From the IMG/VR virus record IMGVR_UViG_3300032070_000002, positions 1 to 64,000 of that record: a stretch of DNA of 64,000 nucleotides; one strand, 5' to 3'. Below are positions 1 to 64,000 of the stretch, in pieces (the first letter of the stretch is position 1; each line of letters begins with the position of its first letter). The notes below the pieces were generated by a model. The model saw nothing but the letters and a program-made list of their open reading frames with translations. It was not told the DNA's origin and did not search any database. The DNA comes from a virus. The translations under genes and the position numbers were made by a program.

Positions 1-1
1 A

Positions 2-85
2 TGGGTTGATACAAACGATTCCAATAGAGTTTATTTACTTTTTAAAAGAGGAACCGGTGACCAAGTATTAGTTGAATTATCATAA
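2..85 (+). CDS. 3' end of a virion-region gene truncated by the window edge
   Basis: Open frame WVDTNDSNRVYLLFKRGTGDQVLVELS ending in TAA at 83-85. Confidence 0.55.
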   Translation, partial: WVDTNDSNRVYLLFKRGTGDQVLVELS

Positions 86-130
86 AGGAATTTAAAATGA
101 AGAAACAATTATATCAGCGTAGGGGGAGTA

Positions 131-517
131 ATGGCAGGTCATATAAGACCACAATGTAAAGTTGGTTATTTTATTAATCCATTAATTATAGGATTATACG
201 TAATAACTGAATTAACTTTTAAACCAACTAATATAGAATTTTTTATATCTAAAAATGACGGTTTAAAAACTTGGTTTTGCGAGGGTCATGGTTGGGTAGA
301 TGAATTTTTAAATCAAAATTGTTCAGCTTGGACGGGTAATTATAGTAATACATTTAGAGGAGATATGAAAATAGATAAATGTTTATATGCTTTTAATGCA
401 TCTGGAATAATTCAAGTTGAAGCTACTTTAGTTTCTATGAATAATAATGGATTTACTCTAAATTTTACAGTAGCGGGTAATACAGCATTTACTATAAGAT
501 GGAAAGCAAGTTTATAG
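131..517 (+). CDS. Hypothetical protein, virion region
   Basis: 128-aa ORF with GGGGGAG RBS. Confidence 0.6.
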   Translation: MAGHIRPQCKVGYFINPLIIGLYVITELTFKPTNIEFFISKNDGLKTWFCEGHGWVDEFLNQNCSAWTGNYSNTFRGDMKIDKCLYAFNASGIIQVEATLVSMNNNGFTLNFTVAGNTAFTIRWKASL

Positions 518-528
518 AGTAAATAAAA

Positions 529-816
529 ATGAGATTAAGAAAAAGTATAGATACTTATAATAATCTTCCCGTAGCAAATAATTTTATAGGCGACGTAAGA
601 AGAGTTTTAGATACAAATTTATTTTATGTTTGGTCTTCACAAAACTCTTCGGATACTTTAGCTAATTGGAAGTGTTTAGGAATAGACGTAGAAGCAATTA
701 TCTGGGGTTCAATTACGGGCGATATTGAAGACCAATTAGATTTAGTAGATAAATTAAATGAAAAAGTAACTGGACATTATGATACTGACTATAAAACATT
801 TATACTAGAAAATTAA
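529..816 (+). CDS. Putative fibre-associated virion protein
   Basis: WGSITGDIEDQLDL motif typical of phage fibre proteins; C-terminal YDTDYK resembles that of the next gene. Confidence 0.5.
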   Translation: MRLRKSIDTYNNLPVANNFIGDVRRVLDTNLFYVWSSQNSSDTLANWKCLGIDVEAIIWGSITGDIEDQLDLVDKLNEKVTGHYDTDYKTFILEN

Positions 817-834
817 GATTTAAGGAGGTGACAA

Positions 835-1299
835 ATGGCAGATTATAGAGTACCGGTATTAGAGAATTTTGAATGGCAACAACCCGTTAAGGATAGAATT
901 ACGCAAGCAACTTTAGAAGGTCTAACCCCCGCAAAAGGTGATAGATATTTACTTACAGATGGCGCTAACGATAAAAAAATTGCGTATTGTTCTAATGCTA
1001 CAGGTCCTGTATGGACATATACTATACCCTCAGAGGGAATGATAGTTTGGGTTAATGATGAAGATAAATACTACCATTATACGGGAGCGGCGTGGGCTGA
1101 GTATTTAGGACAACAGGGACCAACCGGTCCAACAGGCCCCCAAGGCGGAGCAGGTCCAACCGGGCCTCAAGGCGGAACAGGTCCTCAAGGTGGAACAGGC
1201 CCTCAAGGTGGAACAGGTCCAGCAGGTCCAACAGGACCAACAGGTCCAACAAATCAAACTTATGATGCAGATTATAAAGCGATAATAATAAGTTTGTAA
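835..1299 (+). CDS. DUF2793-like domain plus collagen-like fibre protein
   Basis: GDRYLL..IAY..W..P.EGMIVWV.DE..Y.YTG..W pattern; 16 Gly-X-Y triplets; AAGGAGGTGA RBS. Confidence 0.75.
1108..1251 (+). repeat. Collagen-like (Gly-X-Y)16 coding repeat (GPT/GPQ/GGT)
   Basis: Tandem 9/18-nt repeats such as ggtcctcaaggtggaaca. Confidence 0.9.
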
Positions 1300-1323
1300 T
1301 TAAAATATTAAGAAGGAGAAATA

Positions 1324-2307
1324 TTGAAAGTAATACTTTGGCCATATAAATATATTGATATGAAAGAATCTTGGTATCAGCAAATGATATGGTTGGCCGA
1401 AGCTTTTAAACTTAATAATATAGAGGTAAAGAAACATCCAAATTTTATATGTAAAGGTTTGGACTCTTTACCTCTATATAATTTTAGACAAGATAAAGAA
1501 GTAGATATTTGTATTTATAATCACGCAGCAATATTTCATTTAACCGGTAACATTTTAAAATCAAAAATGAATTTATTTTTTAAACCCACTATTCCAGATG
1601 AATTTCATACTACATTAGATAGCGAGGGCTATGGTCCCTTTTCTTCAATAACATTTAGGAAGCCTAATTTTGAAGAAATAAATAAAGAAGACGTAAAATT
1701 ATTTTTTGAAACAAAGGTTAAAAATTGGCTTATTAATAAAAATACAAAGTGGGGTAAGTATTTTGAGAATAAGGAAGAAGAAATAAATTTAAAGGATTAT
1801 TATTTAGTATTAGGACAAGTAGAAAATGACGAGGTGGTAAATAGAACGCATCCGGGAAGTTACTTATTGAAATTAAATTTAATTGTAAAAGAATTAAGTA
1901 AGTTAACAGATAAAAATATTGTAGTAAAATTACATCCGTATATGAATAATGCGGAAACAATAAAGATTAAATTAGAGGCTATAGATAAAAAAATAAGGGC
2001 ATTTACCGGTAAGATAAACGTTCATAGTTTTATAGAAAATGCAGAATGTATATTTTTAGCTAATTCGGGTAGCGGTTTTGAAACAATGATGCACGGTAAA
2101 CCTATTATTTCTTGGGAATATCCCGAATATCATTGGGTTACATATAATTTAACAAGAAAAGAAGATTTAAAAAAAGCTATAGAACTAAAATGGTTTGATA
2201 AAGAATTACAGGATAAATTTTTATATTGGTATTTAGAAAAATATTGTTTTTATAATCAAGAAACGGCAAGCAAAAGGGTAAGTGATATATTAAATGGTAG
2301 ACTATAA
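1324..2307 (+). CDS. Capsule polysaccharide synthesis (KpsS/KpsC-like) glycosyltransferase
   Basis: LGQVEND, VVKLHPY and NSGSGFETMMHGKPII motifs of the Capsule_synth family; TTG start with AAGGAG RBS. Confidence 0.7.
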   Translation: MKVILWPYKYIDMKESWYQQMIWLAEAFKLNNIEVKKHPNFICKGLDSLPLYNFRQDKEVDICIYNHAAIFHLTGNILKSKMNLFFKPTIPDEFHTTLDSEGYGPFSSITFRKPNFEEINKEDVKLFFETKVKNWLINKNTKWGKYFENKEEEINLKDYYLVLGQVENDEVVNRTHPGSYLLKLNLIVKELSKLTDKNIVVKLHPYMNNAETIKIKLEAIDKKIRAFTGKINVHSFIENAECIFLANSGSGFETMMHGKPIISWEYPEYHWVTYNLTRKEDLKKAIELKWFDKELQDKFLYWYLEKYCFYNQETASKRVSDILNGRL

Positions 2308-3550
2308 AGTTCCAGTATTAGAAAATTTTCAATGGCAAAAACCCGTAAAAGATAAAGATTTATCTACATCTCCGGGAGGAGAAGCAAAAGGAGATAGATA
2401 TATAGTAGCAACAATCGGTTCTGGCGCTTGGACAGGGCATACTGGCGATATAGCTTTATATAACGGAGCGACTTGGGAATTTATAACTAAAACTGAAGGA
2501 ATGGTAGCTTGGGTAGAAGATGAAAATTTACTATATATATTTAATGGAACTACTTGGATAACGCATAATTTAGATAAAATAACATATAATTTAATGTTAG
2601 CCTTCTTTAAAATATCTATTCAAGGAGGATTAGTAAAGTATAATTTAGTTGATGGTATAATGGATGAGTTTGAAGATGAGTCAGGAGTAGATGTAGGAAC
2701 ATCTACAAATGAAAGTTATGACGCAGTAAATGATTTATATAGTCCGTCTACTTCAGATATTCTAAAAGATAATAGGTGGGTAGCAGTAGATAATAGGGTA
2801 GGTTTAAGTAGAACTTTTTCTACTCTTTTAGCATATCCGGTCACTCCTTCTACTAGTTTTCCTTTATCAAAAATAGATATACAATTAAATAAAGTAAATA
2901 CGCCTACCGGAAATATGTGGGTTGAAATATGGAGTGATAACGGTAGCGACGATCCTTTAGCGCAGATAGGAATAGATAGTTCTATATTAGATGTTTCTAC
3001 GGTAGGTTCGGATACTACTCATACATTTACCTTTTCTACGCCTATTACGCTTATATCCGGCACAAAATATTGGATAGTTTTAAATGATAATAGAGGTACA
3101 GACGATGTTAATTATATTGAATGGTGCGGAAATATTGCTACATTAACTACTAAGGGTCATTATTACAATGGTGCGGTTTGGTATAATTGGAACGACGTTA
3201 CTTTTAATTATAAATTATATTCTATTCAAATAAATAATATGACTTTAGTTTCTAACGTTACTGTAGCAGAAGCAGTTCCAACTCGATCACGTATAGTAAT
3301 TATGGAAGAAGACGTAGATTCTATAAACATAAATACAGATTTAAAAGCATATATATCAAGAGATAATGGCTCTAACTGGACACAGCATACTTTAACAGAT
3401 GAGGGAGATTACGATACCGGGAAAAGGATTTTAGTTTCAGAAGCAATAGATATTTCCGGACAACCCTCTGGAAGTAATGTAAAATGGAAAGTAGAAACAC
3501 TTAATAATAAAGACCTTAAACTTCACGGCATAGGTTTAAATTGGAATTAA
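2294..3550 (+). CDS. DUF2793-like N-terminal domain fibre/receptor-binding protein
   Basis: N-terminus paralogous to 835..1299; beta-rich central domain; YISRDNG..W BNR-like motif. Confidence 0.65.
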   Translation: MVDYKVPVLENFQWQKPVKDKDLSTSPGGEAKGDRYIVATIGSGAWTGHTGDIALYNGATWEFITKTEGMVAWVEDENLLYIFNGTTWITHNLDKITYNLMLAFFKISIQGGLVKYNLVDGIMDEFEDESGVDVGTSTNESYDAVNDLYSPSTSDILKDNRWVAVDNRVGLSRTFSTLLAYPVTPSTSFPLSKIDIQLNKVNTPTGNMWVEIWSDNGSDDPLAQIGIDSSILDVSTVGSDTTHTFTFSTPITLISGTKYWIVLNDNRGTDDVNYIEWCGNIATLTTKGHYYNGAVWYNWNDVTFNYKLYSIQINNMTLVSNVTVAEAVPTRSRIVIMEEDVDSININTDLKAYISRDNGSNWTQHTLTDEGDYDTGKRILVSEAIDISGQPSGSNVKWKVETLNNKDLKLHGIGLNWN

Positions 3551-3551
3551 A

Positions 3552-3695
3552 ATGATTAAACGATTAATAAGTGTAGAAAAAAGAAAAGAAATTAAAAAGT
3601 TTGAAGAATTAAAAGAAGAACTTATAATTAAATTAGAGAAATTAGGTTTAACGAAGGATGAAATATCCTTATTAATAAGAAAGGAGAAAGGATAA
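3552..3695 (+). CDS. Small protein, possible fibre chaperone (not in ORF track)
   Basis: 47 aa with KLEKLGLTKDEI motif, seen in small proteins after fibre genes; stop overlaps the next ATG. Confidence 0.45.
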   Translation: MIKRLISVEKRKEIKKFEELKEELIIKLEKLGLTKDEISLLIRKEKG

Positions 3696-3871
3696 TGAGT
3701 AAATATACTATTGAAAAGGTTGGAGTAGCTTGGATTAAACAATTTAAAAACGGTAAGGAAGGATTAAAACTTTCTATTAATAAAAAGATTTATACTGCTT
3801 ATAAGAATACAAAAAAACAAAAAGAAACTGATCCGGATTATGTAATAGTTTCTTTTATAGATGTAGTATAA
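3695..3871 (+). CDS. DUF736-like small protein (not in ORF track)
   Basis: 58 aa, VGVAW...KNGKE...PDY pattern; AAGGAG RBS. Confidence 0.55.
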   Translation: MSKYTIEKVGVAWIKQFKNGKEGLKLSINKKIYTAYKNTKKQKETDPDYVIVSFIDVV

Positions 3872-3885
3872 TTAGTAGGTTAAAA

Positions 3886-4884
3886 ATGAAAGAAACTGCA
3901 CACTTCTTAACCGATATTTATAAAACAAAATTTATAGATACGGATAGAGAAGAAAAGAGATTTGAATTAGTTTTAAATAAATACTTAAAAGCTTGGGAAA
4001 AACAAGTTCAAAACAATATTAATAAGAGATATAAAAAATCTCTTTCTTACAAGTCTTTATTTAAAGCGTTAGACCCTAAAGATATAGAAGCTATAGCAAA
4101 ATTTAGAGTAGGCGGCGCCTCAAAACGATTAGCTTCTTTAGGAGTAGCCGCAGCAAATAAAGGATTAGACCAAGCTTATAGAGATATGAAATTACTATTG
4201 TCTTGGAATATAGAAATGTCGCCTATAGCAGATTTTTATTTACAACATTATGACGAATTTACGGATTTACTTTCTACTAGTTTACAAGATAGAATTAAAA
4301 AAATTATAGCAAGATCGATAGAAGAGGGATTAACTACTACGGATGTTCATAAACAAATAAGTGAAACTTTTAGTCAACCTATAATTGTTTCGGTTCCAGA
4401 AAAATTAAGCGAAGAAGGTAAAACAATTAGAAGAGCTTATGAATATGAAATGAATAAAGACGTTTATACAACTATGGTAGCTAGAACGGAAATACAAAGG
4501 GCTTTAAATAACGGAAGGATATACGGTTACCAAGAAGCTAACATAGCAAAGAAATTAAGGTGGATAGCTAATCCCGGGGCTTGTGAGTTCTGTATAGAAA
4601 AGAACGGTGAAATATTTAACGTAGAAGAAACACAAGATTTAATTCCACTCCACCCAAACTGCAGGTGCACTTTCATAGTTAGCGAATATAAAACTTTTGA
4701 AGAATCTACGGAACCAATAGATTTATTTGATACTTCTAAAATAGTAACGGATCCAAACGGTATAGGCATTATGGATTTTATAAAATTAAGTAATGAGGAA
4801 TGCGATACCGTTATAAAAGAAATAGATAGTAAGGGATTAGATGTAGCTATGAAATTATTAAGAAGATTATCGGGAGGAAAATAA
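3886..4884 (+). CDS. MuF/SPP1 gp7-like minor head protein
   Basis: VARTE, W...ACEFC and PLHPNCRC motifs. Confidence 0.9.
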   Translation: MKETAHFLTDIYKTKFIDTDREEKRFELVLNKYLKAWEKQVQNNINKRYKKSLSYKSLFKALDPKDIEAIAKFRVGGASKRLASLGVAAANKGLDQAYRDMKLLLSWNIEMSPIADFYLQHYDEFTDLLSTSLQDRIKKIIARSIEEGLTTTDVHKQISETFSQPIIVSVPEKLSEEGKTIRRAYEYEMNKDVYTTMVARTEIQRALNNGRIYGYQEANIAKKLRWIANPGACEFCIEKNGEIFNVEETQDLIPLHPNCRCTFIVSEYKTFEESTEPIDLFDTSKIVTDPNGIGIMDFIKLSNEECDTVIKEIDSKGLDVAMKLLRRLSGGK

Positions 4885-5183
4885 TGTTAACTATTCAATA
4901 TATAATACCTGCGGATTATGATAGACAAAAAACGTTATTAGTAGCAGGTGTTTTAATAAAGAGTTTAGTAGAGATTATAAAGGATGTAAATAAAAATAAA
5001 GAGTATAGTCCTTCGGATTTTGTATTTTATCCACTTAATACTTTTCAAATTGCTAAAACAAAAAAGATGTTAATAAGCGGTAGGGGATTAGGTTTAAAAA
5101 TTTTAAATAAAATAGATACTAAATTTTTAGACACCTTAAAAGGAATAAATTTAAAAGTAAACAGAATGGAATTTAAAAAATGA
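4884..5183 (+). CDS. Hypothetical protein, head module
   Basis: 99-aa ORF translationally coupled on both sides. Confidence 0.6.
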   Translation: MLTIQYIIPADYDRQKTLLVAGVLIKSLVEIIKDVNKNKEYSPSDFVFYPLNTFQIAKTKKMLISGRGLGLKILNKIDTKFLDTLKGINLKVNRMEFKK

Positions 5184-7003
5184 CAAATTTCTTTCAATGT
5201 GAGGAATGTTTAAAGGAATTTATTTCTCAAGCAGATAAACTTTTTGTTTGTAAGTTTTGTAAGACAAGAGGAAGGGTAAAAAGAATAGAAATAAAACTAT
5301 CAAAAAATATTTCTGAATTAAAAGATAATCAACTTTTAGTTGAACATTATCGTATTCATAAATTATATAGTATGAATATGAAGTTAAAGAAAATGAATTT
5401 AAAAGAAAATATTTTTATAGACGAGATAAAAGAAAAACATAATAAGGTAATAGAAGAAATGAAAACACGAAAAATAATACATAAAGTTTTTAGTAAATTA
5501 GATTTAGAGAAGTACGGCACCTCAGAAGGTGCAATAAGAGCTTGGGATACCCGGGGAAGAGGCAGAAAAGAACCTGAGAAAAAAGAAAGAGTAAGAGGAC
5601 ATATAAAAGAAGTTACCACTAGACAGGGAAGAGTAGCGCAAATACAAGAAGATATTGATACTACGCCCGAAGTTGCTTGGGAAGTAGAAAAAGCTATTTC
5701 AAGTTTTACCGGTACCGGTTATAAGGATATAAGAAGATTACAAATAAATTCAACAATAGAATATTCTACGGATAAAGGAGATATAGAATACGGAAAATTA
5801 CTTGAAGAATATATAGATAAGGCCCCTAAATTTAATGAGCCAATATATAGAGGAATTTCTAATAAAGCTGCTACTGAAAAAATGAGAGCGGGAGATGTTG
5901 TAGATATGAAAGGAACTTCCTCTTGGTCAAGTGATGAAAATATAGTTGGAAGATTTGGATTAACAATTTTTAGAACAAAGAACCCGGGTAAAGCTACTTC
6001 TATTAGTCATTTAAGCGGTGAGAGAGAAAAAGAAGTTTTAGTTTCTAAGCAACAACGTTGGAGGGTAGTAGATATAAGTAGGGAAACTATTAATACGTAT
6101 CGTTCGGCCTCTTACACCGGCGTAAAAATGCAAGCGGAAGCAACTATGATTAGCGTAGAACCAATTATTAAAACGAAAAGTTTTGAATTAGAAATTAAGA
6201 AACAATTAAGGAATAATGTAATTAAGGATAGGATAGAATCCGATAAGTATTTAACTATTTATAGAGGCGATAAGATAGTATACGATTATCGAGGCCAACT
6301 TAATCCTAATCAAATTCCTAAACTACTTCCAAAACAAATTCTTAAATACGGCACCTCAGAAGGTGCTATAAGAGCTTGGGATACTCGGGGAAGAGGCAGA
6401 AAAACTGAAAACAAAAGAAGAGGTCAAAGAGTAGCGGTAGGTACAATATCTACTTTATCCGGAAAACAAATAATAATAGAAGCAGACGGAAAATTAATGG
6501 GAGATTATATAGATAAAGTTCAAGAAATGAAAGATGTAGCAGACGCTATAGGGGAAGCTACAGAGGATACTACTATAGTTAATTTACGAAATGAATTATT
6601 AAGGTTAGATATTGAAAGGACTTTTTTACATAATCAGGTAACTAATGAAGCTACTAAAAAAATATTAGAAAATCATTCGGAACTTAACGAATCGTCTTTA
6701 GATATAGTTGTAAGAAATAAAGTACAGAGTATGGCGGATAAGGTAATATCGCATACAAGTAAATCCTTTAAAGGCGTACAGAGTATTATAAATTCTTTAA
6801 TGGTATATAGTTATAAAAGTTGTCCTAAACAAATAAAAAAGAAAATTCAAAGAAGAATGTTTTTATACGAAGTTCAAAAGATGCAAACCGTACCCGAAAT
6901 GAGTCAAGAGATAAAAGCACCCTCTCAATTTGGACTTCCTAAGAAGAGTAAAAAGAAAGTACCGAAACAAATTCGTAACAGAAGAATAGAAAAGAGTAAA
7001 TAA
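5180..7003 (+). CDS. Multidomain head-associated protein with R-S-E ADP-ribosyltransferase domain
   Basis: IYRG, SSWSS and EKEVL motifs (VIP2/Alt-like); N-terminal CxxC..CxxC; duplicated YGTSEGAIRAWDTRGRGRK. Confidence 0.75.
   Translation: MTNFFQCEECLKEFISQADKLFVCKFCKTRGRVKRIEIKLSKNISELKDNQLLVEHYRIHKLYSMNMKLKKMNLKENIFIDEIKEKHNKVIEEMKTRKIIHKVFSKLDLEKYGTSEGAIRAWDTRGRGRKEPEKKERVRGHIKEVTTRQGRVAQIQEDIDTTPEVAWEVEKAISSFTGTGYKDIRRLQINSTIEYSTDKGDIEYGKLLEEYIDKAPKFNEPIYRGISNKAATEKMRAGDVVDMKGTSSWSSDENIVGRFGLTIFRTKNPGKATSISHLSGEREKEVLVSKQQRWRVVDISRETINTYRSASYTGVKMQAEATMISVEPIIKTKSFELEIKKQLRNNVIKDRIESDKYLTIYRGDKIVYDYRGQLNPNQIPKLLPKQILKYGTSEGAIRAWDTRGRGRKTENKRRGQRVAVGTISTLSGKQIIIEADGKLMGDYIDKVQEMKDVADAIGEATEDTTIVNLRNELLRLDIERTFLHNQVTNEATKKILENHSELNESSLDIVVRNKVQSMADKVISHTSKSFKGVQSIINSLMVYSYKSCPKQIKKKIQRRMFLYEVQKMQTVPEMSQEIKAPSQFGLPKKSKKKVPKQIRNRRIEKSK
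5513..5569 (+). repeat. 57-nt direct repeat, copy 1 (YGTSEGAIRAWDTRGRGRK)
   Basis: 55/57 nt identical to 6347..6403; both differences synonymous. Confidence 0.95.
6347..6403 (+). repeat. 57-nt direct repeat, copy 2
   Basis: Matches 5513..5569. Confidence 0.95.
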
Positions 7004-7037
7004 ATTGTTCTAAAAAGTGTTTTTATTATCAGAAGAG
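7001..7037 (+). promoter_or_regulatory. Candidate late promoter motif, copy 1
   Basis: TAAATT..TTCT..AAGTGTTTTTATT..GAAGAG shared with 9442..9474. Confidence 0.4.
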
Positions 7038-7043
7038 GAGATA

Positions 7044-8264
7044 ATGGAACAAAAATATTCCTATAATGGTTTACGTTTTAAATTTTATGCTCCTACTACT
7101 ATAAAATCTAATACGGAAGAGGCTTGGGTAATTAGAGGCTACGCCGCAACAAGCGATTTAGATAGACAGAACGATGTAATTTCTCCCGACGCTTTAAAGA
7201 AAGCTGCAGAAGAGTTAAAGAAAAATACTACGGTATTTTACGAACATAAACACGATCAGTTTCCTATAGGTAGGGTATTAGATACTGGCGTAGATAGTAA
7301 AGGTTTATGGGTAGAAGTTTTAATTAGTAAAACTGCAAAAGAAGTTTGGACTTTAATTGAAGAAGGTGTTTTAAATAAATTTAGTATAGGTGGGAAAGTA
7401 TTAAAAGCAGATTCTAAATACGATAAAGTTTCTAGTATAGGTTATAATTATATTACGGATTTAGAATTATACGAGATTTCTATTGTAGGATTACCCGCTA
7501 ATCCTAAAGCTTCTTTTTCAATTATAAGTGGTATTAAAAAAGCTTATTTAACACAAGAAAAATTACAGAATGTATTAGAAAAATTGGGGGGTGAAAAAAT
7601 AATGGCTATAGAGAAGAAAGATGATATTAAAACAGAACCTGTTATTGAGAAAAAAGAAGAGGTTATAGAAAAAAAAGAAGAACTTAAGCAGGAAGAGACT
7701 CCTAAAGTAGAAGAGAAAAAAGAAGAGGTAATTGAAAAGAAAGAGGAGTTAAAAGTAGAAGAACCTCTAATAGAAAAAAAAGAAGAAGTAATAGAGAAAA
7801 AAGAAGATTCTACTCCGGCTGAACCAATTGAGAAGAAAGAAGAGCTTAAAGTAAAACAGGAAGAACCCGTTAAGGAAGAAGAACCGGTAGAAGAATTTAT
7901 AGACTTAGAAGTGGAGTTAAAAGCTTTAAAAGACGCGTTAGCTGAAATATTAGTTGTTGTAAAAGACATACAAGCTAATATGAATAAAAAAGAAGAACCT
8001 AAAAAAGAAGAGGTTAAAGAAACAAAATTAGACCTTACCGGCGTTGAAGATATTATAATGAAAGCGTTAGATGTAAAGTTAGGTAAGATAAGATTAGTTC
8101 CTTCAAGAAAAGGTACTATAATTAAGATGGATGTTGATTTGAAAGATGAAGAGGTAAAGGACGGAGTAGATGTAATTTTAGACGAAGAGAAATTTAATGC
8201 TTTACCGAAAGAAAAACAGAAAGCATTAGTAAAGTCGTTTTTAGTAAATATTATAAAATCCTAG
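7044..8264 (+). CDS. HK97-family prohead protease fused to scaffold domain
   Basis: IRGYAAT..LDRQND, FYEH, FSIGG and LYEISIVGLPANP motifs; Glu/Lys-rich C-terminal half; ATG 7044 after GAGGAG preferred to GTG 7017. Confidence 0.92.
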   Translation: MEQKYSYNGLRFKFYAPTTIKSNTEEAWVIRGYAATSDLDRQNDVISPDALKKAAEELKKNTTVFYEHKHDQFPIGRVLDTGVDSKGLWVEVLISKTAKEVWTLIEEGVLNKFSIGGKVLKADSKYDKVSSIGYNYITDLELYEISIVGLPANPKASFSIISGIKKAYLTQEKLQNVLEKLGGEKIMAIEKKDDIKTEPVIEKKEEVIEKKEELKQEETPKVEEKKEEVIEKKEELKVEEPLIEKKEEVIEKKEDSTPAEPIEKKEELKVKQEEPVKEEEPVEEFIDLEVELKALKDALAEILVVVKDIQANMNKKEEPKKEEVKETKLDLTGVEDIIMKALDVKLGKIRLVPSRKGTIIKMDVDLKDEEVKDGVDVILDEEKFNALPKEKQKALVKSFLVNIIKS

Positions 8265-8293
8265 TAAATTTTTTAAAAAGGAGGAAATGAAAA

Positions 8294-9325
8294 ATGTCTG
8301 ATATTAGAAAAGCGTTAGCAACAGCGGGCGATTTTAAAATTGATGATCCGTCGGGTGCTGGCTATTTGCCTAAACCTTTAGCTGACGAGATAGTTCGTTA
8401 TATAACTGAAATCAACTATTGTCGTTCATTATTTAGAACAGTTATTATGGCGAAGAAAACTTTAGATATTCCGGTTTTAACTTCTGGACGTTCTACTGCT
8501 GGTGCAGGAGTTTATTATGTGCCTACACAGGTAGATATTTCTGGAAAATCGGATCAGATCGGTCCTAAGTTACACGCAGTAAGACTAGAAGCTAAAAAGC
8601 TAATGGCTTACGCAAACGTAGATAACGATGATATCGAGGATGCCGCGGTTGACGTGGTAGATTTATTACTCGAGTCCTTCGGAGAAGCTTTTGCAGAAGC
8701 TGAAGAGTTAGCTATTATGGCTGGCGATGTCGGTTTTGGAACTGCGGACGATCCGAGGAAAGCTTTTGATGGTTTAGCTGAGTTAGCAGCGGATGCTTCA
8801 ATGGTACAGACAGGTGTCGTAGTTGAAACAGCTTCTGGTTCGCAAGAAATAAAAGGTATAGAGGAAACCATTTCTTTAGGTATAAAGAAATTGGCTAAGT
8901 ACGGAAGAAATAGAGCGAAGTTAGTTTGCTTTATTGATTCTACTATTGCTGAATATTTAAGGCGTTCTCGGAGGTTAGTTAGAGAGACCTGGCTGGAAGG
9001 TGGCCGCAATGCTGAAGGTGCTTCTACCGAACCCGGAATGGCTGACAAGCTTTACGGAGTTGCAACATATGAATCTGCTTACATTGACTACGTAAAAGCG
9101 GGCAACAAAGGCGCGGTAGGTACCGGCATTCTTGTTCCAAAAGATGAACCCTTAATTGGTGATAGGCGTAAAATAAAGATAGTTAAGAAAGAGTTAGAGG
9201 AACACGATAAAATCCGTTTTGTTATAAGTGAAAGAATTGACTTCACAGTAAGACACAAAGCTTATAACTCGGGTATGGCGGGCAATGCTGAAGCTGTTTG
9301 CTTACTTAAATTTAACCTAAGTTAA
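8294..9325 (+). CDS. Major capsid protein (HK97 fold)
   Basis: GAGYLP..LADEI, LEAKKLMAY and ERIDF motifs; follows the protease; strong RBS and downstream terminator. Confidence 0.92.
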   Translation: MSDIRKALATAGDFKIDDPSGAGYLPKPLADEIVRYITEINYCRSLFRTVIMAKKTLDIPVLTSGRSTAGAGVYYVPTQVDISGKSDQIGPKLHAVRLEAKKLMAYANVDNDDIEDAAVDVVDLLLESFGEAFAEAEELAIMAGDVGFGTADDPRKAFDGLAELAADASMVQTGVVVETASGSQEIKGIEETISLGIKKLAKYGRNRAKLVCFIDSTIAEYLRRSRRLVRETWLEGGRNAEGASTEPGMADKLYGVATYESAYIDYVKAGNKGAVGTGILVPKDEPLIGDRRKIKIVKKELEEHDKIRFVISERIDFTVRHKAYNSGMAGNAEAVCLLKFNLS

Positions 9326-9350
9326 ACTTAAGTTAACCTGAAAAACAAAT

Positions 9351-9381
9351 AGGGCTCAATGAAAGTTGAGCCCTTTCTTTT
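9351..9381 (+). terminator. Rho-independent terminator after capsid gene
   Basis: agggctcaat-gaaa-gttgagccct stem with GNRA loop, then ttctttt. Confidence 0.85.
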
Positions 9382-9441
9382 GCTCTTTTAGTAAAACTTT
9401 ACAAATCCGTTGCGGTTAAAAAATTAGAAAGTAGTAAAGAT

Positions 9442-9474
9442 TAAATTTCTTTAAGTGTTTTTATTTATGAAGAG
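9442..9474 (+). promoter_or_regulatory. Candidate late promoter motif, copy 2
   Basis: AAGTGTTTTTATT identical to 7015-7027; lies between the terminator and the neck genes. Confidence 0.4.
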
Positions 9475-9503
9475 AAATGGTTAATATCGTATAGGAGGAA
9501 CTA

Positions 9504-10118
9504 ATGGCTAATTACACAACCGCACAAAAAGTAGCGGATTTATTAGGTTTATCAGTATCTACCGTTATTAAAAGTGATTGGCTTAATTGGGCAGATGCTC
9601 AAGTAGAAAGTAGAACACGTAAGAAATTTACAGAAGTAACGATTTCAAATGAGTTATATGACGGCTCCGGTTCAGAGGAATTGATATTAAAGAATTATCC
9701 TATTACTTCTATTACAAAAGTAGAATATTTATCTATACAAACTCCTACAGAAGTTTGGTATGAATTAACTTCTCCCTATTTTAGAGCGTATAAGGATGAG
9801 GGTATTTTAAAATTAGTAGAGGATTTAACCGGTGTAGTAGATATTAGTTGTTTTGAGAAGGGCGTACAAAATTGGCGAATAACTTATAAGTACGGTTATG
9901 CTGCGGTTCCAGCGATAATAGAGTTGTTAGCTTCTTTATTAGTAGCAGAATTGTATTATAAATCTACGGATGAAAGTGCGGTTGTATCAAGTGAAAAAAT
10001 AGGTGATTATTCTATAGGCTATAGTACTAGCGGAGAAACAGTTACTAGTATTCCTAAGTTAATTGATATAATTATAAATGATATTAAAAGGGGTAATATA
10101 GATTTTCAGGTAATATAA
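9504..10118 (+). CDS. Head-tail adaptor (gp6-like)
   Basis: YTT..V, E.YDGSG, YPI.SI, ITYKYGY..VP and SSEKIGDYSI motifs. Confidence 0.85.
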   Translation: MANYTTAQKVADLLGLSVSTVIKSDWLNWADAQVESRTRKKFTEVTISNELYDGSGSEELILKNYPITSITKVEYLSIQTPTEVWYELTSPYFRAYKDEGILKLVEDLTGVVDISCFEKGVQNWRITYKYGYAAVPAIIELLASLLVAELYYKSTDESAVVSSEKIGDYSIGYSTSGETVTSIPKLIDIIINDIKRGNIDFQVI

Positions 10119-10450
10119 TGAGTATTTCTAACTTTTTAGATAAAGACGTAAATATTTATAGAAGAAATTTAGGCGCCGTAAATGACTACGGAGAAAGTAA
10201 AGAAACTTGGGTTAAAGTTACTACGGTAAAAGGTACTATACAGCCTAGCTCCGGCAATGTAAGTAGAGAAGAAAACGGCGTAATGATAACTAGTACTCAT
10301 AGAATGTATTGTTTAGCTACGGTAAATATTAAAGCAGATGATAAGATAGAATTAAACGGTACTTGGTATAATGTTCTTTTCGTAGGAGACGCTTCGGGAA
10401 AGGGACACCATTACGAAATAGATTTAAAAGTAAACGAATCAAATGCCTAA
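10118..10450 (+). CDS. Head closure protein (SPP1 gp16-like)
   Basis: NDYGE..W, TH.MY and GHHYEI motifs; synteny. Confidence 0.85.
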   Translation: MSISNFLDKDVNIYRRNLGAVNDYGESKETWVKVTTVKGTIQPSSGNVSREENGVMITSTHRMYCLATVNIKADDKIELNGTWYNVLFVGDASGKGHHYEIDLKVNESNA

Positions 10451-10943
10451 ATTAATTGATATATCTATACCTAATTTAAAAATTACTCAACAGGAAATAC
10501 AAAAATACGGCGATGAAGCTTTTCCTCGTATTAAATATGGTTTCCTTCAATTTTTAACTTTTTTAGCAGACCAAGCAAGATTAAGATGTCCGGTAAAAAC
10601 AGGCCATTTACAATCTAGTATTCAAGGACAAATTTCAAAAGAAACTCCCGGGGAAATTGAAGGTAGAGTAGGTACTAATATAAAGTACGGTCCTTACGTA
10701 GAATGCGGTACGGGAATATATGGTCCAAATAAAAGTATGATTGTTCCTAAAAAAAAGAAAGTTTTAGTTTGGGTATCTACCGGACCAAGGCCTACTACGA
10801 AAGCGGGATGGAAACAAGCAAGTGCAGAAGGTAGGGTAGTAGTAGCAAAAGCGGTAAAAGGAATGCCTCCTAGACCTTATTTACTTCCCGCAGTTTTAGA
10901 AAATCTTGATAAGATAGTAGAATTTTTAAAGAGATATTTATAA
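10443..10943 (+). CDS. HK97 gp10-like neck protein
   Basis: PVKTGHLQSSI, YGPYVECGTG and GMPPRPYLLPA motifs. Confidence 0.9.
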   Translation: MPKLIDISIPNLKITQQEIQKYGDEAFPRIKYGFLQFLTFLADQARLRCPVKTGHLQSSIQGQISKETPGEIEGRVGTNIKYGPYVECGTGIYGPNKSMIVPKKKKVLVWVSTGPRPTTKAGWKQASAEGRVVVAKAVKGMPPRPYLLPAVLENLDKIVEFLKRYL

Positions 10944-11351
10944 ATGTTAAAAGACATTTTAATTATTTTAAGAGATATTTTATTAGCAGATACTACTATT
11001 AAAGGATACGTAGGTCAAAATATATCTGTTAAGAGTTTACCTAATACTAGATTATCTAAACAAATTACTTTAAGAAAAAGTTACGGTAAATCTAATTCTA
11101 TAATAACTGCTACTAATTCTACAATATTTATTACTATATGGGTTAAACAAAAGGATGTAGAAGAGCCTTATAAAACGTGTGCAGATATAGCTCATAGAGT
11201 AATAGATTTATTTAATAGAAAAGGTTCTAGTCTTAACAGTTCTGATTTAATTGTAAATCAAGTAGTAAAGACAGACGCGGAAATTAATTATAGTGATGAA
11301 GGCGAATATTGGTTTTGTACAATAGTTTTTGAAGTAGTTCACAATGAATAA
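10944..11351 (+). CDS. Tail terminator protein
   Basis: LLADTTIKGYVG N-terminus; size and synteny. Confidence 0.65.
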   Translation: MLKDILIILRDILLADTTIKGYVGQNISVKSLPNTRLSKQITLRKSYGKSNSIITATNSTIFITIWVKQKDVEEPYKTCADIAHRVIDLFNRKGSSLNSSDLIVNQVVKTDAEINYSDEGEYWFCTIVFEVVHNE

Positions 11352-11362
11352 GGAGGAATAAA

Positions 11363-11623
11363 ATGGGAGCGGTAAGTTATACAGTAAAGAAACACGGCTT
11401 AGGACAAACAGTTGCGGATTTAAAAAAGTATTATCTTTTTGAAGCTACTGTAAGTAAAACTAATACAATTACTATAGCGGAATTAACGACAATTACGAAG
11501 GCTAAATTAATTGCATTAGATGACGGCGACGATATTGATTGTACGGTATTAACTAATGTTATTACTATTACGGAAGACCCTTGTACGAGTGAAAAAATTG
11601 TAGGGTTAGTTGTAGGTTCTTAA
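11363..11623 (+). CDS. Small virion (decoration-like) protein, paralog A
   Basis: Thr-rich beta protein with strong RBS; paralogous to the next gene. Confidence 0.55.
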   Translation: MGAVSYTVKKHGLGQTVADLKKYYLFEATVSKTNTITIAELTTITKAKLIALDDGDDIDCTVLTNVITITEDPCTSEKIVGLVVGS

Positions 11624-11638
11624 AAGGAGGAATAAAAA

Positions 11639-11896
11639 ATGGCAGCTGCTTCATATTCGGTTAAAAAGTTTGGTCAAGGTCAGACAGTAACTGACTTAAA
11701 AAAATACTATTTATTAGAGTGTACTGTAAGTATAAGTGATACAATTACCGTAGCGGAATTAACGGCTGTTACCGCAGCAACAATCTATAATCTTTCTACG
11801 GCTGCTATTATTACTTGTACGGTAGGAACAAATATTATTACGGTTACCGGGGCTGCAACAAGTGTAAAAGTTGTAGTTATAGTTTTAGGAACATAA
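11639..11896 (+). CDS. Small virion (decoration-like) protein, paralog B
   Basis: Shares GQTV.DLKKYYL.E.TVS...TIT.AELT with the previous gene. Confidence 0.55.
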   Translation: MAAASYSVKKFGQGQTVTDLKKYYLLECTVSISDTITVAELTAVTAATIYNLSTAAIITCTVGTNIITVTGAATSVKVVVIVLGT

Positions 11897-11921
11897 AAAT
11901 AAATTTTAAGGAGGTGTAAAG

Positions 11922-12290
11922 ATGGATTATAAGTTTTCAGTAGGCAAAATAGCAATAGGTAGCGGTACTGCAATAGCTACTTGTACGGGAATTACGGTTA
12001 GAACCGACGGCGGTCCGGTAGAGTTTAGAGGAGGCGATTACCGTCTTCCTATGTGGATAGAGTTAGGAGCTAAATCGGTAGAAATTACTATAGAATCTGC
12101 AAAGTTTGATACCGACCCTTCTGAAATGGATAACGCTTATATTACTTTAACGTTGTCTACCGGTAATGAAGGCGGCGGCTTAGCGGGAACCATAACTAAC
12201 TGTAAAGTAATTTCTTACGAGGTTAGACAAACGCAGGATGCTTTCGTAGTTAGCACGTTAGTTTTAAGAAGAGCTGAAAATCCGGCGTAG
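11922..12290 (+). CDS. Probable tail tube protein (minimal, 122 aa)
   Basis: Precedes the chaperones and tape measure; beta-rich; AAGGAGGTG RBS. Confidence 0.6.
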   Translation: MDYKFSVGKIAIGSGTAIATCTGITVRTDGGPVEFRGGDYRLPMWIELGAKSVEITIESAKFDTDPSEMDNAYITLTLSTGNEGGGLAGTITNCKVISYEVRQTQDAFVVSTLVLRRAENPA

Positions 12291-12305
12291 TTAATTATAG
12301 TTGTT

Positions 12306-12374
12306 TGAAAGAGAACTTAGGAGAACGGTTTACTAGGATACCGTTTCTAAAAATATAACCTAAGTTCTCTTTCA
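12306..12374. other. Intergenic RNA structure with a perfect 16-bp outer stem and inner hairpin
   Basis: tgaaagagaacttagg/cctaagttctctttca; inner agaacggt/accgtttct. Confidence 0.8.
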
Positions 12375-12394
12375 TTACTTAATTGGAGGATATA

Positions 12395-12685
12395 ATGGAA
12401 GATAGAGTTACTACGGTTAAAAAAACTATTTTATTAGCTGACGGTAAAGAATACGAAGTAAAACCTCTTTCCTTAAAAGCTACAAAGAATTTACTACCTA
12501 CCATTAAAAAGTTAGATGAACTTAAGGCAAAAGAAGGCGTTACGGAAGGATTAATAGATATAATGGCAGATATTTGTTTAGAAATTTTACAACCTACTAA
12601 TTCCGATTTAACTAAAGAAAAAATTTATGAAATTATGGAATTAGGTACAGTATATAAATTACTATTTATGGCTATGGGTAGTTAA
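12395..12685 (+). CDS. Tail assembly chaperone (G-like)
   Basis: LADGKEYEVKPLSL motif; synteny; GGAGG RBS before ATG 12395. Confidence 0.7.
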   Translation: MEDRVTTVKKTILLADGKEYEVKPLSLKATKNLLPTIKKLDELKAKEGVTEGLIDIMADICLEILQPTNSDLTKEKIYEIMELGTVYKLLFMAMGS

Positions 12686-12689
12686 TTAA

Positions 12690-12983
12690 ATGTATGAAAT
12701 AGAATGGTATTCAATAGTAGATATTTTAGCAAAGGAATACGGTTGGACCATAGAATATATTAGTAATCTTCAAACTATTGAAATACGCGAGTTAATAAAA
12801 GAAATTAATAAAAGAAAAGTTAATGAATATAATACTTTATGTTATATAATAAATTGTGCGTTAACAGGTAAACAACCGCAATTAGGTAAACATTCAAAAA
12901 ATAGTTTACCACAAACAGAAGAAGAAGCTTTAATAAGTTTAATGAAAAAAGTAGGCGGTAAGGTAGAAAAAGGAAAGAAGTAA
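12690..12983 (+). CDS. Tail assembly chaperone (T-like)
   Basis: LAKEYGWTIEYI..L motif; directly precedes the tape measure gene. Confidence 0.7.
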   Translation: MYEIEWYSIVDILAKEYGWTIEYISNLQTIEIRELIKEINKRKVNEYNTLCYIINCALTGKQPQLGKHSKNSLPQTEEEALISLMKKVGGKVEKGKK

Positions 12984-12984
12984 A

Positions 12985-14802
12985 ATGACTCTTAAAGAAT
13001 TAATAGTAGTATTTAAAATAGATGCTAATCAACTTAAAGTAGGAATACAAGAAGTAAATAAAGCCTTAGACGGTTTATCTTCTGTAGTAACAGGTACGGC
13101 TAATAAAATTTCCCAAGGGTTTCATAATACATTATCTGCAATATTTAATTTGAAAACTGCTTTAGGAGCCTTATTAGCGGGACTATCTTTAAATGCGGTA
13201 ATAGGCGAAGCTAGTAAGTTTGAAGAAAGTATTTTAAGAGCTTGGAGACAAGCTTCTGATGGCGCTCTAAATGCGGGTCAAAGTTATGAAAAGTTTAAAC
13301 AAACTGCGGTAGATGTAGCTTCTTCTTCTATATTTAGTGCTAATCAAGTAGCTAATGCTATGAAGGTAATAGCTGACCGCGCTAGAACTGTTGCTCAAAC
13401 TCAAGAAGAAGTAGCGTGGGCAACAAAATTAGCTCAAGCTTCCGGTGAGGACTTAGGAACTTCCGCGGATGCCGTTTCTCGTATTATGATGATATTTGAG
13501 AAACAAAATATGACATCCGCTCAAGCAGCTAATTATTTAGCGGTATTAATGGATAAAGGCGCAGTTTCTTTAGGTGATTTAGGAATGGCTTTTCGTTCTT
13601 TATTTCCTATGGCTGCAGCTATGGGCTGGCAGTTTAAAGATATAGCTTCAGTTTTAGGAGTATTATCTACTAAAGGAGTTGAAGGTTATAGAGCTATTTT
13701 TGCATTACAGAGTATATTAGACGCTGCAATAGATCCTTCTAAAGGTTTAGGTAAAGAGTTAGCAGATGCCGGCGTTCAAATAGTAGATTCTTTTGGTAAA
13801 GTTAAAGGAGTGTTAGAAATAGTAGATAGTATGAAAAGATTAGGATGGACGACCTCAGACGTATATAAACATTTCGGCGTTCAAATGGGTACTGTCTTTT
13901 CTACAATGTTAGAAACGGGTTCCGATGCTTTTAGTAAGTTTAATTCTGCAATGACTAATTCTTTACACGGCTCTGAAACGTATGTAGATAAACAATCTGA
14001 AATTTTTCAAAAAAGTTTACCCGGAGTATTAACAGATTTTACAAATACCGTTAATACTTCTTTTAAAAAGATTGGAGATGATGTAGGAGCGGTTTTAAAA
14101 CCCATAATAGATTTATTTAAAACGTGGATAGAAAAAACAGTTGAAGCTATTGATAAATCAGATGTATTAAAAAAAGTAGGGGAAGAGTTAACTAAAGCTT
14201 TAGCACCTTTACAAGATAAATTATTAGAGTTAACGGACCAATTTATTAAATGGTTATCTACTTTAACTGCAGAAGATATAGAAAAAGGATTAAACGGTTT
14301 TGCGGATGGTATAAATTCTATAGCATCTGCTATAGCTTCTATACTTCCCGGAATAGAAAAATTAGCGGGTTTAATTAAGTTTATTGTAGATAACGCGGGC
14401 GTATTAACGGGCGCGTATATAGGAGGTAAGGCCGCCGGCCCGGTAGGAATGGTAGCAGGTGCCGTAGGCGGTGGTTTAATACAAGAAACCATTAAAGCAA
14501 AAAACGTTAGTCAAAGTCCAGAGTATCAAGCTTATAAAGAAAGTGGCGGTAAAATAGGCCCGGGCCTATGGAAAGAAATGGTAGAAATGGGCACTTTAGG
14601 TAAAATACAAACGGAACTTCAAACTAATAATAGTTTAGGAGAGCAAGTTAAAGCAATAGGTCAAAGTACGATTACTTCGGTGGATAAAAATGGAAAAGTA
14701 ATTGTAGAAACGTTAGAAAATTTAATGAAAAAAATAGATACTAATACTTCGGATATAAATAGTTTAAAAATAAGAGCAAGTACTAATCAAAAAAATAGGT
14801 AA
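12985..14802 (+). CDS. Tail tape measure protein (TP901-like)
   Basis: Ala/Gly-rich helical protein with a PhageMin_Tail-like central region. Confidence 0.9.
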   Translation: MTLKELIVVFKIDANQLKVGIQEVNKALDGLSSVVTGTANKISQGFHNTLSAIFNLKTALGALLAGLSLNAVIGEASKFEESILRAWRQASDGALNAGQSYEKFKQTAVDVASSSIFSANQVANAMKVIADRARTVAQTQEEVAWATKLAQASGEDLGTSADAVSRIMMIFEKQNMTSAQAANYLAVLMDKGAVSLGDLGMAFRSLFPMAAAMGWQFKDIASVLGVLSTKGVEGYRAIFALQSILDAAIDPSKGLGKELADAGVQIVDSFGKVKGVLEIVDSMKRLGWTTSDVYKHFGVQMGTVFSTMLETGSDAFSKFNSAMTNSLHGSETYVDKQSEIFQKSLPGVLTDFTNTVNTSFKKIGDDVGAVLKPIIDLFKTWIEKTVEAIDKSDVLKKVGEELTKALAPLQDKLLELTDQFIKWLSTLTAEDIEKGLNGFADGINSIASAIASILPGIEKLAGLIKFIVDNAGVLTGAYIGGKAAGPVGMVAGAVGGGLIQETIKAKNVSQSPEYQAYKESGGKIGPGLWKEMVEMGTLGKIQTELQTNNSLGEQVKAIGQSTITSVDKNGKVIVETLENLMKKIDTNTSDINSLKIRASTNQKNR

Positions 14803-14807
14803 ATAGA

Positions 14808-15188
14808 ATGGCGGTACTATCTAGAGTAACTTATAACGGTGAATTTTTAGGCGATTACGCTTTTGTAAACATAGATTTTGTAGGTAATACTACTGTAAGA
14901 ATTATTCCGAGAGCTTTAGGCGTAAAAATATATGCTACCGAAGAGCTAGGCGGCGGACAATTAATTTTTAAAGTAAGATTAGTAGTATTAAAAACAAGTA
15001 GACAGGATATAGTAAAATATCAAGAAAGTCTTTATCAATTAGGAAACGGCCCCTCAGATTTAGTAGTATATGATAAGACAGGCTTAAATCCGGTAGTTTT
15101 TGAAGACTGTTATTTAAATAAAATTTCTTCTCCATCCGAAGACGAGTTATGGTCTTGGATAGATATAGAATTAACTAAAAGTATTTAA
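14808..15188 (+). CDS. Probable distal tail protein
   Basis: First gene after tape measure; beta-rich. Confidence 0.4.
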   Translation: MAVLSRVTYNGEFLGDYAFVNIDFVGNTTVRIIPRALGVKIYATEELGGGQLIFKVRLVVLKTSRQDIVKYQESLYQLGNGPSDLVVYDKTGLNPVVFEDCYLNKISSPSEDELWSWIDIELTKSI

Positions 15189-15203
15189 TAAGGAGGTTTA
15201 GAT

Positions 15204-15692
15204 ATGGCTGCTACAATTACCGTAATTAAAACGTATGGAGCTCCCGCGGGTTCAGAAGCAACGGTAACTACTCCGGGACTAATAGCTTCGGATGATAACG
15301 CAGACCCCGTAGATTCTAAGTTAATAGTTCCTTCAGTTAACCCGGTATATAGCTATGAATGCTGGCTTAGATTTAAGTGTACCGTAGCTCCTGATAATAC
15401 TTGCGAAAATTTTAAGATATGGAGTTCCGGAGCCTCCGTAGGAACGGGCTTAACTATAACGGTTAATAGTGATGCAGTTGCAGTTTATGCTCAACCGGTT
15501 AATACGGAATCGGCTCAAGGCACAAGAGTAGATTTTTCTACTAAAGATTCGGGAGATAAGATAAGTGTAGCAGGCGATTTAGTAGACCCGGATGATAAGA
15601 CAGATTTTTCTGTATTTCAAATGAAAGTAGAAAATACCGCAGGCGCAGGAAATAAAACATATACAGTTTATTATTCGTATGATGAATCTTAA
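15204..15692 (+). CDS. Virion structural protein
   Basis: YSYECWLRF motif and C-terminal YSYDES; strong RBS; tail region. Confidence 0.5.
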   Translation: MAATITVIKTYGAPAGSEATVTTPGLIASDDNADPVDSKLIVPSVNPVYSYECWLRFKCTVAPDNTCENFKIWSSGASVGTGLTITVNSDAVAVYAQPVNTESAQGTRVDFSTKDSGDKISVAGDLVDPDDKTDFSVFQMKVENTAGAGNKTYTVYYSYDES

Positions 15693-15719
15693 TACAATAT
15701 TAAAAAGGAGACCAATACA

Positions 15720-16109
15720 ATGGAAAAATATTATTGGTTAATAGAATTTAGTAACGGTGAAAAGTTATGTCAGTTTAATGAAGATAAAACAGAAAATAAA
15801 ATAGATTTTATTTTCCTACAAAATCATACCCCTTTCGTATTTCATTTAATTCCTACCGTAGAAAACTTACCGATTATAAAGATTTTAATAGATAATGATA
15901 AGAGGTTAATATATTTTCGTAAAAGAATAGGCGCTTTTACTTTTGGTATAAATAAAAAAGATGATAAAAATAAGTTATTACAAACCCTTTTTGTATGCGG
16001 ATGGCAGAAAACTATAAATAATATTAATATAAAAAATTTAATGTGGATAGATACAGAAGGAAATATATTATATAATTGTGACGATTTAAGTATTAAAATA
16101 GAGGAATAA
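15720..16109 (+). CDS. Hypothetical tail-region protein
   Basis: 129-aa ORF with RLIYFR and GWQK motifs. Confidence 0.5.
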   Translation: MEKYYWLIEFSNGEKLCQFNEDKTENKIDFIFLQNHTPFVFHLIPTVENLPIIKILIDNDKRLIYFRKRIGAFTFGINKKDDKNKLLQTLFVCGWQKTINNINIKNLMWIDTEGNILYNCDDLSIKIEE

Positions 16110-16110
16110 A

Positions 16111-18507
16111 ATGGCATATTCTATTGATATATTAGTAGGAGGAACAGCTTCAGCATCTTCTCAAAGTGGTGGATATGAAGCCACAAAAGGTTGCGATAAT
16201 AATGAAGTAACCAGATGGTCTACCAGTAATACCAATATGCCTTGTTGGTGGAAATATGACTTAGGTGTTGGAATAACTAAAAAAGTCGTAAAATTAAGAA
16301 TAAAACCAATGGTTTATCAAGGGCACGCTTTTTTGAAAGATTTTATTCTTCAAGGGTCGAATAATAATAGTGATTGGGTTAATATTTATACTGGTCAACA
16401 CGCTGATAATGAAAATTGGGAAGATTTTATTTTTACTAATATTAATTCGTATCGCTATTATAGAATATGGATTACGACTAATTGGAAACCTACGGGCGGT
16501 TCTACTATTTGGGAAATAGAAATGATGACGGATAATACTGTCTTTGAGGATTTCTCATTGGGAGCCGTTATAAAAAAGACAATTAATTTACAATATACAT
16601 TAAGTGCGTATACTTTTTGGAGAAATTATTTATTAAATTCTGTTTTACAGAAACCGTTGTCAGACGATTACTCCTTATCTGCTATATTAAAGAAGACTTT
16701 TTCTAGTTCATATTCATTACTTTCTAGCATTTTATTTGTAGAACGTAAAACGGATGTTATAGATTGGAATATAGCGGGAGAAATTTCTTTAGGGTTAGAG
16801 ACCGGCGGATTAAAAGTATTTTCCGGAATAGCAGAAATAACTAAAGTAATTGCATCCTTAAAAGATACCGGGTCTGCTTCAGATACTATAATTGATATAA
16901 ATAAAAACGGAATTAGTATATTTCCTGCTCCCGGAGATAGATTAGATATAGCTTTTAATAATACGGATAAATATACAACTTATAAATTTACTTCTCCGGT
17001 TCTAATTTTAGAACAAGATAAATTATCTATAGATGTTGATTCTGTAGCTACAGATGCGGAGGACTTAAATGTTAGAGTAGTTTTAAGAAGATTGACTTGT
17101 TATCCACCTTCTATAAAAAAGATAGAATTTTATAATAATTTAGTTAAACAAGGCACTACTATAGAACCTACTAATACTTTAAAAGTAAAAGTAATATTTA
17201 ATATAGAAATGAATGAAACTGCTAGTCCGACTATTGCTTTAAAGTTTGAAGACGGCACTACTCAAGATATAAGTAGCGGTAGTTGGACGCATACTAATTT
17301 AGAATACGATACATTTATAACAAATAATATAACTATAGCTAGTTCTAAAGTAGGTAAGGCGGTTATAGAAATTTCAGAGGTAATTGGACGTAATACCTTA
17401 CCTATGAATCCGGACGTATATTCTTCTGACTTTGATATAGAAGAAATAACAAGGATAGAATTTGAAAATAGTAATTTATATACTAATACGGCAAACAACG
17501 ATTTAGTATTAGATTATATACAAGCTACTCAAATGAAATTTTCTTTAGATAATGCTACTTGGAGTGCTTGGGAAGATTATGATACCTCAAAAACTATAGA
17601 TATTACTGACGTTTCTTTAGGAGGGAATAGCGTAGAAGGCGTTAAGACAGTTTATGTAAAATTTAAAACAAATAATGGCGAGTCTATAGCTTATTCTACT
17701 ACTATAAAATATTATTATGCCGCGTTAAGTTTTACTTTTGATTTAATTCAAATGGGTAATATTATAGGAGGTAATAATTATAGAGTTGAATTAGTTTACC
17801 CGGATAGTGTTGCTATAGTGCCATTAAAAAGTGTAAAGATTTATTTAAATGATGTTTTAACGATAGAAGATAAAATGCAAGATACGGTATATGGCGCTTC
17901 TATTAAAACTTGTTCGTCTTCTTTAAGAAAAATTACTTTATATGCAGGTTATGTATTAACTAGGAATGGCATAAAGTATACTATAGCAGAAGATACGGAA
18001 ATAATATTAGATGATATTCCTGCAGGAAATACGCATAGAATAGATTTAGTATACGTAGATTTAGAAGGTAATTTATTAGTTAAGAAAGGCGATTACGGTT
18101 TAACTGAAAATGCTTTACCTACTGCTACTTTATATCCGGTAGGTGCTTCGGTTAACACTTTTCCAAAAGCTCCGGAGGTTCAGGATGATTGGATTCCCCT
18201 TTATTATCTTTACGTACAATACGTGGGAGCTACTGATGATACTTCTAGAATTTCTATTAACTATACCGGCGATTTAAGACCTACAAGATTAATTTATTAC
18301 TTATCTAATTTAGAGGACGATGTTTATGAAGTAAAAGTAACGATAGAAGATATGGCAGGAAGAACGAAAGATGTAACTAAATCAATAACTACGTTATCTG
18401 TTCCAAGATTTGGTAGAATAAGAGCTTATACTAATAGCGGAAAGACGGTAGAAATAAATAGCGGCGATCCTACTACTCTTTCTACTATTTGGATTGTTGT
18501 AGAATAG
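16111..18507 (+). CDS. Tail protein with N-terminal discoidin (F5/8 type C) domain and Ig-like domains
   Basis: ASASS..GCDNN..TRW, W.KYDLG, F.LQGSNN..DW and YRYYRI motifs; MKFSLDN.TWS.W. Confidence 0.75.
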   Translation: MAYSIDILVGGTASASSQSGGYEATKGCDNNEVTRWSTSNTNMPCWWKYDLGVGITKKVVKLRIKPMVYQGHAFLKDFILQGSNNNSDWVNIYTGQHADNENWEDFIFTNINSYRYYRIWITTNWKPTGGSTIWEIEMMTDNTVFEDFSLGAVIKKTINLQYTLSAYTFWRNYLLNSVLQKPLSDDYSLSAILKKTFSSSYSLLSSILFVERKTDVIDWNIAGEISLGLETGGLKVFSGIAEITKVIASLKDTGSASDTIIDINKNGISIFPAPGDRLDIAFNNTDKYTTYKFTSPVLILEQDKLSIDVDSVATDAEDLNVRVVLRRLTCYPPSIKKIEFYNNLVKQGTTIEPTNTLKVKVIFNIEMNETASPTIALKFEDGTTQDISSGSWTHTNLEYDTFITNNITIASSKVGKAVIEISEVIGRNTLPMNPDVYSSDFDIEEITRIEFENSNLYTNTANNDLVLDYIQATQMKFSLDNATWSAWEDYDTSKTIDITDVSLGGNSVEGVKTVYVKFKTNNGESIAYSTTIKYYYAALSFTFDLIQMGNIIGGNNYRVELVYPDSVAIVPLKSVKIYLNDVLTIEDKMQDTVYGASIKTCSSSLRKITLYAGYVLTRNGIKYTIAEDTEIILDDIPAGNTHRIDLVYVDLEGNLLVKKGDYGLTENALPTATLYPVGASVNTFPKAPEVQDDWIPLYYLYVQYVGATDDTSRISINYTGDLRPTRLIYYLSNLEDDVYEVKVTIEDMAGRTKDVTKSITTLSVPRFGRIRAYTNSGKTVEINSGDPTTLSTIWIVVE

Positions 18508-18517
18508 GAGAAATAAT

Positions 18518-20821
18518 ATGGGGTTATTTCCTTCAGACGGCATTTATTATTCGGTTAGTGTAACACCAAAAAGATATATAAGAGTAGAAGTAAGATATGA
18601 GTATATAGGAACTACTTATCCGCAAGCGTGGCATCCCAGCCCTCCTCAAGATAGTATTACTATAACTGAACAGACGGGTAGTCCCGCCGGTACTTGTACG
18701 GGAACGCATAATTATGGAGAAAAGTATATTTATAAGGCCCCCGGTTCCGTATATCACCATTATAAAATTATTACTACCGCAAGTGTAATATATAAATTTC
18801 AGAATTTATTAGATGCTTTAGCTACCGCGGGCTACGATTCTGCAACATATGAAATAGTAGGAATAGATACTGACTTTAGCATAACCGATCCCAATGCGGG
18901 TATTAACGTATTACAATTAGAAGGAACTCAGCCTGCCGGAACAGAATTTACAGGAATGCCTAAACAAGAAATACTAACAAATAATTTAACTGAAAAAGAA
19001 ATTATTAAAACACAAAATAGAATATTGCTTACTAGATTAATAGCATCTGCTTTTAGTCAAGGTACGTCTACAAATATTCATATATTTAGTAACGCGGTTA
19101 ATACTGATCCAGCTTATTGGCTTTATTGCCCGGGTACTAAATATTACGATATTACTATTGTAGCAGTATTACAAAAAATATTAGACCCCGCGGGATGGAA
19201 TGAAGGTTTTAATTATGATGTAAATAAGCCTGAAGGAACGGATACTACTAAAGAGCCTACGGCTTCAAGAAATGCTACTAATGAGAAATCTAATTCTGCC
19301 AGTGGAAACGGCCTTAATACCTTTCACGGTACGAGATATATTTATCCTAATTTATATACGGATGAAGGAGTATTTGATTACTTATATATTCCTTCGGATA
19401 TTTGGGCTACGGTTCAAATTAGTCCGGGCGTAGTAATAGGTTTAGGAGAAATAAGTATAGAGGATATAACTATAGAAAGAATTAAAAATAGTTTTGTAGA
19501 TGCGGATGAAATGACTTTTATAGAAAGAGTAAAATATGATGCGAATGGTAGTTTTACTGAAGGAGCTAAAGTATTCGGATTAATTTATGGTCAGACAAGA
19601 TTTGTAGGGTATATAGTTTCAAAAAATAGATTTATTTCAAGTAATGACCAATATATTAGATATGAAGCAGTAGGATTAAGGAGATGGTTATATCATTTAC
19701 CTTTTGCACAATTATATAATGTTAAAGATTCTAATACGAAAAGTTTATTTGAGAAGGTATTAAATTCGGTTCCAAGTTTTATAATAGCGGATTACGATAC
19801 TAGTATTTTACCTACTAAGAACGTTCCAGATTTTTATACGGTAGCTGCTAATATAGGTCCGACTTTAGACGATATATTAGATAAAGCGGGACACTATGCT
19901 TACTACATAGATACTACTAAAAAATTAACAGTTTATGACTTAAAAGCTTTACCTAGTTATGTAGAATTAAAAATGTCTACGGAAGGATGGTATTTGAAAG
20001 GCCATCCTGAGTGTAAAATATTAGAGAAAAATTTAAGCGGAGATATTTCACAAGCGGTAACAAGGGCTATCCTTTTAGGCGATTTTACTACAACTGTTAA
20101 AAAAGTTAAAGCTACTGCTACGTTAGTACCAAATACTGTATTTTATATTATAGAATTAAATAATCAAATTTTAAATACTATTCCCGGGAGAAAGGATACA
20201 GTTATAATTGAAAAAATAGGCGATTATGAAGCTAGTCCTACTATATTACCTTCTTATATTAGACTTTCGGATGGAACTATTAAGGGCGTTAGAAATATGT
20301 TTGCAACAGATATAAATTCTTTTGAAGTATATGTTACCGCAGCTTTTGTAGGAAGTCCGGTAAAATATGATACGGGTTGGGTAGGAACTGCTTTTTCCTT
20401 ATTTAATATACAAAATGTAATTCAAAGATATGATACAAAATTTAAATTAATTAAAGGAACAACGGGATTAGATAGAGACGATACGGGCGCAATGCAATTA
20501 TACGCTAATAGCTTAATAGAGCCCTATAAGGATTATGCTATAGGAGGAACAATTACTTTAGATACTTTATTTACTACTTTAACAATAGGCAAGGCGGTTC
20601 GTTTGACAGGAACGGCACAAGCGGGTTGGACTACTACGGATTTAGTAGTAAAAAGTATCACCTTTAATGTTAGTGAATTAACAACGGTAGTAGAGTTAAC
20701 TAGTAATTATTTTATCGGTAGTGGAATAGTAGACCCTCGGTTAGAAGAAATAAAAGAGAAGAGAACTGCGGAACAAGCAAGAATAGATATGTTAAGACGT
20801 TTAGGAGAATTAGAAAGATAA
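18518..20821 (+). CDS. Tail tip/baseplate hub (Tal/gpD-like) protein
   Basis: Last late gene; F.GYI, L..I...AG.Y.YYID and C-terminal IG..V.L...T.VELT pattern. Confidence 0.6.
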   Translation: MGLFPSDGIYYSVSVTPKRYIRVEVRYEYIGTTYPQAWHPSPPQDSITITEQTGSPAGTCTGTHNYGEKYIYKAPGSVYHHYKIITTASVIYKFQNLLDALATAGYDSATYEIVGIDTDFSITDPNAGINVLQLEGTQPAGTEFTGMPKQEILTNNLTEKEIIKTQNRILLTRLIASAFSQGTSTNIHIFSNAVNTDPAYWLYCPGTKYYDITIVAVLQKILDPAGWNEGFNYDVNKPEGTDTTKEPTASRNATNEKSNSASGNGLNTFHGTRYIYPNLYTDEGVFDYLYIPSDIWATVQISPGVVIGLGEISIEDITIERIKNSFVDADEMTFIERVKYDANGSFTEGAKVFGLIYGQTRFVGYIVSKNRFISSNDQYIRYEAVGLRRWLYHLPFAQLYNVKDSNTKSLFEKVLNSVPSFIIADYDTSILPTKNVPDFYTVAANIGPTLDDILDKAGHYAYYIDTTKKLTVYDLKALPSYVELKMSTEGWYLKGHPECKILEKNLSGDISQAVTRAILLGDFTTTVKKVKATATLVPNTVFYIIELNNQILNTIPGRKDTVIIEKIGDYEASPTILPSYIRLSDGTIKGVRNMFATDINSFEVYVTAAFVGSPVKYDTGWVGTAFSLFNIQNVIQRYDTKFKLIKGTTGLDRDDTGAMQLYANSLIEPYKDYAIGGTITLDTLFTTLTIGKAVRLTGTAQAGWTTTDLVVKSITFNVSELTTVVELTSNYFIGSGIVDPRLEEIKEKRTAEQARIDMLRRLGELER

Positions 20822-20831
20822 TTTTATAAAT

Positions 20832-20877
20832 AGGCTATATAGCTTCTTTTAATATTAAGTTATATAGCCTCTTTTTT
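20832..20877 (+). terminator. Rho-independent terminator ending the late operon
   Basis: aggctatatagctt/aagttatatagcct stem, then ctttttt. Confidence 0.85.
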
Positions 20878-20888
20878 GCCATTTTTTG

Positions 20889-20917
20889 TTGACAAACTCT
20901 TAAAACTATGTTATACT
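20889..20917 (+). promoter_or_regulatory. Sigma70-type early promoter P1
   Basis: TTGACA-17 nt-TATACT with extended -10 TG. Confidence 0.9.
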
Positions 20918-20923
20918 TATAAT

Positions 20924-21313
20924 ATGAATTTAAAATTTTATGAAAGGGAATGGAGAGTATATGCAGATTATTGGAAAGTTAATTATACTCCAAAAGAAGC
21001 TTTAAAGATAGGAAATAAGTTAGCAAAACATTTTAAAATTAAGTATGTACAATTTCGGTTTACTAGTAATCAGAATGGATATGCTAATTATTGGGGTAGG
21101 ATTACTTTACCTAAACAAAATATTGCTTTAGCAATGATTTGTCACGAATTAGGGCATATACTTTCGGTTAAGAAATATGGTAGTAAAGGTAAGGGGCATA
21201 ATAAATGGTTAAAGAAAGCAAATAAACAAATATATAGGTATGCTATTAAATATTTACCTATTGAAATTTTATTAGGTATACGCACTCAAAAATTATTAGA
21301 AAATAAAAGTTGA
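20924..21313 (+). CDS. SprT-like zinc metalloprotease (probably leaderless)
   Basis: HELGH..GH...W motif; ATG at the predicted +1 of P1. Confidence 0.7.
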   Translation: MNLKFYEREWRVYADYWKVNYTPKEALKIGNKLAKHFKIKYVQFRFTSNQNGYANYWGRITLPKQNIALAMICHELGHILSVKKYGSKGKGHNKWLKKANKQIYRYAIKYLPIEILLGIRTQKLLENKS

Positions 21314-21338
21314 CAAACGGTTAAAACTATGTTATACT
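21310..21338 (+). promoter_or_regulatory. Sigma70-type early promoter P2
   Basis: TTGACA-17 nt-TATACT with extended -10. Confidence 0.9.
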
Positions 21339-21370
21339 TAATATAGAAAATTAAAAAAGGAGGAAACAAA

Positions 21371-21583
21371 ATGAAAACTAAAAATTTAAAGGAAGAAATA
21401 GTAAGAGGATTATTAAGCGCGCGGGAAGATGTATACGGCTTTAATATTACCGAAGAAAACGCGAAGGAAGTAGCGGCTTTTTTAGCAGGATGGTTAAGTA
21501 TAAGTTGTAAAATTACTTTTAAGAATAATAAAACAATAACAAACGAGTTTAGGGAAAGATTAGGTAAGGATAAGTTAATATAA
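21371..21583 (+). CDS. Hypothetical early protein
   Basis: AAGGAGG RBS; follows P2. Confidence 0.6.
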   Translation: MKTKNLKEEIVRGLLSAREDVYGFNITEENAKEVAAFLAGWLSISCKITFKNNKTITNEFRERLGKDKLI

Positions 21584-21979
21584 AGATAAGCGTTGAAAAT
21601 AGTACAAAAGTGAGTTATAATTATATTATAAGGAGACAAAATGAAAAAATTTAAAGTTACTTTTACGGTAGAGGGTAGTTTTATTGGAGACGACCAAAAA
21701 TTAAATAAGTCAAACGTAAAAAACGCATTACGTTTTACTTTTGATGAAATGTATGGTAAAAGTTATATGGGAAATCGTGATATAGATACGGCGATAAGTA
21801 AGTTAGAGGTTAAGGAAATAAAATAATGAATAGAAAAACTTATTATTTATCCTATATAAATAAACAAGGCCAAAAGGTAGGCTATAAGGTAACCGGAACC
21901 GATTTAGATATAGCTATTGAAAAAATACATATATCTAAATTAGGCGGAATAAACTTAAGGTTAAAGGAGGCTATAAAAA

Positions 21980-22402
21980 ATGACTAAAAACATTGGCTTT
22001 ACTTGGCATTGTCATCACAATGTTTTAGCAGAATGGTGTTTCGGTTACAATGAAAGAGAAAACGCTATTAAAACTACTAAACCCAAAAACGAAATAGAAA
22101 CTCGTTTACGCCTATTCAAATTCGTTAAAGGCAAACTGCCCCTTGAATTAGTAGAGGCTCGGCAGAGGCGTGATGAGGCTTGGCAGAGGCGTGATGAGGC
22201 TTGGCAGAGGTGGGTGGAGGCTCGGCAGAAGTGGACTGAGGCTCGGCAGAAGTGCGATGAGGCTCGGCAGAAATACTATGAGGCTCGGCAGAAACCCTAT
22301 GAGGCTCTATCCAAACACAAAGACTTTTTAGAAGTCTTACACAAAAAAGAGTGCGGATGCAAAGAATGGAACGGTAACGAAATAGTATTCCCGAAGGAGT
22401 AA
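21980..22402 (+). CDS. Heptad-repeat coiled-coil protein with His/Cys-rich ends
   Basis: EA(R/W)Q(R/K)xx x7; WHCHH and HKKEC motifs. Confidence 0.7.
   Translation: MTKNIGFTWHCHHNVLAEWCFGYNERENAIKTTKPKNEIETRLRLFKFVKGKLPLELVEARQRRDEAWQRRDEAWQRWVEARQKWTEARQKCDEARQKYYEARQKPYEALSKHKDFLEVLHKKECGCKEWNGNEIVFPKE
22154..22306 (+). repeat. 21-nt tandem repeat, 7 units
   Basis: gaggctYggcagaRRnnnnnn units. Confidence 0.9.
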
Positions 22403-23094
22403 AAAATGAAAAAGAAAGTAGTAGTAGAAATAGATATATGTAATAATAGTAATAAATATTGTAGTTATCTCTGTCCTTTCTTTTTAGATAACGGAGATAA
22501 CGAGCACTCCCAATATTGGTGTAATTTATTTAAGGAAGAATTGCAAATTAATTTAGCGATAGTAAGAAGTTTAAAATGTAGACGAGGAGAAGTGAAATGA
22601 AAAAACAAAAAAGATTTCGTGCCAGTATTTATATTGACATCTTTATAGAAGAAATTAAAATAAAGATATGCGGTGGACAGGAGATAGAAGAATATAAAGA
22701 TTTAGAAGAAATGAGAGAAGAAGCAAAAAGAAGAATACAAGAAGTAGTAGACGAAATTACTAATACCGAAAATAAAAATATTCCTGACGAAGTATTTAAT
22801 CCGTACGTAGGGGGAGTAGCGGCTTATAATACAAGAGATTTATTAAGGCCGTTAGATAGAGAAATATAGGAGGAAACAAAATGAAAAAATGGCTTAACAA
22901 TACTATATATCCTTGTAAGAAGATAGGGCATTATCCTCAAATATATATTGAAAGGGTTATAGTAAAGTTTAATCGTAAAGGTATAAGTATAGGTCTTTTT
23001 GAAGAAAAAGGAGGAGTAGGAACTAGTATAACTATGACTAAATAATATGCGAGATTATTAATGAAACGATTAAAATTAGCATTGGAGGACTAAA

Positions 23095-23382
23095 ATGTTT
23101 AAAAAATTACTATTAGCTTTTTGTATAATTTATACTCTCATAAATATCTTTAGTAATAAAAAAGAAATAGTAACAAAGTATGTAGTAGTAAAAGAAGAAG
23201 TAAAAACGCCTGAAGTAGAAATTCAAAAAATTAATGAAAGAATAGAGAGAGGCAATCAAGCCGTTTCTAATTACTTTAATTATCTTACGGAAAGAAGTAG
23301 AAGGGACGAACAATGGAATCACGAAGAAAGGGTTGAGGAAATTAAAAGTAAAGGAAATAATCTTAGAGTGGAGGTAAAATAG
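23095..23382 (+). CDS. Membrane-anchored hypothetical protein
   Basis: N-terminal hydrophobic segment. Confidence 0.55.
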   Translation: MFKKLLLAFCIIYTLINIFSNKKEIVTKYVVVKEEVKTPEVEIQKINERIERGNQAVSNYFNYLTERSRRDEQWNHEERVEEIKSKGNNLRVEVK

Positions 23383-24320
23383 TGGAAAATAACATCCGTC
23401 CAATGGGAGCTAATGCTTTAAGTAAAGATAAAAGAGATAACTACCTAGACGACCCTAATTATATCGGAGAGTGTAAATTTGACGGTTCTCGTTATGTTTT
23501 ACAAATAGATAAAGACAATAAAGTTTATTTAACTAGTAGAAGAGAAAGTGTAGATGGAAGCGGTATGGTAGATAAGACTAAAAACGTTCCTCATATAATA
23601 AAGGATATACAAAAGTTAAAAGGAATATATAGTATTATATTAGATGGAGAGATAGATATTGCGGGGGACAAAAGAAATTTTAAATACGTGCAAGGAATTA
23701 TGGGTTCTCTTTGTGATAGAGCAATCCAATTACAAACAGATAACGAATGGCTTATATATAAATGTTTTGACATACTGGAATATAATAGAGAGGATTTACG
23801 GTGTAAGCCGTTAAAATTAAGGCGTAAAATATTAGAACAGATACTTGACACTACGGAGTTGAGATATATAAAAGTCGTGGAGCAATTCCCGGATAAAAGG
23901 AAGTTGTTAGAGGAAGAAATTAAGAAAGGCAATGAAGGTATAATGCTTAAAAATTTAGATAGTATTTATGTAGAAGGTAAGAAGCCAAGTCAGACTTGGT
24001 ATAAGGTAAAAAGAAAAGCAACTTTTGACGGAATAGTAAAAGGATATAAGTTAGGAACACCGGGAACCAAGTATGAAAAAATGTTAGGAACACTTACAAT
24101 TTATCAATACTTAAATGGCCAACTAATAGAGACTTCGGAAATAGGCGGTTTAACAGAAGAAGAAAGAATAGAGTTTAAGAAACGTTTAGATAAGGGAGAA
24201 ACTTTTATAGTGGAATTTGAAGCGCAAGAAGCGTATGGAAATAATCGTTATAGGCATCCTCATTTTTTAAGGTTAAGGGAGGATAAGAATCCTTCGGAGT
24301 GCATATATGGAAAAAGTTAA
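23382..24320 (+). CDS. ATP-dependent DNA ligase
   Basis: ECKFDGSR, ILDGE, FDIL, EGIMLK, WYKVK and RHPHFLRLREDK motifs. Confidence 0.93.
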   Translation: MENNIRPMGANALSKDKRDNYLDDPNYIGECKFDGSRYVLQIDKDNKVYLTSRRESVDGSGMVDKTKNVPHIIKDIQKLKGIYSIILDGEIDIAGDKRNFKYVQGIMGSLCDRAIQLQTDNEWLIYKCFDILEYNREDLRCKPLKLRRKILEQILDTTELRYIKVVEQFPDKRKLLEEEIKKGNEGIMLKNLDSIYVEGKKPSQTWYKVKRKATFDGIVKGYKLGTPGTKYEKMLGTLTIYQYLNGQLIETSEIGGLTEEERIEFKKRLDKGETFIVEFEAQEAYGNNRYRHPHFLRLREDKNPSECIYGKS

Positions 24321-24606
24321 TGATTACGAATTTTGTTTAAATAGTAAAAGATGGATTTGTTTAATGCTACGTTCCCCTAGAAATTGTCCCTATGAGAATG
24401 AACAATTATTACAATGTCAAAGTTGCGGTTATTATGAGTTAAGAAAACCAAGTCAATATCTATTAAAAATATTAAAAATAATTAGAAGTATAGGAAACAA
24501 ATGAGAATAGGAATAATCGGCCCGGAAGAAAGTAAGTTTACAGAAAAATCTAAACAAGATTGGTTAGTAGATTTAATTAGGAGAATAATATAAATAGGAA
24601 TAAAAA

Positions 24607-25296
24607 ATGTCTAAATTAATTATAGAAGAAAAAAGTAAATTGATTGAGAGAATACAGAAATTATTTTCTTTGGGCGATAGTTCCAGAAATCCCAATGAAG
24701 GCGAAGTTAAAAGTGCCCTACGAAAAGCCAAACAATTAATGAAGCAATATAATTTAAGTTTATCAGAATTAGACTTAGAAAAACAGAAAGAAGATATAAT
24801 TCAATCTGCAACAAAAGGAACTGCTTATATTTCTTTTTGGGAAAGAAAATTAGCGACTATGGTGGGAAATTTATTTAATTGCCATCCCATTATTGAACCA
24901 AGATATTATTCAAGAGGATATATTTTTGTTGGTTTTATAGAAGAGGCAAATTTAGCAGTTCGGTGCTATGATTATTTAGTTGATACTATAAAAAATTTGG
25001 CCAATCTTTATGCAATCAAAAAGATGGATTTTTATGCCGGAATAACTGATAGATTACAAGAACGAATTGATGAAGAAATAAAATTAAATACTCCCAAAGA
25101 AACATCTAAATGCAAAGCAATTATTTGTTGTAAAGATAAATTAATTGAATCTTGGAAAGAAAAAAATATGAAATTAGAAAAAGAACAACGCAGAACAAGG
25201 CCAACTATAAATGAAATTAGTCCAGACTATATTATAGGATACGCAACAGGTAATGGAGTTGATTTACAGAATAGGGAGAAAATTAAAAAGGAGTAA
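24607..25296 (+). CDS. DUF2786-domain protein
   Basis: RIQKLFSL..NPNEGE..AL.KA..LM.QYNL pattern. Confidence 0.8.
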   Translation: MSKLIIEEKSKLIERIQKLFSLGDSSRNPNEGEVKSALRKAKQLMKQYNLSLSELDLEKQKEDIIQSATKGTAYISFWERKLATMVGNLFNCHPIIEPRYYSRGYIFVGFIEEANLAVRCYDYLVDTIKNLANLYAIKKMDFYAGITDRLQERIDEEIKLNTPKETSKCKAIICCKDKLIESWKEKNMKLEKEQRRTRPTINEISPDYIIGYATGNGVDLQNREKIKKE

Positions 25297-25301
25297 AGTA
25301 A

Positions 25302-25892
25302 ATGCTAAAATATATGTTGACTACTAAATGTAATAGAAAATGTAATTATTGTATAACTAAAAATATAGTTGTGGAAGAAGAAACTAATTTAGATAACGTA
25401 AAAGAAGTCCTTTGGAAAGTTAGATTAGAAGGATATAAAGATATAATGATAACTGGAGGGGAACCTTCTTTATCGGAATTATTTTATAGTAAGTTACAAT
25501 TAATAGGAACAATTTTTAATAACGTTTATATTACTACTCAAAATGAAATGTTATTAGAAGACTATTTACCTTTCGTTAAAGCTATTTCTTTTTCACTTCA
25601 CGATAGTATTTCTCAAAAAGTAATACCTTTTCTTACTTATTCTGCTACTCCGGTATACGCTTGTATTTTAGAGGACTACTATTACTATCGTCTACCCTTT
25701 CTATTAAAGGATTTAGGTTATAAAGGCTTAACTATAAATGAAGAACAAAGAAAAGGAAGACATTTTGATGAAAAACAATTACCGGAAATAGAAGATTTTT
25801 CTATAAGAGTAAATAGAAAAGGTAAATGTATGAACGAGGTAATTATACTTCCAAACCTAAAAATTATAAATAATTTTACTCCTTATCTTTAA
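25302..25892 (+). CDS. Radical SAM protein
   Basis: CNRKCNYC and ITGGEP motifs. Confidence 0.88.
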   Translation: MLKYMLTTKCNRKCNYCITKNIVVEEETNLDNVKEVLWKVRLEGYKDIMITGGEPSLSELFYSKLQLIGTIFNNVYITTQNEMLLEDYLPFVKAISFSLHDSISQKVIPFLTYSATPVYACILEDYYYYRLPFLLKDLGYKGLTINEEQRKGRHFDEKQLPEIEDFSIRVNRKGKCMNEVIILPNLKIINNFTPYL

Positions 25893-25903
25893 TAACTTTT
25901 TTG

Positions 25904-25932
25904 TTGACAAACCCTCAAAAATATGTTATACT
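25904..25932 (+). promoter_or_regulatory. Sigma70-type early promoter P3
   Basis: TTGACA-17 nt-TATACT; downstream leader identical to that of P2 up to the RBS. Confidence 0.9.
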
Positions 25933-25966
25933 TAATATAGAAAATTAAAAAAGGAGGACAATAAAA

Positions 25967-26188
25967 ATGTATACCGATAAGGACTTCAACACAAAGAAGG
26001 AATTGAAGGAAGCATTAGCTAAGTTCGTAACGATTAGAGTGTATCAACCAAAGGATATATTCGGCGTAACGGAACGAGCTTCGCGCGGTAAGCATACGGT
26101 ATCGTTGGAAGGTCCCCATTACCCAAAACCTCATAGATGGTATGCACTGGCAGAGGTTGTAGACGGGGTCGTAGTAAAAGTAAAATAG
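25967..26188 (+). CDS. Hypothetical early protein
   Basis: Strong RBS; EGPHYPKPHRWYA motif. Confidence 0.65.
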   Translation: MYTDKDFNTKKELKEALAKFVTIRVYQPKDIFGVTERASRGKHTVSLEGPHYPKPHRWYALAEVVDGVVVKVK

Positions 26189-27017
26189 GAAGGAGATACT
26201 AAATGAAACATATAAATAAAAGTATTTATAAAATATACAATATAGGAAGTTTAAGGGTTTCCTATAGTAGAGTAGGAAAAGGAATTTGTATTAAGATTTT
26301 TGGTAGTATATTATCTATCTATTTTGATTTAGAATTAAGTCAAGGATGGAACAAATGCGATTAACTTTAAAAGAGTTAAAAGAAGAATTATATAGTTACT
26401 GGGGAGATGTAGGAAACGGTATAGTAGTTTTCTTTCCGGAAAATAAGTTTTTTAAATTTATAAACGATTCCGGTTTTATAAAAGTTCAATTTAACGACGG
26501 TATCCTTTCAAAAGCAAAACTTAAAATGGACGACTATTATAAAAAATACGGCGCCCGAGTTGCTAATCAAATATGGGAAGAGGAAAATTTAGGAAGTGGT
26601 CAATGGCTAAAGAGGTTTGCAGTTATGAGTATAGAGGAATACTTTAATAAGCTTATATGGTCTTACGAAATGGTTCACCCGATATTTAATTTAATAAGAC
26701 AAATGAAGGAATTAGGCGAGTTAGAGGTGATAATTGAAAGTTAAATTTACTTGTAAAAATAGTCATTATTTTGAGAAAACAGAAGAAGAAATAAAAAATA
26801 CTAATCAGCCTTTTAGATATTGTTTTTGCGGCGAAAAGTTAAGTGTTCAAAATATAGAGGAAATAGTAATTTTAGATATACAAAATTCAATTGTAGAGCA
26901 TACTACTAATAGAATAGTAAAATTAGGATTAGAGGGTTTTGTTGAGGCGGTAGAACATTTACAAGACGGAAAAATAAAAGAGTTATATAGGGAAGAATTA
27001 AAGAGGAGAGGAATAAA

Positions 27018-27542
27018 ATGGATGAAATAATTAATACAGAAAAGAAAGAGGAACAAATTATAAAGGAAGAAATTCCCGTTATAGAGCCTGTAGTAGAAAC
27101 TAAACAACCGGAAGAAGTAAACTATATAGATAACGGCTGTCTTCATTTTAACTTTTGTAAAAGTGTTATAGTAAAAGGTTTACCGAATAGATGTTGTCAT
27201 AACCCGTCTTATTTTATGGATAAACTAGGCAGACAATGTAATTTACTATCTCCCTGGTATCCGCCTAAAGAAGTTAAAAAGATAAAGGATTTAGTAGAGG
27301 GAGAAGGAGTAACCACTAATACAAACGTACCTACTAATGAAAATAAGGATACTACTATTGTTAATACAATTAAAGATAATAAACCTAAGGTTAGTAGACT
27401 AGGAAGGATTAGAGAATTACTAAAGGAAAATAAGTTAGACGTAGAAATAGTAGAAATAGTTAAAAAAGAGTTCCCGGATGCATCGCCTTCTATTATAAAA
27501 GGGCAGATTTACTTAGCGAGAAAGGCGGCTAGTAATGGATAA
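27018..27542 (+). CDS. Protein with Cys/His cluster and C-terminal HTH-like domain
   Basis: C-terminus paralogous to 41646..41876. Confidence 0.55.
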   Translation: MDEIINTEKKEEQIIKEEIPVIEPVVETKQPEEVNYIDNGCLHFNFCKSVIVKGLPNRCCHNPSYFMDKLGRQCNLLSPWYPPKEVKKIKDLVEGEGVTTNTNVPTNENKDTTIVNTIKDNKPKVSRLGRIRELLKENKLDVEIVEIVKKEFPDASPSIIKGQIYLARKAASNG

Positions 27543-28029
27543 ACTACAATCTTTAGTAAACGAATACTTACAATTTAAAAGTAATGAGTTACTAGAAAAA
27601 ATTATAATTCTTTTAAAACCCTTTATTAAATACAAGGCAAAAAGAATTAGCGACATATCTAAAACAGAATTTAAGGATATAGAGCAGGAGTTATTTATAG
27701 TATTATTAAAGAGAATAAAAAGTTATGATAAAAATAAAAGTAAGTTTATTACTTACCTATTTAATAGTATGAAGGGAGACCCTACGGGTACGCTACAAAG
27801 TTTAACAAGAAAGAAACGAGGAGGTAATGGAGAGAGGAAATTTTTAATTCCTATCTCTTTAAGTGAAATATTAAATAGGGATTCCGATAATAAAGAAATA
27901 AATTTTGAAAATAGTTTACATACTTCTATTAACATCCGAGATGAAATAGAGAAAAAAGATATACGTGAGTTAATAGAAAAATACGGATTTAAAAGAGCAA
28001 AAGAAATACTACAAGAGGAGATAAAATAA
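27535..28029 (+). CDS. Sigma70-like sigma factor (region 2)
   Basis: DIEQELFI.L...IKSYD..KSKFITY and PISL motifs. Confidence 0.75.
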   Translation: MDKLQSLVNEYLQFKSNELLEKIIILLKPFIKYKAKRISDISKTEFKDIEQELFIVLLKRIKSYDKNKSKFITYLFNSMKGDPTGTLQSLTRKKRGGNGERKFLIPISLSEILNRDSDNKEINFENSLHTSINIRDEIEKKDIRELIEKYGFKRAKEILQEEIK

Positions 28030-28291
28030 TGGGCGCATTTAAAGATTCTTTTACAACTTCTGCAAAACAGAAGATAGCTGCAATCCATAGTAAAATGGAT
28101 AAAGATTTAGGATTTAGTGAACCCTCTAAAGTAGAGAAGAAAAAGATACGGTATGTAAAATCTAATTCTTTAACGCCTTTACAGTGTATGAATTGTAAAT
28201 ATAAACCTACTATGGATTGGGTAAAAAGGATTAGGCAACAAGGAGAACATTTTACGTGTAACGATAAGGTAGTTTCTACTTAAAAAATAAG

Positions 28292-28320
28292 TTGACAAAC
28301 CCTCAAAAATATGTTATACT
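28292..28320 (+). promoter_or_regulatory. Sigma70-type early promoter P4
   Basis: TTGACA-17 nt-TATACT; spacer identical to that of P3. Confidence 0.9.
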
Positions 28321-28361
28321 ATATATAAGAGTTAAGGAAGTATAACATAAGGAGGTAAGAA

Positions 28362-29060
28362 ATGAATAACTTCTTTCTACATTATATAGGCTCTCGTTTA
28401 TATCCCAAAGAAGTCTTTATTAAGGAAGCCGAGAAATTTGGAGTAAATAGATGCCTTCCTCTAAAGATAATAAAAAAATTCTCCTGGGGAGATAGGATAT
28501 TATTGGCTACTTTTATACCGCAGAAAGTAGATATTATTGAACAACAGGTATTGATTAATGGGAAATTAGAAAAATATGATGGTAGAAAAAACAGAAAAGG
28601 CGGCAAAGGCGAGGTTTTTGGTTATTTTGATATAAGAGGGCTTAATTTAATCGCCTCTAATGAATTTAAGACAGCCTTGACCTCTCAATTAAATATAATA
28701 AGCACAAAGGAAGTTAATCAAGGCGTGCAAAGACAGTGCGGCAGTTATGTTATTTCTTCTGCTCATACTGTTACGGATAGTATAGCGGATATTATTAAGA
28801 AGGCAGAAATATTAAGCAAAGAGAAACAAGAGAAAGTTAAATTTTTTGTAACAGGAAAATTTTATCCTTTAACAGCGATTATTGATAATGCTACTTTTAC
28901 CAGAACAATTATTGAAGTAGAAATTACAGAAGAATTAAAACCTGGAGATATAATAAACGAAACTGTTATTGGAATGATTGAGAATTATAATAAGAGGGCA
29001 TATATTAAGACCCACGAAAAGAGAGGGAGACCGAGAAAAAATGAAAATAAAATGCGGTAG
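28362..29060 (+). CDS. Hypothetical protein with C-terminal AT-hook-like motif
   Basis: KRGRPRK; AAGGAGGT RBS. Confidence 0.6.
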   Translation: MNNFFLHYIGSRLYPKEVFIKEAEKFGVNRCLPLKIIKKFSWGDRILLATFIPQKVDIIEQQVLINGKLEKYDGRKNRKGGKGEVFGYFDIRGLNLIASNEFKTALTSQLNIISTKEVNQGVQRQCGSYVISSAHTVTDSIADIIKKAEILSKEKQEKVKFFVTGKFYPLTAIIDNATFTRTIIEVEITEELKPGDIINETVIGMIENYNKRAYIKTHEKRGRPRKNENKMR

Positions 29061-29296
29061 ACACGAATACGAATTAAAAATCGGAGATTGTATGTTAGAT
29101 AATGGGGCTTGTTATCAATTTTGTCCCAAAGACAATTCTGAACTTCCCTGGGGAACTTGGCATCAGTTTTCAAGTGTAAAAATATCTAAAAAAGAATTTA
29201 AACGGCTCATTAAATTGTCTAATTGGGAAATAAGACAAAGTAAACAATATTCTTTTTGCACTTATTATTATTGGAGAGAATAAAAAGGAGGATTAA

Positions 29297-30199
29297 ATGA
29301 AAAAAACAATTTTTTGGTTAGTAATAATTGGGATATTATTATTTACTTCTTTGGGATATTGTGCTAATTATAATGTGCAAAGTAATATACCACAAAATAA
29401 TCAAGGATATATTTTTATTAGCACTGGACAGAAACAAGGCGGAACGGAAATAGGCACTTGGACAGACCCAACTACAATACCAACTTTAAAGGGCGATAAG
29501 GGAGACCAGGGAATTCAAGGTATAGCCGGAATAGGTATTGATGGAAAGGATGGTTATACTCCTGTTAAGAATATTGATTATTTTGATGGAGTAAATGGGG
29601 CAGATGGTTTAAATGGAAAAGATGTTGACTCCACTACTGTTACTAATTTACAAAATGAAGATATTACACTTCAAGATAATATAAATATAGAGCAATTTGA
29701 CCGAATTCAAATGGGAAGTAATTTACAAGACAATATCAATATAGTAGATACTGATAGTCAGAATAGGAATATTAGTTTACAAAATAATCTCAATAACGAA
29801 ACGATTATTAGAAGTAACAAAGATACTCAATTACAAAATAATATTAATACTGTTAATTCAAGAGTGGACGAAGTGAGCAATAGAGTATCTAAACTTGAAA
29901 GAACTCAATTTGTTTTAGAAACTTCTTTTAGGATTTTAGATACTAAACGAATAACTTTAAGACCTTTCTTTAGAGAAAATTTAACAAGGAATAAACTTGA
30001 TATAGTAGGTTTAAAGGTTGATATTAAGTTAGGGCAAAGCTACGAAGAAAAATTAATTAAAAAGGTAAATGCGAGATTGGATTTATTGGAAAAAGTAATT
30101 GGTAATGCTCCGGTAATTGAAAAAGTAATAGATAATAAAGGCAATGTTAAATCTATTTCTATTACGGGAAATGGATTAAAGGTTGAGGGAAAGTTTTAA
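29297..30199 (+). CDS. Exported collagen/coiled-coil surface protein
   Basis: Signal peptide, Gly-X-Y repeats, Asn-rich heptads, beta-strand C-terminus ending in Phe. Confidence 0.6.
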   Translation: MKKTIFWLVIIGILLFTSLGYCANYNVQSNIPQNNQGYIFISTGQKQGGTEIGTWTDPTTIPTLKGDKGDQGIQGIAGIGIDGKDGYTPVKNIDYFDGVNGADGLNGKDVDSTTVTNLQNEDITLQDNINIEQFDRIQMGSNLQDNINIVDTDSQNRNISLQNNLNNETIIRSNKDTQLQNNINTVNSRVDEVSNRVSKLERTQFVLETSFRILDTKRITLRPFFRENLTRNKLDIVGLKVDIKLGQSYEEKLIKKVNARLDLLEKVIGNAPVIEKVIDNKGNVKSISITGNGLKVEGKF

Positions 30200-30226
30200 T
30201 TAAAAAATTAGAGGCAGAAATTAAAA

Positions 30227-30799
30227 ATGAATAAAAAATATAAATTTATCAAGATTAAAGCAAATTATTTAGGAGATAAAGACAATACATATTGGGCTTT
30301 ATTAGTAGAAAATATGATTGATTTATTTCGTTATTTTGAAGCAAAAAACCCTCAATTAGTTAAAGCATATTTTGAAATTAAAAAGAAAAAATCTTTTGGG
30401 CATTGTATAGGAAATGAACAAGTAGCAGTAGAAACATTATTTATTGCTGATAATAATAGTAAAACAGTTGCAGACGATATAATCATTATTAGTGATACAT
30501 TTTCTAAACCAAAAATAAGGGAAATAATAAATGGAAATAAATTAATAATAAATCCATCCGGTATTGGATTTTGTAGGTTTGATGAAAAATATCACACAAT
30601 ATTACAAACAATAGAGTCGGATGATTTTAATTTTCCTTGTAATGTAGATTATGACGATATTATAGTTAAACAATGGCAAAATGGAAAACATTGGTATGTT
30701 AGAGTAGGACAATACGATTTACCGGATAAATATTTTAGTTACGAATTAGGATTTAAAGCGGGTAAAGAATATTTAGAAAGGAAATTAAATGGCGTTTAA
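30227..30799 (+). CDS. Hypothetical protein
   Basis: 190-aa ORF. Confidence 0.6.
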   Translation: MNKKYKFIKIKANYLGDKDNTYWALLVENMIDLFRYFEAKNPQLVKAYFEIKKKKSFGHCIGNEQVAVETLFIADNNSKTVADDIIIISDTFSKPKIREIINGNKLIINPSGIGFCRFDEKYHTILQTIESDDFNFPCNVDYDDIIVKQWQNGKHWYVRVGQYDLPDKYFSYELGFKAGKEYLERKLNGV

Positions 30800-31160
30800 A
30801 GTAGCTTTAGTAACTTATAAATCTGGCGTAATACCCCTTAAATCTTTTGAGACAAAAGATGAAGCGGATAACTATATTCTTGAAACAGCCGAAAAGGAAG
30901 GCGGTGTAAAGACCGGATATATTGAAGATACTGAAACAAAAGAAAAAGAAAAGATAGAGGAACTTAAGTAATGTTAAATAATAATCAAGCGATTTTAATT
31001 CATAAATACGTTAAGAAGATAAGATGTAATACTTTAGTCACTTTATCAGAAGAAAGAGCAGAAGAATGGATTAAGGAAAATAGCGTAAAAGGAATAACTT
31101 ATATAAAAGAAGTAGTTTGGTTAATTAAATAATGAGTTATAATTAAGATAGAGGCATTTA

Positions 31161-31892
31161 ATGCGTGAATTTTTTGCTATATCTATTTTAGGATTAAATC
31201 AAAATGAAATGCTTCTTACTCAACTCCTTCTTTCTTCTCAAGGAGAAATTCCCGGTAAAAATTTAAGGATATTATTAAATATTAATAAGGACCAATTATT
31301 TGAAATATTAGAAAAACTTGTTCAACGAAACATAATTGGATATTCTAATAATCCTTCTAACGAAACCCTTACTTATATAAGAGCGGGAGAGGGCGGTTAT
31401 GTATTAAATAGAAATTATAATATGTGGATTCCCGAGGCTAATTCTATCTTTTATAAATTATGTAAACTTTTAGATTACCGATGTAATCAACAATCCTATC
31501 AAACTATTTTAAATGATTTTAGTATTAATCAAAACTTACCTATTAATATTATTAAAAAGGAAGTAAATCAAATAACTCCTTACGAACTTTTCGGCTTATT
31601 TTGTCTTCTATATAAGAAGGTATTAGGTAAGGAATACAAACCTTTAAATAATGCTAAAGATTTAGCAACATTAAAAAGTATAATTTATGAATTTAGTTAT
31701 AAGAATATAAAGGATAAATATATTAAGGAATTTATTGATTGGGTATTTAGAGTAAAAGCAAGAAGTTTTAAATCGGATTTAATAATTGGTTGGTTACCAT
31801 TATGTTTGAAAGATTATTTAAGTAGTATGCCTACTGAAAAAGACGTTCCGGGTTTTGTAAGAGACGAAGAAGGCAGATTACGGAAAGTATGA
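31161..31892 (+). CDS. Possible replication initiator/helicase-loader-like protein
   Basis: wHTH-like N-terminus; ATGA overlap with the primase gene. Confidence 0.4.
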   Translation: MREFFAISILGLNQNEMLLTQLLLSSQGEIPGKNLRILLNINKDQLFEILEKLVQRNIIGYSNNPSNETLTYIRAGEGGYVLNRNYNMWIPEANSIFYKLCKLLDYRCNQQSYQTILNDFSINQNLPINIIKKEVNQITPYELFGLFCLLYKKVLGKEYKPLNNAKDLATLKSIIYEFSYKNIKDKYIKEFIDWVFRVKARSFKSDLIIGWLPLCLKDYLSSMPTEKDVPGFVRDEEGRLRKV

Positions 31893-34114
31893 AAGTAAAA
31901 AACCTAAATAATGTAATAGAACAATTGAAACCTTTCTTAAAGGATTATTTAGAAACCCAAGGAACGGAATTTACGCGTTCTCATTTTACTTGTCCAAATA
32001 GGGTATGGCATAAAAATAATGACGCTAAACCGTCCTGTGCATTTTACCCGGATGAAAGTTCTTTTCATTGCTTTTCCTGCGGGAAAAACGGATCTATCTT
32101 TGATGCAGCTAACTTACTTGAAGGGTTACCCTTAGAAGGAAGTGAGTTTATAGAAACCGTAGTAGAATTAGCAAAACGATTTAATATTACCGTAGAGATA
32201 GAAGAAGACTCTGTAGATAAATATCAAACAAAATTAAAAACATTACTAGAATTAGTAAGGGATGTAGCCTATAAGACTTATTTAAGTAATAATGAAATAA
32301 GGGAATACGTAAAGAAAAGAGGCGTAAGTGAAATAGAAGATAAAGTTAAATTTGGATATCTTAAATACGATTCCTTACTTCCTTTTCTTACTACTAAAGG
32401 ATATACTGAAAACGATATAAAAGAAGCGGGTTTATTTAGAGAGTTATTAAATGAAAGATTAATTATACCTATATACGATTCTTTTAATAGATTAGTAGCG
32501 TTTGGAAGTAGAAAAATTAAAGAGGATCAATCGGAAAGGTATTATTTATCCTCCACTTGTCAAGTATATAAAAAGTCTGAAATTTTATTTAATTTTAATA
32601 ATTCAAAACAATATGAAACAATTTATATAGTAGAAGGATTTTTAGATGCCTTTCAATTAATTAAAAATGGTATTCCCAATGTTGTAGCAGTTTGCGGAGA
32701 TGCTATATCGTATAAACATATAAGGTTATTAGTAAAATATAAAGTTAAAAAAGTTATACTTTTATTTGATAGCGATAACGCGGGAAAAGAGGCTACCAAG
32801 AGTGCTATATCGGCTTTATCTAAAACCCCGGAGCTAGAGGTATATATTAAGGAATTATCGGATGCTAAAGACCCGGACGAATATCTATTGAAGTACGGAA
32901 AAGATAAGTTTTTACAGCTTCCGGAAAGTTCTATGTTTGACTATAAACTTAAAAAATATATAGATTCAAACTTAGATAAGAATTTAAAGGAAGACCTTTT
33001 ACAATTTATTTCGGAAGAACAAAGTTTTATTGAAAAAGAACATATGTGTAAAAAGTTAGCAAAGGCGGCTAGTGTAAAAACGGAAACGGTATTGAGTGAA
33101 ATAGAAAGAATAGAAAAAGTAAAGTTAGGAGATTACGGAGTAACTACTTCTGATATAGTAAATGAAAAAGATACTTTAAATAAAGAAATATTTTTATTTG
33201 AAAGTTGGTCGGAAAGTAGAGGAAAATTATTAGGACTAAATATTGCACAATGGCCTATAATGACTGAAAAATTAGACGGTTTTCAAAATGCGTTATTTAT
33301 AGTTGCAGCGGAAGAGAATACGGGTAAATCGGCATTAACTTGTTCGTTATCTTTAAATTTAGCATTATCTAATCCGGGTAAAGTTTTTATATTATATTTT
33401 GGATTAGATGTAAGTAATAGAACAATGATAGCTAGAATGGTAGCTAATTTATCGGGTCTGCCTATTAATACTGTTTCAAATCCTAAATATAAAATTTTAG
33501 AAAATCCTACTATAATAAATAAAGAAGAGTTAATGAAAATAAGGGAAGAAAAAATAAATCAAATTAGATTATTATCGGATACTATTTCTATTAAGGATGA
33601 AAAAACTATAAGATCGATAGAGGATATGGAAAGATTAATTAAGGTATATTTAAAAGCATATGAAGGAAAACAATTAGTCGTAATAATAGATAGTTTAAAT
33701 CAAATGCATACAGCGGTTAAAAAAGAGACGCGTGATATTTATATGTATATTTCGGATAAACTAAAGGAGTGGACTGTAAAATTTGATATCCCGGTTATAG
33801 CTATTTCAGAATTAAGAAAATTAGCACACCCGGGAATGAGGCCTACTAATGATGATATAAAGGAAGTAAGCGATTTAAAATATGATGCGGATGTTACGAT
33901 TTTACTTTATAATGAACTTCATTCAAAAAGGGATTCTTCTACAAGAACTTTTATAGGAGAAGGAGGCATAGTTTATCCTATAGTAGAATTAATATTTTAT
34001 AAAAATAAAACGTCGGAATTTAAAGGAACACTCTTTTATAAATTTTATACGGATACAAGTCGCATAGAGGAATGTACTATTGAAGAAATGAGAAAGTATT
34101 GGAGTGAAAGATGA
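31889..34114 (+). CDS. DnaG-type primase fused to DnaB-like helicase
   Basis: CP..H..PS..CFSC zinc finger; VEGFLD and FDSD.AG TOPRIM motifs; KDPDE; Walker A AEENTGKS; IIDSL; KNK. Confidence 0.92.
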   Translation: MKVKNLNNVIEQLKPFLKDYLETQGTEFTRSHFTCPNRVWHKNNDAKPSCAFYPDESSFHCFSCGKNGSIFDAANLLEGLPLEGSEFIETVVELAKRFNITVEIEEDSVDKYQTKLKTLLELVRDVAYKTYLSNNEIREYVKKRGVSEIEDKVKFGYLKYDSLLPFLTTKGYTENDIKEAGLFRELLNERLIIPIYDSFNRLVAFGSRKIKEDQSERYYLSSTCQVYKKSEILFNFNNSKQYETIYIVEGFLDAFQLIKNGIPNVVAVCGDAISYKHIRLLVKYKVKKVILLFDSDNAGKEATKSAISALSKTPELEVYIKELSDAKDPDEYLLKYGKDKFLQLPESSMFDYKLKKYIDSNLDKNLKEDLLQFISEEQSFIEKEHMCKKLAKAASVKTETVLSEIERIEKVKLGDYGVTTSDIVNEKDTLNKEIFLFESWSESRGKLLGLNIAQWPIMTEKLDGFQNALFIVAAEENTGKSALTCSLSLNLALSNPGKVFILYFGLDVSNRTMIARMVANLSGLPINTVSNPKYKILENPTIINKEELMKIREEKINQIRLLSDTISIKDEKTIRSIEDMERLIKVYLKAYEGKQLVVIIDSLNQMHTAVKKETRDIYMYISDKLKEWTVKFDIPVIAISELRKLAHPGMRPTNDDIKEVSDLKYDADVTILLYNELHSKRDSSTRTFIGEGGIVYPIVELIFYKNKTSEFKGTLFYKFYTDTSRIEECTIEEMRKYWSER

Positions 34115-34794
34115 TGTGTAATAAGGGACAAGAATTTAATGTGACAAATGATATTTGCCTTAAATGTGATAATTTTAGGGAGTGTAGTTTTTTTAAAACA
34201 TTTAAGGAATTAGAAAATAAGTCTTTAAACATTCCAAAAATATTAGGAGTAACGGATAAAGGAAAATTTCAAATAGAGTATACCGAAATAAAAGAAATAG
34301 CATTAAGTCAAAATAAAAATTCTAAATATTATAAGGGAGATAAAATTACAGAAAATGAAGTAAAAGATTTTCAAATAACATTAGGTTTAGTAAATACGAT
34401 AGACGATATTATTAACATAATAAGGAGGTATTAAATGAAGAAACTTAATAAGTTTGAAAACGTAGCATTTAATTGTTTACGGAAGTTATTCGGATTTAAT
34501 AAAGCGTTAAATATAATGAGAAAATTTTGGAGAGGATATTTTAGATTACAATATCTTCCTAAATCGCTATACTATAGCGTAGTAATATTTTATTATAAAT
34601 CGTGTATTCTTCTTATTAAAAAGGTAGGTATATAAAATGAAAATACAAATATACTCTATAATGTATAGAAACTTAAAAAATGTATTCACATTTTTACACG
34701 GTACGAAGAATGGTAAAGAATGCATAATAGGAGAGTGTCACGGTTCTTTATGGAATACTATAAAACTTATATTAAAAGTTTGGAGGACGAAAAC

Positions 34795-35166
34795 GTGAAA
34801 ATTCAAACAGAAGTAAAATTAGATTCTGCTCATAGATTACCGAACTATATTGGCAAGTGTGCTAATTTGCACGGGCATACTTGGAAGATAGTAATTACGG
34901 TAGATGCAGAAGTTTTAGATATAAACGAATTTGCGGTAGATTTTGTAAAGGTAAAAGAAGTAATGAATAAATACGACCACACCTACTTAAATAATTTTAT
35001 AGAAAATCCTAATGCGGAAAATTTAGCTTATAAGTTTGCTAATGAGATAAAGGAATTAGGTAATCAATATATGGAAGGAACCGCAAGTCCGATAGGAAAT
35101 AGATTTAACTACGTGACAGTTAAAGTGTATGAAAGCGAGGTTAGTTTTGCTGAGGTCACAATATAG
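34795..35166 (+). CDS. queD: 6-carboxy-5,6,7,8-tetrahydropterin synthase
   Basis: SAHRL, KCANLHGH, DHTYLN, P.AENLA and VYE motifs; GTG start after GGAGG. Confidence 0.92.
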   Translation: MKIQTEVKLDSAHRLPNYIGKCANLHGHTWKIVITVDAEVLDINEFAVDFVKVKEVMNKYDHTYLNNFIENPNAENLAYKFANEIKELGNQYMEGTASPIGNRFNYVTVKVYESEVSFAEVTI

Positions 35167-35178
35167 GGAGGGTAAATA

Positions 35179-35667
35179 ATGAAATACAAACTAACAAATG
35201 TAACAAAGGTATGGTGTGGAATAACCTTGCATCAGATTGAGGCGACTATTTCTTTTGGTGGTATATCTAAAGGCGATAAGGGGGGATATATAGAAAAAGA
35301 AAATAATTTAGACCAATCTGGCGACGCTTGGGTGTCTGACAACGCTCGGGTGTCTGGCAACGCTTGGGTGTATGGCAACGCTCAGGTGTATGGCGACGCT
35401 TGGGTGTATGGCAACGCTTGGGTGTCTGACAACGCTTGGGTGTCTGACAACGCTCGGGTGTCTGACAACGCTCGGGTGTATGACAACGCTTGGGTGTATG
35501 GCAATGCTCAGGTGTATGGCGACGCTTGGGTGTATGGCAAATTAAAACTTACTTTTGGGTACTTTTTTGGAATACGCTTTAAAAAAGAAAAAATAAAATA
35601 TGTAAAATTAGATGATAATAATGAGATTATTTGTAAGGGGGATATAAAGTTTGAGGAACTTAAATAA
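35179..35667 (+). CDS. Hexapeptide-repeat (left-handed beta-helix) protein
   Basis: GD.GGYIE.E.NL followed by 12 x (G/D)(D/N)A(W/R/Q)V(S/Y). Confidence 0.85.
35320..35535 (+). repeat. 18-nt tandem repeat, 12 units
   Basis: gRcRaYgctYRggtgtMt units. Confidence 0.92.
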
Positions 35668-35693
35668 CCTATGCCTAACCCCGGAGGCTCACA

Positions 35694-36206
35694 ATGAATG
35701 AATTACGGGAAGCGATTGAGGTATTAGAGCAACTTTATAATATCAGAATGGGGCAATGTGGTTATATGCCACCATACGAAACGAGTAAAGAGGCAAAGGC
35801 ATTACAGCTTGCTATTTCCTTCCTCCAAGTTTTAGAGGGCAAGGGGATGCCGGAGTTTCATTCAGTTAAGGATAATTATACTTCTTTTGAAAAATATACC
35901 GAATGTGAACATAAGAAGATTGATGCACTCGGAAATAATTGCCAAGCGTGTGATATTGCCTGGCTTATAGAAAGATGCAAATGTTTAGAAAAAACTATTA
36001 AAGAATATAATGTCTACCACGCCAAACTCCAAGCAGAATGGCGGGAGAAGGCGGGGGTGGAGAAGATAGAGAAAATAATAGAAGAAAATGACGAATTTCC
36101 TAATATGTCTATTCAAACATTAAGAGATTTAAATGTAAATAATTTATTAGCATATAATCCAAAAAGATTAGCCCAAGCCCTATCTGATTACCTGGAGGTA
36201 AAGTGA
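35694..36206 (+). CDS. Hypothetical protein
   Basis: 170-aa ORF with GGAGG RBS. Confidence 0.55.
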   Translation: MNELREAIEVLEQLYNIRMGQCGYMPPYETSKEAKALQLAISFLQVLEGKGMPEFHSVKDNYTSFEKYTECEHKKIDALGNNCQACDIAWLIERCKCLEKTIKEYNVYHAKLQAEWREKAGVEKIEKIIEENDEFPNMSIQTLRDLNVNNLLAYNPKRLAQALSDYLEVK

Positions 36207-36338
36207 GTATGGAGAATAAAATGATGCAATGTAGTATTTGTAAAGAATTTTTTAATCCCGCAATGTTATCAGAAGTATTTGAACACGAACATAGTAATAT
36301 ATCTACAGATAAAGAATACTACGGAAAGAAAGTAGAAA

Positions 36339-36770
36339 ATGAAAAAAATTAAGTATACTTGGCAAGAATTTGATAAAGATGTAATACTTTTAATTAGAAG
36401 GATTAAGTACTCAAAATTTCAGCCGGAAACCTTAGTCTGTCTAGCTACAGGCGGTTGCCCTCTAGGTACAAAATTACATAATAGATTAGAAAAACCCCTA
36501 ACAATTATAAGTGTAAAAAGTTACGAGGATACTAAACAGGGTGCGATACTTTTAAATAGTTCCTATACCGTTCCTTTAAGGTCTCCGGTTTTATTATTAG
36601 ATGATGTGGCGGACTCCGGAAAAACTATACAATTAGTAAAATCACATTTAGAGTTGGGAGGAGTAGAAGTAAGGACGGCTACACTGTTTTATAAAGAACA
36701 TTCTGTAATTAAACCCGATTGGTATATTCATAAAATAAGTGAGGAATGGCTAATTTTTCCTTGGGAGTAA
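36339..36770 (+). CDS. Purine phosphoribosyltransferase (Gpt-like)
   Basis: LLLDDVADSGKT PRPP motif; PDWY; WLIFPWE. Confidence 0.9.
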   Translation: MKKIKYTWQEFDKDVILLIRRIKYSKFQPETLVCLATGGCPLGTKLHNRLEKPLTIISVKSYEDTKQGAILLNSSYTVPLRSPVLLLDDVADSGKTIQLVKSHLELGGVEVRTATLFYKEHSVIKPDWYIHKISEEWLIFPWE

Positions 36771-36771
36771 T

Positions 36772-37929
36772 ATGAATAAAATTTTTATAAATCTTCCAAG
36801 TAAATATACTACTATTATGTTAGTAGCACCTACGGGATTAGTAAACGAATTTGAAAAATATCCTTACGGTATTTCTCATTTTTTAGAGCATATGCATTTT
36901 AAGGGTACAAAGAAAAGAACTACAAAACAAATAGCTTATGATATAGAAAGATACGGCGGAGATTTAAACGCTTTTACGGATAGTGAAATTACGGGTTATT
37001 ATGTTAAAATAGCTAATCGTTATATGAATAAAGGTTTTGACGTAATTTCAGACCTAGTAGAAAATTGCGTAATCCCGGAAGAGGAAATAGATAAAGAAAG
37101 AAAAGTAATATTACAAGAGTTAAAAAGTTATGAAGACGATCCTCAAGAGAAAGTTAGTGATTTATTTTATACAAATATGTATAATATTCACTATCCACTT
37201 CATTACCCTATTATAGGTTTCCCTTCTACTTTAAATCAAATAGGTAGAAAGGAATTATTAAAATATAAAAAGGATAGATATAATCCATTAACTTTAATTA
37301 TAGTAGGCGATATCGCGGATTGTTTAGATATTAAATTGTGTCCTACCTCTTATCCAAAAGTAAATTTTCTTTCTACTAACAAAGAAAAATTTATAGAGCG
37401 AAATAATTTACAACAAGCACAAGTTATTATAGGATTTTCTCAATTTTTACCTATTGATGCTACAACTTTATTTTTTACGGTAGCTTTAATAGAATCAATT
37501 TTAAACGATATGAGCGGAAGACTATTTACGGAAATTAGAGAAAATCATAATTTAGTATACGGTATTAGATTTTCAAGTACTATTTTTGGAAATAATCTAT
37601 TTCAATGGAAAGTAAGTTTAGGATTAGAAAAAAATAAAATAAATCAAGCAAAAGAATTAATAATTAAGGAATTAACAAGACCTTTTACTAGCCAAGAAGT
37701 TGAAGATGCGGTAATTAAATCTATAGGAGAGCTAGAATTAAGGACTTCGTCTTTTTTAATTTCTAATATTATCGCAAATAGTATAACGACTAATATAGAT
37801 TGGCAACGAATAATTTTTAACTATAAAGAGGAATTTAAGAGAGTAAAAGATTATGTAAATAGTGTGCAAGAATTAATAGATTTTACTAATTATAAAATAG
37901 TAGGCCTCATTCCGGGAGATAAAAAGTGA
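36772..37929 (+). CDS. M16 family zinc peptidase
   Basis: GISHFLEHMHFKGT, LNAFT, ERKVILQE and RLFTEIRE..LVY motifs. Confidence 0.92.
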   Translation: MNKIFINLPSKYTTIMLVAPTGLVNEFEKYPYGISHFLEHMHFKGTKKRTTKQIAYDIERYGGDLNAFTDSEITGYYVKIANRYMNKGFDVISDLVENCVIPEEEIDKERKVILQELKSYEDDPQEKVSDLFYTNMYNIHYPLHYPIIGFPSTLNQIGRKELLKYKKDRYNPLTLIIVGDIADCLDIKLCPTSYPKVNFLSTNKEKFIERNNLQQAQVIIGFSQFLPIDATTLFFTVALIESILNDMSGRLFTEIRENHNLVYGIRFSSTIFGNNLFQWKVSLGLEKNKINQAKELIIKELTRPFTSQEVEDAVIKSIGELELRTSSFLISNIIANSITTNIDWQRIIFNYKEEFKRVKDYVNSVQELIDFTNYKIVGLIPGDKK

Positions 37930-38567
37930 AGATAAATGAAATTTTTAAGAGTATACAGGGTGAAGGAAGATTTCAGGGATATCCTGCATTGTTTATTAGG
38001 GTTTCCGGTTGTACAAGAAAGTGTAAATGGTGCGATTCTAAATACCATATTAACGGGGAAGAATTTACGATAGAAGAATTAGTAAATGAAATTGATGATA
38101 GGCCAGAAACGGCTATAGTTGTATTTACTGGAGGCGAGCCCTTACTATATTTAGAAGAAATAACACACATAATTAGCGAGTTAAAAGGTATTGACGTTAA
38201 GTGGCATTTGGAAACGAATAGTGATTTAATTAAGACTCAAAAAGATTTTAACGATATAATAAAAACTTTTAACTATATAGTAATTAGTCCAAAGGAATTA
38301 TCTGTTGTAGAAGAAATAATTAAATTTAAAAATGCTACCTGTTTTAAGGACTATCTTGAAAGGGTTGAAATAAAAATAGTAACTGACTTAGATAAAATAA
38401 ATAAAGATTTAGTGCCTTATGCTACTTCTTTAATGCCCTATACTTCTTATAATAAAAAGAAAGATATAGAAATAAGAAAAAGAGTATGGGCGTATTGCGT
38501 AACACATAATTTACATTATAGTGCTAGATTACAAGTAATAAATTTTAATAAGAAGAGGGGGGTATAG
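37926..38567 (+). CDS. queE: 7-carboxy-7-deazaguanine synthase (radical SAM)
   Basis: EIFKSIQGEG, FIR.SGCTRKCKWCD, TGGEP, ETN and SPK motifs. Confidence 0.93.
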   Translation: MKINEIFKSIQGEGRFQGYPALFIRVSGCTRKCKWCDSKYHINGEEFTIEELVNEIDDRPETAIVVFTGGEPLLYLEEITHIISELKGIDVKWHLETNSDLIKTQKDFNDIIKTFNYIVISPKELSVVEEIIKFKNATCFKDYLERVEIKIVTDLDKINKDLVPYATSLMPYTSYNKKKDIEIRKRVWAYCVTHNLHYSARLQVINFNKKRGV

Positions 38568-39160
38568 TGGATAACTTTCCCGAGTTTAAAGAATTTAAAA
38601 AAATACCTAGATTAAGTAGAAAGATTATTATTACCGAAAAAATTGACGGCACTAACGGTTTAATTTATATTGACGAAATAAATAATATTTTTGCAGGAAG
38701 TAGAAACAGATTTCTTTGGGGATCAATTCAAGAAGAAATTCATAATGATAATCACGGTTTTGCTCAATGGGTAAAAACTAATAAGGAAGAATTATTAAAA
38801 TTAGGCAAGGGGTATCATTATGGCGAGTGGTGGGGAAGCGGAATACAAAGAGGCTATAATTTGCCTAAAGGAGAAAAGAGATTTAGTTTATTTAATACCG
38901 ATAGATGGATTAAAGATAGAACACAACCCCTATTAGAAAAACAAGAGTATTGTCCCGAATGTTGTTACGTTGTGCCTATTTTATGGACAGGTATTTTTAA
39001 TACATCCGACATAGATTCTATTTTAGATAATTTAGTATTAAAAGGTAGTAGTGCTTCATTAGGATTTATGCAACCAGAGGGAATTGTAATTTATCATAGG
39101 GCGGGTAATTTAATGTTTAAGAAAACGATTGAGAAGGATGAAAAAGGAAAAAATGAATAA
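38567..39160 (+). CDS. RNA ligase (Rnl2-like nucleotidyltransferase)
   Basis: TEKIDGTN, GSRNR, YGEW.G.GIQ, VVPIL and PEGIV motifs. Confidence 0.85.
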   Translation: MDNFPEFKEFKKIPRLSRKIIITEKIDGTNGLIYIDEINNIFAGSRNRFLWGSIQEEIHNDNHGFAQWVKTNKEELLKLGKGYHYGEWWGSGIQRGYNLPKGEKRFSLFNTDRWIKDRTQPLLEKQEYCPECCYVVPILWTGIFNTSDIDSILDNLVLKGSSASLGFMQPEGIVIYHRAGNLMFKKTIEKDEKGKNE

Positions 39161-40039
39161 TATTTGGTCTATAAATATTTCAGATTTTTTAGAAATACTA
39201 GAAGAGGCAATTAAGTTAGGTAGAGAAAGAGGTAAAAAAGAGGGCGAAAATATAGAACCGGAATTTTTTGAGATAGCAAAAAAGAAAAATAAAATGCCTA
39301 AACATTTAGGCGCAACAGAATTAAATAAAGAAGAATTACTAGAAGAATATAAATTAAGAAATTTAAAAGTATTAGATTTAACTAAAAAGGAGAAATAAAT
39401 GGAAGAGTTAAAATTATATAACGGGTTACGCGTTAAAGTTTGGCAGTTAGGCTGCGGCGAAAATAAATCCGCAGGCGGATATTCTATTTGTAGAGTATAT
39501 ATTTGGAGTGAAAATTTAATTAAGGAGTTAGGATTAGGGCAGCCCTTTCATTGCGCATATCAAGAAGCTGAAGAGTTAGCGGTTTTAATAGATGCGGAAT
39601 TAACTTTAAATGGATCAATCGTAAGAAAATCTACTAACGGAGAATATAAATGAAGTGTATAATTTGTAATTTAGAATTAACAGAAGCCGATGAAATAATA
39701 ACTCAATACGGTTTAGATATGCATAAAAGTTGTGAAGAAAAATTTATATACTATACTAATCCTACTTATAGAGACTATATAAAATGTTGTAATGTAAAAC
39801 ACGATATAATAGGTTTACTTAAACAGGGTAAATTTATAGGTATTGGAAAATGTAAAATATGTGGAAAGACTTATATTACTAGTAGACTTCCAAAAAATCC
39901 AAAACCTAGAAAACCTAAAGCTCCAGAAAGATATTCAGACGACGCCGAAAGAAGAAAAATGTTTGGAGTAAAGTAAAATGGTTATTAATTTATTAATAAT
40001 ATATTTAACAATTTTATATATAGTATCAAGGAGAAGAAA

Positions 40040-40873
40040 ATGAAGGACTTACTACCGGATATTCAAAATACGCCTGTTTCTTCTATTCAAATAGATAGAG
40101 TAGGAGTAACGGATATTGATTTTCCGCTACCCATAAAATTAAAAAACGGTATAATTCAAACTATTTATTCTACCGCACATTTATATGGTTCCTTACCTAA
40201 AACAAGAAAAGGAACTAATATGTCTAGGTATTTAGAAGTATTATTTCAACAAAAACAACCTTTAAACGTAAGAAAAAATTTAAGAGATTTTCTATATCAA
40301 TTATTACAAGTAGTAGATACGAAGGATATATATTGTGAAATTAATTTTAAATTATTTATGGAGAAAATAGCTCCGGTTTCAAAAAAGAAAGGTGTGTTAG
40401 CATATAATTGTTCTCTTATAGGCAGATTACAACAAGGTAAGTATACTTTCTTTAATTATGCATATAAAATTAAAGTTCCCGTTACTTCGGTTTGTCCTTG
40501 TTCTAAACAAATAAGTAAGTTCGGCGCACATAATCAAAGAGGCTACGTTGAAGCTACTATAATATTTGAAAAAAATAAATCAATTCCTTTAGAGGATTTA
40601 ATAAAACTAATAGAAAAACAAGGCTCGTGTGAACTATATCCTATTTTAAAAAGACCCGATGAGAAATACGTAACCGAAAAGGGCTATAAAAATGCAAAAT
40701 TTGTAGAGGATATATGTAGAGATGTGGCTATTAAGTTGCAAGAGATAAGTGTAATAAAGAAGTTTAAAATTAAGGTTGAAAATTTTGAAAGTATACACGA
40801 CCATAACGCGGTAGCGTATGTTTTTAGAAAGAGACGGGGTAAGAGATGGACTTCAGATATACAAATAATTTAA
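40040..40873 (+). CDS. folE2: GTP cyclohydrolase IB
   Basis: LPDIQ, GTNMSR, CPCSK, AHNQR, KRPDEK, KFVED and ESIH.HNA motifs. Confidence 0.95.
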   Translation: MKDLLPDIQNTPVSSIQIDRVGVTDIDFPLPIKLKNGIIQTIYSTAHLYGSLPKTRKGTNMSRYLEVLFQQKQPLNVRKNLRDFLYQLLQVVDTKDIYCEINFKLFMEKIAPVSKKKGVLAYNCSLIGRLQQGKYTFFNYAYKIKVPVTSVCPCSKQISKFGAHNQRGYVEATIIFEKNKSIPLEDLIKLIEKQGSCELYPILKRPDEKYVTEKGYKNAKFVEDICRDVAIKLQEISVIKKFKIKVENFESIHDHNAVAYVFRKRRGKRWTSDIQII

Positions 40874-41440
40874 AAAGTGTTCTACATTTGAATTATAATA
40901 TAGATAAGGAGGAAGTAAATGAGTGCAGATAATGGCGTTTATATCTTACATACTAAAGATGGATATCGTGTAACTCAAGCTCAAGCGATAGAGAATATTT
41001 ATTGGTGGAGAATTTATACGTGTGATTGTAAAATAGGTAATTCAGAAAGTTGGAGTGAATGTATAAAATGTGGAGCGTTAATTATTAATGAAGAAAGGCC
41101 GGAACCAAATCCAATAGTATTAAAAAATTATTTCGGATTGTGCAAAGTGTTTAACATAGTAGAAGAAGCGTTAAAAGAAGCGGGTAGAATTTATAATGAA
41201 GTAATTAACGATCCTATTTGTCCAATCTGTGAATACGGTATCGGCGTGCTTGATTGTAGTAAAATAGTATTTCCAAAATAGAGGAATAGATGAAAGTTAC
41301 TTGTCCGTTATGTGGAACAGAAGTAGAAGCAAAAGAAATATTTTTACATACCTCGGAATTTAGAATTTTCGGATTATCTTTATCTCAAATAAAGAAAAGA
41401 TTAGATTTTGCTAGGAGTAAAGATTATGCGGAGGAATAGA

Positions 41441-41641
41441 ATGGAAACACTTTCAGGCCTTTGGAAAAATAAGGGTAAAACAGGCGAATACTTATCCGCT
41501 TCTTTAGGTAAGGTAAAAATTTATGTATTTCCAAATTCCTTTAAACAACTAGGTACTAATCAACCTGATTATTATTTATGTGTAAAAGGAGCCGAAGGTT
41601 TATTTAGTAAAATTTTAAATAGAATATTTAAGAGGAGGTGA
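41441..41641 (+). CDS. DUF736-like small protein
   Basis: GLW...K.GEYLS...N.FK..QPDY pattern. Confidence 0.55.
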   Translation: METLSGLWKNKGKTGEYLSASLGKVKIYVFPNSFKQLGTNQPDYYLCVKGAEGLFSKILNRIFKRR

Positions 41642-41645
41642 GTAA

Positions 41646-41876
41646 ATGGGCAAGAATAGCAGATTAGGAAGAATCAAAGGTTTATTAGCAGAAGGAAAGA
41701 CAACCGATGAGATAGTAGAAGTTATAAAGGCGAAGTTTCCGGATGCAAAGTCTACCGTTGTAAGAGGCCAGATTTATTCCGCGAAGAAAGGTAAGACAGT
41801 AAAGGAAACAGCTACAACAGAAGGCGTAGAAAAACCGGCGGAAGGTACTACTACCGCTCCAACGACAGGCGTTTAA
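41646..41876 (+). CDS. Small basic HTH-like DNA-binding protein
   Basis: GAGGAGGTGA RBS and its own terminator; paralog of the C-terminus of 27018..27542. Confidence 0.55.
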   Translation: MGKNSRLGRIKGLLAEGKTTDEIVEVIKAKFPDAKSTVVRGQIYSAKKGKTVKETATTEGVEKPAEGTTTAPTTGV

Positions 41877-41900
41877 TAAATAATAAAGATCGATAAGGAG

Positions 41901-41937
41901 AGTAAGAGCTATCCGTTAAAGATAGCTCTTACTTTTA
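41901..41937 (+). terminator. Rho-independent terminator
   Basis: Perfect 13-bp stem agtaagagctatc/gatagctcttact, then ttt. Confidence 0.8.
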
Positions 41938-41945
41938 TTAAAATT

Positions 41946-42686
41946 ATGAAATTAGCTTTTATTGTTCCTAGTTCTTATATTAAAGAAGTAGATAAGTATT
42001 GTGACTTACACTTATTTCTTTCTCATTTACTTTATAATAATTCTTACGCCGCCGCAGTTTTATCAATTAATAAATATAAAATTTTAGATAACGGCGCTTT
42101 TGAAACTGGCATACCGGAAGAAGGAAATACGCTATTATCAAAAATGGATTTTGTAAAAGCAAATGAAGTAATATGCCCTGATATATTTTACAATACAAAG
42201 GAAACCTTAAAAAAAGTTAAAACTTTTATATCTTTTTTAAAGAAGAAAAAGGAATTAAGAAATTATAAATTACAAGCTTCTATTCACGGCAGAACATTAA
42301 ATGAATTATTATATTGTTATGCAGAATATTTAGATATAAAAGAAATAGACGTAATAGGAATAGGCTATACCGCTATAAAATATAGCGGATTTAGTAGGAT
42401 AGAATTTATACGCGGATTACAAGGAGAAGGATTATTACAAAAATCCATACATTTGTTAGGGTTAGGAAATAACGGGGGAGAAGAGTTGAAGGAGTTAGGC
42501 AAATGTAAATTTATAAGGTCAAATGACAGTTCTGCAGCGTATGTTTTAGCAAGGGATAATAAATTAATAAGTCCTATAGGAAAATTTGAAAGGAATAAGA
42601 AACCTATAGATTTTAATGACGAATATAAATTAGAAACATATTTAACTCTAAAGCGAAATATGCAAACTTTAAGAAGGTTAGGATGA
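41946..42686 (+). CDS. dpdA: TGT-family DNA 7-deazaguanine transglycosylase (DpdA-like)
   Basis: ILDNGAFE, CPD, IHG, IHLLG and RSNDSS motifs; co-occurs with folE2/queD/queE/queC. Confidence 0.75.
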   Translation: MKLAFIVPSSYIKEVDKYCDLHLFLSHLLYNNSYAAAVLSINKYKILDNGAFETGIPEEGNTLLSKMDFVKANEVICPDIFYNTKETLKKVKTFISFLKKKKELRNYKLQASIHGRTLNELLYCYAEYLDIKEIDVIGIGYTAIKYSGFSRIEFIRGLQGEGLLQKSIHLLGLGNNGGEELKELGKCKFIRSNDSSAAYVLARDNKLISPIGKFERNKKPIDFNDEYKLETYLTLKRNMQTLRRLG

Positions 42687-43429
42687 AATATTTTGAGCGC
42701 TGGTCAGAAAAGGAACTTAAAGAATTAGAAGAATATATGAAACAAAAGTTAACTAGCGAAGAAATTGCTAAACTTTTAGATAGAACAGAAAATACGGTAA
42801 GAATACATATGAGAAGATTAAGAACTAAAACTTCTACCTATGGAAATAAGGGAGGTAGAAGATATAAAAGAGAATTAGATACCGAATTTATTAATTTAAT
42901 TAAACCTAAAGATATACTAGACGGTTATTGCGGTAGTGAAACACATTATCCAAAAGAAATAACAATAACAAATGATATAAATAAATCTTTTAATACCTCT
43001 TATCACTTACCGATTTTTAAACTTTTAGCAAAATTTACATATGAAAATAAGAAATTTGATTTAATAGATTTAGACCCTTGGGGTTCTGCATACGATAGTT
43101 TATATTTAGCAATTTATTTAGCTAATAAAGGTTTAGTAGTTTCTTACGGCGAATGTTACTTAAAAAGATTTAAGCGTATAGATTTTGCGGCAGAAAAATA
43201 CGGTTTGTATTTTGATAAATACGGTTTTAGTACAAAGATGTTAGTTGAATATACAAAACATTTAGGAATGATTTGCCGAAAAAAATTAGAAGTATATAAG
43301 GATTATGATTTAGGGCACTTTAGTAGAGTATACTATATAATAAAACCTTTAAAAACATTAAAAGTTGTCCAAAGTTGGAATACTATTAGAGAAAGAAAAG
43401 AAGAGTATGCTAAAAAAGCAGTTACATAA
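42683..43429 (+). CDS. HTH-fused SAM-dependent methyltransferase with Trm1-like motif IV
   Basis: N-terminal W...E...L..EEIA.LL.RT..V HTH; ILDGYCG, TNDIN and FDLIDLDPWGS motifs. Confidence 0.7.
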   Translation: MKYFERWSEKELKELEEYMKQKLTSEEIAKLLDRTENTVRIHMRRLRTKTSTYGNKGGRRYKRELDTEFINLIKPKDILDGYCGSETHYPKEITITNDINKSFNTSYHLPIFKLLAKFTYENKKFDLIDLDPWGSAYDSLYLAIYLANKGLVVSYGECYLKRFKRIDFAAEKYGLYFDKYGFSTKMLVEYTKHLGMICRKKLEVYKDYDLGHFSRVYYIIKPLKTLKVVQSWNTIRERKEEYAKKAVT

Positions 43430-43850
43430 AAAACATCTTAATTATTGGCGTAAACGTAAAAGATGTATTATTTGTAAAGTAATATTAACTAGAAAAAATT
43501 TACGCCCTTGGATGAAAAGGTGTTACAGATATATTTGTAATATATGTGAAAGAAAAGGGTCTATATCTTACTATAGGGAACATCAATTGTCTTCTGGAAA
43601 TAAGTATTTTTCTAATATTAATAAACGGTCCTATCCTAAAGACGGTAAATGCGAAATTTGTAAAAGGAATAAAACCCTTAAAGGTAAATCTATTAGATTA
43701 GTTTACCACCACTGGAATAATAAAGACTTTTTGAAAGGTATTTGGACGTGCGTATATTGTCACGCTATGATGGAGTGTATAGAAAAAGGGCGTCATTTAG
43801 TTTATTTTAAACTTAAAAAATTAATAGAAAAATTAGAAGGTAAAAAATGA
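43407..43850 (+). CDS. HNH-like zinc-finger endonuclease
   Basis: CxxC pairs; CEIC..LVYHH..W.CVYCH. Confidence 0.65.
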   Translation: MLKKQLHKKHLNYWRKRKRCIICKVILTRKNLRPWMKRCYRYICNICERKGSISYYREHQLSSGNKYFSNINKRSYPKDGKCEICKRNKTLKGKSIRLVYHHWNNKDFLKGIWTCVYCHAMMECIEKGRHLVYFKLKKLIEKLEGKK

Positions 43851-44728
43851 GTAAACCCCGGGCGGAAGCTAGAAATTTGTGGATAGAACGTTTCAAAAAC
43901 TATTTAAAAACTCTAAAAAAAGAAGAATTAGAGTTAATAAAAAAAGAAGTGTTGCCTACCTCTAAAGTAAATAATTTAGAAGTTTTTAATTCTGGAATAA
44001 TGGGAAGTCAAAGATTAATATATAAAGAGATAACAAATAATATTCCTAAGGATGTAAAAACGATAGCCGTTCCTTTTGCTTGCGGTTTAGATTTAACTTA
44101 TTATTTAACTAAAAAGGGTTATGTAGTTTATTCTTGTGATAGAATGGAATGCGTAAGAATATTAACAGAAGTATTAAAAGATTTTATAACGGATACGGAT
44201 TTAGTAAAAGCTTCAAATATTTTATGTTTTACAACGGGAAAATCTTTTGGTTGGGAAGACTATATCAAAATTATGCGGTTAAAATTATTTGTAGGTGATA
44301 AGTATAGGAATTGGTTTCATTGGCAAGAAGATGCTTTTGAGTGGCTACCTAGAATGATGGCGGCCCTGAATGTGGATTTAGTATATTTAGGTACGCCCAC
44401 TATAATGGAAAATAATAAGAAATTCTATCAAAGATATGTAAAGTTAGAAAAGGAGTTAGGTAACGAAATTTCGGACGATTGGAATAGAGATAACGAAATG
44501 TTAAGGTTCCGTAAATTAGTGGAAATATGCAAGTCCAAAGCCGTTAAATACGTATACGCTGGCCACGGTAGTGGAGTCTCTAAAGTAGAAGAAAAAGAAA
44601 GTATATTAAAAGAATACTATAAGTATGTCTATACACTTTTTAAGCCGTATGATACCTTTAATGATTACGTGTTGTTTGCAAGTGAAGTACCCTTAAGGAT
44701 TGATAGGAGACTATGGTATGAGAGATAA
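43847..44728 (+). CDS. Dam/D12-like methyltransferase with degenerate catalytic motif
   Basis: MGSQ..I...I (motif X), VPFACG (motif I), YSCD (motif II), DAFEW; DLVYLGTPT replaces DLVYLDPPY. Confidence 0.6.
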   Translation: MSKPRAEARNLWIERFKNYLKTLKKEELELIKKEVLPTSKVNNLEVFNSGIMGSQRLIYKEITNNIPKDVKTIAVPFACGLDLTYYLTKKGYVVYSCDRMECVRILTEVLKDFITDTDLVKASNILCFTTGKSFGWEDYIKIMRLKLFVGDKYRNWFHWQEDAFEWLPRMMAALNVDLVYLGTPTIMENNKKFYQRYVKLEKELGNEISDDWNRDNEMLRFRKLVEICKSKAVKYVYAGHGSGVSKVEEKESILKEYYKYVYTLFKPYDTFNDYVLFASEVPLRIDRRLWYER

Positions 44729-44878
44729 GTGTAAAAGTTGTAAGTTTAGAATAAGATTTAAGGGCTATTTTTCGGAGAGATATAATTATAGTTGCGTATA
44801 TAATAGACGAAAGGAAAATTGGAATAAAGAATTAAGGTGTAATAAAGAAAACGGTTATTACGCATATCAGGGGAAGAA

Positions 44879-46726
44879 ATGAAAGATAAAGTATTTGTGC
44901 TATTTTCAGGAGGAGTAGATTCAGCGGGACTATTATTTAACCTTCTTGAAAAAGGTTTTGAGTGTTTTCCCATATATTTCAAATGGCGGACTTGTAACGT
45001 AGCTATAAAAGAAGTAAAAATTATAAATTGGTTCTATGAAATGTATAAAGATAAATACCCGTTATTTCATAAACCGGAAATTCATTTTGAAAGAGAAATA
45101 GCAGAAACAATAGATACTAAAGAAAACATTATGAGTAGAAATAGAATATTCCTTAAATGGTTGATAGATAGATGTATTAAAGAAAATATACATAACATAG
45201 GAATGGGCGAATACTCTTTTAAAAAAGCACCCGATATTTGGCAAGAGAATGATGGCAAAAATTGTTGGATTTATTATTGGGGTCCTCCAAATGTTGATTG
45301 TGACGCAAACGACTTACAAGGCTTTATAAATAAAAATAATCCTAAGGATTTTAAAATTAAACTTTGGACATTAGACGACTTCGGAATTGCTACCTTTAAA
45401 CACCATAGAGTAGAAATAGGAAGAAAAGTTATAGGCTATGATATGTTTAAAACAACTTGCCTTTTAAAAGGTACTCAAATACTGATGGAAAATTACTCAA
45501 TTAAATTTATTGAAGATATCGTAGTAGGCGATATTATTTTAGGATTACGGGGAAGTAAACTTATACCTTCTAGAGTTATAAGGTTATTTAAAAGGACTTC
45601 TAGCGTAGGCTCTTTAAAATATAATAAAAAAGAATTATTATCTATTACCGATAATCATAAGATATTACAAGTAGCAAAAGATTCTGAAAAAACGTATGTA
45701 ATTCCTTCTGAATTAGTGAGTACAATTAGGGTATACGATATTAATAATAGTCGTTTTTTAGATGATTGGTATACGGGTTGGTTAGCGGGTTATACCGAAG
45801 GAGACGGTTGTTTGCGGCAATTACCTAATAATTACGTATTAAGTTACCATTCAAAAGATATTCAATTATTAGAATTTGTAAATGGTTGTTTAACTCAATT
45901 TGGTATACCTAAATTAAATATTAAAATATATGCTACATATAGAGGGCATAATTTATATAAAATGGCTACCTGGAAAAAATCTACAATAAATAAAGTAAAA
46001 GAAGTTATTTCTTTTATAGATACGAAAGATTATATGAGAGGCTATTTAGCGGGTATATATGATGCGGAAGGTTCCAATCAAAATACTTGTAAACATATTT
46101 GTATAAGTAATTCTAATCCGGTAATACTAAGTAAAATAGAAAAGTTTTTGAAGTGTTTAAAGTATTCGTATAAAAAGAGGTTAGGGCATCCAAAAGGAAC
46201 GGGTAATTTATTCAGTAATAACGGTAAAAGATATTTATCTAAAAGAGATTTATACTTAATTTGTATGCCAAATTATATTAAATTTAATATAGAGTGTAAA
46301 CCGGTGTTAAAAAGAAAAATTAAATATACTTCTACTACTTGGAAATTGAAAGATCGAATTTGCAATTTTAAATACATAAACAATATAAAGGATAATCAAG
46401 TTGTTTACAATTTAGAAACAGAAACTGGAAATTATATAGCAAATGGTATAATTGTACATAATTGTTGCGGTAAAGGAGGAAACGGCCCCGATTGTGGAGG
46501 CCTATATCAGCAGGATTATTTATGCGCAGAAAGACACGTAGCAATGTTAAAAGTTTTTGGATATGACAACACATTTTATTTAAAGGATCCTAAATTTAAT
46601 CCTTACTTTATTGAGTATTGTGTTCAAATGAATTATTTACCGGGTATTCTTTGGACACTTAAAAATAATAAAAAGGCTTTAAGAATTTCAAAATTAAATT
46701 TAATTAAAATATTAAAAGAATATTAA
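44879..46726 (+). CDS. queC: Divergent QueC-like PP-loop ATPase with LAGLIDADG intein
   Basis: LFSGGVDS, SRN, DC, and TTC-C...CG...CAER after intein removal. Confidence 0.7.
   Translation: MKDKVFVLFSGGVDSAGLLFNLLEKGFECFPIYFKWRTCNVAIKEVKIINWFYEMYKDKYPLFHKPEIHFEREIAETIDTKENIMSRNRIFLKWLIDRCIKENIHNIGMGEYSFKKAPDIWQENDGKNCWIYYWGPPNVDCDANDLQGFINKNNPKDFKIKLWTLDDFGIATFKHHRVEIGRKVIGYDMFKTTCLLKGTQILMENYSIKFIEDIVVGDIILGLRGSKLIPSRVIRLFKRTSSVGSLKYNKKELLSITDNHKILQVAKDSEKTYVIPSELVSTIRVYDINNSRFLDDWYTGWLAGYTEGDGCLRQLPNNYVLSYHSKDIQLLEFVNGCLTQFGIPKLNIKIYATYRGHNLYKMATWKKSTINKVKEVISFIDTKDYMRGYLAGIYDAEGSNQNTCKHICISNSNPVILSKIEKFLKCLKYSYKKRLGHPKGTGNLFSNNGKRYLSKRDLYLICMPNYIKFNIECKPVLKRKIKYTSTTWKLKDRICNFKYINNIKDNQVVYNLETETGNYIANGIIVHNCCGKGGNGPDCGGLYQQDYLCAERHVAMLKVFGYDNTFYLKDPKFNPYFIEYCVQMNYLPGILWTLKNNKKALRISKLNLIKILKEY
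45458..46462 (+). mobile_element. Intein (335 aa) with LAGLIDADG homing endonuclease
   Basis: CLLKGT start; T.NH block B; LAGYTEGDG and LAGIYDAEG; VYNLE..NY.ANG..VHN|C end. Confidence 0.95.
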
Positions 46727-46802
46727 AATATGGATACGTTACTCATAATAATAGTTATCGTAATAATTTTTGTAGTAGCTACTTATCCTAGAAGGAGTAA
46801 AA

Positions 46803-47051
46803 ATGAAAATAAATAGTTTTGACGAAAAAGAATTAAGAAAGTTTACAAAATGGGTTATTGAAGGAAATAGATTAGGAAAGAAAAAATATGCTAAGGATAA
46901 CTTTACTAGGGATAATATGTTTGAGTACCTCTACTCTGAATTACGAGATAGCGTAAACTATTTATTCTTCTTATATTTAAAGATTAAATTATTAGAAAAG
47001 AATATAATAAAATATTTACCCGAAGTTAAGGGCGTAAAAAAATTAAGATGA
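46803..47051 (+). CDS. Possible all-alpha NTP pyrophosphohydrolase-like protein
   Basis: GKKKY...SELRDSVNY pattern. Confidence 0.4.
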   Translation: MKINSFDEKELRKFTKWVIEGNRLGKKKYAKDNFTRDNMFEYLYSELRDSVNYLFFLYLKIKLLEKNIIKYLPEVKGVKKLR

Positions 47052-47293
47052 AAACTGAATATAAATATATTCAATTTGATTTAGTAGAACAAGATGAAAC
47101 AAAGAAGACTCAAGCATATACCGTAAGAAACATAAGTCTTCAGATAATATTAGGTTATATAAAACGGTATGGCGCTTGGAGACAATATTGTTTCTTTCCA
47201 ATGATAGGAACAATCTATGGCGAAGGATGTTTAAAAGATGTTGCAGATTTTGTAAAACAATTAATGGAAGATAGGAAGAAGGGAGGAACTTAA

Positions 47294-47740
47294 ATGTTTA
47301 CTAATATAAGATTCCAAGGATTCTTAAAATATAAAAAAGTAGTTTCCGATGCAAAAATTGATATGCCGGTATTTAGAGGAGATGTAGGATATGATATTCA
47401 TTCTATAGAAGACAAACTAATAAAAGCTAAAAGTTCTGAAATCGTAAGAACCGGTTTAGCTTTTGAAGTTAGTGAGGATTATTGGTTAGAATTAAGAACT
47501 AGAAGCGGCCACGGAGTAAAAAATTGTTTACAAATTCATATGGGAACCATTGATTCGGGATATAGAGAAGAGGTAACTATAAAAATATATAACCACGGTA
47601 ATCAGGATTATCAAATAAAGAAAGGAGATAAAATTTGTCAATTAGTTATTCACCCGAGAATTGTTTTACCCGCTAAAGAAGAAAAATATTTAAAGTCCTC
47701 GGATAGAGGTTTAAAGGGATTAGGGTCTACGGGAGGATAA
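47294..47740 (+). CDS. dut: Trimeric dUTPase
   Basis: GYDI, RSG, GTIDSGYR, GDKICQL and RG.KGLGSTG motifs. Confidence 0.93.
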   Translation: MFTNIRFQGFLKYKKVVSDAKIDMPVFRGDVGYDIHSIEDKLIKAKSSEIVRTGLAFEVSEDYWLELRTRSGHGVKNCLQIHMGTIDSGYREEVTIKIYNHGNQDYQIKKGDKICQLVIHPRIVLPAKEEKYLKSSDRGLKGLGSTGG

Positions 47741-47741
47741 A

Positions 47742-48236
47742 ATGAAGAAAGTATTAACCGTAATGGTAGGTAATATAGGCTCGGGTAAATCAACAATAAT
47801 AAAGAAATTAAGGTTACTTCCGCCCGGCTATGTAGTAATTTGCAGAGATAGTTTAAGATATATGATAGGCGGCGGCGATTATGTTTTTAATCCAAAGTTA
47901 GAGCCAACCATATTTAGGTCAGAAAAAAGTATTTTAGAAAACTTTATGGAACAATGTGAAAATGTAATAGTAGATGAAGTAGGAATAAGTAAAAGTATGA
48001 GAAGGCCGTATATAGATTTAGCGATAGATTATGGTTATCAAGCAGTAGCAATTGTAATGCCTAAGTTAACTATGGAAGAATCTGTAAATAGAAGAATGAA
48101 TAAACCCCACGGTACTCCTAGAAAAACGTGGTATGAAGTTTGGAAAAAGTTTGACGAGTTATATGAAGAACCTACTAAAAGAGAAGGATTTAGAGATATA
48201 ATTAAAATAGGAAGAGAAGAAGTAGGGTTAAAATGA
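47742..48236 (+). CDS. P-loop kinase (AAA_33/PNK-like)
   Basis: VGNIGSGKST, CRDSLR, VIVD and EP...EGF motifs. Confidence 0.85.
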   Translation: MKKVLTVMVGNIGSGKSTIIKKLRLLPPGYVVICRDSLRYMIGGGDYVFNPKLEPTIFRSEKSILENFMEQCENVIVDEVGISKSMRRPYIDLAIDYGYQAVAIVMPKLTMEESVNRRMNKPHGTPRKTWYEVWKKFDELYEEPTKREGFRDIIKIGREEVGLK

Positions 48237-48387
48237 ATTTAAACGAACAATTATTACAAGAGGTACAAATTTCTATAGATAAAGTAAATCATATTATGGC
48301 GGATGATGAACTTACTCCTTCCGCTAAACAGTTTCTTTTAAAAGAAGAATTTAAAAAACAAAGAAACTTAAGTAAGATGAGAGAAGA

Positions 48388-51300
48388 ATGGAACAAGACA
48401 TAAAACCGGATAATTGTATTAAGTGCGGCCTTTGGAAGACTAGTTGTGTAGTAAACTATCAAGGACAATTCTTTGCATATAGAGTTATGGGAACCGGTCC
48501 TCAAAATGCTAAAGTTATATTTATAGGAGAAGCTTTAGGACAAGCCGAAACAATTAATCAAAAACCGTTTGTAGGAGATGCGGGCGATACTCTAAATATC
48601 GCCTTAAAAGAAGCTAATATAAATAGGGAAGACGTTTATATAACAAATACTTGTAAGTGTTTTTACAGTCCTAATGTATTAGTATTTACTTCAAAAGGAT
48701 GGAAAATGCTTGGAAAGATACGTAAGGACGATTTAGTATTAACTCATAAAGGACGATTTAGAAGAGTTATAGCCCCTTTAAAAATAAAGGTACATCCGGA
48801 CACTACTTTTTTTACTTGTTATCTTAAGTCTAACGGCGGTAATCCCTATAAAATTACCGTTACCGGAGATCATAAATTTTTAACAAATAAGGAATGGACT
48901 AAAGTTAGCGACTTACGAATAGGGGATAGGGTAAGAGTTCTTGCACAAAAATGTATTCAATGCGGTTCCTTATTTTATTCGGATTATAGGCAAACTCAAC
49001 TTTGCTCCTTAGAATGTACTAAGAAATGGAACGGTATTAGAGGTGCCCGTCAAAACAGAGTTCAAAATATTAGAGATAATATTTCTAAAAGTATGAAAGA
49101 ATTATATAAAAAAGGAATAAGAAACGGATTTAAAGATACTATTAATTTTCGTAGAAAATTAGACGGTAGCTTAAATGTTATAGGTAGAAACGGGGTAGGC
49201 GAAAAAGAACTATACGAATTATTAACTAAGAATAGGTACGAAGTAAAGCGCCAAAAATTAATAGCGGATAGATATTTTGCAGATTTTTATTTACCTAAAT
49301 TGAATATAGTAATAGAGGTGTGGAATAGTAGTTATAGAAGTATGATAGATAAAAGAATATGGTATGAACAAAGAGGTTATAAATTTTTAGATTATCATTA
49401 TTCAATAATTTTTAGATATCCGGAAGTAATTTTAACGGAAATTAGAAATTTAGAAAAAAATGATAATCACGAATTTAACTTTATAGATACCTTATTAATA
49501 GATAAAAAAGGGATTACGCCGAGACGAAAAAGCGTATTTTCTTTATCGGTAGTAGAAGACGAATCTTTTATAGCAGGGGGTTTAGTTTCGCATAACTGTC
49601 GTCCTCCTGAAAATAGGCCGCCTAAAACAATGGAAATAAAATGCTGTCTTCCTTTTTTATTAGAAGAAATTAGAAATATAAGCCCAAAAATTATATGTAC
49701 TTTAGGAAGTGTAGCGTTAGAAGCAATATTAAAACGTAAAGGAATATCAAATATTAGAGGTAATATATACGAAACCGAAATAGAGGGATTAAAAGTTAAA
49801 GTTATTCCTACCTATCATCCGGCCTATGTTTTAAGACGTCCCGAATATCCTAATTTAAAAGTAGACTTTCATAAAGATATAAAGTTAGTTAAAGAAGTAA
49901 GCGATAATTTAGATTATAAAAAAGAAAAGCTTCCTACCTATTACTGTACTACTCCTAAGGTAGAAGATATTTTAATATATATAGATAAAATTAAAAAAGT
50001 AGGCTTATTTGGGTACGATATAGAAACGGAAGGTTTTAACTTTTTAAAAGATAGAATCATATCTATAGCCTTAAGTTGCGTCGTACAAGAAGCTATAGCT
50101 TTTTATTTGATAGATTATACCCCGGATGAACAAGATAAAATATTTGCGGGATTAAAAGAAATATTAGAATCAAAAGAACTTCTTAAAATAGGTCAAAATT
50201 TAAAATTTGATAATAAGTTTTTTAAAACATACGGTATTGAAGTTAAACTACCCTTATTTGATACTATGTTAGCACATTTTTTAATAGACGAAAATAGTTC
50301 TCACGGTTTAAAAGATTTAGCTTATAAATATACGGATATGGGTGGATATGAAGAAAACTTTGAAAATATATTTAAAGAATTAAAAGGTAAAATGAAAAAA
50401 GATTTAATAGAAAGTTTAAAAGAAACAAAGAAAAACTCTTTAGAAGTATATACTAAATTATTACAAGAAGGATTAGAAAAGATAGATAATTTTTCTATAG
50501 TACCTAAAGAAGTTTTATTACCGTATAACGCCTCTGATGTTGATTGTACTTTAAGGATTTATTATGCATTAAAAGATTTAATAGAAAAAGAAGAATTGAC
50601 TAAAGTATACTATTATATTATGATACCTTTACTAATAGTATTAACGGAAACGGAATATAGCGGTATTCAAATAGATACTAACTACCTTAATATTTTATCA
50701 AAAGATTTACAAGATAGAATAGAAGATATACAATTTCAAATAAATAGTAGGCCGGAAATAAAAAAAGTAGAAGAACTTTTACCTAGTTTAATTAAAAGTA
50801 AAAAAATAGAAGATATTAAATTTAATATTAATTCTCCTAAACACCTTCAAGTCTTATTGTATAAAGTTTGTAATTTACAACCTATTAAACAAATAAAAAC
50901 CGGTTATTCAACGGATGAGGCTACTTTAAAAACATTACAAGAAAAAAGTGAAATAGTAAAGTTAATTATGCAATATAGAACGATCAATCACGATTTTACT
51001 ACGTATGTAGAACAATTAAGAAGTAGTTTAGATGAAAACGGAAAATGTCATACGGATTATATGCAACACGGCGCTGTTAGCGGTAGAGTAATTTCTCATA
51101 AACCTAACTTACAAAATATTCCTAGGGATTCTAATATTAAAAAATTATTTATACCGGATAAAGGGTGCGTAATAATATCTGCGGACTATGCTCAAATTGA
51201 GTACAAAGTATGGGCTAACTATTCTAATGATCCTCAAATGTTAGAGGATATTAGAAATGGGTTAGATATCCATTCGGAAGTTTGTTGTTTAGTGTGGCCT

Positions 51301-51975
51301 CACTTATATAAAAAAGTAGGCGACAAACAATATTTACATATTCTTACGGGAGAAATAAAAAGTAAAGTAAGCGCGGAACATAGAGTAAAAGCTAAACAAG
51401 TGGTATTTGGATTAATATACGGTAGAGGAATACCTAGTTTAGTAAAGGATTTAGGAATAACGGAATTAGAAGCTATAGCAATTGTTAATTACGTGTTAGG
51501 AAAATATCCTAAAGCTAAATTATGGCTAGAAAATCAAAAGAAGGATGTAAAGAAGTATAAACGAGTAAAAGATTTATTTGGTAGAATTAGAAGGTTACCG
51601 GAAATAGATAGTAAGGATAATGAAAGAGTAGCAGAAGTTATTAGACAATGTTGTAACGCACCTGTTCAAGGCGGCGCAGCGGATATTACTAGTATAGCTA
51701 CTATTAGAGTATATAACTTAATTAAAAAATTAGAAATGTTAATGAGATTAATTTTAACTATACACGATTCTTTAAAATATTCTACACCAGTAAAAGAAAT
51801 AGATAAGGGTATAGAATGTATGAAAAAAGGAATGTGTTCTAGCATTCCGGGAGTAACTTTTCCGCTAGAAATAGAAATAGAGATAGGACCAAATTGGTAT
51901 GATTTAATTTCTTTAGAAGAATTTAATAAAGATAGAAATAAATACTTAAAGGAATGGAACTTACTTGAAGTATAA
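48388..51975 (+). CDS. polA: Family-4 uracil-DNA glycosylase (with intein) fused to family A DNA polymerase with 3'-5' exonuclease
   Basis: UDG: CxxC, IGEALG, PFVG.AG, KC|RPP, TYHPAY. Exo: DIET, QNLKFD, YNASD. Pol: PNLQNIP, ADYAQIE, KAK..FGLIYG, IHDS. Confidence 0.93.
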   Translation: MEQDIKPDNCIKCGLWKTSCVVNYQGQFFAYRVMGTGPQNAKVIFIGEALGQAETINQKPFVGDAGDTLNIALKEANINREDVYITNTCKCFYSPNVLVFTSKGWKMLGKIRKDDLVLTHKGRFRRVIAPLKIKVHPDTTFFTCYLKSNGGNPYKITVTGDHKFLTNKEWTKVSDLRIGDRVRVLAQKCIQCGSLFYSDYRQTQLCSLECTKKWNGIRGARQNRVQNIRDNISKSMKELYKKGIRNGFKDTINFRRKLDGSLNVIGRNGVGEKELYELLTKNRYEVKRQKLIADRYFADFYLPKLNIVIEVWNSSYRSMIDKRIWYEQRGYKFLDYHYSIIFRYPEVILTEIRNLEKNDNHEFNFIDTLLIDKKGITPRRKSVFSLSVVEDESFIAGGLVSHNCRPPENRPPKTMEIKCCLPFLLEEIRNISPKIICTLGSVALEAILKRKGISNIRGNIYETEIEGLKVKVIPTYHPAYVLRRPEYPNLKVDFHKDIKLVKEVSDNLDYKKEKLPTYYCTTPKVEDILIYIDKIKKVGLFGYDIETEGFNFLKDRIISIALSCVVQEAIAFYLIDYTPDEQDKIFAGLKEILESKELLKIGQNLKFDNKFFKTYGIEVKLPLFDTMLAHFLIDENSSHGLKDLAYKYTDMGGYEENFENIFKELKGKMKKDLIESLKETKKNSLEVYTKLLQEGLEKIDNFSIVPKEVLLPYNASDVDCTLRIYYALKDLIEKEELTKVYYYIMIPLLIVLTETEYSGIQIDTNYLNILSKDLQDRIEDIQFQINSRPEIKKVEELLPSLIKSKKIEDIKFNINSPKHLQVLLYKVCNLQPIKQIKTGYSTDEATLKTLQEKSEIVKLIMQYRTINHDFTTYVEQLRSSLDENGKCHTDYMQHGAVSGRVISHKPNLQNIPRDSNIKKLFIPDKGCVIISADYAQIEYKVWANYSNDPQMLEDIRNGLDIHSEVCCLVWPHLYKKVGDKQYLHILTGEIKSKVSAEHRVKAKQVVFGLIYGRGIPSLVKDLGITELEAIAIVNYVLGKYPKAKLWLENQKKDVKKYKRVKDLFGRIRRLPEIDSKDNERVAEVIRQCCNAPVQGGAADITSIATIRVYNLIKKLEMLMRLILTIHDSLKYSTPVKEIDKGIECMKKGMCSSIPGVTFPLEIEIEIGPNWYDLISLEEFNKDRNKYLKEWNLLEV
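48658..49596 (+). mobile_element. Intein (313 aa) with zinc finger and Vsr/DUF559-like PD-(D/E)XK nuclease
   Basis: CFYSP start; VLTHKGR; VTGDHKF; CIQC/CSLEC; EKELY..Q...ADFY.P...VIEV; SHN|C end. Confidence 0.92.
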
Positions 51976-52404
51976 TTATAATAGAATGAAAATTAAAAAG
52001 TGTATAAGAGAACTAGTTTGTCTTCTACTTTTATTTGGACACGAATATATTAAGCGTGGTAATCAATACGGTACTCAGTTAATTTGTAGAAAGTGCGATA
52101 AAAATTTAGGGAGAGTATAGAGTGGAAAATATAGGTATAAGTACTACAATTCAATTAGTATGTGATAAATTAGATATTCCCTATACTTCTCCTAATCCTA
52201 GTCATTTTCAATTCTATAAAGACGCTAGTAGAGTATATAGGATAATAGAAGAATTAAAAATAATAGAAACGGAATTAAGCGAAATAGAGAAAAGACATAA
52301 AATAAGTGGACTATCAAAAGCAATAGAAGTATGTAGAAATCAATTACATAATACGGAACACGACTTAGTTAAATTAACAAGAGATATATTAAAGGAGAAG
52401 AAAA

Positions 52405-52809
52405 ATGGAACAATACGACTTAGATCCTCAAGTAAAAGAAGTAATAGATAAAATAGAAGAAATAGGCAAAGCTTTAAGAACAGATGCAATATCTAAAAGT
52501 TTTAGTCCTAGAGCAGAATATTTAAAAATGTTAGATATAGCAACCGGTTGTTATATGTTTCTTGCTCCAGAGTACAAAAGGTACCGTGCTATAAAAGAAA
52601 ATAATGAGGTTGCAAAATATGTAACCCTTAAAAACGAACAAATTACTAAATTTGTTTCTGCTTCTGCAGAACGAGAAGCTAGTACTTTCGTATCTAAGGA
52701 AAGATATATAAGAGATGTATTAGAGGGTTGGTTAATGGCTGCAGAGCAGGCAATTTATACACTAAAGAAACATTTAGGTGACGATAAAAAAGAAGAGAGC
52801 CTTTCTTAA
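52405..52809 (+). CDS. Helical protein, possibly UvsY-like recombination mediator
   Basis: Size, helicity and position before the SSB gene. Confidence 0.25.
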   Translation: MEQYDLDPQVKEVIDKIEEIGKALRTDAISKSFSPRAEYLKMLDIATGCYMFLAPEYKRYRAIKENNEVAKYVTLKNEQITKFVSASAEREASTFVSKERYIRDVLEGWLMAAEQAIYTLKKHLGDDKKEESLS

Positions 52810-52820
52810 AGGAGGAACAA

Positions 52821-53420
52821 ATGGACGAACACGGTTGGAAAGATAGCGAACAAGAGCAGGGTATTTTTAGCGGAGAATATGGAAATATATTAAAGCTAAA
52901 AATGGTAGAAAAAACTTATACTATTAGAATTTTAGGAAAGTATAAGTTTTTCAGATTTCATTGGTTTCAAAATATTCAACGTTCTGCAATTTGTGATAGT
53001 GTTAACTGTCCTATATGCGCACAAGGTAGTAAAGGTCAATTGAAGTATGTTGTAAACATTATAGACAGAGCAGACGGTAAAGTAAAGTTATGGGAATTCG
53101 GAAGACGCGTAAAAACAGCTATTGAAAGTATAGCAGATTTATATGGGACACCGGATAAATACGATTTAATTGTAACAAGAAAAGGAATGAAGCAAGATGA
53201 TACCGTTTATACAATTATTCCTGCAAGAGAAGAAAAAGCTTTAACAGAAGAAGAGCAAAAGTTAGTAAAATTTGATTTAGATAAACTTTATATTGCAACG
53301 CCTAAAGAAAAAGTAGATGCTTATTTAAAAGGTATAGTGCCGCCTAGAACCGAAAAAAAAGTGGAGCCGGCAATAGAACCCGACCATAGTAGTGATTCTG
53401 ATTTACCGACTTTAGGATAA
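52821..53420 (+). CDS. Single-stranded DNA-binding protein (gp32-like)
   Basis: IRIL, HW, C...CPIC, NIIDR.DG.VK.W motifs; acidic C-terminal tail. Confidence 0.82.
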   Translation: MDEHGWKDSEQEQGIFSGEYGNILKLKMVEKTYTIRILGKYKFFRFHWFQNIQRSAICDSVNCPICAQGSKGQLKYVVNIIDRADGKVKLWEFGRRVKTAIESIADLYGTPDKYDLIVTRKGMKQDDTVYTIIPAREEKALTEEEQKLVKFDLDKLYIATPKEKVDAYLKGIVPPRTEKKVEPAIEPDHSSDSDLPTLG

Positions 53421-53448
53421 ATAACTATTTAGTAGTTCGTTAATAAAA

Positions 53449-54057
53449 ATGCAAACTATAAAAATTGAAGAAGTAGAAAAACTCCTCAGCAAAAAAATAA
53501 GAAAAGAAGCTATTTCAATAGGTTTTGATGTAGCTGAGGAGTTTACGGGTGTTTGTATTTTAAAAACAGACAATGATAATATTTATATTGAGGATTTACA
53601 AAAAATAGTAACAAATAAAAAAGACGATATTAAACATAGGATAGACTATTTTATAGATGCTTTAAAAAAGTTTAAACAAGATTTAGAGAAATATAAAGAT
53701 AATTATAAAATAGTAATAGTAGAACAACCGTGGCTTGGATTAAATCCAAAGGTTTTTGAAGCGTTAGTTACTTTTAAAACATTAACATATGTCTCTTTTA
53801 AAAAGGAGTGTGATTATATTGATTTTGTTTCTGCTTCAACTGCTAGAGCAGAAATAGCCTTTAATAAAAATAAACAAATAGAAGTAGGTAATGTAGTAAT
53901 AGAAAAAATTAGTAGGGGTAAAAATAAAGGAAAACCTAAAAAAGTAGACATTAAAAAGTTAGTTAAGGATTATTTAAAAACCGCTCTTAGTATTGAAATA
54001 GAAGATAGTGATAAAGCGGATGGTTTTGTTTTAGCCTTATACGGGTTATTGAAGTAA
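53449..54057 (+). CDS. RuvC-like Holliday junction resolvase
   Basis: IGFD....TG, IVEQ and D.ADG motifs. Confidence 0.75.
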   Translation: MQTIKIEEVEKLLSKKIRKEAISIGFDVAEEFTGVCILKTDNDNIYIEDLQKIVTNKKDDIKHRIDYFIDALKKFKQDLEKYKDNYKIVIVEQPWLGLNPKVFEALVTFKTLTYVSFKKECDYIDFVSASTARAEIAFNKNKQIEVGNVVIEKISRGKNKGKPKKVDIKKLVKDYLKTALSIEIEDSDKADGFVLALYGLLK

Positions 54058-54066
54058 GGAGATTAA

Positions 54067-55086
54067 ATGGAAGAAAAAGAAAATACTAATAATGTTGTAA
54101 AGGCCCTTAATAAGATGTTCGGAAAAACGATAATACAGCCTGCTAGTCAAATGAAGGGATTAGAGATAGAAAGAACACTTACCGGCATTATTCCTTTAGA
54201 TATAGAAATGGGCGGCGGTTTACCGAGAGGTAGAATGGTAGAAATATACGGCCCGGAAAGTTCTGCAAAAACTTATATATGTTTATGTTCTGTTGCAAAC
54301 GAGCAAAAACTATTTAAAAAGCCTTGTTTGTGGATCGATCAGGAAGGCGTTTTCGATCCGGTCTGGTCTCAAAAAGTAGGCGTAAACTTAGACTTGTTAG
54401 ATATTGCTAAACCGGAAACGGCAGAACAAGCGGGAACAATATTAGATTCCGCTACTCGGTCGGGAGATTATGCAATAATTGTGTTAGATTCCGTCGCTGC
54501 TATGTTACCCGAAGAAGATTTAGATAAATCTATGGATGATGCAGAAAGAATAGGTAATAGGGCAATGGTAAATAATAGAATAGTAAGAAAATTACAATCT
54601 GCTTTAAATACTAGGGAAGATGACTCTATACCAAACGGAACAATAGTTTTATTTATTAATCAAATAAGAATGAAAATAGGACAATATGGAAACCCGGAAG
54701 ATACGCCGGGCGGTAAAGGTATTAGATTTATGGCTTCAATTAGGTTAGAATTACGTCGCGGTGATTTAATTAAAGAAAAAGAAGAGGGCGAGGATATAGT
54801 AACTGCGGTAACTATAAAATTTAAAACAGTTAAAAACAAAACGTTTACGCCATTTAGAACAGGTCAATTTATTCTAAATACCTTAGGAGATAAAGCGGGT
54901 ACTATAGATATTTCTGAATCAATAATTAGATATGCAATTTTATCCGGAGTAATAAAACACGAGGGTCACTCTTATTATATAGGTGACGATAAGGTATTAG
55001 GAATAGAAAATCTAAAACAATATTTAAATGAAAAGCCGGAATTAATAAGTAAACTTTATGAAGAAGTAAAAAAGGTATACAAATGA
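54067..55086 (+). CDS. recA: RecA recombinase
   Basis: GGGLPRGRMVEIYGPES, LDSVAAM, FINQIRMKIG, PGGKG and VKNK motifs. Confidence 0.95.
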   Translation: MEEKENTNNVVKALNKMFGKTIIQPASQMKGLEIERTLTGIIPLDIEMGGGLPRGRMVEIYGPESSAKTYICLCSVANEQKLFKKPCLWIDQEGVFDPVWSQKVGVNLDLLDIAKPETAEQAGTILDSATRSGDYAIIVLDSVAAMLPEEDLDKSMDDAERIGNRAMVNNRIVRKLQSALNTREDDSIPNGTIVLFINQIRMKIGQYGNPEDTPGGKGIRFMASIRLELRRGDLIKEKEEGEDIVTAVTIKFKTVKNKTFTPFRTGQFILNTLGDKAGTIDISESIIRYAILSGVIKHEGHSYYIGDDKVLGIENLKQYLNEKPELISKLYEEVKKVYK

Positions 55087-55537
55087 TAAAAACAATTGAG
55101 GAAAAATTTATAGCATACGTAATTTCGGAAGGCGTAATAAAAAGTATTATTGGCGAAATTAAAAATAAACAAGGTATTATTTTATGTAATAAATGTAATG
55201 GAGAAATAAGAAGTCATACGGATGAGTCGGGAACAAATTATCAATGCCTTAAATGCAGAGAATTAATGTATTGTTATAATTATCGTGAAAAAACGCATAA
55301 ACCGGACTTAAAAAGAAGTGACTTAAAAAGAATTCAAGAAGAAGTATTTTATTATGCAACCCACGAAGGTCATTTTGACTTCTTAAAAGATAATGATTAT
55401 CCGACTTTACAATTTAGTTATATAAAAGATTTATTAGATAGTAAAGTAAAGGAAATATTTTTAAAATGAGTCCACTTGATTTAGTAATTATTACCGTATT
55501 AAGCTTATTTAGTAGGATATAATGAAGGAAAGAGGAA

Positions 55538-55843
55538 ATGAGCCTTCCAAAATATTTAATCGAAGAAAAATCTGTAAAAAAACAATCTCTTAAACAAGAG
55601 AAAAGAGTAAGAAGGCAATTAGCTTCGGGAGCGTTAGCTTTTTATAAAGGCGACTTAGTTGACTTAGATAGTAATAAAATGTATGAATTAAAGTTAGCGG
55701 CGAAAGGAAAACAAGTAATAGTAAAAAGAGATATGTTAGAAAAAATATTTAAGGAAGCAAAACAAGATGGAAAACTCCCGGTAATGTTTATAGAAATAGG
55801 CGAGTATATATTAATAGGAGAAGTAATTAAAAAAAGGAGTTAG
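55538..55843 (+). CDS. PD-(D/E)XK (Hjc-like) nuclease
   Basis: QEKR, ASGA..KGD and YELK motifs. Confidence 0.7.
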   Translation: MSLPKYLIEEKSVKKQSLKQEKRVRRQLASGALAFYKGDLVDLDSNKMYELKLAAKGKQVIVKRDMLEKIFKEAKQDGKLPVMFIEIGEYILIGEVIKKRS

Positions 55844-55847
55844 TAAA

Positions 55848-56507
55848 ATGAGAAAACTATATTTAATAATAATAATATTAGTAGCTATTATAGGTTTTAT
55901 ATTAGGTTATACAATTCCGGTTAAAGCGGAAACTGCAACCTTCCCGGGAATAGAAAAACATTCTGTTCGTTTATTTTCTATCGGTTATGGAGGTATAGGT
56001 GGATGCACGGGAACTGTATTATCTAACGATGAAACAAAGGCTACCGTTTTAACTTGTAAACATTGCATAAGTATTGATGAGGAATTATTTGTTGAAGATA
56101 AAAAAGTAATAAAAATTATAACTGCACCAGATAATGATTTAGCTTATTTAATAGTGGAAGGAAAATTAAAGAATAAAAAGCCTGCTAAAATAGCAAATAA
56201 AAACGAAGAAACGGGTTCTAAAGTATTAATGTACGGTAAGCCCGGTTTAACTATAAATTATACGAAAACGGGCTCAGTATTAGTTTATACGCGTCATTGG
56301 GCTTTTGCAAAATTAGAATTAATAGGAGGTTGTTCCGGTTCCGGACTATTTAATTTACAAGGCGAATTAGTAGGTACAGTTTGGGGTTCGTATAAAGAAG
56401 GAGGTACCGGCGGTACTTTATTTACAGAGCCCGTAGGAGGTACGCCTATAGGAATATTTGAACCTTTAACGGATATTAAAAAGTTTCTGGAAGAAGTAAA
56501 AAAATGA
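55848..56507 (+). CDS. Exported trypsin-like serine protease
   Basis: Signal peptide; LTCKHC, DLA and GCSGSG triad motifs. Confidence 0.85.
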   Translation: MRKLYLIIIILVAIIGFILGYTIPVKAETATFPGIEKHSVRLFSIGYGGIGGCTGTVLSNDETKATVLTCKHCISIDEELFVEDKKVIKIITAPDNDLAYLIVEGKLKNKKPAKIANKNEETGSKVLMYGKPGLTINYTKTGSVLVYTRHWAFAKLELIGGCSGSGLFNLQGELVGTVWGSYKEGGTGGTLFTEPVGGTPIGIFEPLTDIKKFLEEVKK

Positions 56508-57463
56508 AAGAATACGATATAACTTATACGTCCGATTTTCAATTAGATTTAGATAATAGAATAGACGATTTTATAAAATCCCTAAATCAAATAAAAGAAA
56601 TTGCTAATAAGGGCAAACTTTTAATTATAGGCGGGGATATTTATAGAGATAGAAGGCCGCACCCTAAAGAGATGAATATATTCCGAGATTTTATAAAGAA
56701 TATAAGCGTCCCAGTAGAAATAGTAATAGGTAATCACGACGAAAATTTAGATGTTACTACATTAGATGAATTCTTAAAATTTAATATAAAAGAAGTAACC
56801 TTACATAGACCTCCTTTTATATTAAAATATAGCGGGTTAAATATATATTTAGACCATACTATTATTGAAGGGGCTAAAATGGGCCCTTCGGACTTTATAT
56901 TAAATAATAAAAGGGTAAAACCGCTTAAAAATATATTGGATAATAAATGTGATTTTTATTTAATAGGGGATATACATAAAGCTCAAGTAGTAAATAAAGA
57001 ACCTCCGGTTCTATATGCGGGTAGTATAGAAAGAGAAGATTTTGGAGAACGAAATGAAGGTAAATATGTTATACTAATAAATTCTAATACGAAGGAATAC
57101 GTTTATAAGCCATTAAATATTAGGCCTATGTATCAAATAAATTTAGATTTATCTTCGAGTAATGAGCAATTTAAAGAAGGAAAAATAGTTCCTCCCCAAG
57201 TAGAAAATGCAATAGTAAAAGTAGTTATTACGGGAACTAAAGAACAAATAGAAAAATATAATGAAGCTAATTTAAAAGAAAGTTTAAATAAAACTTTTTC
57301 TTACAAAATACAGTATAATGTCTTAAAGGAAATAAAAAGTAGAAATACTAATATAAACGAAGGAAGATCGATAGAGGATTGTTTTAAGGAATATGCAAAA
57401 GAGCATAAATTTAACGAATACGAGTTAGAAAAAGGAATGGAAATACTAAGCTATGAATGTTAA
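56504..57463 (+). CDS. sbcD: SbcD/Mre11-like nuclease (gp47-like)
   Basis: SD, GGDIY, IGNHD, IGDIH and YAGS.ER.DFGE motifs. Confidence 0.9.
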   Translation: MKEYDITYTSDFQLDLDNRIDDFIKSLNQIKEIANKGKLLIIGGDIYRDRRPHPKEMNIFRDFIKNISVPVEIVIGNHDENLDVTTLDEFLKFNIKEVTLHRPPFILKYSGLNIYLDHTIIEGAKMGPSDFILNNKRVKPLKNILDNKCDFYLIGDIHKAQVVNKEPPVLYAGSIEREDFGERNEGKYVILINSNTKEYVYKPLNIRPMYQINLDLSSSNEQFKEGKIVPPQVENAIVKVVITGTKEQIEKYNEANLKESLNKTFSYKIQYNVLKEIKSRNTNINEGRSIEDCFKEYAKEHKFNEYELEKGMEILSYEC

Positions 57464-57770
57464 AAGATTGATTCTTCATAATTTTTTAAGTCATAAAGAA
57501 GTGGATATAGATTTATCTAAGGAAGGTATTTACAATATTATTGGAAAAACGGGTGCGGGAAAGAGTGCTATTAGGGATGCACTTACATATACGCTATTTG
57601 GAAAAGGCAGGTATGATGACCAAGAAAAGTATATTTCTGATTATGAAAAAGAAATGTTTGTAGTTGTAGAATTTGAACAAAATGAAAAAACTTTTAGAGT
57701 AACAAGAAAAAAGGTTAAGGGAGAAACTACTAAGTTAGAAGTAGAGGAATTAAATGAAATTCGGAAATAG
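57453..57770 (+). CDS. sbcC: SbcC/Rad50 ATPase, N-terminal fragment
   Basis: L.NFLSH, IIGKTGAGKS and DALTYTLFG motifs; ends after 105 aa. Confidence 0.85.
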   Translation: MNVKRLILHNFLSHKEVDIDLSKEGIYNIIGKTGAGKSAIRDALTYTLFGKGRYDDQEKYISDYEKEMFVVVEFEQNEKTFRVTRKKVKGETTKLEVEELNEIRK

Positions 57771-57936
57771 GGTAAAAGTTATAATTTTTTATGGAAAAAA
57801 TCAAAAAGATAAATTTGAAATTAACGCAGAATTAGCAGAAATTCGTTGGGATAAAAATAGTTTTCAAATTCGGGGATTATTTAACCCAGATGTAATAAAA
57901 GTAGAAAAGGAAAATCTAAATGGAAAAACTCCTTAA
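57754..57936 (+). CDS. Hypothetical protein between the sbcC fragments
   Basis: 60 aa; GAGG RBS; overlaps both neighbours. Confidence 0.5.
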   Translation: MKFGNRVKVIIFYGKNQKDKFEINAELAEIRWDKNSFQIRGLFNPDVIKVEKENLNGKTP

Positions 57937-58210
57937 TGAAATTTTAGATAAATTAAATTTTTTAATGGCTAATACCTATTTAATGATAGGAAAGGATTTA
58001 AAAACCGTAATGGATTTATATAGTGAAAGAAAAAAATTAGAACGGCCTACGCCTACTGAAATAGAATTAAAATATTCGGAAGATATCGCCGCGGTAAAGA
58101 AACACGCTTTTAGCAACAATCAATTTAAAATTAGTGAAGATAGAAAATGGGTTATAGTAGAAGATAAGTATCATATTTATAAAATACCCTACGAATTATG
58201 GATAAGATAG
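57920..58210 (+). CDS. Hypothetical protein between the sbcC fragments
   Basis: 96 aa; AAGGA RBS; overlaps both neighbours. Confidence 0.55.
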   Translation: MEKLLNEILDKLNFLMANTYLMIGKDLKTVMDLYSERKKLERPTPTEIELKYSEDIAAVKKHAFSNNQFKISEDRKWVIVEDKYHIYKIPYELWIR

Positions 58211-59442
58211 GAAATACTCTAAAGGAAACGCAGGAAGCGCTAAATAAACTTATAGGTTTTGATTACGATACTTTTAGGTGTTCCGCGTGTTTTGAACAAG
58301 GCGAATCTAATAGTTTTTCAAAGTTAACTCCTAAAGAATCTAAACAAGTAGTTATGAAAATTTTACAATTAGGTAAATTAGAAATAAGAGAACAATTATG
58401 TAAAGATAAAGTAACTACTTTTTCTATGGAGTATAATAATATTTTTAAGGAATTAGAAGTAACAAAAACTTTAGAAGAAGTTATTGAGGATGATACGCCT
58501 ATTAAGGAAAGAATAAGTATATTAGAAAAATTAATAACTAATATACAAGTAGAAATAGAGAAAGCAAAAAAAAGTATACCTTACGAAATAAAATTAAACG
58601 AATTAGAAACAAGTATGGAAAGATTTGATAAACTAGATAAATGTCCGACTTGTTTACAATCTATTAATGAAAATCATAAAAAAGAAATCCTACAAAAATA
58701 TAAAGAAGCTATTCGTATTACAAAAAATTCTTTTAATTATGAAATTAGTCCTAGTCTATTTATAGATAATCAAAATCCAAGGCTATCTAAATTGAATTAT
58801 GAATTAGGAGAATTGAAAAATAAATTAAAAAATATTGAGGAAAAGAAATTAAAGCGTACTAAATTAAATACTAAAAAGGAAGAGTTACAAAATAAGTTAT
58901 ATGCTTTAAAAAGGGACATAGATACGTATAAAAAACTATCGGAAGCTTTTGGTAGAAATGGAATTCCTACAAATATTATAGAAAATACTCTTCCTGAGAT
59001 AGAAAGTATAGTTAATGAATTATTAGAATTATTAGATATAGATATGCAAATAAAAATAGATACCCAAAAAGAATTAAAAAGTGGCGGCCTATCAGATACT
59101 TTAGATATTAACATAGTTACTAATAATATAGTTAGGCCATACTTTGGATTTTCAGGAGGAGAAAGATTTATTATAGATTTATCTTTAAGAGTTGCCTTAA
59201 GCGTAATTTTACTTAGACGAAAAGGATTAAATAATAGTACGTTAATAATAGACGAAGGAATGGGATCATTAGATGAGGCTGGCAGAAATAGGGTAGTAAA
59301 ATTAATTAAAGTAATAAAAGATAAATTTGGATTTAAAAAGATTTTAGTTATTTCACATATGTTAGATGTTCGGGATAATATAGAAAATAAAATAGTAGTA
59401 GAAAAGATAAACGGTATTAGTAAATTGACTTATAATTTATAA
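58198..59442 (+). CDS. sbcC: SbcC/Rad50 ATPase, C-terminal fragment
   Basis: Q-loop FEQG, coiled coil, zinc hook CPTC, signature FSGGE, Walker B LIIDE, GSLD, VISH. Confidence 0.88.
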   Translation: MDKIGNTLKETQEALNKLIGFDYDTFRCSACFEQGESNSFSKLTPKESKQVVMKILQLGKLEIREQLCKDKVTTFSMEYNNIFKELEVTKTLEEVIEDDTPIKERISILEKLITNIQVEIEKAKKSIPYEIKLNELETSMERFDKLDKCPTCLQSINENHKKEILQKYKEAIRITKNSFNYEISPSLFIDNQNPRLSKLNYELGELKNKLKNIEEKKLKRTKLNTKKEELQNKLYALKRDIDTYKKLSEAFGRNGIPTNIIENTLPEIESIVNELLELLDIDMQIKIDTQKELKSGGLSDTLDINIVTNNIVRPYFGFSGGERFIIDLSLRVALSVILLRRKGLNNSTLIIDEGMGSLDEAGRNRVVKLIKVIKDKFGFKKILVISHMLDVRDNIENKIVVEKINGISKLTYNL

Positions 59443-59460
59443 TAGAGAGGAGATTAATAA

Positions 59461-60597
59461 ATGAGAAATTCTTGGAATTTAAAAGATATTGACAATCTTA
59501 AAAAAATGATGAAACAAAATATTCATCCAATAGAAATAGCGAAAACATTACAGCGGTCTTATGATTCAGTATGTGGAAAAATAAAATCAATTAAAAGAGA
59601 AGAAAAAATAGGAATTAAACCATATGAAAAAACAGAAGGAAAATTCAAGAACGAAGAAATAGTAGAAGAAACCAAAAAATATTTTGAGGCTGCAAAAGGC
59701 ATTATTCATAAATATGATGATTTATATAAAAATATTAAATTAAAGACCTCTTTTTCATCTGCAAAACAAACAGAAGACCAGGTATTATTATTTTCTGATA
59801 TGCACACTGGTATGATTAACAAAGCCCCTATTACCGGAGAAATAACATATAATCCAGAAATTCAGAAAAAAGAATTACAAACTTTAATGGAAGGATTATA
59901 TAGATTTTATCAATTATATAAACCTTCTTATAATATAGAAACTTTTTATATTTTTTCTTTAGGAGATTTAATTACCAATGATAGAATTTATGAAGGACAG
60001 AAAATGGAAATCGCTTTTGGCGTAGGTATACAAATTACAGAAACATTAGAATATGTTAGTGATATGATTAGAAAATTATTGGAAATTTATCCCAGAATAG
60101 TTTATATTAATATAGTCGGAAATCACGGCAGAACTACGCCTCAGCCCATTAGCGAAGATGCTACGAGCAATTTTGAATATTTATTGGGAATATCATTAAA
60201 AGAAAGATTTGCTGGCAATAAAAGAGTAGAAATAATCCTCCCAGACGATTATTCTTATTCTTATACTATAAAAAATCATAGATATTTATTAGCTCACGGA
60301 AATACTATTAGTGGTTCAACATTAAATTCAATAGAAAGGGCGGCAAAAGATATTGCTAATTTAGTAGAAAGAGATTATTATGATGTTATTACAATTGGGC
60401 ATTTTCATAGTTGTTATGAATTGCCGAGTATTTCTCCTTCAACTACTCTTTTAGTTAATGGATGTTTTATTTATAAAGATGATTATGCCTATACCAAATT
60501 AAGAAAACATTCTACTGCTAAACAGTATTTATTTAATGTTTCAAAAAAATCAGCAATGCACAATTTACAGAAGGTGGATTTAAGGTGGAATAAATGA
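59461..60597 (+). CDS. HTH-fused calcineurin-like metallophosphoesterase
   Basis: SDMH.G, LGD, GNHGR, AHG and GHFH motifs. Confidence 0.85.
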   Translation: MRNSWNLKDIDNLKKMMKQNIHPIEIAKTLQRSYDSVCGKIKSIKREEKIGIKPYEKTEGKFKNEEIVEETKKYFEAAKGIIHKYDDLYKNIKLKTSFSSAKQTEDQVLLFSDMHTGMINKAPITGEITYNPEIQKKELQTLMEGLYRFYQLYKPSYNIETFYIFSLGDLITNDRIYEGQKMEIAFGVGIQITETLEYVSDMIRKLLEIYPRIVYINIVGNHGRTTPQPISEDATSNFEYLLGISLKERFAGNKRVEIILPDDYSYSYTIKNHRYLLAHGNTISGSTLNSIERAAKDIANLVERDYYDVITIGHFHSCYELPSISPSTTLLVNGCFIYKDDYAYTKLRKHSTAKQYLFNVSKKSAMHNLQKVDLRWNK

Positions 60598-60947
60598 AAG
60601 AAATAGAAATTCTACGATGTAGAGGCCGGGGTATTGTAGTAAAGGGAATTAAATCCATTCGTGAACGGGAATATATAATTGATAAGATTATGCGAGCTTC
60701 ATTGGCTTATAGAAAATTATATAAATTAAGAAACGCAATATAAATAAAATGGAAAAGAAAAGATTTTGTTTAAAAAATATGTTTAACGTAGATGAAAACG
60801 TTACTTGTAAAAAATGTAATTATTATATTGATGCATCGGGTAGTTTTGAACCTTCGGAATGTACTTATAGTAATATAAAAAATAAAAAAGAAAATAGGGA
60901 CGATTTTGGAAGAGGTTTTAACGGTTTAAGAGAAAGGGATTATTAAA

Positions 60948-61604
60948 ATGATAGAAAAGTTTTTAGAAAGTACTAATTTAAGTGAAAAAGCAAATTGGAA
61001 AGATATAAGGGATTTTGTAAAAGAAGCTAATGAATTAAATGTTTTAGGAGTTTGTACATACATATATTGGAGCGGTATAGTAGATAAATATTTAAAGGAA
61101 GGGATAAAGAAAATTTACGTTATAGGATTTTATACGGGTTCAAAAGAGTTAATAGAAAGAGATTTATCCTTAGTTTCGGATACTAAAGCAGATGAATATG
61201 ATGTTGTTTTACCTTTAGCTTATTTTAGCGTAGGAAATATTTCAAAAACAGAAGAACTTTTATTAAAGGTAAGAAAAGCTACAAAGGATAAAGTATTAAA
61301 AGTAATCATAGAAACAAATATTTTAAGGGAAGACCCTAAACCGGAAGAAAAAATAAAGAGTGCCGTTGAATTAGTAAAAGAAATAGGCGCAGATTTTATA
61401 AAAACTAATACCGGCCGATTTCCAAGAAAGATCGATATAGTAGAGGATATTAGGTTGATTAAAAAGTTTACTAAATTGCCTATTAAGGCCGCGGGCGGTA
61501 TTAAAACGTATGAACAAGTAAAACAATTAATTGATTTAGGAGTTAGTAGAATAGGCACCTCTACCGCAAAACAAATTATAGAGGAAGAAAATGGAATCCA
61601 ATAA
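60948..61604 (+). CDS. deoC: Deoxyribose-phosphate aldolase
   Basis: ADEYDVV, LKVIIET, GADFIKT.TG, IKAAGGIK and RIGTS motifs. Confidence 0.9.
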   Translation: MIEKFLESTNLSEKANWKDIRDFVKEANELNVLGVCTYIYWSGIVDKYLKEGIKKIYVIGFYTGSKELIERDLSLVSDTKADEYDVVLPLAYFSVGNISKTEELLLKVRKATKDKVLKVIIETNILREDPKPEEKIKSAVELVKEIGADFIKTNTGRFPRKIDIVEDIRLIKKFTKLPIKAAGGIKTYEQVKQLIDLGVSRIGTSTAKQIIEEENGIQ

Positions 61605-62193
61605 TCCCGAAAATAAGCCGGTTGAAATAGAAGATAATTATCCTTACATTACATATCTTATAGGCGCAATGGAGAAAACCGCTGAGAAAGATGATGGTTC
61701 TGCTAAAAGGGAAGATGTAGAAAGAGAATTATTATTAAGAAATGTATATCCTATTAATCCCGTAAAACTAGAAGCATTTAAAACGAATATGAGTGTTGAA
61801 GAATCTAAAGAAAAAATGATAGGCTGGATTGCTTCCGGTAATAGAGAACTTTTAAAAGAGAAATCCGTTGCTATTTGGTTTGGAATAGATTACGTCGCGG
61901 AAAACGGTCAACTAATACATATCCCGGGCGATTTTGATTATGTAAGAATGAGCGATTGGATTACTTTAGTTATAAATAGGGGCGATAAACCTTGCGGTAG
62001 TTTTGGAGAAAGTGCATACGGCGCTATTTTAGGAAAACCTCTTTACATTATTTCTGAAATGCCTAAAAAGGAATTACCTAAAAGTTTATTTCAATGGATG
62101 TGTATAGTTGACGGAGAACATTTTGAAAATCTTTCTCAGTATTTAAAATATATTGATGAACAATATAAACTTAAAAGAAAAGAAGAAAAATGA
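61591..62193 (+). CDS. Nucleoside 2-deoxyribosyltransferase/N-glycosidase-like protein
   Basis: YL.G.ME, INP, D..V..SD and G...E..Y...LGKP motifs. Confidence 0.65.
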   Translation: MESNNPENKPVEIEDNYPYITYLIGAMEKTAEKDDGSAKREDVERELLLRNVYPINPVKLEAFKTNMSVEESKEKMIGWIASGNRELLKEKSVAIWFGIDYVAENGQLIHIPGDFDYVRMSDWITLVINRGDKPCGSFGESAYGAILGKPLYIISEMPKKELPKSLFQWMCIVDGEHFENLSQYLKYIDEQYKLKRKEEK

Positions 62194-62518
62194 TTAAAGT
62201 TAAGGTTACTTTAATACAGGCGGATATATTAGTAGTAGGTAAGTATTCTATTTCCGAAGAGGCTTGTTTAGGAATGATAAAAAGGTTTAAAGAAAATACT
62301 GAACCTGTTTTAGTTAGATTAGGTAAAACTCCTTTAGTAATAGGTAAGTTAGTAGGTTTAGAATATAATAAAGAGAAAAAGGAATTATTAGGTGTTATTG
62401 ATTTATATATGGATTTTAATGCAGGCGCACAAATATTACAACAATTAGATACGCCCGACGGAATCAGAATATTAGATAGTAAAATAAAGGAAATTACAAT
62501 GACCCCGGGAGGAAAAGG

Positions 62519-62890
62519 ATGAGATTATCGGATAAACAAAAAGAAGAATTAAAAAATCAATTTGAAGAGGTAATAAATAACTTTAAAGGGCATACGGATT
62601 TTCCTTATATATTACTTCAAATGATGAAGGTGCATAGTGATAAAAGTAATGACTATGCCCAAGATGAAAGCCCCTTTTCTAATATAGAACTTTGCGAACG
62701 CGCGGGTTTTGAAGCGTGGAAGGGCGTCGTTATAAGATTGGGGGATAAATATAGTAGACTATTGAATGCATTAGCGGGTAAGTTATTTAAGTGCGAAGGA
62801 ATAGAAGATGCTTTTATAGATAATGCAAATTATTCGGTAATAGGACTTATTGAATATCGGAAGGTAAAAGAAACCAATGGATCTAAATAA
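62519..62890 (+). CDS. DUF1599/Nmad1-like nucleotide-modification-associated protein
   Basis: KSNDYA..PF.N, RLGDK.SR and E.IED...D.ANY motifs. Confidence 0.75.
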   Translation: MRLSDKQKEELKNQFEEVINNFKGHTDFPYILLQMMKVHSDKSNDYAQDESPFSNIELCERAGFEAWKGVVIRLGDKYSRLLNALAGKLFKCEGIEDAFIDNANYSVIGLIEYRKVKETNGSK

Positions 62891-63068
62891 ATCGTGGTTA
62901 AAACTCATAGAGTTTTGCAAACGCGAACGTTACGGCGAGCTTAAGGTAAAAATTCAAGATGGGGTACCGGTATCTTTACCCGCTCAAATTATAAAAAGAG
63001 AAAACTTAGATGGATCAATCACTACTACGGAAATATCAAAGCCGATAGATTTGACGAAGGAGGAATAG
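62877..63068 (+). CDS. DUF2292 (YezD)-like protein
   Basis: YGELKVKIQDG.P motif. Confidence 0.55.
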   Translation: MDLNKSWLKLIEFCKRERYGELKVKIQDGVPVSLPAQIIKRENLDGSITTTEISKPIDLTKEE

Positions 63069-63242
63069 TGTATTTCAGAAAAGAAAAATTTACGGAGGTA
63101 ATAATATTAAAAAGATATAGTAGTGATATACTATCGGATGATATTAAAGAATTAGCAAAAGATAATATAATAGTAGATTTACAATTTACGGGCGACGGAA
63201 AGAATACATTTAATGCTTTAATACTTTATAGGAAAAAATAAA

Positions 63243-63827
63243 ATGGAAAAATACGAAACATTTAATAATGAAATAAATTTAATCAAATCTGAAACAATAA
63301 AAGACTATGTTATAAAGACTCTTAAAGAAACGCCAGAAATATTTTGGAAAATACCCGCTTCCTCTACCGGAAAATATCATCCCGAATGTACAAATAAAGA
63401 AGGAGGTTTAATTATACACGTAAAAAGGGTAGTATATATTTGCGATAGATTATCTTTCGGCTGGAACATAACCGACCTTAATAGAGATATGGTAATAGCC
63501 TCAAGTATTCTACACGACATAGCTAAGTGTGGAAAAGATAGCGGTATCTATGAAAATTATGTTAATCATCCTATAACTGCGGCTAATATGTTTAAGAAAA
63601 CCGTAAACTTTAATAGTCAAGATATAACACCTATAAATAAAACTATTATTATTAGGATAGCAAATTGTATTAATTATCATATGGGACTTTGGACTCCTAA
63701 ATCTATAGTAAAACCCTTATCTCAATATACATCCTTAGAATTATTGGTTTATACTTCAGATTATATGGCTTCTACTAAAACGTTAGTTACTCCGGTAGAT
63801 GGAAGTTATACTGTAAAGGATATATAA
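63243..63827 (+). CDS. HD-domain phosphohydrolase
   Basis: PASSTGKYH, GGL..H, LHDIAK, HMG and SDY motifs. Confidence 0.88.
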   Translation: MEKYETFNNEINLIKSETIKDYVIKTLKETPEIFWKIPASSTGKYHPECTNKEGGLIIHVKRVVYICDRLSFGWNITDLNRDMVIASSILHDIAKCGKDSGIYENYVNHPITAANMFKKTVNFNSQDITPINKTIIIRIANCINYHMGLWTPKSIVKPLSQYTSLELLVYTSDYMASTKTLVTPVDGSYTVKDI

Positions 63828-64000
63828 TGAATACCCTAATTAAAATATTTGATATTTTAGCTTCTATACTTACTGTTTTAAGCTTATATTTAATTTCTAA
63901 GTCTTATAAATGGTGGATACTTTATTGTTTTTCTAGCATACTTTTTACTATTGTTTGCTTTTATAATAAAATATACGGTTTAACATTAATGGGAGTATGC
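63827..64000 (+). CDS. Small membrane protein (PnuC-like), truncated by the window edge
   Basis: Hydrophobic ORF MNTLIKIFDILASILTVLSLYLI...WW. Confidence 0.45.
   Translation, partial: MNTLIKIFDILASILTVLSLYLISKSYKWWILYCFSSILFTIVCFYNKIYGLTLMGVC

Follow-up and report, generated by a model that had tools for sequence, protein, structure and literature searches.

Private, strand-symmetric depletion of TpG and CpA across the genome of a sediment phage

Phages are assigned to hosts, and imported genes are detected, with the help of dinucleotide signatures, which are commonly taken to reflect the host passively. The genomic signature and the amelioration of imported genes were reportedly described by Karlin and by Lawrence and Ochman. 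The phage examined here resembles such cases in that its bias is pervasive, coding-independent and uniform, and a few probably imported genes may deviate; it differs in that it loses TG/CA and spares CG and TA, the opposite of the under-representation of TA and/or CG that is usual and of all 131 loci compared here. The depletion of CpG in vertebrates and in CpG-poor prokaryotes and phages, the relatives of this phage among them, results from the deamination of 5-methylcytosine. In the phage, too, one dinucleotide appears to decay, in a context-specific way, to the products of its transitions, but the case is the mirror image, as TG/CA is lost while CG and TA gain in relative terms. Very-short-patch repair is said to have left a footprint on the oligonucleotide abundance of E. 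coli (Bhagwat and McClelland, 1992). The phage is similarly depleted of the substrate-like words CTGG and CCAG and enriched in the product CCGG; unlike E. coli, it has no detected Vsr or cognate C5-methyltransferase, words unrelated to CCGG are affected and net GC is lowered.

Two further systems bear on the comparison. Avoidance of palindromic restriction sites is seen here for CATG, TCGA, GATC, CTAG and GTAC, and for other words in the relatives, but the TG/CA depletion extends to all 32 contexts and a dinucleotide model accounts for longer words. The Dpd systems are the phage systems for 7-deazaguanine modification of DNA. The phage genome likewise codes for FolE2, QueD and QueE, along with a QueC-like protein and a DpdA-like protein of the TGT fold; in contrast to Dpd systems, its DpdA is too divergent to match Pfam TGT, its QueC is divergent and intein-bearing, and the module is accompanied by a phosphoribosyltransferase (PRTase) and by a Dam-like protein whose motif IV is altered.

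Extent and symmetry of the TG/CA depletion

We analyzed a window consisting of positions 1 to 64,000 of the record of a sediment phage with a 90-kb genome, and followed the composition to base 90229, taking as genes the longest non-overlapping ORFs without the use of a gene finder. Two features of the composition are as follows.

1..64000, continuing to base 90229, unstranded: genome-wide TG/CA depletion, followed in nine 10-kb windows
287..290, unstranded: the sole CATG of the 90-kb genome

Within the window, TG and CA each stood at 0.69 of expectation (dinucleotide odds ratios), while CC was 1.50, GG 1.25, CG 1.20 and TA 1.08. At codon position 2-3 the ratios were 0.61 for CA and 0.62 for TG; at position 3-1 they were 0.42 and 0.61, with CG at 1.68, and the codon junction nnCAnn (C3 followed by A1, 0.42) was the strongest single effect. 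Position 1-2, where the amino acid dictates the bases, was not depleted as free sites are (CA 1.09, TG 0.85). Intergenic DNA was biased as well (CA 0.66, TG 0.72). The 142 plus-strand ORFs of the 90-kb genome contained 5986 TG+CA, against 8715 expected from an amino-acid-fixed null (z -49.5) and 7374 from a null that permutes synonymous codons within each gene (z -37.4). Thus, the depletion is real, strong and independent of coding, with about one third of TG/CA lost at every free position. It is also even along the genome: TG/CA rho* was 0.64-0.73 in all nine 10-kb windows, the bias per 10 kb was 0.60-0.73, the TG+CA ratio was below 0.92 in 139 of the 142 ORFs, and core and accessory genes were nearly equal (0.68 and 0.70). 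Contigs of two sediment studies have the same sequence, and an artefact would ignore codon positions.

These results bear out the genome-wide avoidance of TpG and CpA, and the long-term, context-specific pressure on them, that a preliminary description had proposed from the sequence; the pressure survives control for amino-acid and codon usage, and the four hand counts of CG against TG+CA given there were reproduced exactly. The excess of CpG and TpA claimed alongside is present (CG 1.37-fold and TA 1.19-fold over the amino-acid-fixed null, or +577 and +1710 in absolute numbers); most of it is the arithmetic complement of the missing TG/CA, since a transition turns TG or CA into CG or TA.

Although 142 of the 146 ORFs (97%) lie on one strand, amino-acid-normalised 4-mer biases correlated with those of their reverse complements (r 0.88). 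Given this strand symmetry and the bias in intergenic DNA, the pressure bears on double-stranded DNA and not on translation. All 32 NTGN/NCAN contexts were depleted, in a graded manner from 0.30 to 0.91, and under a plain dinucleotide model the strongly deviant 5-mers containing TG or CA were limited to those that contain CATG or GATC. The pattern therefore has the appearance of a nearest-neighbour rate effect and not of site recognition. Both members of the dinucleotide change: in NCA codons the A gives way to other bases, and at NNC-A junctions the C does. In a survey of 138 organisms, nnCAnn was preferred and nnUAnn avoided in all three domains (PMC2585594); the codon junctions of the phage reverse these rules, which makes an ordinary cellular signature unlikely.

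Certain short words are purged more severely. CATG occurs once in 90 kb, against 146 expected from the amino-acid-fixed null and 226 from a mononucleotide model; TCGA (20 against 190) and GATC (53 against 201) are strongly avoided, and CTAG and GTAC are also low. As a cause of the TG/CA loss, restriction-site avoidance was rejected: the loss is not confined to particular, mostly palindromic words, and that of CATG covers roughly 290 of the approximately 2700 missing TG/CA dinucleotides. Apart from the purged palindromes, depletion among 4-mers is deepest for CCAG (0.30) and CTGG (0.35), and S-TG-R contexts are depleted most, on both strands alike (CTGG/CCAG as above; GTGA 0.44, TCAC 0.52), while CTGC/GCAG is spared (0.91). 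CCGG, which the preliminary description had found conspicuous, indeed occurs 198 times, 4.9 times the mononucleotide expectation and 3.3 times (3.29) the amino-acid-fixed null; its count nevertheless equals its trinucleotide (Markov) expectation. GCGG, ACGG, CCGC and CCCG are enriched like CCGG, the enrichment of CGG/CCG exceeds a transition-partner by-product, and two-fold Y codons end in C in 55% of cases before GG against 7% before A.

Unbiased islands and unbiased relatives

Seven islands without the bias had been proposed. Four or five of them hold up modestly, and no single gene passed Bonferroni correction in the per-gene TG+CA test, in which three genes reached p of about 1e-3.

16111..16560, + strand: weak island, N-terminal 150 codons of a 798-aa tail-region ORF, ratio 0.86
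21980..22402, + strand: island, ratio 0.91, GC 45%
24607..25296, + strand: island, DUF2786/DUF7168 protein, ratio 1.03 (p 1e-3), CG 0.71
28362..30799, + strand: island of three ORFs, pooled ratio 0.86
35179..36206, + strand: two-ORF island (one YdcK-type beta-solenoid protein, one unknown), ratio 0.97 when pooled
38567..39160, + strand: RNA-ligase-family ORF, ratio 0.78, normal likelihood ratio; rejected as an island
59461..60597, + strand: island, ratio 0.92 (p 2e-3), CG 0.70

The best single-gene island is 35179-35667 (ratio 1.05, p 7e-4). It belongs to the pair that lies between the genes for QueD and PRTase, which adjoin in the syntenic relative G001, so that the pair is an insertion relative to G001. 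The ORF at 21980..22402 has the lowest codon-context likelihood ratio of the genome and is in this sense its most foreign gene; it has no Pfam match and no homologue in G001-G003, and no homologue of 24607..25296 was found in those three genomes either. The three ORFs at 28362..30799 contain 186 TG+CA, against about 150 at the genome-typical ratio. The tail-region ORF has a ratio of 0.57 outside its N-terminal stretch. Since a 40% homologue of 59461..60597 exists in G001, this island is probably an allele replacement and not an insertion. Judged by gene order and homology, the islands appear to coincide, modestly, with insertions or replacements with respect to G001, and they are probably a few imported genes; most accessory genes show the full bias.

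No other locus compared shares the bias. TG/CA ranged from 0.89 to 1.39 in 131 independent viral loci (1.9 Mb in total, including capsid relatives at 62-87% identity), and the relatives are CpG-poor and TG/CA-normal, the reverse of this phage. Its GC is 30% against 35-37% in the closest relatives, and its GC3 0.21 against 0.24-0.28; it has about 40 fewer TG+CA and about 30 more TA per kb. Its CG density per kb matches that in G001, but is roughly double what GC-matched relatives have. Avoidance at the amino-acid level was not shown: at sites where two relatives agree, the G000 branch lost H, Q, C, W or M 32 times and gained them 35 times. The signature is strong and clean, and it reverses both the pattern of the relatives and the codon-junction rules reported across domains. 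Host prediction or binning that relies on composition would put this phage in the wrong place.

The 7-deazaguanine module and the bias

The preliminary description had listed as candidate causes the phage's own guanine-modification system acting at TG, a biased mismatch-repair activity and avoidance of a host defence target. The genes of the preQ0 pathway (FolE2, QueD, QueE and QueC-like) are present, with others, as follows.

34720..35166, + strand: QueD (PTPS family)
36339..36770, + strand: PRTase, beside Que genes in G001 and L204 too
37926..38567, + strand: QueE-like radical SAM enzyme
40040..40873, + strand: FolE2 GTP cyclohydrolase
41946..42686, + strand: divergent DpdA-like protein, TGT-fold TIM barrel (predicted fold)
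42683..43429, + strand: HTH protein with a faint, sub-threshold Trm1 (TRM) match
43847..44728, + strand: Dam-like methyltransferase fold, motif IV non-canonical (TPT for DPPY)
44879..46726, + strand: divergent QueC-like PP-loop protein with a LAGLIDADG intein inside

The earlier calls of a dpdA gene and of a second methyltransferase were upheld, the latter as a Dam-like fold and the former at the level of a predicted fold: the DpdA-like protein does not match Pfam TGT, but its AF2 model (pLDDT 92) has tRNA-guanine transglycosylases as at least its top 40 Foldseek matches (E 1e-7, TM 0.57-0.69). The QueC-like protein matches PF06508 at just 15 bits, through its N-terminal PP-loop.

An action of this system at TG, with cost, mutagenicity or recognition of the modified TG driving its loss, would agree with the absence from the unbiased G001 of any homologue of the block 40919-46726 (DpdA-like, HTH/Trm1-like, HNH, Dam-like and QueC-like). 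It would also agree with the genomic setting of the DpdA-like family, which adjoins QueD in 33 of 80 loci and QueE in 43, and with the lack of homologues of the HTH/Trm1-like and HNH ORFs in the other modules compared. However, TG/CA was 0.89-1.24 in the DpdA-like family loci and none of the 80 was biased. L204, with QueE, PRTase, FolE2, a Dam-like protein (48% identity), QueC-like and DpdA-like proteins, has nearly the same module and a value of 0.96; L205 and L206, in which DpdA-like and Dam-like genes are adjacent, are at 1.10, so that none of the three loci with both genes has the bias. G001 itself, at 0.95, carries FolE2, QueD, QueE, QueC and PRTase, and G003 has a normal signature despite a homologue of the HTH/Trm1-like ORF. 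The G-containing words CATG, GATC and TCGA are still purged, which suggests that those guanines are unprotected and speaks against this reading. A tie between the composition bias and the 7-deazaguanine module, tempting as it is, is not supported and does not hold, and we regard modification at TG as a highly improbable cause.

Mutational and selective readings of the bias

We tentatively favor, at somewhat less than even confidence, a lineage-specific, context-dependent bias of transition or repair, in which imported genes are not yet ameliorated. A directional pressure would act on double-stranded DNA one dinucleotide at a time, with the rate of C-to-T change (and of G-to-A on the other strand) highest at CpA/TpG and lowest at CpG and CpC/GpG, a neighbor dependence opposite to that in the relatives, where CpG decays. 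Its source would be the replication or repair environment that the phage now inhabits, namely the enzymes of a new host or its own diverged replisome, and it would have lasted long enough for all synonymous sites to turn over. About a third of TG/CA would thereby have disappeared from third codon positions, from codon junctions and from intergenic DNA, driving GC down to 30% and leaving CG, CC/GG and TA relatively enriched; later imports from unbiased phages would stand out as islands. We infer here both a mutational rather than selective nature and the enzyme that would supply it. Against this transition or repair bias count the negative searches of the phage for a deaminase, mismatch glycosylase, Vsr or cytosine methyltransferase and the homologous replisomes of unbiased relatives (PolA 51%, primase-helicase 63% identity), and a simple 3'-neighbor rule does not predict the extra enrichment of CGG/CCG or the sparing of CTGC/GCAG. 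The per-site odds factor of 3-4 would suit either a 3-4-fold rate asymmetry or a scaled selection coefficient near 1.2.

Selection is possible, if rather unlikely: a host defence, or another nuclease or sensor, may recognise a degenerate and very short target containing the TG/CA step and slightly penalise each copy, which the phage would shed where its proteins allow. Avoidance of restriction sites would thus extend to single dinucleotides. The prior for a selective cause is raised by the evidence that this viral group clearly responds to selection on short words, namely the purge of CATG and its companions here and that in a relative, the viral contig of MAG G006, which in three 20-kb samples has no CATG, GATC or GTAC and at most one CTAG. 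The change of both the A of NCA codons and the C of junctions, and the strand-symmetric toll on S-TG-R contexts, are equally what such selection would leave. Yet we are aware of no restriction or defence system whose target spans just 2 bp, the loss of TG/CA is graded (0.3-0.9) and only partial, unlike the near-complete loss of CATG, amino-acid avoidance was not shown, and 5-mers other than those with CATG or GATC are unremarkable after the dinucleotide model. Selection on UG and CA in translation or mRNA, through codon-pair bias or avoidance of RNase targets, could draw on the position of the strongest single effect at a codon junction; it is scarcely credible given an intergenic bias of the same kind, reverse-complement symmetry despite genes on one strand, a direction opposite to the codon-pair preferences of the 138 organisms (PMC2585594), and no tRNA genes found in the window.

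Biased T:G correction of the very-short-patch type, in which a host or phage enzyme would always restore C opposite G at TpG-like sites, most strongly near CCGG, and so make replication errors drive TG/CA to CG, has a candidate locus.

48388..51975, + strand: family A DNA polymerase with an N-terminal UDG-family domain, ratio 0.56

This is the most TG/CA-depleted long gene. Its UDG-family domain is interrupted by an intein that contains a DUF559/Vsr-like PD-(D/E)XK domain, which G001 lacks; a ligase is phage-encoded as well. The depletion of CCAG and CTGG, whose common transition product CCGG is enriched 3.3-fold, the enrichment of GCGG, ACGG, CCGC and CCCG, and the preference for C before GG over A would all follow from such correction. 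The DUF559 match, however, is at 17.5 bits below the Pfam cut-off of 20.6 and lies where the homing endonuclease of the intein is expected, and Vsr (PF03852) and C5-methyltransferase (PF00145) had no matches in six frames of the phage. Moreover, T:G correction should raise GC, yet GC is below that of the relatives and the gain of TA exceeds that of CG; GTGA and TCAC, which differ from CCGG by two changes, are just as depleted, and CTGC escapes. We consider this explanation improbable.

A bolder version is that an enzyme reading a single dinucleotide step rewrote the whole genome, either a CpA/TpG-specific cytosine deaminase or repair activity or a TG/CA-centred defence nuclease or sensor; we consider this unlikely. 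APOBEC and ZAP leave footprints in animal viruses, and if the proposal were true, this genome would be the first recognisable fossil record of their counterpart in prokaryotic viruses. A mutational cause would point to a replication or repair activity with unusual neighbor dependence, and a selective one to a defence reading an extremely short target; either would add a new kind to the pressures that act on phage genomes. As to the host, the only cellular label among the relatives is a Hodarchaeota MAG, which does not share the word purges of its viral contig, and a Sigma70_r2 protein among the phage's gene products suggests that the host is a bacterium.

Extent, contexts and strand symmetry of the TG/CA depletion

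In the window, TG and CA each have an odds ratio of 0.69, compared with 1.50 for CC, 1.25 for GG, 1.20 for CG and 1.08 for TA. The depletion is located where the sequence can vary freely: at the codon junction 3-1 (CA 0.42, TG 0.61), at codon positions 2-3 (CA 0.61, TG 0.62) and in intergenic DNA (CA 0.66, TG 0.72), as against CA 1.09 and TG 0.85 at positions 1-2, which are set by the amino acid. When the proteins were kept and synonymous codons were sampled according to third-position composition, 8715 TG+CA were expected and 5986 observed (z −49.5); permutation of synonymous codons within genes, which probes codon junctions only, gave an expectation of 7374 (z −37). The avoidance claimed in the preliminary description thus persists under amino-acid and codon controls, with odds ratios that do not approach 1, and its four hand counts of CG versus TG+CA were reproduced exactly. 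The depletion is therefore confirmed. Among 2-fold pyrimidine-ending codons, the share ending in C is 7% when A follows, 35% when G follows and 55% when GG follows; in G001, a syntenic phage relative of 98.6 kb, the values are 29% before A and 42% before G. A sequencing artefact is nearly excluded, as two studies contain the sequence and the bias tracks codon position. Our search of the literature on TpG/CpA depletion in phages or prokaryotes found no precedent.

All 32 of the 32 NTGN and NCAN words fall under expectation (0.30–0.91), with the strongest depletion in S-TG-R words and the weakest in CTGC/GCAG. Between each 4-mer and its reverse complement, the amino-acid-normalised biases correlate (r 0.88), despite nearly all genes lying on one strand. 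This strand symmetry, together with the intergenic signal, puts the cause at double-stranded DNA rather than at mRNA or translation, and translation-level causes are nearly excluded. At codon junctions, nnCAnn is the most avoided context and nnUAnn and nnGGnn are favoured, the reverse of the pattern conserved across three domains in a survey of 138 organisms (PMC2585594), which lowers the likelihood of an ordinary cellular or translational signature. A plain dinucleotide model leaves two kinds of strongly deviant 5-mers: those with TCGA, GATC, CATG, CTAG or CTTA/TAAG inside, and homopolymers or runs of G/C (AAAAA, AGGGG/CCCCT). Since no further TG/CA-containing words are among them, the dinucleotide-to-trinucleotide level describes the phenomenon adequately.

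The CpG/TpA excess that had been described alongside the avoidance is present, but it is largely automatic, because TG and CA each have CG and TA as transition partners. Relative to the amino-acid-fixed null, in which synonymous codons are redrawn, the counts differ by −2729 for TG+CA, +1710 for TA, +577 for CG and +309 for CC+GG. Enrichment beyond the partner effect is seen for CGG (2.57), CCG (1.94) and GCG (1.89), and CCGG, GCGG, CCCG and GGCG are also enriched (about 3.2–3.3). At the amino-acid level, residues that oblige TG or CA show a net loss in pairwise comparison with G001 (359 vs 265, confounded by a GC shift); the effect is gone where two relatives agree (32 vs 35), and the comparison gives no support for avoidance at this level.

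Comparison loci were collected through capsid homologues (43 from IMG/VR, 40 from metagenomes and one in a metagenome-assembled genome, MAG). Close relatives (62–87% capsid identity) show the ordinary CpG-poor pattern, with TG/CA at 0.92–1.03 of expectation and CG at 0.44–0.74, in a composition comparison outside which lie the closest capsid relatives, P0002 (90%) and P0003 (86%), and several long contigs. The lowest TG/CA value among 131 independent viral loci (each at least 4 kb, together 1.9 Mb) is 0.89, the median 1.05 and the highest 1.39; the value of 0.68 in this genome is 4.1 standard deviations under their mean, and its 10-kb windows, nine in all, lie at 0.64–0.73. G001 is near-neutral at synonymous positions (0.82–1.05). 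Per kb, this genome has 72 TG+CA, 128 TA, 25 CG and 64 CC+GG, versus 97–114, 99–108, 10–13 and 45–47, respectively, in GC-matched relatives.

Short-word avoidance and atypical genes

A separate signal concerns palindromic words. In 90 kb there is a single CATG, at base 287, against 146 predicted by the amino-acid-fixed null; TCGA and GATC occur 20 and 53 times against 190 and 201 expected, and CTAG and GTAC are low as well. The purge of CATG, TCGA and GATC is classic restriction-type avoidance, and it explains no more than a small fraction of the TG/CA loss. CTTA/TAAG and CTTAAG are also rarer than under the dinucleotide model (TAAG 671 vs 876; CTAAG/CTTAG 87 vs 213), and GCAGA/TCTGC and AGAAG/CTTCT are over-represented in the whole window.

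The bias had been said to be absent from recently acquired genes, and several islands had been listed. With the genome-typical ratio of 0.687 as reference, none of the genes stays significant after Bonferroni correction; three reach p about 1e-3 (35179–35667, 24607–25296 and 59461–60597), the chance expectation being 0.3, and the block 28362–30799 has a ratio of 0.86. As an independent check, we computed a codon-context likelihood ratio between a model of this genome and a model of its relatives, by which the least native genes are:

21980–22402
35179–36206, between QueD and the phosphoribosyltransferase (PRTase) gene
24607–25296
28362–30199
59461–60597
25967–26188
the capsid gene

QueD and PRTase are adjacent in G001, so 35179–36206 fits a later insertion. 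Of the other proposed islands, 16111–16560 is weak and 38567–39160 is not an island. Genes without a homologue in G001 or two further relatives (G002, G003) have a ratio of 0.70, compared with 0.68 in shared genes. As most of them carry the full bias, its absence from recently acquired genes holds for a handful only.

The 7-deazaguanine module and candidate causes of the bias

The genome encodes FolE2, QueD, QueE, a PRTase and a divergent, intein-containing QueC-like protein, the last within a putative modification block at 40919–46726:

41946–42686, DpdA-like protein, predicted as a TIM barrel (pLDDT 92)
42683–43429, HTH protein with a faint Trm1 (TRM) match, both sub-threshold in Pfam
43847–44728, Dam-like fold with TPT replacing DPPY
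44879–46726, QueC-like PP-loop protein with a LAGLIDADG intein inside; Pfam QueC matches only the first ~35 residues, below cut-off

A Pfam TGT search gave no match, Pfam matched neither 41946–42686 nor 43847–44728, and PDB sequence searches with the first three of these ORFs found nothing significant. The predicted structure of 41946–42686 has tRNA-guanine transglycosylases as its best matches in the PDB (at least 40), and of 80 other viral loci with a member of its family, 33 have QueD and 43 have QueE next to that gene; the earlier "dpdA" call is thus supported at the level of fold and context.

G001 lacks the block, which at first sight favours the proposal that the phage's own G-modification operon underlies the bias. 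However, all 80 DpdA-like loci have TG/CA of at least 0.89. Contig L204 (IMGVR_UViG_3300033147_000359; 26.8 kb, 29% GC, CC/GG 1.53) carries QueE, PRTase, FolE2, Dam-like (48% identity), QueC-like and DpdA-like genes and a related replisome in nearly the same order, with TG/CA 0.96 and CG 0.60. Two further loci (L205 and L206) with adjacent DpdA-like and Dam-like genes have TG/CA 1.10, and G003, with a homologue of the HTH ORF, has a normal signature. Possession of the module therefore does not suffice to produce the bias, and the strong purging of G-containing restriction sites argues that those Gs are unshielded. Modification by the phage as the cause is thus very unlikely: of the original interpretation, a real pressure and a few imported genes without it stand, and the link to modification does not. 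G001 itself carries FolE2, QueD, QueE, bona fide QueC and PRTase (35.7–45.2 kb), with no DpdA detected by the TGT Pfam model or a DpdA-like profile, and may load a deazapurine via the nucleotide pool. The L204 QueC-like homologue is intein-free, and the small ORF 46803–47051 has a 72% identical counterpart in L204. An M16 (insulinase-type) peptidase (36772–37929) lies between PRTase and QueE, a position it does not occupy in G001.

Biased T:G repair of the very-short-patch type would account for the CTGG/CCAG to CCGG pattern, but leaves the GC loss and the breadth of contexts unexplained, and we consider it improbable. Six-frame searches of the whole record found no Vsr, C5-, N4/N6- or D12 methyltransferase, and no dCMP/cytidine deaminase, HhH-GPD glycosylase or thymidylate-synthase-like enzyme. 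The only candidate for a phage-borne T:G activity, judged from sequence, would be the nuclease of an intein:

48658–49605, intein in PolA (48388–51975), splitting the N-terminal UDG-family domain, with C...HN/C ends

The central domain of the intein has a DUF559/Vsr-like PD-(D/E)XK match below threshold (17.5 bits) and is most simply a homing endonuclease; the intein is missing from G001 and fully depleted here (0.52). Weak selection against a TG/CA-centred target is a somewhat better possibility, made more plausible by the evident response of this viral group to short-word selection, although on balance still unlikely; the present data do not separate it from a transition bias. The bias is graded by context, nearest-neighbour, strand-symmetric, coding-independent and genome-uniform, with lower GC and TA as the main absolute sink, features best matched by a change in how the C-to-T transition depends on its neighbour. 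Such transitions would be fastest at CpA and slowest at CpG and CpC, the bias would have lasted long enough to saturate synonymous sites, and later-imported genes would lag behind it. We favour this C-to-T reading tentatively. Overall, the feature belongs to a known kind (genomic signature, amelioration and word avoidance) but takes an unusual form.

Genome, host and neighbouring genes

The record (IMGVR_UViG_3300032070_000002) has 90,229 bp, the window being its bases 1–64000. Its GC content is 30%, it is strongly skewed towards A over T and G over C, and 142 of the 146 ORFs called lie on the plus strand. IMG/VR classes it as linear, with a CheckV completeness estimate of 78%; the genome is probably complete, and has the following ends:

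1–214 of the window and 90016–90229 of the record, terminal direct repeat of 214 bp, 100% identical at both ends

This tailed phage encodes an HK97-fold capsid protein, family A polymerase, primase-helicase, ligase, UvsX-like recombinase and SbcCD. Megablast with 7 kb found no match and nothing close among GenBank phages, tblastn with PolA gave GenBank phage matches of at most 30% identity, and no relative came up in a search of IMG/VR with PolA as the single query protein. The sequence comes from a sediment metagenome, and low-depth contigs identical or near-identical to the window also occur in a second sediment study, with 13 differences listed, 7 of them inside a repeat. Contigs of both runs end, and variants cluster, at a short repeat region (35385–35465) inside a beta-solenoid ORF, probably through repeat cross-mapping.

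A Sigma70_r2 protein, above the Pfam cut-off, suggests a bacterial host. The sole cellular label among the relatives is that of a MAG labelled Candidatus Hodarchaeota, whose 81-kb viral contig 3 has a 66% identical capsid. Three 20-kb samples of this contig hold 0 CATG, 0–2 GATC, 0–1 CTAG and 0 GTAC, compared with 36–91 of each word in ten cellular contigs of the MAG (38–59 CATG and 70–91 GATC per 20 kb). Given this mismatch, the sigma-70 region 2 protein and a case resting on the MAG label, we rejected an Asgard host; the Hodarchaeota MAG is not credible as host, and its viral contig is probably mis-binned or from a virus of another host. An atlas search with the M16 peptidase returned nearest clusters that were all viral, giving no host lead.

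DeoC-family aldolase, DUF1599 and HD-domain ORFs form a run at 60948–63827, the DUF1599 (nucleotide modification associated domain 1) match being sub-threshold (19.9 bits vs a cut-off of 25). The SbcC/Rad50 gene is in two parts, a 105-aa Walker-A piece (57453–57770) and a 414-aa remainder (58198–59442), with small ORFs between; in G001, the two parts are only about 300 bp apart.

Follow-up and report, generated by a model that had tools for sequence, protein, structure and literature searches.

Introduction

In phage T4, proteins that are packaged in the head and injected, among them IPI-III and the ADP-ribosyltransferase (ART) Alt, are marked by the capsid-targeting sequence (CTS), a short portable peptide that combines targeting residues with an L/I-x-E protease site and is removed by the prohead protease gp21 (PMC9026906, PMC5694885). 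The cleavage motif of T4 gp21 and its relatives is short and has Glu before the cut (PMC9026906, PMC5694885), while in the HK97-like phage phi12 the P1 residue is K or R (PMC8569155). A second relevant group is that of the polyvalent proteins (Iyer, Burroughs, Anand, de Souza and Aravind 2017), which the main text of that study describes as multi-effector proteins encoded with virion genes, either beside or in fusion with MuF, portal or an assemblin-like peptidase, with ART as the commonest enzyme, and predicted to be packaged and injected (PMC5512222, extended in PMC9503650). Genomic work had predicted such ARTs, carried in the head and injected, in fusion with MuF, portal or protease (PMC5512222, PMC9503650). 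The main texts of the two papers attribute processing mainly to embedded metallopeptidases and make no mention of a header peptide or of a peptide conserved at junctions (PMC5512222, PMC9503650).

Beyond T4, how phages pick the injected proteins carried in their heads is a long-standing question, and prior comparative work came without an addressing or cutting rule. Here we describe a gene in a 64,000-nucleotide stretch of virus DNA (positions 1 to 64,000 of IMG/VR record IMGVR_UViG_3300032070_000002; hereafter the window). The gene is located among the head-assembly genes of an uncultured phage known only through a sediment metagenome.

Results

A head-module gene carries the same peptide twice

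Translation of the open reading frame at 5180-7003 (+ strand) gave a stop-free protein of 607 aa. The gene order is MuF, a 99-aa ORF, the 607-aa cargo gene, an S78 protease/scaffold gene and the capsid gene, with the following features (window coordinates; the arrow marks the candidate cut and 'tag' denotes the repeated peptide):

3886..4884, + strand: MuF-like minor head protein, context (PF04233 at 6e-11, phrog_115; 53% identity to MuF of loci L002 and L004)
4884..5183, + strand: 99-aa ORF (orf99); its first base is shared with the MuF stop codon and its 3' end overlaps the cargo-gene start by 4 nt
5180..7003, + strand: probable head-module cargo (polyvalent) polyprotein, 607 aa (context, homology blocks, AF2 model)
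5180..5479, + strand: N-terminal domain, a CxxC...CxxC zinc ribbon plus two helices, the conserved 'frame' part (AF2 pLDDT ~77; Cys7/10/24/27)
5501..5569, + strand: tag copy 1 with upstream Phi-x-K, DLEK↓YGTSEGAIRAWDTRGRGRK, in a disordered linker (pLDDT <50, short helix 116-124)
5597..6169, + strand: predicted ADP-ribosyltransferase domain, R-S-ExE class (Foldseek; motifs Arg224, Thr-Ser-Ser246-248, Glu283-x-Glu285)
6335..6403, + strand: tag copy 2, QILK↓YGTSEGAIRAWDTRGRGRK, in a disordered linker (sequence, AF2)
6422..6757, + strand: second cargo domain, a beta-hairpin and three long helices (pLDDT ~90 and 80-92 in models)
6878..7000, + strand: second linear motif, KMQTVPEMSQEIKAP, and basic end (...RRIEKSK) (sequence comparison)
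7017..8264, + strand: HK97-type (S78) prohead serine protease that continues into a scaffold-like C-terminal part rich in Lys and Glu, the presumed processing enzyme (PF04586 at 9.5e-17, phrog_80 at 5e-30)
8294..9325, + strand: HK97-fold major capsid protein, context (PF05065; 72% identity to the L002 and L003 capsid proteins)

A sequence-only reading of the window had placed the gene between MuF and the prohead protease. The protease does lie directly downstream, but the 99-aa ORF (4884-5183) separates the gene from MuF. Orf99 had no Pfam or PHROG match, and a counterpart with 40-43% identity occupies the same place in L002 and L004, where the cargo is different. We rejected orf99 as an ART-specific immunity protein, given that it is conserved also where the relatives' cargo is a methyltransferase.

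In the AF2 model, the zinc-ribbon N-domain is followed by a disordered linker with tag 1, the ART, a disordered linker with tag 2, the helical bundle and a disordered basic tail. As in polyvalent proteins, one polypeptide joins at least two unrelated domains, including a conflict-type enzyme (zinc ribbon, ART, helical bundle), and stands among virion genes, with MuF upstream, the S78 protease and capsid genes downstream, and relatives fused to MuF or portal. Judged from sequence, the 607-aa protein probably belongs with the 'polyvalent proteins', as a cargo polyprotein of the head module.

The peptide KYGTSEGAIRAWDTRGRGRK is present twice in this protein, each time in a linker region with a short helix. 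As the sequence-only reading had noted, YGTSEGAIRAWDTRGRGRK begins at Tyr112 and at Tyr390, directly behind a Lys in both cases (LEK↓Y and ILK↓Y); translation and alignment reproduced both points. The DNA repeat (5510-5569 versus 6344-6403) is identical at 57/60 nt when the Lys codon is included and at 55/57 over the 19 codons of the peptide, and all changes are synonymous. Two independent back-translations with the codon usage of the genome would be expected to differ at 12.2 +/- 2.6 positions, against the three observed (P ~5e-5), while the 60-nt flanks of the two copies are only 22% and 43% identical. So few differences between such diverged flanks indicate that the tag copies share recent DNA ancestry with sharp borders. 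Self-cleavage at G-T-S was rejected, as the tag lies in disordered linkers, where no fold could put strain on the bond.

Two unrelated cargo domains follow the tags

The domain behind tag 1 was modelled with a pLDDT of 80-94, and its top Foldseek matches were Vis, C3bot, CDTa, C2-I, VIP2, Tre1 and ExoS (E ~1e-8). The catalytic triad is in place, and YR224G, GTSS245-248 and E283-K-E285 are all kept in the homologues P0002 and P0003. The domain shares the fold, the Arg, a Ser-Thr-Ser-like motif and Glu-x-Glu with C3/VIP2/Alt-like enzymes but stays below Pfam thresholds: Pfam returned no match to the 607-aa protein even at E <= 10, although its 41% identical homologue P0002 passes PF01129/PF03496. 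Its assignment to the ART family is thus based on the fold, the motifs and homology through intermediates. By these, the domain is a C3/VIP2-like R-S-ExE ADP-ribosyltransferase of predicted activity.

The second cargo domain, behind tag 2, is structurally unrelated to the ART, and fold searches with it gave no significant match. Domains homologous to it likewise follow the tag in P0106 and in P0005, P0006 and P0010, which bear a ligase. Fold and motifs thus confirm the arrangement proposed from sequence, with copy 1 ahead of an R-S-ExE ART and copy 2 ahead of an unrelated helical domain. The KMQTVPEMSQEIKAP motif is terminal in P0003, P0004 and L002:3487-4161 and lies directly upstream of the tag in P0005, P0006 and P0106.

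The tag is a widespread motif that heads varied cargo

Comparison of homologues defined a widespread linear motif, Phi-x-[K/A/N/H/E]-[Y/A/S]-GTSEG[AV]x[KR][AG]W[DE][TS]R. A profile of the tag, run against 1.84 billion representatives, matched 628 protein clusters (E <= 1e-3); one hit, P0064, was a false positive, an unrelated repeat protein. Diverged copies from 33 different proteins, with fully diverged flanks, share six invariant and four nearly invariant residues. Proteins carry from one to eight tags, the maximum being eight weak-to-strong copies in the 3397-aa P0055. Among 161 tag-bearing proteins, the first tag lies within 30 residues of the start in 45%, at least 68 aa remain after the last tag in 95%, and the median tag-to-tag spacing is 206 aa. 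The tag is thus N-terminal or inter-domain and hardly ever close to the C-terminus, which agrees with the proposal that it heads modules; hundreds of single-domain proteins also carry it N-terminally.

The modules behind the tag are very diverse, as expected from the modular cassette with varied cargo that had been suggested from the window alone. They include ARTs, GNATs, a ligase, methyltransferases, PI3/4-kinase-like proteins, InPase, zeta toxin, HipA-like proteins, PBECR2 and 2H domains, and most belong to no known family. The tag is also found C-terminal to MuF (P0021, P0055 and P0048) and to portal (P0046 and the L013 group), and Akkermansia prophages encode a portal-tag-nuclease fusion. 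The Mu-like prophages of Akkermansia muciniphila and A. glycaniphila have the order portal-tag-PBECR2 (P0218, P0223).

A degenerate DNA pattern scan of species genomes found 12 tag loci, mostly in Verrucomicrobiota. An alignment-based scan of the same kind of genomes with a longer query (patterns outside the tag) gave no match, and a region-restricted word search for the tag scored only nine candidates and returned nothing useful. A tblastn search with the 607-aa protein, the tag region and P0016 found no match in 50,697 deposited phage genomes; there is therefore no already studied phage to consult. Pfam, PHROGs and NCBIfam hold no model for the tag, and nothing relevant turned up when the literature was searched in full text for the motif. 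Short matches of PF22129 (CjCas9 wedge) were treated as chance because they fell on the tag start, below every stretch threshold.

Cargo is exchanged in a conserved slot

Related phages keep the order MuF-orf99-[cargo]-protease-capsid and exchange the cargo in the slot. In L002-L004 the MuF, orf99, protease and capsid proteins retain 40-72% identity, and the cargo between them differs. The N-domain likewise has homologues with other cargo (P0003, P0004, P0007, P0008 and L002:1872-3485). Homology blocks shared by the 607-aa protein with P0003, P0004, P0101, P0106 and P0006 start or stop at tags. Together with the recent common DNA ancestry of the two copies, this supports the earlier suggestion that the repeats could serve as points of cargo swapping.

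Residues upstream of the tag match the head protease in three lineages

Position -2, the residue before Tyr, is Lys in the 607-aa protein. Lys is not a general rule, contrary to what the sequence-only reading had implied: across the tag family this position is A in 152 cases, K in 94 and N in 18, with others besides. Identity at -2 is 0.83 within proteins versus 0.34 between them. This uniformity is not due to recent duplication, because unconstrained tag flanks score ~0.1 and 0.08 in the same comparison. Position -4 is L, I, V or M in 94% of tags.

The P1-like residue matches the head protease family in three lineages: Lys with the S78 HK97-type, Glu with the S77 T4 gp21-type and Asn with the Mu-type protease. 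In the S78 phages (window, L002-L004) the tag reads Phi-x-K-Y in 6/6 copies. In a phage with a PF03420 gp21-type (S77) protease [LIV]-x-E-[ES] precedes it in 5/5 copies, which sit in paralogous leaders and are non-independent, and in the Mu-like_Pro group it is preceded by L-x-N-Y. Scanning IMG/VR for tags of the Glu and the Lys type added no further lineage to this correlation. An I-K-K↓A-Y site ends the protease domain of the 7017-8264 product, and its counterpart in L002 is I-Q-K-A-Y. Phi-x-K tripeptides are frequent in the Lys-rich proteome of the window phage, a point against the cut-site reading.

The three-lineage match supports cutting at K↓Y in the 607-aa protein, as had been proposed, if indirectly; comparison suggests that the tag is probably a cut site of the head protease. 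The split between K and A at -2 could come partly from base composition, though the classes differ only modestly in it. As pure base-composition drift it was rejected, since few residues are allowed at -2 and K is never mixed with small residues within a protein.

Discussion

We consider it about evenly balanced whether the repeated peptide is a combined cut-and-address signal in a head-cargo polyprotein, T4-CTS-like in function and reused inside polyproteins. The polyprotein would be made late and go into the procapsid alongside MuF, protease-scaffold and capsid protein. A short amphipathic helix within a disordered linker, the near-invariant core GTSEGAxxAWDTR, would dock to a conserved component of the procapsid interior. 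The adjacent S78 head protease would cut a lineage-specific Phi-x-P1 site just upstream, at L-E-K↓Y112 and I-L-K↓Y390 to judge from the comparison. Its products would be the N-domain, the ADP-ribosyltransferase and the helical-bundle protein, the latter two starting YGTSEG.... By analogy with T4 Alt, the freed cargo may remain in the head and enter the host with the DNA, where the transferase would modify a host target. The near-invariant core of ~20 residues is far longer than a protease site requires, which counts against this reading.

A wider proposal, which we put forward tentatively and hold to be the more doubtful, is that the GTSEG...W..R peptide is a portable cargo header in hundreds of phage lineages with unrelated proteases. 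Its invariant core would bind one conserved feature of the head interior, or else DNA or the portal channel, and the three upstream residues would be re-tuned to each protease.

Like the T4 CTS, the tag is a short peptide ahead of unrelated cargo, and in the gp21-type phage the residues just before it are exactly [LIV]-x-E. The CTS, 10-20 aa in length, is strictly N-terminal and is discarded, whereas the tag core falls on the downstream side of the predicted cut and would remain with the cargo. Unlike the CTS, the tag is reiterated inside polyproteins, both copies in the 607-aa protein being internal, and it is common to phages with S78, S77 and Mu-type proteases. We know of no sequence resemblance between the tag and the T4 CTS peptides, and we describe the tag as one that 'works like' the CTS, not as a member. 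Encapsulin cargo-loading peptides are another likeness: short, conserved, disordered stretches that direct diverse enzymes into an HK97-fold shell. They are usually C-terminal, however, have an unrelated sequence and are not coupled to proteolysis. In HK97 the protease is said to have an encapsidation signal of its own on its C-terminus, and the tag behind the head-protease domain of P0212 is placed much like it. The known HK97-type substrates are scaffolds and the delta domains of capsid proteins rather than enzyme strings like the 607-aa protein, and to our knowledge they share no header motif. Common to both are an S78 protease gene, here adjoining the cargo gene, and a basic residue, Lys before the predicted cut here and Lys/Arg at P1 in phi12 (PMC8569155). 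With polyvalent proteins the tag-bearing proteins share the signature domains InPase, PBECR2, ART-PolyVal and zincin peptidase.

The tag might instead be an address or docking signal only, with processing left to another enzyme or time, for example to a co-packaged tagged zincin metallopeptidase in the head or after injection, or with no processing at all. We think this unlikely, even though HExxH occurs in 38/246 tag-bearing proteins against a chance estimate of ~4, with carriers that include the tagged arrays of G001 and G002 (loci L001 and L005) and P0004, a frame-mate of the 607-aa protein. P0040 has an ATLF-type peptidase domain behind its tag, and the main text of Iyer et al. proposes metallopeptidases as processors of polyvalent proteins (PMC5512222). 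Four complete or near-complete tag-bearing records lack a recognisable head serine protease: G001, G002, G006 and G007 gave no S77, ClpP, S49 or phrog_80 match, and G001 and G002 additionally no S78, S78_2 or Mu-like_Pro match. In P0212 the tag sits directly after the catalytic domain of the Mu-type protease, as an address would. The 607-aa polyprotein, however, has no HExxH itself and the S78 protease gene is immediately downstream of it; the -2 residue fits the serine-protease family wherever that is identifiable, the exact gp21 consensus included; and the tag is retained on cargo already fused to portal or MuF, where an address should be superfluous.

Less probable still is a role in the infected cell, with the tag as a linear motif that guides effectors to a conserved host component or nucleic acid, akin to the basic DNA-binding or ejection tag suggested earlier. 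A core that stays near-invariant despite unrelated head proteins and proteases would fit a partner whose evolution is not tied to that of the phage, and the tag of the window clade ends in RGRGRK. In distant versions, though, this basic tail is gone and a near-neutral core, GTSEGAxKAWE[ST]R, is kept. A basic DNA-binding tag consequently fails family-wide, because distant versions keep only GTSEGAxKAWExR, and we rejected an AT-hook-like DNA tag as a general property on the same ground. The tag also stands behind the head protease domain and portal, which are not effectors, and a partner in the cell leaves the lineage-specific upstream residues unexplained. That the tag is no more than a conserved junction remaining from cassette recombination, or serves as a structural spacer without signalling, in proteins that are not virion components, is very improbable: near-identical DNA copies with sharp borders, homology blocks that stop at tags and tagged genes outside head modules (in L001 they adjoin baseplate J instead of head genes) would suit it, but a scar would keep neither the invariant residues across 33 proteins with diverged flanks nor an N-terminal place on hundreds of single-domain proteins, and the MuF, portal and head-protease fusions link the tag to the head.

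A conserved header with a protease-matched site, as in the combined cut-and-address signal favoured here, would supply an addressing and cutting rule and make cargo predictable straight from phage sequence. Read as a header, the tag yields exact predicted cleavage positions and accounts for cassette exchange between phages, and the Akkermansia prophages with the portal-tag-nuclease fusion are a culturable system. If the portable-header proposal is true, it would give a general rule for the loading and release of injected enzymes in many uncultured phages, and would offer a handle, ready for use, by which proteins of choice could be packaged in phage heads.

The repeated peptide and its gene neighbourhood

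The source record is a 90-kb viral contig from a sediment metagenome, estimated to be 78% complete. Its cargo gene lies within a five-gene order:

3886-4884, MuF, first of the five
4884-5183, 99-aa ORF (orf99), between MuF and the cargo gene
5180-7003, + strand, cargo gene, 607 aa, open reading frame without stops
7017-8264, S78 prohead protease fused to a Lys/Glu-rich scaffold-like part, after the cargo gene
8294-9325, HK97-fold capsid protein, after the protease-scaffold gene

The 19-aa peptide YGTSEGAIRAWDTRGRGRK, hereafter the tag, begins at Tyr112 of the cargo protein and again at Tyr390, each time after a Lys, and these are the only two tags in the whole record. At the DNA level the copies (5510-5569 and 6344-6403) are identical at 57 of 60 nt and all three differences are synonymous, which bears out the repeat described in the sequence-only reading. 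Had these 20 residues been encoded twice independently with the genome's own codon usage, 12.2 +/- 2.6 differences would be expected; three or fewer arose in 5 of 100,000 simulations. The 60-nt flanks of the two copies are only 22% and 43% identical. The copies therefore share a recent common DNA ancestry with sharp borders, far beyond chance.

The first base of orf99, which belongs to no known family, is shared with the MuF stop, and at its other end the ORF runs 4 nt into the cargo gene. Relatives carrying different cargo keep it in the same place, at 40-43% identity, which rules it out as an immunity protein specific to the ADP-ribosyltransferase (ART); a role as an assembly factor is possible. 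In the protease-scaffold protein, the C-terminal half is of Lys/Glu-rich low complexity, with repeated (P)VIEKKEE(V/L) units at about aa 200-290. Just upstream of MuF, 1324-3550 encodes a PF05159 capsule-polysaccharide-synthesis-like protein and a DUF2793 tail-fibre-like protein, an unusual place for such genes, in or beside a head module.

Domain structure of the cargo protein

An AlphaFold2 model of the 607-aa protein (mean pLDDT 70) placed both tags in linkers:

residues 1-100, zinc ribbon (CxxC...CxxC) and two helices
residues 103-135, linker 1, low confidence, with tag 1 and a short helix (116-124)
residues 140-330, alpha/beta domain, confident, followed by a helix and hairpin
residues 368-414, linker 2, low confidence, with tag 2 and a helix (394-402)
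residues 415-526, beta-hairpin and three-helix bundle, confident
residues 527-607, basic tail, disordered

By fold and motifs, residues 140-330 are predicted to be an ART domain. Foldseek gave Vis, C3, CDTa, C2-I, VIP2, Tre1 and ExoS/T as best solved matches (E ~1e-8), and homologues keep Arg224, Thr-Ser-Ser246-248 and Glu283-x-Glu285. Pfam did not match this domain directly in the window protein, while its homologue P0002, 41% identical to it, passed PF01129 and PF03496. A fold search with the hairpin and bundle, the second cargo domain, gave no significant match.

Spread of the tag and its cargo

Many matches in a first homology search spanned just 4-7% of the query, with 60-80% identity, and the proteins matched differed greatly in their Pfam domains. 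A 36-column tag profile (E <= 1e-3), run against 1.84 billion representatives, then found 628 clusters; the proteins range from 70 to 3397 aa in length. Confident copies number one to four in most of them and six in P0048, and P0055 (3397 aa) has up to eight, weak to strong. The consensus is [LIVM]-x-[A/K/N...]-[Y/A/S]-G-T-S-E-G-[AV]-x-[KR]-[AG]-W-[DE]-[TS]-R-G-R-G-[RK]-[KH], reduced in distant versions to GTSEGAxKAWE[ST]R. These searches indicate a widespread linear motif. A basic, DNA-binding tag had been proposed; the near-neutral core of the distant versions argues against this as its general role.

Of 161 tag-bearing proteins, 45% carry their first tag no more than 30 residues from the start, often after a leader of ~10 aa such as MNLxxTIxLxAY; at least 68 aa remain past the last tag in 95%, and the median tag-to-tag spacing is 206 aa. 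This placement shows that the tag heads modules. What follows it varies, as had been anticipated: ARTs, GNATs, ATP-dependent ligase, methyltransferases, PI3/4-kinase-like domains, cytidylyltransferase, InPase, zeta toxin, HipA-like kinase, 2H phosphoesterase, PBECR2 nuclease and many modules without a family. Upstream stand MuF (P0021, P0048, P0055) or portal (P0046 and Mu-type portal-tag-PBECR2 fusions). In the Mu-like head protease P0212 (L011:7482-8429) the tag starts ~15 residues past the catalytic domain and a basic low-complexity tail follows; this protease thus bears the same header as cargo. Domains and contexts alike are those that Iyer et al. described for polyvalent proteins (PMC5512222; PMC9503650).

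Tagged genes also form arrays, four in a row in each of three phage loci (L001, L030, L032), and one 120-kb phage has at least seven tagged genes with about eleven tags. The L001 array (7896-11725), with His before the tag in all four genes and HExxH in two, lies upstream of a baseplate J gene and not in a head module. In the 120-kb phage G002, several glycosyltransferases and a C-methyltransferase are interleaved with cargo genes (L005:798-3057 and 11799-16079).

The residue before the tag and the predicted cut site

The residue before the tag Tyr (position -2) is A in 152 copies, K in 94, N in 18, S in 10, G in 7 and D in 7, while position -4 is L/I/V/M in 94%. Position -2 agrees in 83% of copy pairs within one protein versus 34% between proteins. 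This uniformity does not reflect recent duplication, since unconstrained flanks are about 10% and 8% identical. In 85 proteins with several copies, Lys and small residues never occur together at position -2, which behaves like a lineage-specific determinant.

Wherever the head protease could be typed, residue -2 fits its family, a correlation covering three lineages, with the Glu-type leaders paralogous. S78 phages (the window and its relatives L002-L004) have Phi-x-K-Y, Phi being hydrophobic, in six of six copies, and the Mu-like_Pro group has L-x-N-Y. All five copies in a phage with a PF03420 (T4 gp21-type) protease (KLHE↓E, RIHE↓S, EVFE↓S) match the L/I-x-E consensus of gp21, which would place the cut after -2. 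Published work agrees for two of the three families: gp21 and its giant-phage relatives cleave after Glu in a short motif (PMC9026906, PMC5694885), and P1 is K or R in the HK97-like phage phi12 (PMC8569155). Because position -2 is lineage-specific and matches the typed protease, K111↓Y112 and K389↓Y390 are likely cut sites. Cutting after Lys, as first proposed, is therefore likely in this S78 phage but does not generalize to the family. An I-K-K↓A-Y site at the exact end of the window's protease domain, kept as I-Q-K-A-Y in L002, adds weak support, such tripeptides being common in the window.

A serious alternative is that a co-packaged metallopeptidase does the processing, because HExxH is enriched about ten-fold in tagged proteins (38 of 246), including in genomes without a recognisable head protease. 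Four tag-bearing genomes, complete or nearly so and of A- or H-type at position -2, matched none of the head-protease models run on them (S77, ClpP, S49 and phrog_80 on all four; S78, S78_2 and Mu-like_Pro on G001 and G002), and the complete genome of G002 yielded no known family of head protease. The near-invariant core (~20 residues) exceeds the needs of a cut site, and we infer a docking role.

Cargo exchange between relatives

L002, L003 and L004 share MuF, orf99, the protease, the capsid protein and genes further downstream with the window at 40-84% identity, while the slot from orf99 to protease is filled differently, for example with the N-domain and a methyltransferase. P0003 and P0004 share the N-domain and C-terminal tail of the window protein with other modules in between, P0101 is a stand-alone leader-tag-ART protein, and the second cargo domain recurs after the tag in ligase proteins. 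Tags are the start or stop points of these homology blocks. These breaks, and the near-identity in DNA of the window's two copies, support the earlier proposal of exchangeable cassettes bounded by tags. In the close relative L002, an extra cassette (7938-9988) led by a 268-aa tagged gene lies between head-tail connector genes that adjoin each other in the window and L003.

A second motif and the novelty of the header

The tail of the window protein holds a second linear motif:

6878-7000, KMQTVPEMSQEIKAP and about 25 basic residues

Its consensus is KMQT[EV]PEMSxEIKAP[ST]Q. P0003, P0004 and the L002 counterpart (L002:3487-4161) finish with this motif too; in P0005, P0006 and P0106 it stands immediately upstream of a tag. 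It may be a module-end signal.

Head-packaged polyvalent effectors (PMC5512222, PMC9503650) and the T4 capsid-targeting sequence (PMC9026906, PMC5694885) are already known. In the literature searched, including the main text of the 2017 paper, we found no account of a conserved header peptide reiterated before cargo modules; such a header, common to phages with different protease families, is apparently new. Akkermansia muciniphila, A. massiliensis and A. glycaniphila have prophages with portal-tag-PBECR2 fusions (L013:6264-8525, P0216, P0218, P0223, P0235); one cluster of these fusions comprises 400 members from 121 contigs, and a Mu-like protease match lies just downstream of the L013 fusion (about 8745-9296, locus coordinates). 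With these prophages the tag could be tested in culture.

Follow-up and report, generated by a model that had tools for sequence, protein, structure and literature searches.

This stretch of phage DNA, 64,000 nucleotides long and called the window throughout, carries genes for the deazaguanine pathway, and in its dpdA operon the gene for a DpdA-like protein overlaps that for a methyltransferase, MT1. Does MT1 belong to the pathway? The preliminary description of the locus proposed that it does, coupling MT1 to dpdA in a candidate new deazaguanine hypermodification. We come to a different answer: MT1 probably marks DNA on its own account and does not serve a new pathway of guanine hypermodification.

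The dpdA operon and the deazaguanine genes

The deazaguanine genes, the operon and the signal in front of it are the following.

34720-35166, plus strand: QueD, of the 6-pyruvoyl tetrahydropterin synthase family (Pfam PTPS, E 6e-23)
36339-36770, plus strand: HGPRT-like purine phosphoribosyltransferase (Pfam Pribosyltran, E 6e-19; NCBIfam XPRT/HGPRT)
37926-38567, plus strand: QueE, radical-SAM CDG synthase (PHROG QueE-like, E 3e-32; NCBIfam QueE models)
40040-40873, plus strand: FolE2, GTP cyclohydrolase IB (Pfam GCHY-1, E 3e-79; NCBIfam FolE2, 239 bits, above cut-off)
41898-41942, plus strand: intrinsic-terminator-like hairpin and U-tract, closing off the preceding unit ahead of the dpdA operon
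41946-42686, plus strand: DpdA-like protein (TGT fold and que gene context)
42683-43429, plus strand: MT1, a helix-turn-helix (HTH) and minimal Trm1-like SAM methyltransferase of 248 aa
43407-43850 (alternative start 43365), plus strand: HNH-like zinc-ribbon ORF, named from its motif only (CxxC...HHWN...CxxCH)
43847-44728, plus strand: MT2, with a Dam fold (D12-class-like) and GTPT at Dam's DPPY position
44718-44882 (alternative start 44700), plus strand: small Cys-rich ORF overlapping the end of MT2 and the start of QueC
44879-46726, plus strand: QueC-like PP-loop ATPase with a LAGLIDADG intein at about aa 194-529 (nt 45458-46465)

The operon starts behind a hairpin (41898-41936) with a 16-bp stem and a 7-nt loop, followed by UUUUAUU. 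The terminator noted here earlier is real as judged by its fold energy (-22.2 kcal/mol, z -6.74), which none of 200 shuffled sequences matched in stability; it was missed by a simple terminator scanner. Promoter-like sites are as frequent as expected by chance, and an Rfam search of 34000-48500 returned no match and no preQ1 riboswitch. A search of sequencing runs matched only the probable source, a sediment metagenome, and one run with a small share; no RNA run was listed. The ORF coordinates reproduce the gene order already described, a chain of overlapping genes that runs 5' to 3' from the DpdA-like gene through MT1, the HNH-like ORF, MT2 and the small ORF to the QueC-like gene. The ATGA shared by the end of dpdA and the beginning of MT1 can be seen in the sequence (...TTAGGATGAAATAT..., with GAAGG just before), but the HNH-like ORF and MT2 meet in an ATGA too. 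Because neighbouring genes overlap in this way all along the operon, the overlap between dpdA and MT1 is functionally uninformative.

The first gene of the chain probably encodes a DpdA-like DNA guanine transglycosylase of the DpdA3 subfamily. It has no Pfam or NCBIfam match, and its earlier label of dpdA is upheld by its fold and its genomic context, not by Pfam. The AF2 model (pLDDT 92) has archaeosine TGT and bacterial and human TGT as its top Foldseek matches (E 1e-7 to 1e-5), and the family profile (A2) matches CPT_0056 of Campylobacter phage CP220 (E 3e-25). CP220 encodes DpdA3 (PMC10516641), and our use of the subfamily name rests on that statement rather than on a locus-tag match. Moreover, in the 80 of 196 DpdA3-like IMG/VR loci that we surveyed, QueE lies within 10 kb of the DpdA3-like gene in 43 and QueD in 37.

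The label queC-like can also be kept, by way of a relative. PHROG classes the protein as QueC-like, and its intein-free orthologue (262 aa) in the closest related phage, L141, scores above the Pfam QueC cut-off. The intein is recognized by Pfam LAGLIDADG_3 (E 3e-13), Intein_splicing and Hom_end_hint and by NCBIfam intein_Cterm. The L141 QueC protein finds no match in the CP220 genome, a negative from which we draw nothing. The HGPRT-like gene recurs beside FolE2 and DpdA, with homologues in loci L060, L067, L081/L082, L133 and L141. The HNH-like ORF has no family match and no homologue in L141, and the small Cys-rich ORF has no family match.

Judged by gene content, the deazaguanine pathway is complete without MT1: FolE2, QueD, QueE, QueC and a DpdA3-type transglycosylase are all encoded. 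The set resembles the DpdA3-type clusters of CP220 and Cellulophaga phage phiST (PMC10516641) in its DpdA profile match, its TGT fold and the linkage to QueD and QueE, and relatives of the window phage share with phiST a dUTPase close to the transglycosylase. It differs from those clusters in having FolE2, an intein-bearing QueC, the HGPRT-like gene and the Dam-fold MT2, while MT1 and the HNH-like ORF are unique to the window phage.

MT1 as a Trm1-like methyltransferase

MT1 consists of an HTH of about 50 residues and a Rossmann domain of about 180 residues that is a divergent offshoot of Trm1 (PF02005). Its recognizable elements are listed here.

42701-42829, plus strand: N-terminal HTH of the sigma-70 region 4 / LuxR / GcrA type (aa 7-49)
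42914-42934, plus strand: motif I, ILDGYCG (aa 78-84), the SAM-binding loop (D80 in 76/77 family members, G84 in 71/77)
42968-42982, plus strand: motif II, TNDIN (aa 96-100; N97 and D98 in 77/77)
43055-43087, plus strand: motif IV block, FDLIDLDPWGS (aa 125-135), the Trm1 signature, aligning with FHFIDLDPFGS of 2dul

The preliminary description had picked out the HTH and these three motifs, and had called the enzyme Trm1-like in preference to a DNA amino-methyltransferase of the (D/N/S)PP(Y/F) kind. Both the parts and the classification are borne out. The motifs are conserved beyond chance across 77 family members, which show little or no variation at N97, D98, D126, D129, D131 (76/77), P132 (76/77), G134 and S135; the Trm1 motif IV signature reads DLDP[FY]GS in the family consensus and DLDPWGS at aa 129-135 of the window's MT1. 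Against the PDB, the family profile has a sole methyltransferase match, Trm1 of P. horikoshii (2dul), over the motif IV block (E 9e-4). A precomputed PF02005 match exists for 18 of 32 MT1 homologues, and the relatives P0109 (36.7), P0123 (40.3) and P0075 (27.3) pass the PF02005 cut-off; the window's own MT1 stays under the cut-offs, with 14.5 against 27 bits for PF02005 and 13.8 against 280 for TIGR00308.

Predicted structure agrees. The AF2 model has a confident Rossmann core, and the Foldseek comparison of Trm1 with DNA methyltransferases that had been suggested puts Trm1 on top. Trm1 also gives the longest VIA alignment, and an ESM Atlas structure search finds archaeal and eukaryotic Trm1 at TM 0.72-0.76. 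No DNA methyltransferase is among the best 50 VIA matches, the neighbours being Trm1, RlmI/RlmO-like proteins, TYW2 and Trm5, although matches of that fold may lie beyond these 50. Pfam's DNA amino-methyltransferase families (PF01555, PF02086 and PF02384) give no match to MT1 at E<=0.1, and the motif (D/N/S)-P-P-(Y/F/W) is absent, its place taken by D-P-W with a single proline. PHROG 11619, annotated 'DNA methyltransferase', weakly matches aa 69-132 (E 1.7e-3).

With Trm1 (PF02005, TIGR00308; 2dul/2ejt, 3axs/3axt), MT1 thus shares a class I Rossmann core, the N-D of motif II, and a motif IV, (F/Y)D(L/I)IDLDP(F/Y)GS, that aligns residue for residue together with the next helix. Unlike Trm1, it is a catalytic core only (about 180 aa) with an HTH at its N terminus. 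MT1 lacks the C-terminal tRNA-binding domain of Trm1; it ends at aa 248, and the structural alignments reach only from about residue 15 to 239 of Trm1 chains of 367-387 aa. The F/Y of motif IV is replaced by W in the window's copy, and the MT1 family is viral and located in DNA-modification islands.

In Pfam the HTH has two matches, each under cut-off, to Sigma70_r4_2 (E 2e-4) and to GerE (E 2.5e-3), and by profile it matches 2lvs (E 3e-4) and, weakly, NarL; the model gives it three helices with pLDDT >90. The same module recurs in the window at 59461-59613.

Family context and the role of MT1

The MT1 family is phage-borne, with 55 IMG/VR loci and 393 clusters (E<=1e-10); in 185,579 species genomes it turned up on no more than 6 MAG contigs. 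No relative of more than 42% identity exists among 5.8 billion proteins, and hence no dpdA-linked subclade. A tblastn search with MT1 and the family member P0015 found no match in 50,697 GenBank phage records, so there is no isolate phage to serve as a model.

What stands beside MT1 homologues in other phages? A DNA-modification gene directly adjoins the homologue in 15 of the 55 loci and lies inside the locus in 22, the genes being N6_N4 methylases, the phrog_757 DNA methyltransferase, C5 methylases and a Mom-like protein; NinG, RecT and primase-helicase are further neighbours. Homologues on short contigs, such as P0002 (42% identity), were left out of this survey. A single-sequence phmmer survey of the 55 loci picked up only dUTPase, in 3 of them. 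The gene neighbourhoods in other phages speak for a role in DNA modification, and to that extent the DNA-directed role first proposed for MT1 is supported. The neighbouring DNA-modification genes are context, not proof of the substrate.

Orphan phage methyltransferases are stand-alone enzymes of early or replication regions, often several to an island and commonly fused to an HTH. Genes of this kind (Dam/D12, N6_N4 and C5, with HTH-fused Dam variants) are what MT1 homologues adjoin in the 15 loci. MT1 departs from them in its D-P-[F/Y/W] with one proline and in its fold neighbours, which are RNA enzymes.

Our preferred explanation, held with slightly better than even confidence, is that MT1 is a stand-alone, HTH-anchored methyltransferase that places a restriction-protective mark on phage DNA, outside the deazaguanine pathway. 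The mechanism, which we infer in full, would have the HTH hold the enzyme on double-stranded phage DNA while a Trm1-type pocket methylates a flipped-out base, motifs I and II serving SAM and D-P-[F/Y/W] the exocyclic amino group. Candidate target groups are G-N2, A-N6 and C-N4. The mark would shield phage DNA from host restriction, as with other orphan phage methyltransferases, and the position of MT1 after dpdA would reflect a family habit of settling in DNA-modification gene islands rather than a deazaguanine step.

To our knowledge, the formation of m2,2G in tRNA is the only setting in which a Trm1-type catalytic core has been described. The MT1 family is a widespread, phage-only, uncharacterised group built on this core, with a DNA-type HTH and no tRNA-binding domain, and it sits among DNA methylase and Mom-like genes. 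If the family acts on DNA, it would be a fourth structural lineage of phage DNA methylation.

The main rival to a DNA-acting MT1 is a role on RNA, which we rate as unlikely but worth serious weight. The family would then be RNA methyltransferases whose product is m2G, m2,2G or some other modification of tRNA or rRNA, whether of the host or of the phage. This might serve, for instance, to tune translation or to shield tRNA from anticodon nucleases, with the HTH as a handle for RNA or protein. The closest structures, headed by Trm1, are without exception RNA methyltransferases, which counts against a DNA role, and some MT1 relatives score above the PF02005 cut-off. Moreover, the window encodes a phage RNA ligase (38567-39160) and an AAA_33/zeta-type kinase (47742-48236), a pair that recalls tRNA-repair counter-defence. 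However, the tRNA-binding domain of Trm1 has given way to a DNA-type HTH, and around family members stand genes for DNA methylases, a Mom-like protein, NinG, RecT and primase-helicase instead of RNA-processing genes. The window contains no tRNA gene, and elsewhere, among DNA-repair genes, an HTH of the MT1 type is joined to a metallophosphoesterase-like protein.

Somewhat less probable than an RNA role is a narrower DNA-directed one, in which the family methylates N2 of guanine in double-stranded DNA, giving a minor-groove, anti-restriction N2-methyl-deoxyguanosine, and the divergent copy in the window has moved to N2 of 7-deazaguanine. In the searchable literature we found no report of enzymatic N2-methylguanine in phage DNA, and nothing relevant on Trm1 in connection with phage DNA methyltransferases or on PF02005 in phages. 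If true, this could reveal m2G, a modification for which sequencing-based methylome methods are not tuned.

How divergent is the window's copy? It is the most divergent member of the family, on the longest branch, and breaks 11 of 46 conserved columns (>=90%), where the family median is 1. Gone from it are G159-H160, which the family keeps almost without exception, and the D-A pair of motif III. Position 133 is W in the window's MT1 only (F in 54 and Y in 22 of the other family sequences), and this change, F/Y133W, lies with G159Y and H160L beside catalytic residues. On these substitutions, the function of this copy may have shifted or decayed.

We think it improbable that the copy is decaying or non-catalytic and has been kept as a regulator with an HTH or as a DNA-binding protein. 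The broken columns and the losses at G159-H160 and motif III speak for decay. Nevertheless, the ORF is intact and full length, and all 17 invariant columns of a 28-sequence family alignment are kept (including N97, D98, D131, G134 and S135), as are the near-invariant D80 and G84 of motif I. The predicted Rossmann core is confident, the motif III Asp is missing from seven other family members too, and the dinucleotide composition (CG 1.20, TG 0.68, CA 0.72) matches that of the genome (1.17, 0.71, 0.71). We also looked by composition for recent acquisition of MT1: the gene carries the genome's signature and shows no compositional sign of it.

Linkage to the deazaguanine genes and the place of MT2

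The question with which we began comes down to linkage. We searched 49 whole records with an MT1 homologue, 17 of them at least 90% complete, with profiles and Pfam. QueC above its family cut-off is found in none of the 49, and QueD, TGT and DpdA3-like proteins have no match at all in any. From the other side, the MT1 methyltransferase domain occurs in 0 of the 80 DpdA3-like loci (80 of 196). One locus among the DpdA loci, L067, did match the MT1 profile and was rejected as a homologue, the match being to the HTH only, on a different, 375-aa protein. L141 keeps FolE2, MT2, QueC, DpdA and dUTPase and lacks both MT1 and the HNH-like gene. The survey of linkage with dpdA and que genes that had been proposed as a check thus shows no association of the homologues, and the suggested coupling of MT1 to dpdA in a new hypermodification is not supported. 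MT1 relatives live in phages without deazaguanine genes, which argues that MT1 is independent of the pathway. The window's operon differs from that of L141 in MT1 and the HNH-like ORF, a difference that looks like an accessory insertion or loss.

That MT1 works with DpdA, methylating 7-deazaguanine in DNA at N2 or on its 7-substituent to give an undescribed hypermodified base, is therefore very doubtful on these counts, on the lack of any relative above 42% identity and on the uninformative overlap. In its favour stand the ATGA overlap itself, within one operon with QueC, and the DpdA3 type of the transglycosylase. DpdA3 is linked to complete replacement of G (PMC10516641), so a G-directed enzyme would face mostly deazaguanine. 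The longest family branch and the unique changes near the active site are compatible with a substrate shift.

The role would be new, since it is an unrelated protein, DpdM, that is known to methylate dPreQ1. This validated methyltransferase belongs to the DUF3109 family and is a metal-binding CxxxCxxCC protein (PMC10516641). In its phages its gene lies close to dpdA and que genes, and MT1 would be its functional analogue if it methylated a deazaguanine derivative. However, MT1 is a Rossmann methyltransferase, of an unrelated fold, with no DUF3109 match in Pfam and no CxxxCxxCC motif, and the co-occurrence with preQ1 pathways that DpdM shows has no counterpart in the MT1 family.

For deazaguanine biology the result on MT1 is a corrective. 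The pathway-specific candidate to look at in this lineage is MT2, conserved next to QueC and with GTPT for DPPY, and not MT1. PDB sequence searches with MT2 gave nothing useful; an ESM Atlas structure search places it at TM 0.70 to MethyltransfD12 clusters. Its only homologue is 48% identical and retains LVYLGTPT, and the L141 orthologue reaches E 3.8e-4 against PF02086 (20.7 bits against a cut-off of 22). In L141, MT2 lies directly upstream of QueC.

The Trm1-like HTH fusion and its gene chain

The virus record (90,229 bp, probably from a sediment metagenome, G+C about 30%) has all its long ORFs on the + strand, and the window covers its first 64 kb. A hairpin at 41898-41936 (16-bp stem, dG -22.2 kcal/mol, z -6.7), followed by UUUUAUU, lies just upstream of a chain of overlapping ORFs that begins with a DpdA-like protein. 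The chain from dpdA to a queC-like gene, as claimed in the preliminary description, is present in the sequence, and the ATGA overlaps of DpdA with MT1 and of the HNH-like ORF with MT2 were verified:

41946-42686, +, DpdA-like ORF
42683-43429, +, MT1, the HTH-fused Trm1-like methyltransferase (ILDGYCG, TNDIN, FDLIDLDPWGS)
43407-43850, +, HNH-like ORF
43847-44728, +, MT2, a Dam-fold protein
ending at 44882, +, small Cys-rich ORF
44879-46726, +, QueC-like gene

Four further genes lie upstream of this operon:

36339-36770, HGPRT-like phosphoribosyltransferase
QueD (PTPS match, E 6e-23)
QueE
FolE2 (E 3e-79)

The three MT1 motifs read exactly as claimed, and the proposed fusion is real. Residues 5-50 match several Pfam HTH families, and residues 120-147 give a sub-threshold match to Pfam TRM. 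The suggested comparison with Trm1, run by Foldseek on an AF2 model of MT1 (pLDDT 82.5), returned Trm1 structures at ranks 1-5. Independently, a search of the ESM Atlas matched Trm1 clusters from archaea and eukaryotes at TM 0.72-0.76, alongside many viral clusters of the same kind (185-260 aa).

The 31 MT1 homologues share 35-43% identity over each local match. A precomputed PF02005 (TRM) match exists for 18 of the 32 listed family proteins, and three longer relatives exceed the gathering score. Residues N97, D98, D126, D129, D131, G134, S135, G156, E157, K164, R165 and D167 are invariant in the 28-sequence family alignment. The sole PDB methyltransferase matched by the family profile is P. 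horikoshii Trm1 (E 9e-4), over FHFIDLDPFGS and the next helix. An exhaustive profile search found 393 clusters at E<=1e-10, of which 91 reach E<=1e-30.

Unlike full Trm1, MT1 falls below the family cut-off and lacks the C-terminal tRNA-binding domain, with an N-terminal HTH in place. Unlike canonical DNA amino-methyltransferases, it has no PP catalytic motif; D-P-[F/Y/W] is of amino-methyltransferase type and alone cannot separate G-N2, A-N6 and C-N4. Comparison with those DNA enzymes by profile and fold gave mixed signals: no Pfam match at E<=0.1, a weak match to PHROG 11619 'DNA methyltransferase' (E 1.7e-3, aa 69-132), and no DNA methyltransferase among the 50 best structural neighbours listed. 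Nor is MT1 a DpdM, since DpdM, the one deazaguanine methyltransferase with validated activity, is a metal protein of the DUF3109 family (PMC10516641). MT1 fits best into the catalytic lineage of Trm1, as a new variant carried by phages. Our literature search found no paper on this family, nor any reporting that N2-methylguanine occurs naturally as a mark in phage DNA.

Genomic setting and substrate of MT1

Neighbour clustering at the 55 IMG/VR loci of the family revealed an N6_N4 DNA methylase in 12, a phrog_757 DNA methyltransferase in 9, a C5 cytosine methylase in 5 and a Mom-like protein in 3; NinG, RecT, primase-helicase, WhiB and pyrimidine-dimer glycosylase also recur. In 15/55 loci the homologue has a recognised DNA-modification gene as its direct neighbour, and 22/55 loci contain such a gene at any position. 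Moreover, cellular genomes are nearly free of the family (6 MAG contigs among 185,579 species), and tblastn of MT1 and family member P0015 against 50,697 GenBank phage records found no match in isolate phages. On the basis of these neighbours and this near-absence, we read MT1 as another orphan phage-borne nucleic-acid methyltransferase within the phage's modification island. Most likely, it would act on DNA by way of its HTH.

Different enzymes appear to share that HTH as a portable DNA-targeting module. A copy at 59461-59613 (profile match at E 5e-6) forms the start of a 378-aa protein encoded right after an SbcC-like gene. Another, at 15901-16030 of L067 (one of the IMG/VR loci with a relative of the DpdA-like protein), heads a 375-aa metallophosphoesterase-like protein; we rejected this profile match, the only one in the 80 DpdA3-like loci, as an MT1 homologue because it covers the HTH alone.

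An RNA substrate, which we judge unlikely, stays a serious rival because all close structural neighbours of MT1 are RNA enzymes. The phage also encodes an RNA ligase (38567-39160, Pfam RNA_ligase E 2e-15) and, in the same region, an AAA_33/zeta-toxin-type kinase (47742-48236), a pair that recalls the counter-defence by tRNA repair of T4 Pnkp/Rnl.

Within its family MT1 is an outlier on the longest branch of the tree, departing at 11 of 46 columns conserved >=90% (family median 1), with changes including G159Y, H160L and W133 for F/Y. Decay is an improbable cause, for MT1 retains the family residue at each of the 17 positions that are invariant in the 28-sequence alignment, and its composition equals the genome's own. 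That the divergence marks a substrate shift, for example to deazaguanine DNA, we consider highly improbable.

Deazaguanine genes, without MT1

The deazaguanine gene background of the window is real. The DpdA-like protein has no match in Pfam or NCBIfam. Its AF2 model (10-sequence alignment, pLDDT 92) has archaeosine TGT and bacterial and human TGT as top PDB matches, and its family profile matches CPT_0056 of Campylobacter phage CP220 (E 3e-25), a phage that has all G replaced by dADG and is reported to carry a DpdA3 (PMC10516641). QueE lies within 10 kb of the DpdA3-like gene in 43/80 and QueD in 37/80 loci (80 of 196 in IMG/VR). Together these results support the dpdA call.

We found no support for the coupling of MT1 to dpdA, or for the new guanine hypermodification built on it. 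The neighbourhood survey, set beforehand as the refuting test, showed homologues without deazaguanine association: QueC over cut-off, QueD, TGT and DpdA3-like proteins occur in 0/49 whole records with an MT1 homologue (17 of them >=90% complete), and the MT1 methyltransferase domain in 0/80 of the DpdA3-like loci (80 of 196). Among 5.8 billion proteins no MT1 relative exceeds about 42-43% identity, which rules out an overlooked subclade linked to dpdA.

The closest relative of the window's phage, L141 (IMGVR_UViG_3300033147_000359), has the order QueE, primase-helicase, PRT, FolE2, TrmB-type (winged-helix) HTH protein, MT2, QueC, small ORF, DpdA, dUTPase, PolA; both MT1 and the HNH-like ORF are missing there. 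It is thus MT2, not MT1, that is kept together with the deazaguanine module. MT2 is the better candidate for a lineage-specific step given its Dam fold (ESM Atlas, TM 0.70 to D12 clusters), the near-threshold PF02086 match of its L141 orthologue, the conserved GTPT (in LVYLGTPT) that replaces Dam's DPPY, kept in the sole known homologue (48% identity), and its overlap with the QueC start in L141 (MT2 at 10001-10870). The interest of MT1 lies in an uncharacterised phage family and its substrate question, not in a deazaguanine link.

Inteins, neighbouring genes and composition

A LAGLIDADG intein (45458-46465) splits the QueC-like gene at a conserved Cys; the intein-free L141 orthologue exceeds the Pfam QueC cut-off. 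PolA is 1195 aa long, whereas that of L141 has 815 aa, and looks to hold a second intein (CFYSP...VSHNC, within 48388-51975). Neither insertion is present in L141.

The HGPRT-like gene of the window recurs elsewhere, beside genes for FolE2 and DpdA3-like proteins, at six or more loci (among them L060, L067, L081/L082, L133, L141). Its product could return transglycosylase-released guanine to GMP/GTP for preQ0 synthesis or, alternatively, could make a deazaguanine nucleotide. Between it and QueE, overlapping the QueE start, lies an M16 (insulinase-type) peptidase domain pair (36772-37929), an odd neighbour for a nucleotide-modification cluster. A dUTPase gene follows the transglycosylase within about 1.3 kb in L057, L060, L077, L129 and L141, directly 3' in all of these except L057; in the window MT1, the HNH-like ORF, MT2, QueC and two small ORFs separate the two.

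Across the whole virus record TpG and CpA are strongly depleted (odds ratio 0.71 each) and CpG is in excess (1.17), the reverse of a 5mC-deamination signature. The polymerase gene is the extreme of this bias (TG 0.43-0.49, CG up to 1.56).
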